IMG/VR virus record: IMGVR_UViG_3300048886_000464
Location: 1 to 35,519 of that record
Length of the DNA stretch: 35,519 nt
Source: a virus
Taxonomy: Duplodnaviria > Caudoviricetes
Direction: 5' to 3' (one strand)
The position numbers and the translations under genes were made by a program. Under the pieces are notes generated by a model. The model worked only from the letters and a program-made list of their open reading frames with translations, did not search any database and was not told where the DNA came from. Positions 1 to 35,519 of this stretch are shown here, piece by piece; the first letter of the stretch is position 1, and every line of letters starts with the position of its first letter.

Positions 1-1
1 A

Positions 2-3000
2 TTCATCTTGTTTCATTAGCCTTAGAAGAGCTTTTTCAATTGAGTTCTGTACGCCGCTACCTGGCCCCTTCCTGCCACGTAAAGCCTCTTGCATAGAAGG
101 GTCAAGGTCTGTTCGGCCCATTGGTTTCGTTCTCCACAATTCGGGAGGATGCCCCCCCAGTTCCTCGTCTGCAAACATTCGTGCTAGTTCTTCTATCTCA
201 TCTTTTTGGTCAGGAGATTTAATACTTCCAAACAATTCTTCAAGACGTTTTTGTTTTTCAGGCGATACTCCAGGGTCTATTTCTTGTTGGTCTTGCTGCT
301 CCCTTGTACGAGAATCTTGAGACGTTGTACCTTTATGTTGGCCTGTTGCACCCCCAGATGCCTCACCTATATGAGGCCATTCGTCATCCATATGGCCTGC
401 TACATATGTAGGGTCTTGTTCTGCATCACCAAGGTCAGGATGTCTGCCCAAATGATGTTGATAGGAAGTAAGTCTAGGCTGCTGATGGCGAGGTGTATAT
501 GTCTTTGGCTCTTGCATATTCTCAGGTTGTCTACGAATTCTGCTTAACCATAAATTATCCTTATGGGCAGGATGATATGGGGGAGGGGTAGCTTCAGCGG
601 GGTCAGGAGTCTCACCTCCTATAGTTCCATGCCTCCACTGGTATCCAGTACCCTCTCCATTCTCTTTTTCATCAGCCTTCATTAGCTTTAAAAGAGATTT
701 TTCTATACTATTTTGAACATGGTCTGAATCATACTGGTCAGTACCATGTTGTACTACACGTAGAGGAAATGGATTTCCTTCCGAATCAGGTACTGCCAGT
801 ATACCAGTAGGTTCTTCTCCTTCCTTTGGCTGTCTAAACTCAGCATAACTAGGAGCGTCATAGTCCCATACTTCCTCTGTACCCCCCTCAGGATGAGGAA
901 TCTCAGCCTTACGGCCTTCGGCGTCACCGCCCCCTGGATATCTAATACGTACTGTTGGTGGTTTCTTCTCGTCCTCCTCTGCCTTCATTAGCTTTAAAAG
1001 AGCTTTTTCAATATTATTTTGTATATTTGGCGCATCCAATTCTGGCCCTCTATGCTGTACCACATGCATCGGCCCACTTTCAGTTTCTAATGTCTCTATA
1101 TCATCCGCAGCATCCTCTGGGGTTGCTTGTCTATACTCTACCGTAAAGGGGGCTTTATATTCTTCAGTCCCTCTTAAACGATGTATTTGTTCTTCCCCGC
1201 CACCTTCTTCCACAGTCCCCTCTTTTTCCATATTAGCATTTCTTAAAGCTCTATGCTCAGGATACTTATCAACCTGTTCATCATACCGTATAGTATCACG
1301 CATAGCCCCAGCCATTGCACGCATTTCTTTAGGGGACATGTCCAATTTCAAAGGTGGTTTTTTACCTGTGCCCGACGCATACGCCATATCTTTGCCAGGG
1401 ACTTCAGGCATACGGAGATAGTCCTTCCCCTCATGCCCCCCTTCCAAAGCTGATAGCGAACCTTGATGCTCTTCACCCTTTAAATGTGCAACTCCCATTT
1501 CCCCTTCCCGTCCAGGCACCTCTGGCATGGGTTTCCATTTTGAAGGTTCTCTTTTCATCAGCTTTAGAAGAGCTTTTTCCACAGATAGTTCTGGAAACTC
1601 TCTTTTAAAAGCATCTTCACTTCCTCGCAACCTCTCTATCTCAGCCTTATGTTCAGCTATTTCTTGTTGATGGGCTGCTTCCTCTTTCTTTGTCCACTTG
1701 CTAAGTTTAGGGCCATTTGGGTCTTCAAACTTCCCTCTAGTAGATTCTGGATGGTCAAGAGGTAAACGGGCATTACGCATTCGAGAGTACATGCCTATTT
1801 TATGTTCTAGTTCTTCTATCTTATCGTCCTTAGTAGGTTGAGGTTGGTGTTCTTCAGCCTGTGCCCAATCATTATCGTGCCACTCTTTAAAATCAGAATG
1901 TGGATGATGGTCTGCGGTCACATTTTGCCCTAGCTTATATTTAGGAATCTGAGGAGATTCCGTTCCAGTCTCGGCAGCAAATCTGTCAAACTGATTTTGT
2001 AAAATATCATTCTTTTGTTGCCCTCGTCCTATTGCATTTCCTTTAGCATCCCCTGGTGGCTGGTACCAAGGCCAACTTCCTGGCGTAGTTCCATTGTGGT
2101 TGGGGTTATCTGGGTGGTAAAATGGTAGAGGTGTATCATCGCCTCCATCATCATCACCATATTCGCCTGTCATAAGTTTAAATAGGGAATTTTCAAGTGG
2201 GTTTTCTGGAAAGGTTCTTGCTATCCAATCCTCTTTACTTTCTCCTTCTTCTGGAGGTAGAATGGTTTCAGCATTTAATGGGCGAGTAGTCTTTATGCCT
2301 GGAGTTGAAGTAACTATTTCCCCAATCTCGCTCATTCGTTCATTTCTCGGAGAACCATGAGGTCTAGGTGAAGTACCTGGCGGTAACTTCTGTACTCTTG
2401 AAGCTATTTCCCCTAATTGTGGATTCATATGTTCACCAGGGGCATTGCGTCGATTAATTTGACGCTGTACATATATCTCCTTCTCCTCTTCAGGAGTTCT
2501 TTCACCTTCTTCCTTCATTATCTTTAGGAGAGAATTTTCAACAGAACCTTCTTCTTTACTTGGAAGAAAATAGTCTCTATAATGTCCTTGCCTTTTTATC
2601 CTATGCTCTGCCCCAAGAGAACTACCCCGTCTACCTATCCCAGGTATGTCCTTGTCAGGAAAAAGCTGATGCCCCAGACGAAAATGGTCAAGCCTCTGTT
2701 GGAATTCTTCTGGGGATATATTATTAATTACTTGTTGAAGGTTAGGTTGGGGCTTCATCATCATTTTCGCATTGCTATTGCTTGGTTCGTCCCCCATCCA
2801 TCTAAGAAATTCCTCTTGATGATGATTACTCAACGCATTATATTCCTCATAAGTCTTATCAGGTAAGGGAAAAGGAGCCAGCTGTTCCCCCGTGGAAGGG
2901 TCAAACTTTTGCTGCGGGTTCCTCCCATATCGTTGGGGTGTAGGTGGAGTACCTTCCTCATCTGCCTTATCTAAAAAAGGGCCATCATCCATGAGCTTTA

Positions 3001-3709
3001 GTAGGGAATTTTTCAACTCTTCCACATTTGGCCCATGTAATTTATGAGACTCTTCATAAGTTAATGGGTTATCCATTACATCAGCAGGAACACCAGTTAC
3101 TTTGGCTCCCTTCGCACTTCGTTGGGTAGATATAGGTTCTTCTTCCAATTGCTGAGGAGTACCCCGTACAGTTCCTTCAGCCCGTGGGCCTTCGTTCTGT
3201 CCCATACGATACTCACGTTCAACATCTTCCCATTCATCCTCACCCATACCGCCAGGATATTGTTCCTTAGCTATGCGTTTCATGGCATCGCCCGTCTTAT
3301 CCCCATCAGCAACTAAGATATTCTCTTCATCATGTTCCTTAACCTTATCATCAGACATGGCATTAAGGCGTTGGTCATCGACTTTCATTAGTTTTAGGAG
3401 AGACTCTTCAATTTTACTGTCTGAGTCTTGAGGATAACTTGGACTCCACACTCCCTTATCATCATCATCCCGCATCTGTTTCCATTCTTTTGCCGTAAAC
3501 CCACGTCTCAACGGAATGCCTGCGCCTTCAGGATGGTCTGGGCCAGTAACGGAAGGTTTGGGCAAGTGTCTAGAAGTGTCAAACGTTTCTCCTTGTTCAC
3601 TAAGGCCTTCACCCCCAACGTTCTCTTGTTTTTCCATTTCTTCTTTGAAAAAGTCTAGGGTTGACTTCCAATGTAAATTGTTATAAATTGGTTTCCCATA
3701 CTCTGGCAT
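2..3709 (-). CDS. Giant modular low-complexity protein, >1236 aa, 3'-truncated by the window edge; putative internal virion cargo polyprotein
   Basis: Absent from the ORF track, presumably because no stop lies in the window. Manual translation from ATG 3709 (AAGGAG RBS, 3 nt after the protease stop) gives MPEYGKPIYNNLHWKSTLDFFKEEMEKQEN... with no stop to position 2 (...VQNSIEKALLRLMKQDE). It has eight LLKLMK-type motifs, is P/G/E/H-rich, and I saw no Cys. Function is inferred. Confidence 0.9.
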   Translation of the reverse strand, partial: MPEYGKPIYNNLHWKSTLDFFKEEMEKQENVGGEGLSEQGETFDTSRHLPKPSVTGPDHPEGAGIPLRRGFTAKEWKQMRDDDDKGVWSPSYPQDSDSKIEESLLKLMKVDDQRLNAMSDDKVKEHDEENILVADGDKTGDAMKRIAKEQYPGGMGEDEWEDVEREYRMGQNEGPRAEGTVRGTPQQLEEEPISTQRSAKGAKVTGVPADVMDNPLTYEESHKLHGPNVEELKNSLLKLMDDGPFLDKADEEGTPPTPQRYGRNPQQKFDPSTGEQLAPFPLPDKTYEEYNALSNHHQEEFLRWMGDEPSNSNAKMMMKPQPNLQQVINNISPEEFQQRLDHFRLGHQLFPDKDIPGIGRRGSSLGAEHRIKRQGHYRDYFLPSKEEGSVENSLLKIMKEEGERTPEEEKEIYVQRQINRRNAPGEHMNPQLGEIASRVQKLPPGTSPRPHGSPRNERMSEIGEIVTSTPGIKTTRPLNAETILPPEEGESKEDWIARTFPENPLENSLFKLMTGEYGDDDGGDDTPLPFYHPDNPNHNGTTPGSWPWYQPPGDAKGNAIGRGQQKNDILQNQFDRFAAETGTESPQIPKYKLGQNVTADHHPHSDFKEWHDNDWAQAEEHQPQPTKDDKIEELEHKIGMYSRMRNARLPLDHPESTRGKFEDPNGPKLSKWTKKEEAAHQQEIAEHKAEIERLRGSEDAFKREFPELSVEKALLKLMKREPSKWKPMPEVPGREGEMGVAHLKGEEHQGSLSALEGGHEGKDYLRMPEVPGKDMAYASGTGKKPPLKLDMSPKEMRAMAGAMRDTIRYDEQVDKYPEHRALRNANMEKEGTVEEGGGEEQIHRLRGTEEYKAPFTVEYRQATPEDAADDIETLETESGPMHVVQHRGPELDAPNIQNNIEKALLKLMKAEEDEKKPPTVRIRYPGGGDAEGRKAEIPHPEGGTEEVWDYDAPSYAEFRQPKEGEEPTGILAVPDSEGNPFPLRVVQHGTDQYDSDHVQNSIEKSLLKLMKADEKENGEGTGYQWRHGTIGGETPDPAEATPPPYHPAHKDNLWLSRIRRQPENMQEPKTYTPRHQQPRLTSYQHHLGRHPDLGDAEQDPTYVAGHMDDEWPHIGEASGGATGQHKGTTSQDSRTREQQDQQEIDPGVSPEKQKRLEELFGSIKSPDQKDEIEELARMFADEELGGHPPELWRTKPMGRTDLDPSMQEALRGRKGPGSGVQNSIEKALLRLMKQDE
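5..3415 (-). repeat. Eight dispersed in-frame coding repeats, consensus approximately [IVL]E[KNE][SA]LL[KR]LMK
   Basis: Met codons of the motif start at + positions 14, 680, 986, 1556, 2171, 2516, 2990 and 3386. Copies at 675-703 and 981-1009 match at 28/29 nt (gccttcattagctttaaaagag[a/c]tttttc). Confidence 0.92.
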
Positions 3710-3712
3710 AAA

Positions 3713-6700
3713 TTAACTCCTTACGGGTAGGCTGAAAGCTTTAGCAAAGATTTTATGGACAGGCATAGAGTTTTCTATTGAATATTTAATGGGTTCTCGA
3801 TTTTGTGCCCATGCAGGCCGTCTAGCAGCACCCCTAGCCGTGGGTCTTCGGCCTCGCCCATAATCTCTTGGCCCCCTAACTCGCGCCCTTGCTTGTTCCC
3901 AAGCATCTGGAGTCGAGGCCTGTCCACCACCCATTAAACCTCTTTCAGCTTGTTCGGGTTCGCCTTGAAGTCTCTTGAGGTCAATATAATGCCCGTTGTC
4001 ATTAGAATTATGCAACGTCTCTACAATCTGTCTTAACGCTTGTGCCCCACTTCCTCCATGTCTCCCATGATGGGCACGAACCTTGTTGCTTAGATGTTCA
4101 CGCATCTCAGCCATACCGATAGGTTGATGCCATTCATCAGGATGGAAGTTCATATCTGTAAAGTGAGCGAGTCTATCCCCATCCTCATTTTGACTCAGAT
4201 GGTGTATCACACCCATCCAATCTCTAGGAGATAATTTACCGCCATCTTGTATATGGTCTAGCTTACTACGTACATTGTCATGACGTTCAGAAGAGGACAT
4301 ATTTCTGTGTTCATCGGGATGGTATTGAACTCCTTGTCCTACTCCTTGTTGCCGTTCCAGTTCAGCTGCCCTACCATAACTCTTTCCAGGCCGTTGACGC
4401 AAGCCTCCTTCGGAACGTATACCACCTGGGCGATAATATTCCCGTAAGTTTTCAAGGTCATCCACACCAGAAGATACGCCTCTAGCAATCTCTCCTCCGA
4501 TTTTGCCTGCACGTTCCCCCTGACGGCCTAACCACTGTCGAGCCATACGGCCTGCCTGTCCACCACGTTGTCGAACCATACGGCCTACCTGTCCACCACG
4601 TTCACGGGAACCAGCCCCTAGCCTTTCATCGGCATGAGCGGGAGCAGGACTTCGGAAACGTCCTCCCTCACCTCTTACGCCTGCCGCTTCCGCAGGGATA
4701 TCAGGTCTTACATCTTGTTGAGGATTCATAAACCCACGGAATGCACCACCAGCTGCTTCGGCCCCTCTCCTGGCACCACGGCCTATTCCACGGGCTGCTT
4801 GATTAGCCCAATCCGCGCCTTTATCGCCACGCATTTCTTCGTCTCTAAAGCCTCTACCCATTTCTCCAGCAACGCCTTGTACTTCCCCACGTAAATCTTG
4901 GAGATTTTGGTCAACTTCTCGTCCTGCCTTTCTCCCACCTCGGAACAATCGTCTCATTCCTTGATGGGCCTTTTCTCTAGGGGAAAGGTTCTCCATCCTA
5001 TCCCTTCGACGTTGAGATTGAACGCTGCCTACAATTTCACCAGCATCATATTCTCTACGCCCAGTTTGCTCTTCCCGCACTTCCCTTAGTGCGTCTGCCC
5101 TGTTTCTTGAGGCTGTATCGTCTCCCATTCGATAGCGTATTCCTGGCCCTTGTAATGGTTGGCGACGTGATTGAGTTTCTACAGGAGTTCCAGCTTGTCG
5201 GCCTCTGGCAACATGTTCATAATCATCAAACGTTGTTGTAACATTACCCTGTTCCTTCCGTCTGGCTGATTCTTTGGGGTTTACTCCCATATACCGTAAG
5301 TTATCCCGTCTTTGTTCTATTTTCTTTTGCGCTGCTGCTGCTTCTTGTTCTGGAACCTGTCTTGTCACTCTCTCAGAACGCTCCCTTGCCCTGGCAAGTC
5401 CTGGCCCACCTGTTCGTAGATTCTCTGCATGTGTTGCATCAGCACTTGCTTGCGCTGCCACACCTGAAGGTGAAGCACCAGGGAATGGGGCTTGGCTAAC
5501 ATTAGCTGCCCGTGTAGACGCTTCCGCAGATGGGTACCATCGAGAAGATGCCCCTGTAGTAGGCAAATCAACCTTAGGAGGATATTCCCGCCCTAATTGA
5601 GCTTGACCAAACATTCCTTCATTAGCCCTAGCTGCATCAGTTTGTGGTGGAACCCCTTTGCCAGCTGGGTCACCCATGCCCAACATCGTGGCGGGGGTTA
5701 CGCCCATACCCAAACCCGTATCCTTAGGTTTTTCACCCTCAGGGAATGCCTGTCCAGGGTTTGCCTTACCCATACGTTTAGGAGGAGCAGTAGCTTTCTG
5801 GATAATCCGTTCAAAGATGTCAATAGATTTATTAAAACTTACAATCTTATCGTTATCTAATTTATCCCCCAAATCTTGTCCAGCTTCATTCACAACCCAA
5901 GGTGGTATAATATTAATGGGCTTGCCATCATCATCAGTTTCAGTTTCAACTACTGGAATATATCGCATCGTCTCTAGAATAGGTTCGGAAGGGAAACCGT
6001 ACTCCTCAAGAAGGCGGTGGTGTTCGGCTTCCCTCCCAGCAAGATTTTCAAGGGTAGTGAAGGACTTTCCCTTGAGAGGGTCTTTCGATTCTTTTTCCAT
6101 CCAATTTAAAAAGGACTTTTTAAAATTTATTTTCCCATTGTCTTCAGACCGCATAATTACAATCTTCCTATGAATAGCTACAGGCAGTCGTTCTTCTTTC
6201 TCAGAATCCTTTTGGTCTTCATCAGCTTTTTCTGACTGAGGCAATTCCGCTTTTAAAATTTCAAAATTTGCAGCTTGGTTAACACCCTTTTCACAAACTG
6301 TAACTTCAGCTAATTCCATTTCGTCTACTTGCATATACGGAGTCATGCCTTTCTTCATGTTCTGTACTTTCGTGGCACTTCCAGCAATTGAATAACTCTT
6401 TAACAGACCATCATTAATCTGGTCAGCTACCTTTTTTGCAATTGCAGTATCATTACGCAGTTCACAAATAAAGAACAAACCCTTATCATCAACACCAGAT
6501 TTATAGATTTGTCCACCCTTGGAGATATACGCAGGCAATGCCCACCCTACCTGTACATCCGAATGAAGTACCATAACATTACGAGTACGTTCATTATCCA
6601 TAAACTTTTGGAAGGCTCTACCTAAAGCTCCAGCAGTAATTAAATGTCCTTCTCTATCAATCAATTCAACGGAAGCGGGGCCACCAATAACTAAAGGTTC

Positions 6701-6946
6701 TACCATATCCATTTTCTGAAGTTGTCCAGCTGCTTCTGCATATGTAGGACTATCAGGAAAGGCTCTATGTAGAGTCATCATTTCAGCTTTAGAAATAGTT
6801 CCAGCATGGTAGTTGCGTTCATATTCATCTAACGCACCCTTAATATCTTGTAAAGTGGTACGGCCTGGTTGAGACTCTTTTTCTAACCAGAAAATAGAAT
6901 CAGGAGCTTTGGCTGCTTGTGACGTAGGAATATAAGTACTGGTCAT
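3713..6946 (-). CDS. HK97-type prohead (maturation) protease with a long Arg/Gly-rich C-terminal extension
   Basis: Protease-domain motifs LVIGGPASVELIDREGHLI, MVLHSD (His), KSYSIAG (Ser) and LAEVTVCEKGVN. Lies in the head module. Start placed at ATG 6946 (TAATG coupling to the upstream stop) instead of the track's 6967. Confidence 0.85.
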   Translation of the reverse strand: MTSTYIPTSQAAKAPDSIFWLEKESQPGRTTLQDIKGALDEYERNYHAGTISKAEMMTLHRAFPDSPTYAEAAGQLQKMDMVEPLVIGGPASVELIDREGHLITAGALGRAFQKFMDNERTRNVMVLHSDVQVGWALPAYISKGGQIYKSGVDDKGLFFICELRNDTAIAKKVADQINDGLLKSYSIAGSATKVQNMKKGMTPYMQVDEMELAEVTVCEKGVNQAANFEILKAELPQSEKADEDQKDSEKEERLPVAIHRKIVIMRSEDNGKINFKKSFLNWMEKESKDPLKGKSFTTLENLAGREAEHHRLLEEYGFPSEPILETMRYIPVVETETDDDGKPINIIPPWVVNEAGQDLGDKLDNDKIVSFNKSIDIFERIIQKATAPPKRMGKANPGQAFPEGEKPKDTGLGMGVTPATMLGMGDPAGKGVPPQTDAARANEGMFGQAQLGREYPPKVDLPTTGASSRWYPSAEASTRAANVSQAPFPGASPSGVAAQASADATHAENLRTGGPGLARARERSERVTRQVPEQEAAAAQKKIEQRRDNLRYMGVNPKESARRKEQGNVTTTFDDYEHVARGRQAGTPVETQSRRQPLQGPGIRYRMGDDTASRNRADALREVREEQTGRREYDAGEIVGSVQSQRRRDRMENLSPREKAHQGMRRLFRGGRKAGREVDQNLQDLRGEVQGVAGEMGRGFRDEEMRGDKGADWANQAARGIGRGARRGAEAAGGAFRGFMNPQQDVRPDIPAEAAGVRGEGGRFRSPAPAHADERLGAGSRERGGQVGRMVRQRGGQAGRMARQWLGRQGERAGKIGGEIARGVSSGVDDLENLREYYRPGGIRSEGGLRQRPGKSYGRAAELERQQGVGQGVQYHPDEHRNMSSSERHDNVRSKLDHIQDGGKLSPRDWMGVIHHLSQNEDGDRLAHFTDMNFHPDEWHQPIGMAEMREHLSNKVRAHHGRHGGSGAQALRQIVETLHNSNDNGHYIDLKRLQGEPEQAERGLMGGGQASTPDAWEQARARVRGPRDYGRGRRPTARGAARRPAWAQNREPIKYSIENSMPVHKIFAKAFSLPVRS
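4536..4601. repeat. 33-bp tandem duplication (2 copies, 2 mismatches) encoding RGGQVGRMVRQ / RGGQAGRMARQ
   Basis: tgtcgagccatacggcctgcctgtccaccacgt followed directly by tgtcgaaccatacggcctacctgtccaccacgt. Confidence 0.9.
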
Positions 6947-7875
6947 TATCCTGCATGTACTCCCCAAATAACCCCATAAACCTGGGTGCTTGCCCCAGAG
7001 GCAATGGCAGATATTTTAATCCGTGCATCTATAGGCCAATTAGTTTCTATAGTTTCTCCCGCCTTCAAGAGAATACCTGTAGAAGTTGTTCCCGCAGCTG
7101 TAGCATCTGTATCTATAGCTATGTTAGCCGTTTGACTACCATGCCCATTCTTGAGTTTAAATCCCCTAACTGCCGAAATTCCTGGCCTACGCTTAGATTC
7201 AGATAGATGAGCAGTTCCTGTCCATTCATAGTTAATGCCTTGGGCACCATCAACATAATCACTTAGATTACCGTCTCTCCGTTGTTCTATCATAATCTTA
7301 TCAACGTAAAAGTCTATGTTATGTTGTGCTACACTAGTAACTGCTATTCGATAAGTAGCGGCAACCCTCTCAACAAGTTCATATTTGACATATATTTGAG
7401 CAAAAGATGTAGTCAGGCTATGAGTAGCACTGGCAGCTAACTCAACACCATCCTCATCCTGAATCGCAATTTTTACATCACCCGATGCAGAAGCCCCTTG
7501 AACTTCACATTGAGCTACGATAGATGTTCCTTCCGTATGCCCCGCAAATTTATCACTCCAATAGAACCCTTCTCCAGCTGCTGAGTTAGCAGGATTTACA
7601 AGGAGGGAATTGCTACCTGTGGCAGCTTGGGCACTACTTTGAGATATTGCGGAGCCTGATGCGGTAAATTCACTAATCGTAGCGTGTTCAATAGAGGGGT
7701 TTTTTACAAGGTTGACAGCTGGCTCTCCCCGTGATACAGTCAATAAATCAACTGCGGTTGTACCAACGGTAGTGTCAATCGGAACATATTTATTCCATAC
7801 ATGCACACTTGTTCTAGTACTAGGGTCTATTTCCCATTCAGGCCAGTTCTCAGGAAAATGTTCTGAAGTTGGCAT
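6946..7875 (-). CDS. Virion structural protein with a carbohydrate-binding (CBM_4_9 / galactose-binding-like) domain
   Basis: NLVKNPSIE start motif, DFYVDKIMIEQ end strand and DYVDGAQGINYEWTGTAHLSES; Ser/Ala/Thr-rich beta composition; AGGAG RBS; head module context. Confidence 0.6.
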   Translation of the reverse strand: MPTSEHFPENWPEWEIDPSTRTSVHVWNKYVPIDTTVGTTAVDLLTVSRGEPAVNLVKNPSIEHATISEFTASGSAISQSSAQAATGSNSLLVNPANSAAGEGFYWSDKFAGHTEGTSIVAQCEVQGASASGDVKIAIQDEDGVELAASATHSLTTSFAQIYVKYELVERVAATYRIAVTSVAQHNIDFYVDKIMIEQRRDGNLSDYVDGAQGINYEWTGTAHLSESKRRPGISAVRGFKLKNGHGSQTANIAIDTDATAAGTTSTGILLKAGETIETNWPIDARIKISAIASGASTQVYGVIWGVHAG

Positions 7876-7883
7876 ATAATCTC

Positions 7884-8153
7884 CTAATCAGTTGAGAACC
7901 AGTTCATTATACCAATAAGGCTTCCCAACACAAGTGCAGAATGAGCAAAGACTATGCCCATAATAAACACGGCTGATTTAGCCCCATACATACGAGTTCT
8001 CCAATGTTTTATTTCATCGAGTTCATTATTAAATTTATCTAAGCTATGGCAAATTGTTTCATTTAATTGAGTTTGCCCCTCTATGTATCTATCTAATCGC
8101 TCTGTATAGACTGCCAAGTTGACCTCTATAGAGGCCTCATTCAATACAGGCAT
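7884..8153 (-). CDS. Small membrane protein, holin/XhlA-like (coiled coil plus C-terminal hydrophobic segment)
   Basis: Heptad-like N-terminal half followed by AVFIMGIVFAHSALVLGSLIGIMNWF. Confidence 0.5.
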   Translation of the reverse strand: MPVLNEASIEVNLAVYTERLDRYIEGQTQLNETICHSLDKFNNELDEIKHWRTRMYGAKSAVFIMGIVFAHSALVLGSLIGIMNWFSTD

Positions 8154-8161
8154 AAGGCATA

Positions 8162-8485
8162 TTATCTACCAAATGCTAGGACACGGACTACAACGGCTGA
8201 TACATCGGTTGTATTAGCAACTTCGTCCAAAATGGCACCATCTGCACCAGCTTCATACAAAGCTATTTTAGAGTTAGTGTAGTCATACTGAGCTACATAA
8301 CCACTGTTTTCCATTGAGAGAGCCACAAAATGAAGTGATTCCAATCCCAATGTAGTTGCCGTTAGTGCTTCACCACCTGTAGCATAACTGCTATCAAAGG
8401 TGCAAGTTTTAATGACATATTTATTATTGCCAGGAACACCCGTCATATCGGAAGCATTGCCTGGAACTGTTATCGCAAGAGCCAT
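8162..8485 (-). CDS. Putative capsid decoration/cement protein
   Basis: 107 aa, beta-rich (FDSSYATGGEALTA ... VVVRVLAFGR), directly downstream of the MCP, strong AAGGAGG RBS. Confidence 0.6.
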   Translation of the reverse strand: MALAITVPGNASDMTGVPGNNKYVIKTCTFDSSYATGGEALTATTLGLESLHFVALSMENSGYVAQYDYTNSKIALYEAGADGAILDEVANTTDVSAVVVRVLAFGR

Positions 8486-8504
8486 AGTTTATCCTCCTTA
8501 AATA

Positions 8505-8549
8505 GAACAAGAAAAGAAGGTGGGAATGTTCGGAGGCATCCCCACCTTC
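8505..8549 (-). terminator. Rho-independent terminator after the major capsid gene
   Basis: Minus strand AGAAGGTGGGA-TGCCTCCGAACAT-TCCCACCTTCT (11-bp perfect stem) followed by TTTCTTGTT. Confidence 0.8.
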
Positions 8550-8558
8550 TCACCAAAT

Positions 8559-9923
8559 TTACGCGCTTAGGTCACAGATTTTAGCCTGGACAAAGAAGTT
8601 CTTGCAGCGCAACTCACCAAGAGTGTACAGCAAGCCCCTGACAACCAAGCTGTTAGCAGCGAAGTAGTCACGGTTTTCAATGTATTGGGTAGGCTGGGCA
8701 ATTGACATCTCAAGATAGTCAGTGTCCAGTACGTAAACGTTACTACCCAGAACTGCACCAGCAGAGCTTACGCTCTTGGGCACATCGGCATCAGGCAGGA
8801 TGGGGATACCCATGTAGGTAGCCAAAACCAATCCAGTACGAGTACCAGGGAAGGTTCGTTCAGAACCCACACCAACTTGGTATTCTTCCTGACCCATATA
8901 GCGTTGCTGCGAATTAAGCAGACGTTCTAGTTTGAAGTACTGGTCATGACCCATGAGGATGAGTTTTGGCTCACCGCCATTTTCCCGTATCTTCTGGATA
9001 CAAGTATCAATCAGATTGAGGGAGAGGTCACGGCCTACGCCAGCGTTGTGACTGACGTTAGCAGCAGCATTCCAACCACCAGCAGTACGTGCAGCCAACG
9101 TAAGGTCAAAAGCCCTAGCGTTAGAAGCCAACGCACCAGATGCGGCCCCGTCCTCAGCTACGACATCATCCAAGCTGGTGAAACCAGCACGGGAATATAC
9201 GTAAGCCAAGTCACCAGCAGCCCATGCAGGGCTGGAGGTATCAACGGTTACGGTGCCAGAACTGTGGGCGGTAGCCGAAGCACCACCAACGGTGACACCA
9301 GAGGTTAGGTCATGAGCAGTTGCAGAACCGTCGTAACGGGCAAGTTCATCACCTAGATGGAAGTTATTCGCAATGGCAGCACTACCGAAAACGGCAGTTG
9401 TACCACTACCACCAGTAGCCCTAGCAGCAGACAAGGACAACAGTTCAAAGTTGACCTCTTTCATGTGGTCTAGCTGGGCGTTTTCATTCTCCAACGCCAG
9501 CACGTCACCAACACCACCTTCTAGCTGGGCGGTGAAGACTGACTTGACCGATGCACCGAAGGTTGTAGCAACGATTCGGGGCAAGCTGGAAACCGTCTGA
9601 ATAGCAGAGATATCTACTGTCGGGAGGTTACCAGTTTCTAGAATAGGCATACTGCGGTTAGAGCCACGGTCAGACCGAATCCTCCAACCAGCTGTGTTAC
9701 CCCACACAGTACGTGGGATAGCATTAAAAAATCTTGTTTGGTTATTCAAAGCTTGCCAAACCTTCCGTCCATACGTGGTATTAAAAATACCAGTAGCGGT
9801 ATCAACCGTGAACGGAGTTCCAACACCAGCACCAGCTTTCTTCATGAAGCCAGGGCCGAAAACGCTCTGATACAACCCTCTTTGTGACTGAGCAATATAC
9901 TCAGCAAGGGATGGATTAGCCAT
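8559..9923 (-). CDS. Major capsid protein (HK97 fold)
   Basis: 454 aa following the scaffold, AAGGAG RBS. Motifs YGRKVWQALN, GWRIR, LSLNLIDTCIQKIRENGGEPKLILM, TYMGIPILPD and C-terminal GELRCKNFFVQAKICDL. Confidence 0.9.
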   Translation of the reverse strand: MANPSLAEYIAQSQRGLYQSVFGPGFMKKAGAGVGTPFTVDTATGIFNTTYGRKVWQALNNQTRFFNAIPRTVWGNTAGWRIRSDRGSNRSMPILETGNLPTVDISAIQTVSSLPRIVATTFGASVKSVFTAQLEGGVGDVLALENENAQLDHMKEVNFELLSLSAARATGGSGTTAVFGSAAIANNFHLGDELARYDGSATAHDLTSGVTVGGASATAHSSGTVTVDTSSPAWAAGDLAYVYSRAGFTSLDDVVAEDGAASGALASNARAFDLTLAARTAGGWNAAANVSHNAGVGRDLSLNLIDTCIQKIRENGGEPKLILMGHDQYFKLERLLNSQQRYMGQEEYQVGVGSERTFPGTRTGLVLATYMGIPILPDADVPKSVSSAGAVLGSNVYVLDTDYLEMSIAQPTQYIENRDYFAANSLVVRGLLYTLGELRCKNFFVQAKICDLSA

Positions 9924-9951
9924 AATTTATCTCCTTAATCTTGTGTTTTAA

Positions 9952-10803
9952 TTACCCTATAAGTTCCCGTGGAACGCCGTCCGTCTCGCCATTCTCGATA
10001 GTTTCCTGCAACCGACGCAAATCCTGATAGGACAACTGCATCATCTGGTCAACGGTATCTGCCCCAGCAGCTTCTTTCTGAATGGGGGAAGTACCATCGG
10101 TACCCATGCTATCTTCATATCGAATAACGGTGGGACGGGTGAGAGAAGTCTCTTCACGGAAGCCCATCTTTCGGAGACGGCCTTCAGTTTCCTGTTGGAC
10201 AGCTTTCTGAATATTAGTGCTGCCTTTAAAGAGAGCCTTCAACTCGGTTATTTGCTTCTGCATCTGTTCTAATGCTGGATACTGTTCGGCATTCTCTACG
10301 GAATAACGTGCCATACCAAACCCTTCTTCCTCGTCCTTTTCATCGCCATTCTCTTCTTCTTCTTCTTCATCACCATTCTCTTCTTCCATGTCCTCGTACT
10401 CATCCTTGGCAAATTCGTCTTTCAACAAATTCAATTGCTTCTGCATAGCTTGAATAGTCGCTTGCTGAGACTTCATGTCATGCTTCGGTTCTTTAGCCTC
10501 TGCACCATCATCAGCATTCTTATCACTCTTACCACTACCAGAAGCCTTACGTTCACTGGCTTCCAACCCAGGCATACCTTGGTCAGCTTTAATCAAACCG
10601 TAAACTTCACCAGCAACGGCTTTAATGATTTCCTGCTTCTCAATAGCATCCTGTGCGTCTTCAGCCAACTCCATATCATAGTCTTCCTGTTTACTTATAC
10701 GGGAGTCCATTTTGTGCAAGACCTCCGCAACAGCAGCAAGAGCAAGATTAGAGCCTTCTATCTGTTTCTCCAACCTCTCCACAATGTCATTGTCTTGTGC
10801 CAT
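9952..10803 (-). CDS. Capsid scaffolding protein
   Basis: Acidic coiled-coil protein with an E/D run, directly upstream of the MCP. AGGAGG spacing favours ATG 10803 over 10809. Confidence 0.75.
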   Translation of the reverse strand: MAQDNDIVERLEKQIEGSNLALAAVAEVLHKMDSRISKQEDYDMELAEDAQDAIEKQEIIKAVAGEVYGLIKADQGMPGLEASERKASGSGKSDKNADDGAEAKEPKHDMKSQQATIQAMQKQLNLLKDEFAKDEYEDMEEENGDEEEEEENGDEKDEEEGFGMARYSVENAEQYPALEQMQKQITELKALFKGSTNIQKAVQQETEGRLRKMGFREETSLTRPTVIRYEDSMGTDGTSPIQKEAAGADTVDQMMQLSYQDLRRLQETIENGETDGVPRELIG

Positions 10804-10822
10804 GTGCATCCTCCTTCCTAGT

Positions 10823-10858
10823 TCAGAAAGTTGGTCTAAGCCACCTCCGACTTCCCGA
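10823..10858 (-). promoter_or_regulatory. RNA stem-loop in the scaffold/MCP leader
   Basis: UCGGGAAGU pairs with ACUUUCUGA (two G-U pairs) plus an inner GG/CC pair; it sits just upstream of the RBS. Confidence 0.5.
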
Positions 10859-10873
10859 CAAATAAATAAATAC

Positions 10874-10890
10874 AGTACGAATTTCGTACT
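10874..10890. promoter_or_regulatory. Perfect inverted repeat agtacgaa-t-ttcgtact near the predicted transcription start (candidate operator)
   Basis: 8-bp arms with a 1-nt spacer, immediately downstream of the TATAAT element on the minus strand. Confidence 0.5.
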
Positions 10891-10892
10891 AA

Positions 10893-10925
10893 TATATTAT
10901 ACTGTGAATTCCGAATTAATTTCGA
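10893..10925 (-). promoter_or_regulatory. Putative late promoter for the scaffold-capsid operon
   Basis: TCGAAATTAATTCGGAATTCACAGTATAATATA contains TATAAT and matches the element at 20035-20067 at 24/33 positions without gaps. Confidence 0.65.
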
Positions 10926-10942
10926 TTTTTATAGTATAATTC

Positions 10943-11164
10943 CTACGAAGTTTCTTCTTCGATTGGAACTTCGCCTGTAACCGTAAGTTTTAAAATTTCA
11001 TTTCTAAAATCATATAAGGGAATTTGTACCAATTTCTTAAATTTTTCGCATTGAGTGCCCTCAGGTATGGACGCTTCAATTAAATCTAAAACTTTACCCA
11101 CCATGCGTGAGTGCCTTGCTATTACATACTCCTGTAATGGAGTAACTTTACTTACATCAACCAT
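10943..11164 (-). CDS. Hypothetical helical protein (73 aa)
   Basis: AGGAG RBS, coding strand, tight packing with neighbours. Confidence 0.7.
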   Translation of the reverse strand: MVDVSKVTPLQEYVIARHSRMVGKVLDLIEASIPEGTQCEKFKKLVQIPLYDFRNEILKLTVTGEVPIEEETS

Positions 11165-11174
11165 AATCTCGCTC

Positions 11175-11564
11175 CTAATTTAAGTAGTTTTGTAAACTAC
11201 TTGGATTACTTAAAGTACTAACAAACCCATTTAATGCTTCCTCTACAGAAAACCCCACATTGGGATTTTGTTCTTCTTGCGCTTCTATTCTTGCCAAGTC
11301 CATTGCTGTAGGCATGGCTTTGGCTCTTGAATGCTCTGATATCCATTTCCACCCCCCATCTTTTAATCTACGCCAATGTCCCGCTACTTCTTCCGTACCT
11401 GAGACAGCTTGTTCGGTACGCACCAAACCCGCATCTATCCCATCTACCGTAAGTTCTCCCTGCCCATTCATATTAAAGGCTCTATCAGGAAATCGTTGCT
11501 TTAAATAAGCTAAAAAAGCGGAATTAACTGCCCGTTCAATTTGTTTTACTACATCATCAGTCAT
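11175..11564 (-). CDS. Hypothetical protein with a VAGHWRR...WISEHSR hairpin motif
   Basis: 129 aa ORF filling the operon on the coding strand; no function recognised. Confidence 0.65.
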   Translation of the reverse strand: MTDDVVKQIERAVNSAFLAYLKQRFPDRAFNMNGQGELTVDGIDAGLVRTEQAVSGTEEVAGHWRRLKDGGWKWISEHSRAKAMPTAMDLARIEAQEEQNPNVGFSVEEALNGFVSTLSNPSSLQNYLN

Positions 11565-11570
11565 ACTGTA

Positions 11571-11804
11571 TTATACTTCCGCAATTCCTTCTAATGAAAT
11601 TTTTTGAATTTTCTTTTTAGTTATCCTTTCATTTGGCCCAAACCCCCAACGTTCCCTTAATCCTGGCCTACGCAATAATTCCTGTTGTAAGGCTTCCAAT
11701 TCCTCTAGGTCAAGCTCCCCACCATAACCAGGGGTGAGGAGCCGTATATCATATCCTGTACGGTCTGTGAATGTCTTCTTAGATGATTTAAACTTTGGTG
11801 GCAT
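11571..11804 (-). CDS. Small basic hypothetical protein
   Basis: ORF fills the gap between neighbours; start uncertain (11804 or the track's 11822). Confidence 0.55.
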   Translation of the reverse strand: MPPKFKSSKKTFTDRTGYDIRLLTPGYGGELDLEELEALQQELLRRPGLRERWGFGPNERITKKKIQKISLEGIAEV

Positions 11805-13107
11805 AATTCTTAGCCCACACATCGTTCATAGTACTATTAAACATACTAGGAGTATCATCAAACCTATTTAAATAAATCACTTCATGCCCCACGTTCCCAT
11901 AATATGGGTGCCAATAAGTAACAACTTGTTTAGGAGGAGTCATGGCTTGTACGCGCTGTAATGCAAATTCATCTCCTCCCTTCATGGTTCCACATATATA
12001 TGCTGAACCAGTACCTATATCCATGACATCTACACGATGAAAATGACCCATCATGACATCTGAAAAGTTTCCTGGCAAAACTCCATCATGTTCAACAATA
12101 GTACTTTCAAGGGCTTGTTTAAACTGTATCACCCCACGCATATTCCCAATCATTCGACTAATAGATGCAGAACTCCCCCCACCTGATATCGCATCACCAT
12201 GAAACATAAGAACATTTTTCCCTGCTATATCTACTATATGAGCAAAAGACTTAGGTATGTCAAATTGAATGTTCTTCTGATTAGCACAGAAAGCTGCCAT
12301 CCATTGATAAGCCAAGTAGTCCCAATCCATATATTTGTCCTTCATGGGAGGCTTCCGTGTCATTCTTCCATGATTGCCTACCACACACGGAACTTTAATG
12401 GTTTTAAAATGGGGGGCCAGAAACATCAAGGCTTGCGAAATAGCACTAGCTACATGCATCATTTGCATCATGCAATTATCAAGGTTAGTACGGGACAGTT
12501 CTTCATGTATATCCCCACTAATCATATCCCCTAACATAGGAACCATCAATTCATCAATGGTACAAATATTACGTCTGTACGTAGCCAAGTTCAACACTTG
12601 ATTAGCCCACCCCGATAGCCGCCTATTAAAAACATCATAATCATACGAATTCATTGCCATCATTTGGGGCGAAAACACTTGTTCCCCCACATGCGTATCA
12701 GTGAGGACAGCAACCATGACTTGAGGTTCGGAGGATTTTCCTTTAGCAGGGGGCGGTTTAATAGGCACAGCATCAAAAGTTGGTGCATAAGTTTGAATAG
12801 CTTCTACAATTAATTCCTTCTTTGCATCGGATGCAATTAGTTGATTATATAGTTTTTTATAGTAAGCTAGTTCAGATTTATACGTAGCTACTTTCTTATC
12901 AAGTTTAGTTCTATCCTCTATCGACTCCAAGAGTTCGTCTTGGTCTACCTCTTCTTCGTTGAAAACCTCTCTGTCGTACCAACGTTGGACGGTTGTTCGA
13001 TGAATCGTTATCCCGTATTCGTCCTCTATCCACTTCGATATCCCCGTCCATGTCTCCCCTTCTTGCTTTCTTTTTATTATCCCTAATCTTGCCTGTTCTG
13101 GAATCAT
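11788..13107 (-). CDS. Calcineurin-like metallophosphoesterase with an N-terminal HTH and coiled coil
   Basis: All five motifs present: TDTH, LGDM, VGNHG, FHGD and GHFH. N-terminal WTGISKWIEDEYGITIHRTTVQRW is HTH-like. AGGAGG precedes ATG 13107. Confidence 0.85.
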   Translation of the reverse strand: MIPEQARLGIIKRKQEGETWTGISKWIEDEYGITIHRTTVQRWYDREVFNEEEVDQDELLESIEDRTKLDKKVATYKSELAYYKKLYNQLIASDAKKELIVEAIQTYAPTFDAVPIKPPPAKGKSSEPQVMVAVLTDTHVGEQVFSPQMMAMNSYDYDVFNRRLSGWANQVLNLATYRRNICTIDELMVPMLGDMISGDIHEELSRTNLDNCMMQMMHVASAISQALMFLAPHFKTIKVPCVVGNHGRMTRKPPMKDKYMDWDYLAYQWMAAFCANQKNIQFDIPKSFAHIVDIAGKNVLMFHGDAISGGGSSASISRMIGNMRGVIQFKQALESTIVEHDGVLPGNFSDVMMGHFHRVDVMDIGTGSAYICGTMKGGDEFALQRVQAMTPPKQVVTYWHPYYGNVGHEVIYLNRFDDTPSMFNSTMNDVWAKNYATKV

Positions 13108-13228
13108 AAGCCCTCCTGATTGTAAGTACAATTATTGTTCCACACATACGGCAATTCAAATCTTTATCTTCATTGACATACATGCTTCCCGCACATTTAG
13201 GACATATATTATCACTTACTTGAAGCAT
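12911..13228 (-). CDS. Small zinc-ribbon protein with a basic tail overlapping the phosphoesterase gene
   Basis: CPKC-x13-CRMC. Start uncertain (ATG 13228; the track gives TTG 13234). Confidence 0.65.
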   Translation of the reverse strand: MLQVSDNICPKCAGSMYVNEDKDLNCRMCGTIIVLTIRRAYDSRTGKIRDNKKKARRGDMDGDIEVDRGRIRDNDSSNNRPTLVRQRGFQRRRGRPRRTLGVDRG

Positions 13229-16200
13229 AGTCAACCTTTAGCAAAGCAGTAAGCAACGGAGTCGCATCTCCTGACTCTTCTAATTCCTTCCGCATCGCCT
13301 CTAATTTGGCTACTTTTTCAGCTTCAGGAACCCAGTTTAAACCCTCCTTATTTTCATCAATCTCTTCCTCATCATGACTTTTATCTTCCTCGCCTCCTCT
13401 AGCTAATGAGTCTTGTTCATAAGTATTCATACCAAAAGAAGACATTTGCATCGTAGCCCCAGAAGGATATCCTCCCATACCCGCAGCAGCCATAGCTCCT
13501 GCTGGTTGTTCGTGTCCCGTATCCTCTTCTTTATTGTCATACTTTTTAACTCTACGTTGCATGTCATTCTCCTTAACTACTGCATCCTTTGCAGGAGGTT
13601 CATTTGGATTATCTTTCGTCCGTTCAATAAATTTCTGTTGGGGATGCGGCCCATCCGCAGGCTGATTCTCTGTAGCAGATATCATAGTAGTGCCTTCCCC
13701 AGCTGATTTTTGCACATAAGACTTATGCTGCCCCCAGTCTGGGGCACGTCCCGTTTTAGCATTCCCAACTGAATTAATATTGGCATGTCGTGGATAAGTT
13801 GCTGTAATACCAGTTTCCATTCCTCCAGCAATGCCCATATTAACATGAGGCTCATTATTTTCAGCAGTTTTTAATGCATCCTCTAATGGACGGCTTGTTT
13901 TTTTATGGTTGAGGGTATCCTCTGCCATATCTTTCTTCCAATTTAACCTCATAGGCCCAGTAGCCTGATTATTCCAGGCATGGGCTGTTGGAGCATTTCC
14001 TGTCATATCATCATCAAGTCCTGGGGCAAGACCTTTTTTACCAGCTTTAGAAAGAACGGCTTTTAACTTCTGCTCGGCTTCTTCTCTCCCCCCAACAGTA
14101 GGTTTAGAAAGAGCATCAAACCCTTCACGGGTTATTTCTTCATCCCCGCCCCAACCACCTATCGGCTTCCTTCCCCCATGTTCTAATTTATTATGCAGAC
14201 GAGTGTTTATCTCACCATAATCCCAACCAGGGCCAAAAACACTAAAGGCTGAAGGACGTTGTTCACACCACGGACAATAAAGCTTACCATCTGTATTAAG
14301 ATTTTCACGGGGATTTAACCCCGCATCCCGAAATTCTCTTTCAGCCGTTTCCTTGCTCTTCGTGGCTTTCTGCCTTGCCCTCACATCTCGCATTAATTCT
14401 TTCTTATATGGCCTCTTTTCTCCAGAGGATAGCCGAATGGCTTTAGCCACAGGAGAACCATCATATAGATACTGAATTAATCTGTCAACCCCACTCTTTT
14501 TCTCTTTCCCCAATAATTTTTTACGCTTATGTTCCTGTTTATTGTGACGTTTTTCATGTTTTCGTCTAGTTCTATCCCCCCCATAGGTGGGAGTAAATAT
14601 ACCCGCATTTGTGGATGTAAAGACAGTTCCATTAAGGCCATTAAATGCTCCCCCATCTCCTCCACTCTCCCCTTCTTTGCGTATAAATTTTTGTAGGTTC
14701 TCAATTGCTTTCCTGGGGTTGTCTCTAGCCCACTCAGCGGGGCTATAGGGTTTCTCACTCTGTCGATTACCCCAATAATTTTGTTGGTCAAGCATATCTT
14801 GATAATTGCTATAAGGATTATCTGGATGCTTAGGTGTCACTTCCTGTCCTTCCTCATCAATCTCCATGCCTGGACGAGGTGTAGATGACCCACCATACAT
14901 ACCAATTCTATCTTCCCTCTCTCTCCTTTCTTTTGGCATTTCAGGTTGCGAGATGGCATTCCACTCTTGAGGAGTGGGGCCATAATCATCTGCAAACGAA
15001 GAGAGGGGAGCTTGCATACCCCTACCTGTATACCTATCTAACCCCCCTGGTTGTTTTCTCCAATCGGCTCCATACGCATTAGGACTTAAATCGGTATCCT
15101 CCAATCTATCGGGCCGTGCATAAGGACGAGCTTGACGGCCTGCCTGAGGAATGTTTCCTTTAGGGGTTTCCAAAGTCTCTCTATTAAAATGAACATTTTC
15201 ATCTCTTTCCAGTTGATTTAATTCTTCTGGTGTGAACCTAGAAACATCCTTACGGAGAGATTGTTCAATTGCAAAATACTGTTGTATATCTGGGTCAGTT
15301 TCAAAAGAACCTGTGGGTTTATAACTAGGAGACTCAAAAGCTACTTTCTTAAACATCCGCTGTATACCCTCTTGATGTTGAGATGGTACTTTTGAGAGCA
15401 TTGACTCCGTATGGTCTGTTAAGAAGTCATGTATGTTCATTTCTTTTCTAGTTGTGTCTAAATATTCTTGGCTGGGCCTTTGACCCTTGGGTGCATTACG
15501 AGGAGGTATGTTAGGTCTAGCTCTTCCTAAAGGAAAGGCATCATCATAATCCATATCACGAACAGCATCCCCACGTCTCTGCAACATATCGGAACGATGT
15601 ACTTGTTTTAAGCCATCCGCATGTTGGTTAGCAGTCAGAGGAACATCTCTATGAATTTTATCTACATAATTATATGCATGGTAATGCACAGAAGGGACTC
15701 TCTTGCCCCCTTTTTCCTCAGGCTCTAAAAAGAGGGGAGCATTGTCATGCCCAACAGGAAGAAATAAGTCAGGATGTGTATCTTCCCATTCAGTGTGGGG
15801 CCGATTCTTATCTACTTGACGTTGTATTTCATCCCCCATATGCCTACGAAAACCTTCTATACCATCATCTTCTTCAGCTTTTTGTACAAATTTCATTAGT
15901 TTTGACACAGCCTTTTCCTTATCATATAAATCTGGGAATCGACGTTCAAAGGCATCTTTAGTGGGTTTAGGAGCATACCTACTACGATTTTGAGATGGGT
16001 AATCTCTAATGGTTTCTGCTTGTGAAGATAATTGTTCATCTGGGTCTTTATAAGATTCTCTTCTACCCCTCATAGACGGATACCTATGTAATGTGGTACT
16101 ACCTGAGGTTCCTGAAGAACGTGGTGTCATATTAGGCATCGTATCCCTATACCATCTTCCATAACGGTCTTTAGGAAATGCATCCCCTCTGTTGTAAGGA

Positions 16201-17540
16201 ATACCTCTAGGCAATAACATTTCTTCCGTTGAAACACCGCCCTCACCTTCTCCTTCAGGAGGGAGGGGGGCAGATTCTGCAAAGGATGTTTCCCAACTTC
16301 CAGGGGCTTGAAGCTTATTATAACCACTGACTTCATCTGGATGATATGCAGGACTTACCTGACGAATACGACGATGTAAATCATCTGCCATTCCAGCAGC
16401 ATCATGAGATAGTGTAGGATGCATATTAGCCCGAAGAAGATTTTTATGGAAATGTTCTACTGACATTCTTTCTCCCATCCCCTTCCCTCCATGCTCTTCT
16501 TTATATGCATTAGGTAATTGAGGCTCTTCTAGATATTGTTGCGTACTTCCTCGCCCATAGTCAGGATTAGGGACATATCGTCTATAATTAATAGCATCAG
16601 GATGGTTTAAATAATCTTCCCCAAAATTTAAAATATTATGTACTGTAGCAATAGCTTGATGTCCTGCTAAATGCATTCCAATATCTGGGTGGGTATTGCT
16701 ACCGCCAGTTCTACCAGGGTGACCACCCATATCATCCTGTAGCAATCTTATATACGAATGGGCAGCATTAAGAGGGCTTAAAAAACTTTCGGTATGCATA
16801 GGACTATAGCTATCGTAATACTCATTGGGCTGCATTTTCCTAGCTATTTCTCCGACTTTCTGCCCATCTTTACTTTCGGGCGAAGGAAGCCCTGCGGATT
16901 GCTGTATATTGAAACCCTTGGGATAAGACTCCTGGGGGTCAGGGTAGCCAATCTTTTGTATCTGAACAAAATTCATTAGCTTCTGAACAGATTTATATTG
17001 AGGGAAGTCTTCGGGCACATCCTCTACATCATGGGGATTATATATCCCCTGTTTCATCATTCGCTCAGTAACTCGTTTTAAGTTATTTAAATCGCTTGTA
17101 GCTGGATGCGCTCCCTCACCTACATCTGCGTACATATTTTGATATCTATCCCAAGCGGCACCACCTATCTTTCCAGGCTTCTGCTGGTCATTATGATAGT
17201 CTACAAAGTCTTCTAAATAGTTGCGATGGAAATCCCAAAGCCCTATCTGTGCATCTGGATTATATGGCTTATTGGTTTGACGTGTTCGTTTCCCACTCCG
17301 CTCCCAATTGTTATAAGGATGCATTTGATGTTCTCTATCCCACCAGTTAATGACATGGATTCGCTTTCGCTCACCCCCAAAATCCTCATTTGATAATTGT
17401 TCTTGAGCAAGTTGGTCAATAGCTTTATGCCCTAAATGATGTTCTCTAAGAGTAGCAAGCCCATGAGGAGAGTTTTCTAAAATCTTTTTATATCTCTCAT
17501 ATTCCCCATATTCATCTTGTTTATGAAGGTTCATTTTCAT
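13212..17540 (-). CDS. Giant low-complexity protein (~1442 aa), putative internal head/cargo polyprotein
   Basis: Long ORF directly after the portal; GAGG RBS favours ATG 17540 (MKMNLHKQDE). Repeated helix-K motifs: SVQKLMNFVQIQK, AVSKLMKFVQKAEE, AIENLQKFIRKEGE. Function is inferred. Confidence 0.8.
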   Translation of the reverse strand: MKMNLHKQDEYGEYERYKKILENSPHGLATLREHHLGHKAIDQLAQEQLSNEDFGGERKRIHVINWWDREHQMHPYNNWERSGKRTRQTNKPYNPDAQIGLWDFHRNYLEDFVDYHNDQQKPGKIGGAAWDRYQNMYADVGEGAHPATSDLNNLKRVTERMMKQGIYNPHDVEDVPEDFPQYKSVQKLMNFVQIQKIGYPDPQESYPKGFNIQQSAGLPSPESKDGQKVGEIARKMQPNEYYDSYSPMHTESFLSPLNAAHSYIRLLQDDMGGHPGRTGGSNTHPDIGMHLAGHQAIATVHNILNFGEDYLNHPDAINYRRYVPNPDYGRGSTQQYLEEPQLPNAYKEEHGGKGMGERMSVEHFHKNLLRANMHPTLSHDAAGMADDLHRRIRQVSPAYHPDEVSGYNKLQAPGSWETSFAESAPLPPEGEGEGGVSTEEMLLPRGIPYNRGDAFPKDRYGRWYRDTMPNMTPRSSGTSGSTTLHRYPSMRGRRESYKDPDEQLSSQAETIRDYPSQNRSRYAPKPTKDAFERRFPDLYDKEKAVSKLMKFVQKAEEDDGIEGFRRHMGDEIQRQVDKNRPHTEWEDTHPDLFLPVGHDNAPLFLEPEEKGGKRVPSVHYHAYNYVDKIHRDVPLTANQHADGLKQVHRSDMLQRRGDAVRDMDYDDAFPLGRARPNIPPRNAPKGQRPSQEYLDTTRKEMNIHDFLTDHTESMLSKVPSQHQEGIQRMFKKVAFESPSYKPTGSFETDPDIQQYFAIEQSLRKDVSRFTPEELNQLERDENVHFNRETLETPKGNIPQAGRQARPYARPDRLEDTDLSPNAYGADWRKQPGGLDRYTGRGMQAPLSSFADDYGPTPQEWNAISQPEMPKERREREDRIGMYGGSSTPRPGMEIDEEGQEVTPKHPDNPYSNYQDMLDQQNYWGNRQSEKPYSPAEWARDNPRKAIENLQKFIRKEGESGGDGGAFNGLNGTVFTSTNAGIFTPTYGGDRTRRKHEKRHNKQEHKRKKLLGKEKKSGVDRLIQYLYDGSPVAKAIRLSSGEKRPYKKELMRDVRARQKATKSKETAEREFRDAGLNPRENLNTDGKLYCPWCEQRPSAFSVFGPGWDYGEINTRLHNKLEHGGRKPIGGWGGDEEITREGFDALSKPTVGGREEAEQKLKAVLSKAGKKGLAPGLDDDMTGNAPTAHAWNNQATGPMRLNWKKDMAEDTLNHKKTSRPLEDALKTAENNEPHVNMGIAGGMETGITATYPRHANINSVGNAKTGRAPDWGQHKSYVQKSAGEGTTMISATENQPADGPHPQQKFIERTKDNPNEPPAKDAVVKENDMQRRVKKYDNKEEDTGHEQPAGAMAAAGMGGYPSGATMQMSSFGMNTYEQDSLARGGEEDKSHDEEEIDENKEGLNWVPEAEKVAKLEAMRKELEESGDATPLLTALLKVDYASSK

Positions 17541-19578
17541 TCTCTTCCTCATAATCCCATTCACCCTGCTTATTGTTCCCTGTGGGAGAATAATTTGCGC
17601 TGGGGTTTTTAGAGGGGCCGTCAGCTGCTTTATATGTTGGCCCCATACCAAAGGTAGCTTTCTGAACATGCGTTACACCCGTAGAATGTAGGTCTGCAAT
17701 ATAATCTACTCCATCTTGACTAAACCACATCTTCTTCCCGTCATCAGATACCTGTTTAATCAGAGGCGTTAGATATCCTTTAGATATAATGCCCTCTACC
17801 CAATTTTTAGGTGTTTTTGTGGGGTCATCATCAGATTTTCTAGCATCCGCATACTCATCCAACTCCTCAATACTCCTTTCCTTCTTGCTACCCATATCAT
17901 TATAGAGGTAATTTTTATCTTGCGCCCCTTTCAAAGGAGCAAAATTCATGTTCTGCATGGGCATAGGGGGCAAAGGCTGCGCTCCCTCCCCCTCACCCCC
18001 ACCAGGGGCAGCACCTACCCGTCCAGGGGCTTGATTTACGCCCTCAGGAGCAGCAGGAGGCTGTCCTGGCTGTTGTCCTGCTTGAGCCTGCTGTTCCATC
18101 ATTTGTTGCTGCATCTGCATTTGTTCCATCTGTTGTTTTTGCTGGTCTATAGCCATATCCATCTGTTCACCCTGTTTCTCCATCATATTAACAGGTTTAC
18201 CAAATATCATGAACTCAGCATCTTCTACAGGTACGCCATCATCCTTTAACCTAACTTCAAAACCTAAGGCAATGAACTGATTTGCAATTTGAGCCTTCTG
18301 TTGCGAGAAGCTAATACGAGTAGCTTCCGCTTTTTCCTCAGGATTGGGCAGTTTAAGCCCCCAATCAGTTACTCCAAAAGCTTCTAACAATTGCGGGAAT
18401 ATTTTCTCATGATATAACCTTTGGTCACCTTCAACTACCCTACTCATAACAACTAATTGCTGAGTTTGAGTAGATAATCCACCAAAAGCTTCAGGTGCCC
18501 CCTGCCAAGCAGGAGTTACGCCCCACATAGCTGCTATCCGTTCCCGTATTTCACCCCTCACGGGCAAATAATCCATTTCATTTAGTGTATGGAATAACCG
18601 TACCATATCTACCCTACCTCTATTATTACGAGAGGATACCGCTACCATAGGTATATAGTTAGGGTCAAGGCGTGTCTGTGCAGCAATTTGTTGACGTTCC
18701 CTTCGCAAAGATTCAGGGTCATCTGTAAATACCATCATCATGGACGCTGGCATTTTCCGTTCAAAAAAGTATCTATATAGGTTTTTATCCATTCCAATCA
18801 ATGTCAAAGCTTTTTCAAAAATTGTTAGGATTGGACTCCATCCATATGTCTCACTAGGAGAGAATTTAGACAAGTGTATAACTTCCCCATCTAAAAGGAA
18901 AAGATGTTGATTACGATGGTAATATTTATACATTACCGCCTGTAATGGTATATCACAGTCTTTTTGTTCACAATCACCAGGGTCTTCCTTTACCTCGTCT
19001 CGATGAATAGGACAAAGAAAATGAGCATTTTTTGGTAACCCCGCAGCATCCAAATCAAATTCAACTAAAGCAGGATTTAAACGACGAATTTCATTTACCT
19101 TTGACCGCATCCCACCATCATCTGTTTTCTTATATTCTTTAACCAGATACAAAAAAGCGTCATCAATAGCATTTAAATCAAAATGGAATTGACGCATTAC
19201 TTCTTCTAGAGATTGGTCAAAAATGTTACAGTCATCAAGGAATTTTTGTAGTCTAACTCGTTGTTCTTGGTCAGGCTTTTCAACTAGCGGTACCCACTCA
19301 AGTCCCCGCCTAAATACTTCATTCGTTATGTGTTGTAGAGGAGAACGTACTTCTTCAATTGAATATGCCAACATCTGTAAGTCCATTACAAGTTGTTGGC
19401 GATAAGCCATTTGATGGCGTACCCATGTATTAACTACATGGTCTAGACCAATAGTGGGAGCACGGCCTGTCTCGCCTCCATTAGACTTCATTAAATCTAA
19501 GAAATTTATCTGTTCATTTAGATTAATGACAGTTTGAGCTAATTTAGGTACCTCAGGTAGATATTCCGATAGTCTCAT
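17521..19578 (-). CDS. Portal protein
   Basis: EVIHLSKFSPSETYGWSPILT, NLYRYFFERKMPASMM and IRERIAAMWGVTPAWQG are HK97-family portal motifs; position downstream of the terminase. Confidence 0.88.
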   Translation of the reverse strand: MRLSEYLPEVPKLAQTVINLNEQINFLDLMKSNGGETGRAPTIGLDHVVNTWVRHQMAYRQQLVMDLQMLAYSIEEVRSPLQHITNEVFRRGLEWVPLVEKPDQEQRVRLQKFLDDCNIFDQSLEEVMRQFHFDLNAIDDAFLYLVKEYKKTDDGGMRSKVNEIRRLNPALVEFDLDAAGLPKNAHFLCPIHRDEVKEDPGDCEQKDCDIPLQAVMYKYYHRNQHLFLLDGEVIHLSKFSPSETYGWSPILTIFEKALTLIGMDKNLYRYFFERKMPASMMMVFTDDPESLRRERQQIAAQTRLDPNYIPMVAVSSRNNRGRVDMVRLFHTLNEMDYLPVRGEIRERIAAMWGVTPAWQGAPEAFGGLSTQTQQLVVMSRVVEGDQRLYHEKIFPQLLEAFGVTDWGLKLPNPEEKAEATRISFSQQKAQIANQFIALGFEVRLKDDGVPVEDAEFMIFGKPVNMMEKQGEQMDMAIDQQKQQMEQMQMQQQMMEQQAQAGQQPGQPPAAPEGVNQAPGRVGAAPGGGEGEGAQPLPPMPMQNMNFAPLKGAQDKNYLYNDMGSKKERSIEELDEYADARKSDDDPTKTPKNWVEGIISKGYLTPLIKQVSDDGKKMWFSQDGVDYIADLHSTGVTHVQKATFGMGPTYKAADGPSKNPSANYSPTGNNKQGEWDYEEENENEPS

Positions 19579-19581
19579 ATA

Positions 19582-20007
19582 TTAATCCTTTGTCAAGTTC
19601 TCTATATCTGACATACTAGTAAGTTTTAGCATCGTCTGCATTGCCATTTCCTTTAGCAAAAAACTTTCAGATTTATTTATGTGCTGAATTTCCTCAGTAG
19701 TGGTGCTGATATTTTTTTCAAGGTCTAGAATCTGTTCTCGTAAAGCTAAATTTTCATCTTCTAAAGCTGTATGCCCCTCAAAGGCAGCATTTTGCAACAC
19801 CCCCAATCGAGCAGCCTCTTTTACAATAGCAATGAAAGCACCTTCTGTTATCACGGTAACAGATTTACTGTTATCATCTACTTCATCTTCTGGCCCCATA
19901 TTAGCTAAGTCTTCATGCCACGTATCCAAAATACGCCAAGTGTGAGTCACTTCATCCCGATTAGCTGTATATTGGACTTCCCTATCTTTTAGAAACATTC
20001 CTACCAT
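19582..20007 (-). CDS. Hypothetical protein with a coiled coil (141 aa)
   Basis: AGGAGG RBS; first gene after the putative promoter. Confidence 0.75.
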   Translation of the reverse strand: MVGMFLKDREVQYTANRDEVTHTWRILDTWHEDLANMGPEDEVDDNSKSVTVITEGAFIAIVKEAARLGVLQNAAFEGHTALEDENLALREQILDLEKNISTTTEEIQHINKSESFLLKEMAMQTMLKLTSMSDIENLTKD

Positions 20008-20034
20008 AATTGTCCTCCTACTACACTTCTCTTC

Positions 20035-20067
20035 TATATTATACTACTAAATATGAATTTTTTACGA
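20035..20067 (-). promoter_or_regulatory. Putative late promoter for the portal operon
   Basis: TCGTAAAAAATTCATATTTAGTAGTATAATATA; same layout as 10893-10925. Confidence 0.65.
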
Positions 20068-21903
20068 AATCTTACACGCACTCCATCCACAGACTTTACA
20101 AGTTTCACAACCACTTTCTTGAATAATCAACGGAGATTCGCAATCACATTTAGAAATTTCACCTTCTAAATGCCCTGTCACCAGCACTTCTTTCTCTCTA
20201 CTGCCATTACGATAAACTGTAATTCCTTTACATCCTGTCTCCCAAGCTGCCATATAGGCTTCAAACACATCTTCTAACGTGGCTTCAGACGCAAAATTAA
20301 TGGTCTTAGATATGCCAGCATCCACATATTGTTGGAAACGAGATTGCATCAAAACATGGTCTTCGGGAGAAATGTCTTGAGCCGTTACATAAACGCCTTT
20401 GGCCCAATCAGGCACATCATCACGTTCCTGTAAAGAGCCACCAGATGCCAAATGAAGCATGAGGTCTTCAGAATAGAAACCAGCTTCTTTCGCATCTTCC
20501 TCAAAAGTAGTATTAATATAAAATAAGGTCTGACCCTCCAAAATATTTTGCTTGCGCCATGCCAAAGCAAACAAAGGTTCAATTCCACTTGTACACCCCG
20601 CAATCATAGAAATAGTGCCCGTAGGGGCTACCGTCAAACGACAAGCGTTTCTATAATTCTCTTGTATCTTATAACTACTTTGTTCCCAAGCGGGGAAAGT
20701 TCCTCTAATAGCACCTAATTCTAAAGATTTCACACTTGCCATCTGATTAATAAACCGCATAATCTCATCCCCAACTTCTCGCGCCTCTTCAGAATTATAT
20801 GGAATTTTTAATTTAATCAATAAATCAGCAAAACCCATAACACCCAATCCGATTTTCCTTGTTGCCCTAGTCATTTGTTTAATTTCAGGAATACTATAAT
20901 CATTCGCATCAATCACATTATCTAGAAAATGTACAGCATTACGCACTACATGTTGTAGTCTATCCCAATCAATATGGGCTTCCCACTTCCCAGGCCCAGA
21001 ATATGGATGTACAAATTTTACAAGATTTATGGAGCCTAAATTACAGCTTTCATACCCTAAAAGAGGTTGTTCTCCACAAGGATTAGTGGCAATCATATCC
21101 CCATATTCTTCGCCAACTTTATTATCTGCATTAATCCTATCAAGGAACACCATCCCAGGTTCTCCATTACGCCATGCCCCTTGAACAATCTTTAAAAAGA
21201 CTTCCCTAGCATTTAGGGAACCAGAAGGAAGGCCTGTCTTGGGGTCATTCACCGCATAATCCTGCCCCAATTTAACAGAATTCATAAATGCCGAATCAAC
21301 CGCAACTGAAATATTAAAATTATGGATATCTCCTTCATATTGCTTACATTCAATAAAGGAGAGAATATCTGGATGCCTTACACTCATTACAGCCATGTTA
21401 GCCCCATCACGCTTCCCACCTTGAGTAATCATACTAGATACCCTAGACAGAGTTTTAAGCACCTCTATGGGGCCACAGGCTACACCATGAGTGGATTGAA
21501 TTTTAGACCCTTTTGGCCTAATTTTAGACAGAGAAAAGCCTGTGCCACCACCGAATTTCTGTACCATAGCAGCATCCGTAGCAGACTTCATAATCTGTTC
21601 CATACTATCTTCCAACGGCAAAACAAAACAGGCTGACAAAGTACCTTGCGCTGTCCCTGCATTCATTAAGGTAGGAGAATTAGGTAAGAATTCCAGATTC
21701 CACATCATATCAAAGAAATTCTGTTCTAATTGAGCTATATGCTGAGGTAATGCCTCATAATGACCATCAACTTTAGCGATGGCACGGGCCACGCGCCCAA
21801 AAAGTTCTGGTGAGTTCTCTGTAGGATTCCCATCTACATCTTTAAGAAAATATCGGTGTGCCAAAATCGTTTCTGCTTGCTCAGAAATGTGCGTGTCAAT
21901 CAA
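20062..21903 (-). CDS. nrdJ: Class II (adenosylcobalamin-dependent) ribonucleotide reductase
   Basis: FLPNSPTLMNAG, LSACFV, TNPCGEQ, CNLGSINL, APTGTIS, SGIEP, KGITVYR and C-terminal ESGCETCKVCGWSAC. No ATP cone and no beta subunit in the window. Start probably TTG 21903, just after the terminase stop (track: 21984). Confidence 0.9.
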   Translation of the reverse strand: MIDTHISEQAETILAHRYFLKDVDGNPTENSPELFGRVARAIAKVDGHYEALPQHIAQLEQNFFDMMWNLEFLPNSPTLMNAGTAQGTLSACFVLPLEDSMEQIMKSATDAAMVQKFGGGTGFSLSKIRPKGSKIQSTHGVACGPIEVLKTLSRVSSMITQGGKRDGANMAVMSVRHPDILSFIECKQYEGDIHNFNISVAVDSAFMNSVKLGQDYAVNDPKTGLPSGSLNAREVFLKIVQGAWRNGEPGMVFLDRINADNKVGEEYGDMIATNPCGEQPLLGYESCNLGSINLVKFVHPYSGPGKWEAHIDWDRLQHVVRNAVHFLDNVIDANDYSIPEIKQMTRATRKIGLGVMGFADLLIKLKIPYNSEEAREVGDEIMRFINQMASVKSLELGAIRGTFPAWEQSSYKIQENYRNACRLTVAPTGTISMIAGCTSGIEPLFALAWRKQNILEGQTLFYINTTFEEDAKEAGFYSEDLMLHLASGGSLQERDDVPDWAKGVYVTAQDISPEDHVLMQSRFQQYVDAGISKTINFASEATLEDVFEAYMAAWETGCKGITVYRNGSREKEVLVTGHLEGEISKCDCESPLIIQESGCETCKVCGWSACKIS

Positions 21904-21907
21904 TCTC

Positions 21908-23587
21908 CTACCCCCTATGTCCACAAAATATACAAAGTTTACGTTCAGGAACCCAAAATTCAGGCTTGCAAATAATTTCATCACAAGATGGGTTTGGGCA
22001 ATCTGCCATCGTTAAATCTGGGTTCATTGTCCTAGTATAATCCATTGAGATGCCTCCTGGCAACGCCATTTCCTTAACTGGGTCAAGGTCAGGCTCCAAT
22101 AGAGCGGGTGGTTCTCCTGTTTCCTTCATTTCTGCTGGGTCTTCTGGGTCAAGGAATCCTTGTAGATTCCCTAAATGAGTAATTCCAAAGCGTCCCGTTT
22201 CCCAAGAAGCTAATAAGGCCATGCCAATCGAAAAGAAGGCATCGCCGTGTCCCATAGGAGTTTCAGGAGCCTTGAGTTCATTACTCACTGTTAAAATTTG
22301 CTGTTTTTGCCTCTCATCTTTCAACAATTTAAGTTTGCCAGAAAGAACATACTGTTCAAAAATCTGTGCCATTGTGTTTTTAGATTTAACAGTAAAGGTT
22401 AATGGGTGCCATCTATGGTCAAGACCCCTATCTTCCAACTCTCCCCTGGTATTATCTACATATCCTTTATCTATGTCGAAATTCTCAGCTACCTCATTTA
22501 AGAATTCTATTTGGTCTGAGTAATTCCAACCATCTAACCAAGATTGATGTAGTTGACGGCATGTGTCACCAACCCTCTCAAATATCACTAGGTGTGAGGG
22601 GTGACGTTTTTTACCAACGTCAAACCCTGCAAAAACAAAGGAGTCTTCTGGTTTCCTATACTTGCGCGTTGTGGGAATGGCTCGTAAAGTCTCATCTTCA
22701 CAACTCACAATGTCTTCTTCATTAAAGTAAGCTTCAGTAGCAAAGTGGGGAACCAACAAAAACTCAGACGCAAAGGATTTAGGCCTAGCTTTTTGTTGTT
22801 GCAGTAGCCAATCCTCATTGTACAACTCAGGCATTAGCACCCTACGCCCAGGAACGGGGTCAAGGGCTGGCAACACTCTAGACAAGAAACGGTCATCTTT
22901 CTGTAGGTTAGCAAGCAAATCTCCAGGCATCATAGGAGTACCTAGAACAATAACGGGAACACCTTTCAAAGGAATGAACAAAGACTCCGTTAAGAAATGG
23001 TCTTCCACTTTGGTTACCTGTCCAATATTCAATGGGTTTTCAGGGTCACGAAGAATATCATCTGCAATTAATGCACCGTTCACATGCATACCCCGCTTAA
23101 ATGAAAAAAGACCCCCATGCATAATGGTCATAGGTTTATTATTAATGTGATATCTAGCAGAGAAATCTGCTTTAGGGGTACGGTTATCCATCCAGTCTAC
23201 TAGTTGGGGGTTTCTAGCAATGGCCTTATTAATCTCAGAAATGTGATAACGAGCCATACCATCACTATAAGATAAATACAAGACAGAACAGTCTCTAGGG
23301 GCCGTTAAGAGCCTCCATACGCTAAAGGCATGTCCCAATAGAGTACTTTTAAAGTGGAACCGTGGGAGAATAGCACAATAATTTAACCCTTCTTGTAGAC
23401 ACTGTTCAATATCATCTGCCACCACCCCAACATGCCAAGCCTTAAAATATTCAGGATTATCAAAACTTTGTGACCAAATATTAACCAGAAATTCATGGAA
23501 TGACCCTACCTTAGCCTTCCCAGACGTTAGTAATCCTGTAGCTAATCTATCAAATGCATCATTAAAAGTAGTTATGTCTTGTGTCAT
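21908..23587 (-). CDS. terL: Terminase large subunit
   Basis: Walker A variant LPRFHFKST, Walker B LIADDIL, coupling motif VLGTP, nuclease motifs GFDVG and HGDAFFS. Confidence 0.9.
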   Translation of the reverse strand: MTQDITTFNDAFDRLATGLLTSGKAKVGSFHEFLVNIWSQSFDNPEYFKAWHVGVVADDIEQCLQEGLNYCAILPRFHFKSTLLGHAFSVWRLLTAPRDCSVLYLSYSDGMARYHISEINKAIARNPQLVDWMDNRTPKADFSARYHINNKPMTIMHGGLFSFKRGMHVNGALIADDILRDPENPLNIGQVTKVEDHFLTESLFIPLKGVPVIVLGTPMMPGDLLANLQKDDRFLSRVLPALDPVPGRRVLMPELYNEDWLLQQQKARPKSFASEFLLVPHFATEAYFNEEDIVSCEDETLRAIPTTRKYRKPEDSFVFAGFDVGKKRHPSHLVIFERVGDTCRQLHQSWLDGWNYSDQIEFLNEVAENFDIDKGYVDNTRGELEDRGLDHRWHPLTFTVKSKNTMAQIFEQYVLSGKLKLLKDERQKQQILTVSNELKAPETPMGHGDAFFSIGMALLASWETGRFGITHLGNLQGFLDPEDPAEMKETGEPPALLEPDLDPVKEMALPGGISMDYTRTMNPDLTMADCPNPSCDEIICKPEFWVPERKLCIFCGHRG

Positions 23588-24093
23588 GAAAGCGAAGACT
23601 CCTCAGTTTGTATTAATCCCTTTAGTCGCCCTGCTATTTTCTTTAAAGTGGCTTCATCATTGATTTCTTCTACTAACACACTTAAAACATTCTGTACAAA
23701 CTGAAGATTAATCATGCCTTTAATGACTTCTCGTTCCCCTTTCATACTCATGTCTAATGCTTTAGCAGCATCAAAGGCTTTATCAAAATTTAAGTGTTCT
23801 AATTCATGCCCCGCTTTATGACGCATGGATTCGTATGTATCCAAATGTTCTCGTTGAGTTCTAATAAAGCGTTGGCCTTCAGTCTCTTTAATTTTCTCTA
23901 GAGCTTCCACACGTATTTCAGATTGTTGTATACCCCAATCTCCTTCTCTTGCCCACATATAAATAGTGGAGGGCTTCACATCAATAGCAAAATTTTCCCA
24001 TAGTACCTCTGTAATTTCTCTGGCTGACTTATCCCCTTTAATATAAAGAGCTAATGCCTTATCTTTAATGTCAGGTGGAAATTGTTTTGGCAT
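23584..24093 (-). CDS. terS: Probable terminase small subunit
   Basis: N-terminal HTH (SAREITEVL...VKPSTIYMWAREGDW), helical body, ATGA overlap with terL. Confidence 0.7.
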   Translation of the reverse strand: MPKQFPPDIKDKALALYIKGDKSAREITEVLWENFAIDVKPSTIYMWAREGDWGIQQSEIRVEALEKIKETEGQRFIRTQREHLDTYESMRHKAGHELEHLNFDKAFDAAKALDMSMKGEREVIKGMINLQFVQNVLSVLVEEINDEATLKKIAGRLKGLIQTEESSLS

Positions 24094-24094
24094 T

Positions 24095-24577
24095 TTAATA
24101 CTCCCTTATATTCGGGGGCCGCAAGCCCCGTCTAGGTGCCCTATCGTCGCTACCCCAGTTAGAGGGGATGTCAAAGGATGGGTCTTCAGGATGTTGCGAT
24201 TCGATGCTACCTCCATATGGGGAGCCGTCTGATTGCAATAACCCTGCGAAACTTAAATTCCCTGTTTTTCTAACTGCTGAGGTAAAACACTCTGGCTTAC
24301 CTCCTGCATACTTCAGGCCTATTTCGCCTCTTTTACACAAACCTCTCCATACGCCTGCATCTTTGCCTAGCGGTTGATACCCTTTCTTCTTTAATAGTGT
24401 CCCAGTAGTCCGTTGAATATTTTCATATTGAGCATTATATTTACACCCAAAATAATCACACCAAACAACTACCCCATACTTATCCCTAAATTCATCTGCT
24501 GTCATATCTTGCGGTAATTTGTCTTGATACTCTACACTCGTTTCAGTCTGCCCTTTCATATAAAATGATAAACTCAT
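24095..24577 (-). CDS. Hypothetical protein with four Cys (possible metal binding)
   Basis: WCDYFGCKYN...GLCKR...PECF; coupled by overlap to ruvC. Confidence 0.65.
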   Translation of the reverse strand: MSLSFYMKGQTETSVEYQDKLPQDMTADEFRDKYGVVVWCDYFGCKYNAQYENIQRTTGTLLKKKGYQPLGKDAGVWRGLCKRGEIGLKYAGGKPECFTSAVRKTGNLSFAGLLQSDGSPYGGSIESQHPEDPSFDIPSNWGSDDRAPRRGLRPPNIREY

Positions 24578-25056
24578 ATGTCCTCCCCTGTAATCTCATT
24601 TCTACTCCACAAAGCTACACACGCTGCATCAGCCCAATCTTGCTCTGTGAAAGTTGTGTGCCAAAAAATATTAGCGTACTTTAGAATGTCCTCTTTAGAG
24701 GCATTCCCTCTGCCCACAGTATACTTCTTCCATGTTTTATTTTGTACTAAATTACAATCTAAGTTATGTAACGCACATATAAACTTAGTTGCATACACTA
24801 CCGCCGCAATCTGCATGGTAGTGCGTGGATTTTGAATAAAAATGGGGGCTTCCACAGCCACCCATAAGGGAGTATACCTTTCTATTATTATACCCAGTTC
24901 TTCATAAAATTTAATTAAAAAATCGACAAATCTAGCATCAAAATCCTTAATTGGAGAAATCCATTTTATTGTTTCTTGCAAGACCCCCTCATGATTAATG
25001 ATGGTACCATGTACTCCTTTACTAGAGCAATCTAATCCTAAATAATATCTATCCAT
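24574..25056 (-). CDS. ruvC: RuvC-like Holliday junction resolvase
   Basis: YLGLDCS, VAVEAP, WKKYTVGRGNASKEDI, DWADA. Confidence 0.85.
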   Translation of the reverse strand: MDRYYLGLDCSSKGVHGTIINHEGVLQETIKWISPIKDFDARFVDFLIKFYEELGIIIERYTPLWVAVEAPIFIQNPRTTMQIAAVVYATKFICALHNLDCNLVQNKTWKKYTVGRGNASKEDILKYANIFWHTTFTEQDWADAACVALWSRNEITGEDI

Positions 25057-25549
25057 ACGATACTCCTGGGGATATACGAAGAGCTACAATACGTGAAACT
25101 GTATGATATGCAGAAGTATAAGCACTAAGTACACCCGCCATTTTAACATGCGTTGCTTCTTGTTCAATAATTTCCCGACTTAACTCACGTAACTGAGGGT
25201 AATTCGTTAATGCTGCCCCACGCACCTCATCTCTAGTGAACTTCTTTTTCCCTTCAGATTCTCTATCCTCTGCCATTTTATATCCCGCAGTTGCATACCC
25301 CTCATCAAAAGCTGCTTTTAACGCATTTTTAGCGGCTTCAATGTCAGCTACCCTAGATTCTAAATAAGCTTTATACCCACCATATAACGTTAGAAACTCT
25401 TCCAAAGTTTTAGCATCTGCATTCATAAGATTGGCAAATTCTAAGTTAGGTTGTTCACTTAAATCCGTTTTAAACGGGGGAACCATTAAATCATCAATGA
25501 CTCTATTCGCTTTCCCCAATGCTTTCATTGGAGTCCATTTCTCTACCAT
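25049..25549 (-). CDS. Helical/coiled-coil protein, possibly a UvsY-like recombination mediator
   Basis: AAGGAGG 6 nt before ATG 25549; long helices; sits in the recA/nuclease cluster. The function is a guess. Confidence 0.5.
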   Translation of the reverse strand: MVEKWTPMKALGKANRVIDDLMVPPFKTDLSEQPNLEFANLMNADAKTLEEFLTLYGGYKAYLESRVADIEAAKNALKAAFDEGYATAGYKMAEDRESEGKKKFTRDEVRGAALTNYPQLRELSREIIEQEATHVKMAGVLSAYTSAYHTVSRIVALRISPGVSYG

Positions 25550-26234
25550 CTTCATCCTCCTTATACTTTCTACACGCACACCATACTGCCCCCGTACATT
25601 GGTCTGGTAACTCCGTAGCTTCTTGGATTTGAGTGCATCTCTTAACTAATGCATTCCATTCTTTTGCACTTCGGCTTACTTTAAAAGCCTTCAACTTCTG
25701 GTCATTTTTATTTTCATATAAGACAATGCCATAGGCTTTATCTAATAATTGTAGATAAATCTGTAGCTGAAGAGCATGTTCTGGCTTAGGCTTACTATAT
25801 AAATTTTTAAACCCTTTATCATTAATAGATTTTAATTCCAGCACAATTTCTGAATGCTCTTCATGAGCCAATAAAAAGTCAGCCCTTCCTGAAATAGGGG
25901 GAGAATCGCATTTGACCACAATTTCTCGCCCTCTTAAAATACCCATTTGCTCAAAGTATTTAGTCATACGGTCTTCTAAAGACGAACCCGTGTCAAAAAT
26001 ACGTTGAGTAGTACTAGCAATCTCTTGTTGTGGAAGCTTCCCTCTAAAAGCTAAATAGAGATATCTATCACATTCATTGCCTACCATAGAAGGATAAAAC
26101 ACTCCCACTCGATTACTATTTTGTTGATAGCCCAAGTTATCTTCAAACATTTTAAGTAGCCATTTATCTTGATTAGATGTACGGCTACGAGTTTTTGTTT
26201 CTACTTGTTGGTTAAGTTGTCTAATGCCTGCCAT
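25503..26234 (-). CDS. Cas4/RecB-like PD-(D/E)XK exonuclease
   Basis: FYPSMVGNECDR, ISGRADF, LELKS, QLQIY and C-terminal C-x5-CAC (one plus three Cys arrangement). Confidence 0.85.
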   Translation of the reverse strand: MAGIRQLNQQVETKTRSRTSNQDKWLLKMFEDNLGYQQNSNRVGVFYPSMVGNECDRYLYLAFRGKLPQQEIASTTQRIFDTGSSLEDRMTKYFEQMGILRGREIVVKCDSPPISGRADFLLAHEEHSEIVLELKSINDKGFKNLYSKPKPEHALQLQIYLQLLDKAYGIVLYENKNDQKLKAFKVSRSAKEWNALVKRCTQIQEATELPDQCTGAVWCACRKYKEDEDGREMDSNESIGESE

Positions 26235-26503
26235 AATGTATCTTTTACCCCTTGTTTAGTAGTATCTTTAATATGCAACACATTCTCTACCCCAAAGATT
26301 CTCATAATTTCAGAATCCCTATATGCATCCCTCTTTCTTAAATGCCCATACACCCCATCTGCTTCAATAATAAGCCCCAACTCAGGAACAAAGAAATCAG
26401 CAGTATATTGGTTAATGGGCACCTGTTGGTCATAGCGTAACCCTAACTCTGACAGCTGGTCTGCGATAAGATTTTCTTGCTTAGTATAATCTCTAGGCAA
26501 CAT
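26201..26503 (-). CDS. DUF559/Vsr-like endonuclease
   Basis: QQVPINQYTADFFVPELGLIIEADGVYGH...DAYRD. Confidence 0.8.
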   Translation of the reverse strand: MLPRDYTKQENLIADQLSELGLRYDQQVPINQYTADFFVPELGLIIEADGVYGHLRKRDAYRDSEIMRIFGVENVLHIKDTTKQGVKDTLWQALDNLTNK

Positions 26504-27440
26504 CTACTTTTAGTTTCTCCAATAACTCGGCATTATTTATAAACTGTTCTTTAAGGCCATTCATACCCATAGCTTTAACACCTTCGTAGTCATACCACGG
26601 GCCTTTCTGGTTAATCAACTTTTGTTGTAAGGCTTCTCTAATATAGCTTTCTAATACATCTATGCCCCCATCAACTCTAAAAGGTACTATAGCATTCTTC
26701 CAGTTTTCGCCTCCCACCTTGCTTTTACGTAAACGTACTTCCATATCAAAACCAACCTTATTACCTTTGCCTTCTTCAATCCACCCAGACCTTCTAACCT
26801 GAAGTAAGAAGTGAGCAAAGAACCCTTGTGCCAAACCCCCAGGCATTGCGTCCAGGGCTACAGGGCCAATACTTGACCGTACCTGATTAATAGCAATAAA
26901 GGCTGACCCAGATTTAAGGTTAGGGAGAAGTCTAGGGAGGGAAGAATTCACAAACCTAGCTTGCCATGCCATAGGACTAAACTCAAACCCTTTCTCATTA
27001 TCCTGTACGTCAGATGGCACTAACCCCGCAATTGAATCTAGGACAATTACATCTACCCCAGCCCTCATCAGTTCTTTCGCCGTATCTAAAGCGTCTTCTC
27101 CACTAGTTGGTTGGGAGACAAGCGTATTAGCTGCATCTACCCCACACTTTTCCTGCCATTCAGAATCCCAAGAAAGTTCTGTATCTATCCATGCAGCAGT
27201 TCCCCCAGCCTCTTGTGCCCTAGCAACCACCTGAGAAGCTAAATAGGATTTGCCCACATTCGTAGGCCCATACATAATGGTCATCCGTTTCTTAGGTATG
27301 CCACCACCAGTAAGATTATCTAATGCTGGAATACCGAAGGGTATCCGTGTGTAATTAAAGGAATCACTATTCCCTCGTTGTAAATTTAATTTTTTATCCC
27401 CCAGTAATTGGGCGATTACTTCATCAGCCGTATTTTTCAT
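26493..27440 (-). CDS. recA: RecA/UvsX recombinase
   Basis: LDNLTGGGIPK, Walker A GPTNVGKS, WIDTE, IVLDSIAGLVP, INQVR. Confidence 0.92.
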   Translation of the reverse strand: MKNTADEVIAQLLGDKKLNLQRGNSDSFNYTRIPFGIPALDNLTGGGIPKKRMTIMYGPTNVGKSYLASQVVARAQEAGGTAAWIDTELSWDSEWQEKCGVDAANTLVSQPTSGEDALDTAKELMRAGVDVIVLDSIAGLVPSDVQDNEKGFEFSPMAWQARFVNSSLPRLLPNLKSGSAFIAINQVRSSIGPVALDAMPGGLAQGFFAHFLLQVRRSGWIEEGKGNKVGFDMEVRLRKSKVGGENWKNAIVPFRVDGGIDVLESYIREALQQKLINQKGPWYDYEGVKAMGMNGLKEQFINNAELLEKLKVDVA

Positions 27441-27603
27441 TTTTTATCTCTTCCTCCTTACACGATTCAGCCATAGCAAAACATATTGCTGCTAATTGAA
27501 TATAATGAGTATACCCATATAATTGAGCATCCCAGGATGTGTCTTGCCTTTCGCGTTCTAACAACACATCTTCTAATACTTTAACTCTTGCGATTTCACT
27601 CAT
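27424..27603 (-). CDS. 59 aa MazG-like protein lacking the central acidic helix (not in the ORF track)
   Basis: Manual translation MSEIARVKVLEDVLLERERQDTSWDAQLYGYTHYIQLAAICFAMAESCKEEEIKNEKYG; ATGA overlap with the upstream stop. Confidence 0.65.
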   Translation of the reverse strand: MSEIARVKVLEDVLLERERQDTSWDAQLYGYTHYIQLAAICFAMAESCKEEEIKNEKYG

Positions 27604-27824
27604 GATGTACTCCCTGAATCAAGCACATTCTCAATTTTTTCATCTACCGCTTCCCTAACCACTGTCCATACTTGGTCTAAAGTATTAGAGGCTTCATTCA
27701 TCTGGTCTTTCACAGACAATTCAGTATCTATATCCCTAACATCCACATCAATACGGCTGTATTGATTTGTCTCTAGTGGCCCTACCCTAAACGTAAACCC
27801 TAAATGTACACTTACCTTTGCCAT
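27600..27824 (-). CDS. Hypothetical phage protein (74 aa)
   Basis: AGGAGG RBS; beta-hairpin plus helix pattern. Confidence 0.75.
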   Translation of the reverse strand: MAKVSVHLGFTFRVGPLETNQYSRIDVDVRDIDTELSVKDQMNEASNTLDQVWTVVREAVDEKIENVLDSGSTS

Positions 27825-27833
27825 TGCTACCTC

Positions 27834-28421
27834 CTAATCCCAATCTATATAATTTTCTTCTCCAAAACTGCCAATAGCATCTAATTGATAAATAGCTAAA
27901 TTATAAGTATTGCTTTTCAATCGCAACTTATTGCGGTCATCATAATCTCCCGCCTTCCATAGAACAGCATCCTTAAAAAAAGCCTCTGGAGTCTTTTGTC
28001 CTAGCAACCAAATATTTTTAAGGTTATCATATTGTAGTGTCTTCCCTTTCTTTGTGGATTTTTCAAATTCTAAACTGACAAACATGTACAAATCAGGGCG
28101 TTGAAACGTACTAATATCATATATGGATACGTCATAGTCAGGTTTAGGTACTACTGTTCTACGCTTTGTTTTTATTTCTGTATTTACCCCATTTTCCAAC
28201 ACTAAGTCATAATGATATTTATCTGTAGACGTAGAGGTAGAAGTTAAAGCCGCATTCAAATGGGCGGCTACCGCTTCTTCTGCCAAAAACCCTGCTGTAG
28301 CTACGTCAGATAAGCCCCCACCTGAATTTTTAACTTGAGTACGTGAATCACTAAAGCTAACCTCATTAGCTCGTTCTATAGCCCTGTCTATCATGTCTTG
28401 TGTAAATGGTATTGTATACAT
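27834..28421 (-). CDS. Restriction-endonuclease-fold (PD-(D/E)XK) protein
   Basis: GFLAEEAV, YDLVL, EIKTK; GGAGG RBS, abutting the polA stop. Confidence 0.6.
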   Translation of the reverse strand: MYTIPFTQDMIDRAIERANEVSFSDSRTQVKNSGGGLSDVATAGFLAEEAVAAHLNAALTSTSTSTDKYHYDLVLENGVNTEIKTKRRTVVPKPDYDVSIYDISTFQRPDLYMFVSLEFEKSTKKGKTLQYDNLKNIWLLGQKTPEAFFKDAVLWKAGDYDDRNKLRLKSNTYNLAIYQLDAIGSFGEENYIDWD

Positions 28422-30404
28422 TTACACCTCCCAATCTATAGCTTCTTCTATTGTAACAGATTGAGGTATGTCTGTCAAGTATTTCTTAGTTGCCCAGGAT
28501 GGGTCACATACCTCAACGTCCACCTTGAGGGGAATCCCCAAGCTATTCTCTTCTAATATCCTTTGAATTTCATTTGGTACTTCACGTATTTCATTATCAG
28601 GGATTTCACAAATGATTTCATCATGGACTTGCAACAAGATACGACTCTGTTTGGTTTTAAGATATTCATGCGTTTTAATTATCCTCTCGTTTAAAATATC
28701 GGCACTGGTGCCTTGTACTAAGTAGTTGACACCTTTATAGGCTAAATCTTCGGGTATTATGTACTTCCTACCATACCGATTCTTAACCCAACCCCGTGTA
28801 GCCACAGTACGGGAGACTTTATCAATGAAGGACTTTGAACCAGAAATTCCAGCAAAGTACCTCTTTTTGTATTGAAATGCTTCCTTCTCAGAAACATTCA
28901 ACTGATTAGCAAGCCTTGCCTTCCCTATACCATAGATAACTCCAAACGTAATATTCTTTGCCATTTGTCTATAAAACTTATATTCGCTACTCATCTCATC
29001 CACATTGAAAGCAATCTTTGCGGCTTCCCCATGGAAATCTACATCTTCCCTTGCTAATAATGCATCCACCTCCTCATTATGCAAATAACTCAGAAATACC
29101 CTCACTTCCATCTGTGAATAGTCAAACGAAACTAATCTATACCCCTCTCTAGGGATGAACAATCTCCTAATGGCTACTTGGTGGGTATCGGTGGGGTCAA
29201 AGGATTCATCCCCCACAAAGCCCCAGGTGTCCAATACGTGGTTGCTAAGGTCTAAAGTACCTGTAGCACCCTTAGCCGCAATAATGGCCTGTATACGGCC
29301 TCTCACAACGTCCCTCTCTTCTTCACTTAGTTCTCTATCAAACAACTTAAAATGGGTTCTGGGGATGTTCTGGAGATTTGGTTCCCTAGAAGACAGTCTT
29401 CCTGTTAACGTACCCCAATTACAGTAGGAAGTATGCATGACAGGCATATCTAGATATGGTTCCAGATATGTAGACTTTAATTTTTCCAATGCCCGATACT
29501 GACGTATATACCCAGCTAGGGGGTCATCTACTTGAACTAAAGCTACCTCACTCCATGACTCCCTTCCTTTAGGAGTCTTAATGGGGGAATGTATACCACG
29601 TTCCGTTAAGACTTCGCCTACTTGCTGAGTACTATTGATATTAAATTCTCTGTCTGCTAGGTCATAAATCTTAGCTTCAACTTGTTCTCGTCGTTCTTCG
29701 ATTCTAGTCATAGCATCTGTTACATAATCAAGGTCAATAGCCACTCCAGCATTTTCTATTTCATATAACACTTTAGTTAAATCCCACTCTAGATGCATAA
29801 CCTCTTGCTGGTCAGTCTCTAGAATTTTTTTAAAGGTTCTAACGTAGAGCTTATGTGTCCAATATACATCCTGTTCACAATATGGCCCCAATAATTCTGG
29901 TGGTGCTAAAGAAAAGTCTTTATGCCACTTATTAGACCGTAACTCTTTCTTCGTATCTTTGTCATAAGCGGCGGCGGCTTCTCCATATATCCTCTGAATT
30001 GTGTGAGTTAGACCCAATTCTTTCACAGATGCTGGTTCAGTTAAACGTACCATGACAATTACATCAGCAAAGGTTACGGTGTCAGGCGGTTGATACCCTG
30101 CTTTCTCTAGAAATCTAAGGTCAAACTTAATGTTATACCCAACTAACATATCTGTCATCTCTAGGCATCTCATCAATCTACGTTGCTGCATTGGGTCTAG
30201 ATTATTGCCATTCTGATGTCTAAAGGGGAAATAATAGGTTTCATCCTTATGCCCCAACCCTACGCCACATAGTTGATTACGTCCAAATGCATCTAAGCCA
30301 TTGGTTTCCACATCCACTACAAGGTGGCTTGAAGCACTATGAGCCAAATCTTTTTCGATTTGGCCCACGTACTGGTTAAATTTAGATGTGGTATCAACTA
30401 ACAT
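28422..30404 (-). CDS. polA: Family A DNA polymerase with 3'-5' exonuclease
   Basis: Exo motifs DVETNG, YNIKFD, YCEQD; TGRLSS..PNLQNIP; motif A DYSQMEVR; motif B KNITFGVIYG; motif C QVHDE. Confidence 0.95.
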   Translation of the reverse strand: MLVDTTSKFNQYVGQIEKDLAHSASSHLVVDVETNGLDAFGRNQLCGVGLGHKDETYYFPFRHQNGNNLDPMQQRRLMRCLEMTDMLVGYNIKFDLRFLEKAGYQPPDTVTFADVIVMVRLTEPASVKELGLTHTIQRIYGEAAAAYDKDTKKELRSNKWHKDFSLAPPELLGPYCEQDVYWTHKLYVRTFKKILETDQQEVMHLEWDLTKVLYEIENAGVAIDLDYVTDAMTRIEERREQVEAKIYDLADREFNINSTQQVGEVLTERGIHSPIKTPKGRESWSEVALVQVDDPLAGYIRQYRALEKLKSTYLEPYLDMPVMHTSYCNWGTLTGRLSSREPNLQNIPRTHFKLFDRELSEEERDVVRGRIQAIIAAKGATGTLDLSNHVLDTWGFVGDESFDPTDTHQVAIRRLFIPREGYRLVSFDYSQMEVRVFLSYLHNEEVDALLAREDVDFHGEAAKIAFNVDEMSSEYKFYRQMAKNITFGVIYGIGKARLANQLNVSEKEAFQYKKRYFAGISGSKSFIDKVSRTVATRGWVKNRYGRKYIIPEDLAYKGVNYLVQGTSADILNERIIKTHEYLKTKQSRILLQVHDEIICEIPDNEIREVPNEIQRILEENSLGIPLKVDVEVCDPSWATKKYLTDIPQSVTIEEAIDWEV

Positions 30405-31096
30405 TAAAACAAATCGTCATCATCATCGCTAGTAGCAGTGGACACCCCAGCCATAGCTGGCATTTGAGCAGGCTGTCCACCATAACGAGACTTGAAGTAT
30501 TCCTTCACAGTTGGCAAATCTGCAATCTGTTCCTCTACATCATTGGGAATCTCTTCCTGTCTAGCTGTAGCGGCTAGTTGGTAGGAGGTATCAAACATGC
30601 CTGTGCCAGTGCGCTTAATTCGCATAACACCCTTGTCCAACCCACTCCAATCATTGTAAATATCAACTAATTGGTTCCACACGTAATCGCTACGTCCAAA
30701 CCCTAAGGAGATTATCCTGAAATCGTTGATAACTTCCTTATACATTTTCTTACCACCTGGGCCATTTACGACTTCCCAATCGTCATTACGCCGTTCCCCA
30801 TGAATCACTTCATAGACGAATGCCCAGAAAGCAAATTTATGGGAAGGACGTGCATTATCGGGCACTCCACTCTTGTCCACGTCAGGGTCATCTAGTAAAT
30901 TTACCCACCGACTACCTGAATTGTAGGTGTACAAATAAAGGTCATCTAGTTTGGAATCACCTTCTTCTCCTGTTGCTACGGATGTGAGGAAAGCTTGGTC
31001 ACCATCCCTAAACCATATTTCTCTACCTGGGACTCCACTGTTAGCCCCCTGCCCTTTATTTTCACGGGCTTCCTGAATTCTTCCTATTCCACTCAT
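30404..31096 (-). CDS. Single-stranded DNA-binding protein
   Basis: Acidic tail DDDDDLF, aromatic-rich body, IKRTGTGMFDTSY; lies between primase and polymerase. Confidence 0.75.
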   Translation of the reverse strand: MSGIGRIQEARENKGQGANSGVPGREIWFRDGDQAFLTSVATGEEGDSKLDDLYLYTYNSGSRWVNLLDDPDVDKSGVPDNARPSHKFAFWAFVYEVIHGERRNDDWEVVNGPGGKKMYKEVINDFRIISLGFGRSDYVWNQLVDIYNDWSGLDKGVMRIKRTGTGMFDTSYQLAATARQEEIPNDVEEQIADLPTVKEYFKSRYGGQPAQMPAMAGVSTATSDDDDDLF

Positions 31097-31110
31097 ATTA
31101 TTCTCCTTCT

Positions 31111-31974
31111 TTAAAAAAATGTTCTACTGTTTATAATACTTGAAAGTTCATCACTATTTCTTACATCTTGTACATCTTTGTACTCCTTCGGCAATTTCAA
31201 GTAGCTTACCACAAAACTTTTGGACAAGCAACCCATGGCTTTTTGAAACCCTATTTGCCCTGCTTCATCATTATCCAAGCATAACACTAATTCTTCGGTC
31301 TGTAAACCCAATGTTAATTCTTCCTGGGCCTTAGAAATAGAAGCCCCCAATAAAGCTACACTAGAAAACCCGTGTTGGTCTAACCACATAGTATCTAAAG
31401 TACCTTCTGTGATACATACAAACGGTGTTTTATCTGTGATTAAGTGTTGCCCAAACAATACCCGTGATTTCTTTAACCCTTTAGAATAGAGATATTTTGG
31501 TGTCATGTATTGTCTACGACTGACCCATCCTATTAAACGAGAGACTTCATCTTGAATAGGTATGATTAAACTGTTCTCTCCATCTATCCCACACCCCCAT
31601 TTTTTAAGGGTGGGTTTATTAAACCCCCTATCAAATATCCATTCGGGTACATACCCCCCTTTAAAGGGGAATACTATTTCAGGCATAATTGTTTCATCAG
31701 GGGCTAAATCATCAAAGAGATTAATGTTAAAAACAGATGTATTAGAAGCTACCTTATTTTGTGCCTCCTCATAACTAATCCCTAAATACTTCATTAAGAA
31801 GCCATATAATGTTCCTTGCCCACAGCCTGCAAAACAAATCCATACACCTTTGTCAGTGTTGATGGAACAAGAGTCTACAGTATCTTCATGAAAGGGACAC
31901 TGAAGTGTGAACTGGTCTTTATCAATAGGAACAATAATCCCTATATCTGCCAATACATTGGCCCATTCTATCAT
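31111..31974 (-). CDS. dnaG: DNA primase (CHC2 zinc finger plus TOPRIM)
   Basis: CPFH...CFAGCG, PKYLYS, ITEGTLD, LCLDNDEAG. Confidence 0.92.
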   Translation of the reverse strand: MIEWANVLADIGIIVPIDKDQFTLQCPFHEDTVDSCSINTDKGVWICFAGCGQGTLYGFLMKYLGISYEEAQNKVASNTSVFNINLFDDLAPDETIMPEIVFPFKGGYVPEWIFDRGFNKPTLKKWGCGIDGENSLIIPIQDEVSRLIGWVSRRQYMTPKYLYSKGLKKSRVLFGQHLITDKTPFVCITEGTLDTMWLDQHGFSSVALLGASISKAQEELTLGLQTEELVLCLDNDEAGQIGFQKAMGCLSKSFVVSYLKLPKEYKDVQDVRNSDELSSIINSRTFF

Positions 31975-33212
31975 TAGAAATCGTCTGGAGCTTCAGCGAT
32001 ATAACCAGTATTAACTTTCCAATCCAATATGGCTGTATTTAAAGGCATCACTCCATCTCTGTATTTTTGAAATGCCAAAAGTCTCTTCTCACTTTCATCT
32101 TCAATCATACACATAGACATGACCACATCAGAAGCCCTTAACAAAGCATCACCAAACGCTACTTGGTCTGGCATAGGGGGCATAAAAACATCAGCCGCAT
32201 CTTTGGTAGCTTGGGTAGATACAAACATAGCTGTATTTGTAGATAAACATATGTTTTTGAGTCCATAAAATAACATGTGCGTTTGTTCCCACATGGCTTT
32301 AAAGTTTTTACTTGAATTCGTGATTAAGTACACACCGTCAATCACAACAAAATCTGGGACATACTTCCTAATTAAATTATGGATACTTTCTAAAGAGATG
32401 CTGGATTCCCCCTCAATATGGTCACATACTAACAGAGGGACATCTTCTAAATTATGCAGAAATTCCTGATACGCCTCTTCATCAATAGGATTCCCATTCC
32501 TCAAATCTGTATGATAGAAGTTATATCCCATTGCTTTGCCCATCACTACATCAGTTCTCATATTCATTTGAGCGGTGGGCATCTCTGTGGAAATGAGGAG
32601 GGTTTTATACCCACTCAATGCCGCTGTCACAGCAGCTTGAACACATATCCACGACTTGCCTACGGAGGGTCTAGCAAACAGGGATACCATTTCGCCTGGA
32701 AGCCATCCAACTCCCAATCTATTAACGGACTGGAATGGGGTTGGTATACCCATAATCCCATCACCCATCTTACGTTTTTCCGTTCTCTTTTTCCATTCAT
32801 CATAACGAGTTTCTGCTTGTGTATTATAAAACAATACATCTTCATCGTAGATAACGGACACGTCTTGCAACCCATGATTAATGTTAGCTAAAGCATGTTT
32901 AGGATTCTCACTTAACAACTCTTTATTAGTTTGGAACACGTCTATAACGTTCCGAAACAAGACTTGATTTTGAAAAGTATCTATTGCATAATCTAAATTT
33001 AAGCTTTGAGCAGAGGGATTTAATGTTGGGAAGTTTTCACACAAGGTTTCAGGGGTGGGAACCTCTCCATAAGTATCATAATGATTGGTGAGGAATTTAA
33101 ATGCATCTGAGTGTTTTACAAAATCTTTACTGCTGTACTTAAATTTCCGAAAGGCGAGGCGGTCAGTTAAACCAAACACAATTCCCGATTCGATAAAGTC
33201 GAAATTTTCCAT
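31974..33212 (-). CDS. dnaB: DnaB-like replicative helicase
   Basis: Walker A ARPSVGKS, ISTEM, VIDGVYL, STQA, KYRDG. Confidence 0.92.
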   Translation of the reverse strand: MENFDFIESGIVFGLTDRLAFRKFKYSSKDFVKHSDAFKFLTNHYDTYGEVPTPETLCENFPTLNPSAQSLNLDYAIDTFQNQVLFRNVIDVFQTNKELLSENPKHALANINHGLQDVSVIYDEDVLFYNTQAETRYDEWKKRTEKRKMGDGIMGIPTPFQSVNRLGVGWLPGEMVSLFARPSVGKSWICVQAAVTAALSGYKTLLISTEMPTAQMNMRTDVVMGKAMGYNFYHTDLRNGNPIDEEAYQEFLHNLEDVPLLVCDHIEGESSISLESIHNLIRKYVPDFVVIDGVYLITNSSKNFKAMWEQTHMLFYGLKNICLSTNTAMFVSTQATKDAADVFMPPMPDQVAFGDALLRASDVVMSMCMIEDESEKRLLAFQKYRDGVMPLNTAILDWKVNTGYIAEAPDDF

Positions 33213-33227
33213 ATTTTCTCCAAAGTT

Positions 33228-33449
33228 TTAAACTTTAGATATTACTCGATTGGAAGCACCGTGAACATACACTTCTAAGTTATTGGTTTTAACTCTCTTA
33301 GCTTCTGCTAATGCATCATCTAAGTTTTGGAATGTTCCCCACACATGCAAACCACTGGTGTGAATATCTATGCTTAACACTCTATACTCTTCAACAGCCT
33401 GTGTCAACCTCTTCCGAATCAAACCCCCACGTCGATGATTTCTCTTCAT
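33228..33449 (-). CDS. Hypothetical protein (73 aa)
   Basis: ORF on the coding strand; GTFQNLDDALAEAK helix-cap pattern. Confidence 0.6.
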   Translation of the reverse strand: MKRNHRRGGLIRKRLTQAVEEYRVLSIDIHTSGLHVWGTFQNLDDALAEAKRVKTNNLEVYVHGASNRVISKV

Positions 33450-33981
33450 TCAATGGCCCCCCCAATAATTTTTCTCGTACCGTTTGGCGCAGCTTATATG
33501 CGGGTTCCTCTAAATCTTCCGTAATCTCTTCCATTGTCAACCCTTCTAATCTAAGAGTAATGAAGGCTTGCTCCTGAGAGTCTAAGCCACATTCTTGTAA
33601 AATTTCTTGGAATTCTACATCTATAGTAAAATCTTTCGGGTCAGTTAATGCTTCTAAGATTTTCTTAGATTGCATAGGTAATGAAGAGAAGTCTAGATGC
33701 ATATCATCTAAACTTTCTTCATATACATATTGAGAATTGCCCAAGAAGGTACGTTTCTGACTTTTAGAAAGGAGTGTTCTAATAGTATTAGTCATAGCAG
33801 TATGTAAATAAGTATGAAATAAAACTCCTCTATCTTCCTCAAACCCTTGTGCTGCTTTTACAATGGCTATTCGTAATTCCTGTGCTAAATCTTCTCTATC
33901 TAACCCCAAAATATACGTATTGGCTGTCATTTTCTGTACTTTAGGCTCCCACTGTTGAATTAACGCATCATTAATTTCCAT
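33391..33981 (-). CDS. Sigma-70 family RNA polymerase sigma factor
   Basis: Region 2 DREDLAQELRIAIVKAAQGFEEDRGVLFHTYL; region 4 HTH LRLEGLTMEEITEDL; AGGAG RBS. Confidence 0.82.
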   Translation of the reverse strand: MEINDALIQQWEPKVQKMTANTYILGLDREDLAQELRIAIVKAAQGFEEDRGVLFHTYLHTAMTNTIRTLLSKSQKRTFLGNSQYVYEESLDDMHLDFSSLPMQSKKILEALTDPKDFTIDVEFQEILQECGLDSQEQAFITLRLEGLTMEEITEDLEEPAYKLRQTVREKLLGGPLNEEKSSTWGFDSEEVDTGC

Positions 33982-33982
33982 C

Positions 33983-34171
33983 TTAATCTCCTAAAAACTT
34001 CTTTACTTTTCTTATTCTGGCTATTCCCCCAAACCCCAATCCCATAATAACAATTCCTAAAAGGACTATCCATTCAGGCACGGTTGTATAACGGCCCAAC
34101 ACAAATAACCCCACATCTTCCAAGAAGATAAGGGTAGTTAGTACACAAGAGAGTACTACCCACTTTTTCAT
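33983..34171 (-). CDS. Small two-TM membrane protein
   Basis: Two hydrophobic segments and a basic C-terminus; start at ATG 34171 or GTG 34177. Confidence 0.65.
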   Translation of the reverse strand: MKKWVVLSCVLTTLIFLEDVGLFVLGRYTTVPEWIVLLGIVIMGLGFGGIARIRKVKKFLGD

Positions 34172-34179
34172 GCCCACCT

Positions 34180-34596
34180 CTAGTCATTAGTGTATTCCCT
34201 AATTCTACTATAAGTATTCTTATCTTTACGCCCTCTATGAGAACAACTTAGACTACAATATATATTCTTATATTTACGCCTATGCTTTTGAATAACTTGT
34301 GCCCGTTTAACATAAAAATGCACATGACAAAAAGAACACTTCACCTTCAATCTATAATAAGTAAAGCGGCATGACTCACTACAAATGTTTATACGAGGGC
34401 CAACTGGCTCATTACATTGTTTGCATCTATTAAACTGTTTCTTTTTGGGAACGCTAGTATTTAACCCTTCTTTCCTAAGAATTTTATGGACGTATTGTTT
34501 AGATACGCCCACTTCAGTTCCTATCTGTACAGAATTCATTAAAGGGTTCTCTGTACGGAGTTGTATTATCTGTTCTTTACTAGACATCAAAGGCAT
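34180..34596 (-). CDS. HTH plus two zinc-finger DNA-binding protein
   Basis: SVQIGTEVGVSKQYVHKIL; CKQC..CSESC; CSFC..CSLSC. Confidence 0.75.
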   Translation of the reverse strand: MPLMSSKEQIIQLRTENPLMNSVQIGTEVGVSKQYVHKILRKEGLNTSVPKKKQFNRCKQCNEPVGPRINICSESCRFTYYRLKVKCSFCHVHFYVKRAQVIQKHRRKYKNIYCSLSCSHRGRKDKNTYSRIREYTND

Positions 34597-34792
34597 CTTT
34601 TTGTGCTGTAGAAGCCTTCTGTTGTATTTCCATAGTTGTCATGTTTTTAACGTCTTCTAACAAATACGCAGCTAAAATATCTTCTGTGAGGGCATCAGGG
34701 TGCTTCCCTTTCCCATCGGCTCTTTTAGGATAGTTTGCTAGAATTAATTCCCACTGAGCGTCTGTAAATTCTATAGTTACTGTTTTTGCCAT
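34580..34792 (-). CDS. Hypothetical protein (70 aa) after the tail fibre
   Basis: ORF begins immediately after the fibre stop; GGAGG upstream. Confidence 0.65.
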   Translation of the reverse strand: MAKTVTIEFTDAQWELILANYPKRADGKGKHPDALTEDILAAYLLEDVKNMTTMEIQQKASTAQKDAFDV

Positions 34793-34793
34793 C

Positions 34794-35519
34794 TTAATTT
34801 CCCTCCAATACTTCTATTCTAGCTTTTAGTTCTTTAATTGAGGCAACTAACGGAGCAACCAATGTCTCATACGAAATTCCCCAACGAGTCTCCCCTGCCT
34901 CATCAATTTCTTCAGAGTATACACCCAAATCTTCTGTATATCCAGCATCTAAAACAGCTTGTTTCATCGCTTGTGCAGTAAATCCAAAGTCTATATTTGA
35001 AGAACCCTTATGATTAAACGTGATAGGAGTTAAGCTAGAAATAAAATCTAAGCCTTTGGTAATTGGGGTCATGTTTTCTTTACGGTTTTCATCTGATGTA
35101 ACCGTAGTTGCGTATTCCGCATATAACCTATACCAAGGAACACTTGAAGAGCCTAACCACAAAGTACCATCAGTTTCTGGTCTAAGGTCATCACAGGCCG
35201 TAATTTGGGTGTTTTCAATCTTGAGCTTTTTAGAGCCTCCATAAGCGAAACATATTCCACCATCATAATACATCCCTGTATCTAAATCATTTATAAAAGA
35301 ATGGGAGGGGTAACTTGCAGAACCGTCATACGCCCGTAAGTAACTACCCTGAATATACGTTGAATACATCCAACTATAAGTTCCGTCAGAAGAAAAATAA
35401 GGCATGTAACTAGTGCTATTCATTCCCCTGATTACAAAATAAATCTTTGAATAAGTACCGTCTGAGTCATCATACCATAGGCCAGCAGTCCCATTACTCT
35501 CAACCCATCTAACTCCAGG
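34794..35519 (-). CDS. Tail fibre/spike C-terminus with a Peptidase_S74 intramolecular chaperone domain; 5'-truncated by the window edge
   Basis: The frame stays open from the track start 35423 to 35519. Fibre motif DGSASYPSHSFINDLDTGMY; S74 motifs TSDENRKEN, GFTAQ, ISYETLVAPLVASIKEL and a terminal coiled coil. Confidence 0.88.
   Translation of the reverse strand, partial: PGVRWVESNGTAGLWYDDSDGTYSKIYFVIRGMNSTSYMPYFSSDGTYSWMYSTYIQGSYLRAYDGSASYPSHSFINDLDTGMYYDGGICFAYGGSKKLKIENTQITACDDLRPETDGTLWLGSSSVPWYRLYAEYATTVTSDENRKENMTPITKGLDFISSLTPITFNHKGSSNIDFGFTAQAMKQAVLDAGYTEDLGVYSEEIDEAGETRWGISYETLVAPLVASIKELKARIEVLEGN

What the first reader, a model, noticed from the sequence alone, without database searches (positions are those of the whole stretch)
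2..19578. Shared helix-Lys processing/targeting code across the whole head module
Seen: the pattern hydrophobic-x(0-1)-K followed by A/S/E/Q/D, often ending an amphipathic helix, recurs in six head-module proteins. Examples: MCP (GFMKK-AG), portal (FLDLMK-SN, HVQK-AT), scaffold (EIIK-AV, GLIK-AD, NIQK-AV, PIQK-EA), protease (FWLEK-ES, FEILK-AE, KSFLNWMEK-ES, KSIDIFERIIQK-AT) and both giant proteins. The two giant ORFs plus the protease extension cover roughly 10 kb of the window. Inference: one Lys-specific protease matures the shell and releases a large library of cargo peptides, analogous to Glu-specific T4 gp21 or phiKZ gp175 but organised as polyproteins. The short form of the pattern is degenerate, so enrichment must be tested.
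Basis: partly seen in the sequence, partly recalled or inferred. Interest (0 to 1): 0.85.

Follow-up and report, generated by a model that had tools for sequence, protein, structure and literature searches.

The report
Lysine-bounded swappable phage head cassettes
Two giant head-region proteins of this marine phage are strings of modules that related phages delete, reorder and swap at a hydrophobic-x-lysine signal, which is likely the cutting site of the phage's own capsid protease, so the modules are likely packed into the capsid and cut apart there.

Summary
The motif as written is not enriched over non-head proteins (15.1 vs 12.3 per 1000 aa, P=0.29), and most core sites are not amphipathic. 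A sharper rule holds: [LIMVF]-x-K|small residue. Giant A carries 8 copies of an amphipathic (S/A)LLKLMK helix. Among relatives, 13 of 21 module-swap junctions lie within 2 residues of the Lys rule (1.7 expected; Arg control 2), and contigs from other samples delete whole Lys-to-Lys modules. The rule transfers to the cultured halovirus HVTV-1, the closest cultured relative (odds ratio 2.9, P=2.5e-6). Lys specificity is not new: HK97, the family prototype, cuts F-N-K103|S104. Relatives carry topoisomerase IB, CCA-adding enzyme or a metallopeptidase in the same gene slot, but this window's modules match nothing and look disordered. Cutting, packaging and ejection are untested. The scan noted similar Lys- and Glu-bounded cassette proteins in other genomes, including a relative of this family. 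Verdict: new variant of known head-cargo processing.

The parts
2..3709 (-). Giant A: cassette polyprotein, 1236 aa in the window, open at the window edge; about 1450 aa in full
   Evidence: ORF; no Pfam/PHROG/NCBIfam hit; P0130 overlaps it at 100% and continues 214 aa
3383..3415 (-). Giant A helix cassette 1, ends K109
   Evidence: joint 1220/3384
2987..3019 (-). Giant A helix cassette 2, ends D241 (Lys in relatives P0131, P0132)
2513..2545 (-). Giant A helix cassette 3, ends K399
2168..2200 (-). Giant A helix cassette 4, ends T514 (Lys in relative P0131)
   Evidence: joint 1567/2184
1553..1585 (-). Giant A helix cassette 5, ends K719
1223..1231 (-). Giant A module border M-E-K829 without the long helix
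   Evidence: scored by the core-trained matrix, then met by a contig joint and by P0134
983..1015 (-). Giant A helix cassette 6, ends K909
   Evidence: joint 674/981
677..709 (-). Giant A helix cassette 7, ends K1011
11..43 (-). Giant A helix cassette 8, ends K1233
3713..6946 (-). Prohead protease with a long C-terminal extension (ORF call reaches a TTG at 6967)
   Evidence: PF04586 31.5 bits, cut-off 21; PHROG head maturation protease
6251..6703 (-). Catalytic domain, residues 89-239, with invariant His135 (6563-6565) and Ser193 (6389-6391), closed by I-L-K239
6878..6886 (-). Protease site L-E-K30
   Evidence: Lys in 74 of 74 homologues, P3 Leu or Ile in all
6092..6100 (-). Protease site M-E-K292
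   Evidence: conservation 1.00, n=73
3740..5794 (-). Gly/Arg-rich protease extension between K391 and K1076, with one weak internal match (K401) and no helix cassettes
   Evidence: long form (860 aa or more) only at 75% or more MCP identity
8559..9923 (-). Major capsid protein; site M-K-K29 at 9837-9845
   Evidence: PF17236; Lys in 56 of 58 homologues
9952..10809 (-). Probable scaffold protein; sites K63 (10621-10629), K74 (10588-10596), K185 (10255-10263), K202 (10204-10212), K245 (10075-10083)
   Evidence: scaffold role inferred from position before the MCP and acidic composition, no family hit; Lys conservation 0.92-1.00
13212..17540 (-). Giant B: cassette polyprotein (likely start near 17540; the ORF call from 17669 overlaps the portal). 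Borders K50, K239, K597, K807, K998, K1076, K1208, K1321
   Evidence: complete homologues 198-1954 aa
14676..15250 (-). Giant B module 808-998, deleted exactly in two other runs
   Evidence: joint skipping 573 nt in X4 and X9, one study
14043..14440 (-). Giant B module 1077-1208, an insert between two K|A sites, absent from most relatives
15249..15878 (-). Giant B module 598-807; a homologue is the first module of a giant-A-type protein (P0129)
17521..19578 (-). Portal protein; sites L-M-K31 (19486-19494) and V-Q-K640 (17659-17667)
   Evidence: PHROG 18178 E 9e-40; Lys conservation 0.91 each
17524..17856 (-). Portal C-terminal domain, which in some relatives sits on the downstream enzyme protein instead

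Best explanation
The phage's HK97-family head protease likely cuts after [LIMVF]-x-Lys in capsid protein, portal, scaffold and itself, and the two giant proteins, whose modules are swapped and deleted among relatives at this same signal, are likely drawn into the prohead as polyproteins and cut into separate modules, some of which would stay in the virion as cargo. Shown: the sites, their conservation, the repeated helix in giant A, and module exchange in register with the Lys. Inferred from family knowledge (about 0.9): Lys-specific cutting of the core proteins. Inferred (about 0.75): the giants are packaged and cut at the same sites, with the amphipathic helix before the Lys acting as a prohead-binding tag like the T4 capsid targeting sequence. 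Inferred (about 0.55): released modules are retained and act in the host cell. Recombination between cassette DNA (58-91% identical) would let a module bring its own tag and cut site wherever it lands.
For: Protease: PF04586 above cut-off, herpes/T4-gp21 protease fold, His and Ser invariant; its K239 aligns with the Lys closing the HK97 gp4 domain (weak: E 0.0012, probability 20%) and model confidence drops just after it. HK97 cuts K103/S104 (PMC10275583), read as F-N-K|S. Motif-blind conserved Lys fit the rule 12 of 13 in head, 1 of 11 in non-head proteins. A matrix trained on core sites scores 16 of 216 giant/extension Lys vs 7 of 337 non-head Lys at threshold 3 (P=0.004; P=0.04, 0.08, 0.39 at thresholds 4, 5, 6). 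Junctions: 17 of 25 within 2 aa; with stricter collapsing 13 of 21 vs 1.7 expected, Arg 2 of 21; 17 of 33 and 7 of 12 under other settings. Contig joints: 8 of 15 join site to site, 6 distinct events. P1 is Lys in 37 of 41 distinct helix copies when P1 is left free. Held-out HVTV-1: 41 of 204 head Lys vs 71 of 881 others, OR 2.9, P=2.5e-6, Arg OR 1.0; a mobile leader follows Lys in 7 of 7 copies and an ADP-ribosyltransferase module changes partner at that Lys between HVTV-1 and HCTV-5. The slot after the portal holds topoisomerase IB (7 of 63 proteins scanned), CCA-adding enzyme head domain (3) or M91 peptidase (1) in relatives. Third-position bias in DNA-defined blocks shows the giants are coding and constrained.
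Against: No cut, packaging or ejection has been measured. The short pattern as written is not enriched over non-head proteins and the refined rule is not enriched per Lys in the giants alone (P=0.59). Two of 8 window cassettes end in Asp or Thr, and P1' after the helix is mixed (A9 G8 E6 V5 Q3 D3 R1 I1 F1). Border K239 of giant B is followed by Ile. 5 of 15 contig joints are not at sites and 2 have one end only. Junctions are not independent events, and recombination between repeats alone would put many of them near cassettes. All window modules have negative FoldIndex, like the scaffold, and none matches Pfam, PHROG, NCBIfam or the atlas. The rule also matches inside folded enzyme domains of relatives, so it cannot by itself predict cuts. 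Most core sites are not amphipathic.
Confidence: 0.55

Rival explanations
1. The Lys code and packaging are real, but the window's modules are accessory scaffold or filler: disordered chains that are cut up and leave the head, affecting only assembly.
For: Negative FoldIndex for every module, as for the scaffold; no enzyme hits; SPN3US propeptides are mostly lost from heads (PMC10052503, passages); T4 gp22, gp67 and gp68 are degraded (PMC9958956, passages).
Against: Length varies from about 500 to 1954 aa at near-identical MCP; modules of 100-360 aa mostly lack internal sites; some keep recognisable sequence across distant copies (28% for module 598-807); relatives place whole enzymes in the slot.
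Confidence: 0.22
2. The giant-protein helix is only a binding or oligomerisation repeat; the giants are not cut, and junctions fall there because the repeats recombine.
For: Cassette DNA is 58-91% identical; two window copies lack the Lys; P1' is loose.
Against: Swaps also fall exactly at Lys where the upstream sequences are unrelated (giant B K50, K807, K1076/K1208; giant A K829); shared blocks stop at the Lys rather than mid-helix; Lys in 37 of 41 copies.
Confidence: 0.1
3. The modules are near-neutral passengers: inserts are tolerated at protease sites because maturation cuts them away, and they accumulate and shuffle with little benefit.
For: Expansion is confined to one clade; constraint is weaker than in the MCP (third-position share of mismatches 42-55% vs 66%); giant A is split in at least one relative (L016).
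Against: About 10 kb is kept in frame in a genome of roughly 80-87 kb in relatives; dN/dS 0.05-0.35 in 12 blocks (blocks picked by protein identity, so biased low).
Confidence: 0.13

Closest known systems
HK97 gp4 prohead protease (Pfam Peptidase_S78) and its K103/S104 cut
   Same: Same Pfam family; Lys at P1 with a hydrophobic P3 and small P1'; a Lys site closes the catalytic domain in both.
   Different: HK97's scaffold is fused to the capsid protein and no cargo polyproteins are in its head module; here the scaffold is separate, the protease gene lies after the MCP and carries a 700-aa extension.
T4 capsid targeting sequence with gp21 processing (IPI-III, Alt); SPN3US gp245 and phiKZ gp175
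   Same: Short tag plus head-protease site on non-essential head proteins; same protease fold.
   Different: T4's tag is one N-terminal 10-mer and SPN3US cuts after A-x-Glu, removing terminal propeptides; here Lys, and up to 8 or more internal tags in series that delimit exchangeable modules.
Phage polyvalent proteins (Iyer et al. 2017, PMC5512222)
   Same: Large, variable multi-module proteins encoded beside portal and head genes, predicted to be packaged; relatives carry nucleic-acid enzymes and a metallopeptidase.
   Different: In the passages I saw, processing is ascribed to built-in metallopeptidase domains, not to prohead-protease sites between domains; the window's modules match no known domain.
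Druskaviridae head module (HVTV-1 gp112-120, HCTV-1, HCTV-5, HCTV-16)
   Same: Closest cultured protease, MCP and portal (27-31% identity); same Lys rule and Lys-bounded module swaps.
   Different: Archaeal hosts; modules include zeta-toxin-like kinase and ADP-ribosyltransferase domains and a MuF gene, none found in the window.

Membership tests
HK97-type prohead protease (Peptidase_S78) | Pfam PF04586 above the curated cut-off | tested here: met
   31.5 bits vs 21
HK97-type prohead protease (Peptidase_S78) | NCBIfam equivalog TIGR01543 cut-off | tested here: not met
   34.1 bits vs 59, E 2.7e-8: a divergent member
HK97-type prohead protease (Peptidase_S78) | Herpes-assemblin/T4 gp21 fold with conserved His and Ser | tested here: met
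   pLDDT 86 model matches KSHV protease (E 8e-4) and gp21; His 69 of 69, Ser 67 of 67 non-gap rows; that these two are the catalytic pair is inferred
HK97-type prohead protease (Peptidase_S78) | Cuts after Lys | not testable with these tools
   only conservation and homology
T4-type capsid targeting sequence | Single N-terminal tag of about 10 residues | tested here: not met
   8 internal copies in giant A
T4-type capsid targeting sequence | Tag ends at a head-protease site | tested here: inconclusive
   ends in a Lys fitting the core rule in 37 of 41 copies; cut not shown
T4-type capsid targeting sequence | Sufficient to target a foreign protein into the head | not testable with these tools
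   needs a reporter fusion
Phage polyvalent proteins | Two or more recognisable enzymatic or effector domains in one chain | tested here: not met
   no hits for the window's giants; met for relatives L040, L046 and G004
Phage polyvalent proteins | Encoded among portal-terminase head genes, with variable architecture among relatives | tested here: met
Phage polyvalent proteins | Packaged and injected | not testable with these tools
   no virion proteome available

The most novel reading that the evidence does not exclude
The cassette is a self-contained 'load me and cut me here' unit that works as a protein-level exon boundary. It lets an abundant marine phage clade assemble a combinatorial payload of about 20 mostly disordered, unknown effectors per genome, reshuffled by recombination between cassettes and ejected into the host, with cultured haloviruses using the same grammar for kinase and ADP-ribosyltransferase payloads.
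Probability: 0.3. Interest if true: 0.82.

Novelty: new variant of a known kind. Interest (0 to 1): 0.6.

Why it matters
How phages choose and load internal proteins is clear only for T4's single tag. Here comparative data mark the unit of exchange to the residue, which predicts mature N-termini for about 30 sites. The same rule appears in cultured haloviruses, so it can be tested now, and it offers an explanation for their zeta-toxin and ADP-ribosyltransferase genes, whose role a 2014 review calls unknown (zeta toxin, PMC4284463). If the modules are ejected, they are a pool of new effectors and a natural scheme for loading several proteins into a capsid from one gene.

Tried and rejected
Short pattern as written: not enriched over non-head proteins; rejected as the signal. 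A shared amphipathic helix at all sites: rejected for core proteins. Lys-x-Ala, noted by the scan in other phages: P2' here is mixed, a different rule. Single-sequence fold of protease residues 8-396: pLDDT 32, unusable. Protease domain plus cassette complex: no answer, median score 0.02, mark 0.32, controls not run; not used for or against. Sequence search of solved structures with the protease profile (0 hits) and the MCP (chance hits only). Atlas searches for giant B 238-470 and the portal C-domain: no usable hit. Homologue searches for modules found only close relatives: 2, 4 and 7 proteins. Degenerate DNA scan for the cassette: 25 stretches, 4 of them on two contigs already known from this family; the other 21 were not examined. 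A profile of an N-terminal Ala-Pro-x-x-Gly leader from three relatives found 5 copies, none in the window or the haloviruses. No RNA holder listed. PF14550 not found in the genome. D3 was fetched but its protease is annotated ClpP-like, so it was not used. PHROG scan of 13 long ORFs of complete relative G003 did not settle tail type. Pietilä 2013 (HVTV-1 virion) and Duda 2013 (HK97 protease) are not held, so published N-termini there remain unchecked.
Full report
Setting. The window is a linear virus record, estimated 46% complete, with all genes of interest on the minus strand: terminase, NrdJ, portal, giant B, an exonuclease-like gene, scaffold, MCP, three small genes, protease and giant A. 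The family is common in viral metagenomes: 440 stretches encode an MCP relative (the best 80 were fetched). One complete relative is 85 kb. The runs holding most of the window are hydrothermal-vent and marine metagenomes. Two of three genome-collection hits lie in a Dehalococcoidia bin and one in a Nitrosopelagicus bin; PolA, RecA and a sigma-70 factor suggest a bacterial host, but the host is not shown.

The pattern as written. All 11 quoted sites exist, but hydrophobic-x(0-1)-K-[ASEQD] occurs 79 times in 5229 head residues and 51 times in 4149 residues of 11 non-head proteins (P=0.29). Against shuffles the head set is z=4.8 and the non-head set z=1.6.

The real rule. In alignments of 61-77 de-duplicated homologues, the quoted core Lys are 91-100% conserved except K391. 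Their contexts give hydrophobic P3, free P2, Lys P1 and small P1' (Ala most often). Choosing Lys only by invariance in variable surroundings, 12 of 13 in head proteins fit [LIMVF]-x-K|[ASQEGD] and 1 of 11 in non-head proteins; for Arg, 1 of 5 and 0 of 15. The rule was derived from overlapping sites, so this is partly circular. The independent test is HVTV-1, whose protease, MCP and portal are the closest cultured matches: 41 of 204 Lys in its 8 head-module proteins fit, against 71 of 881 in 84 other proteins (I left out the shortest ORFs and the first 2.5 kb of the 174 features), OR 2.9, P=2.5e-6; Arg OR 1.0.

The protease. It passes PF04586, misses the TIGR01543 cut-off, folds with pLDDT 86 and matches herpes proteases and T4 gp21 and viral prohead proteases. 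His135 and Ser193 are invariant. Profile comparison with HK97 gp4 is weak (E 0.0012) but aligns K239 with the Lys that closes the HK97 domain. HK97's capsid protein is cut at K103/S104 (PMC10275583, passages), which reads F-N-K|S. Lys specificity with this rule is thus the family prototype's, not a new chemistry.

Giant A. Eight copies of an 11-residue helix ending (S/A)L(L/F)(K/R)(L/I)M-K/D/T are spaced 102-222 aa apart; none appeared in 2000 shuffles. They are amphipathic (73rd-98th percentile), unlike most core sites. Six of eight end in Lys; across the window and relatives 37 of 41 distinct copies do, with a loose P1'. Relatives carry the same modules in other orders: P0131 has 434-517 before 141-243, and P0134 joins 832-915 to 93-148. 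P0130 shows the protein continues to about 1450 aa.

Giant B. Complete homologues range from 198 to 1954 aa. L003 is 99% identical from residue 324 to exactly K597, then continues with the module that follows K807 in the window. Over 82 de-duplicated giant A/B proteins, 17 of 25 swap junctions lie within 2 aa of the rule (2.1 expected, maximum 9 in 1000 draws). Collapsing left and right ends gives 13 of 21 (1.7 expected), Arg 2, Glu 2, other residues 0-2; two other settings give 17 of 33 and 7 of 12. Junctions share history and are not independent.

Contigs of other runs. Of 15 joints listed at 88% likeness, 8 join site to site, as 6 events: giant A modules 910-1011 (306 nt), 515-719 (615 nt net) and 110-829 (2163 nt); giant B 808-998 (573 nt, two runs of one study), 1077-1208 (three contigs) and a jump back over 240-597. 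Two have one end at a site and five do not join sites. At this likeness the contigs may be relatives rather than the same virus, and short sides are weak. K829 had been scored by the core-trained matrix beforehand.

What the modules are. In the window: unknown. No Pfam, PHROG, NCBIfam or atlas match, all with negative FoldIndex, yet constrained: mismatches by codon position in DNA-defined blocks are 684/468/1381 (giant B), 34/24/58 (giant A), 109/102/154 (protease extension), 5598/2874/16336 (MCP). A homologue of giant B 598-807 opens a giant-A-type protein, so the two giants are one system. In more distant relatives the slot after the portal holds topoisomerase IB (7 of 63 proteins scanned; 63 were chosen from 139 candidates, mostly the longest), a CCA-adding enzyme head domain (3) or an M91 peptidase (1), with rule-fitting Lys at the domain ends but also inside. 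Eight of 69 complete portals lack the C-terminal domain, which 12 non-portal ORFs carry, some of them contig-edge fragments. In haloviruses a mobile leader follows Lys in 7 of 7 copies found by pattern, and the ADP-ribosyltransferase module sits at the end of gp115 in HVTV-1 but behind 84 residues of a gp113 homologue in HCTV-5. The protease extension is different: Gly/Arg-rich, without cassettes, bounded by K391 and K1076, and long only in the clade with 75% or more MCP identity.

Mechanism. Likely: the protease trims MCP (28 residues), portal and itself and digests the scaffold at the Lys rule; the giants bind the prohead interior through the helices and are cut into modules; recombination at the cassettes moves tag, site and module together. 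Whether the window's modules are kept and ejected or discarded is open; enzymes in the same slot of relatives tip me towards cargo.

Literature. Ten searches listed no paper describing head proteins built from modules bounded and exchanged at prohead-protease sites; the library lacks most subscription journals. I saw only keyword passages of PMC10052503, PMC5512222, PMC12749128, PMC10713586, PMC3601020, PMC12810830, PMC9958956, PMC4284463, PMC8651126, PMC7824862 and PMC10275583, no supplements. Pietilä 2013 and Duda 2013 were not available. FoldIndex, hydropathy scales and the reading of phiKZ gp175 as Glu-specific are recalled, not from a call. Earlier scan notes describe similar systems in other genomes; they are leads, not support.

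Verdict. Known protease chemistry and known idea of head cargo, with a serial, swappable cassette architecture that I did not find in print, and a cultured test system. New variant of a known kind; interest 0.6.

Noticed in passing
window 17524-17856; L196, L197, L204, G004: The portal C-terminal domain is missing from 8 of 69 complete portals and sits at the C-end of the next gene, behind topoisomerase IB and/or a CCA-adding enzyme, as if enzymes were inserted into the portal gene and it then split.
   Followed up: partly
L275:16223-20164 (HVTV-1 gp115); L283:3223-4191 (HCTV-5 gp109): Halovirus zeta-toxin-like kinase and ADP-ribosyltransferase domains are separated by Lys-ending helices that resemble giant B's cassettes, and the transferase module changes partner at that Lys.
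   Followed up: partly
window 11788-13107: A conserved exonuclease-like gene (PHROG 284, E 8e-45) lies inside the head module; some relatives have a different small gene there (L030, L031, G001).
   Followed up: no
L146, L159, L088, L136, P0129: Short hydrophobic Ala/Gly-rich stretches begin right after Lys in several relatives' head proteins; they look like membrane-active hairpins.
   Followed up: no
window 3740-5794: The protease extension is Gly/Arg-rich in close relatives (Arg 7-15%) and might bind DNA inside the head.
   Followed up: partly
window 14046-14441: The inserted giant B module 1077-1208 contains a Cys-x2-Cys pair.
   Followed up: no
L016:12157-13412 vs L081: Giant A is split in L016 but intact in the closely similar L081; assembly error or real break not resolved.
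   Followed up: no
L227 (G001:C55): An 87-kb member of this phage family is binned in a Nitrosopelagicus genome although it carries bacterial-type PolA, RecA and sigma factor; possibly mis-binned.
   Followed up: no
L074:2917-4059; L105:4515-5135; L067:2079-3386: Relatives carry a Bmp-family ABC substrate-binding protein, a Mom-family protein and a DUF6321 domain in or next to the head module.
   Followed up: no
window 19582-20007: The small gene before the portal has one invariant Lys that fits the rule (K119); it may be another head protein.
   Followed up: no
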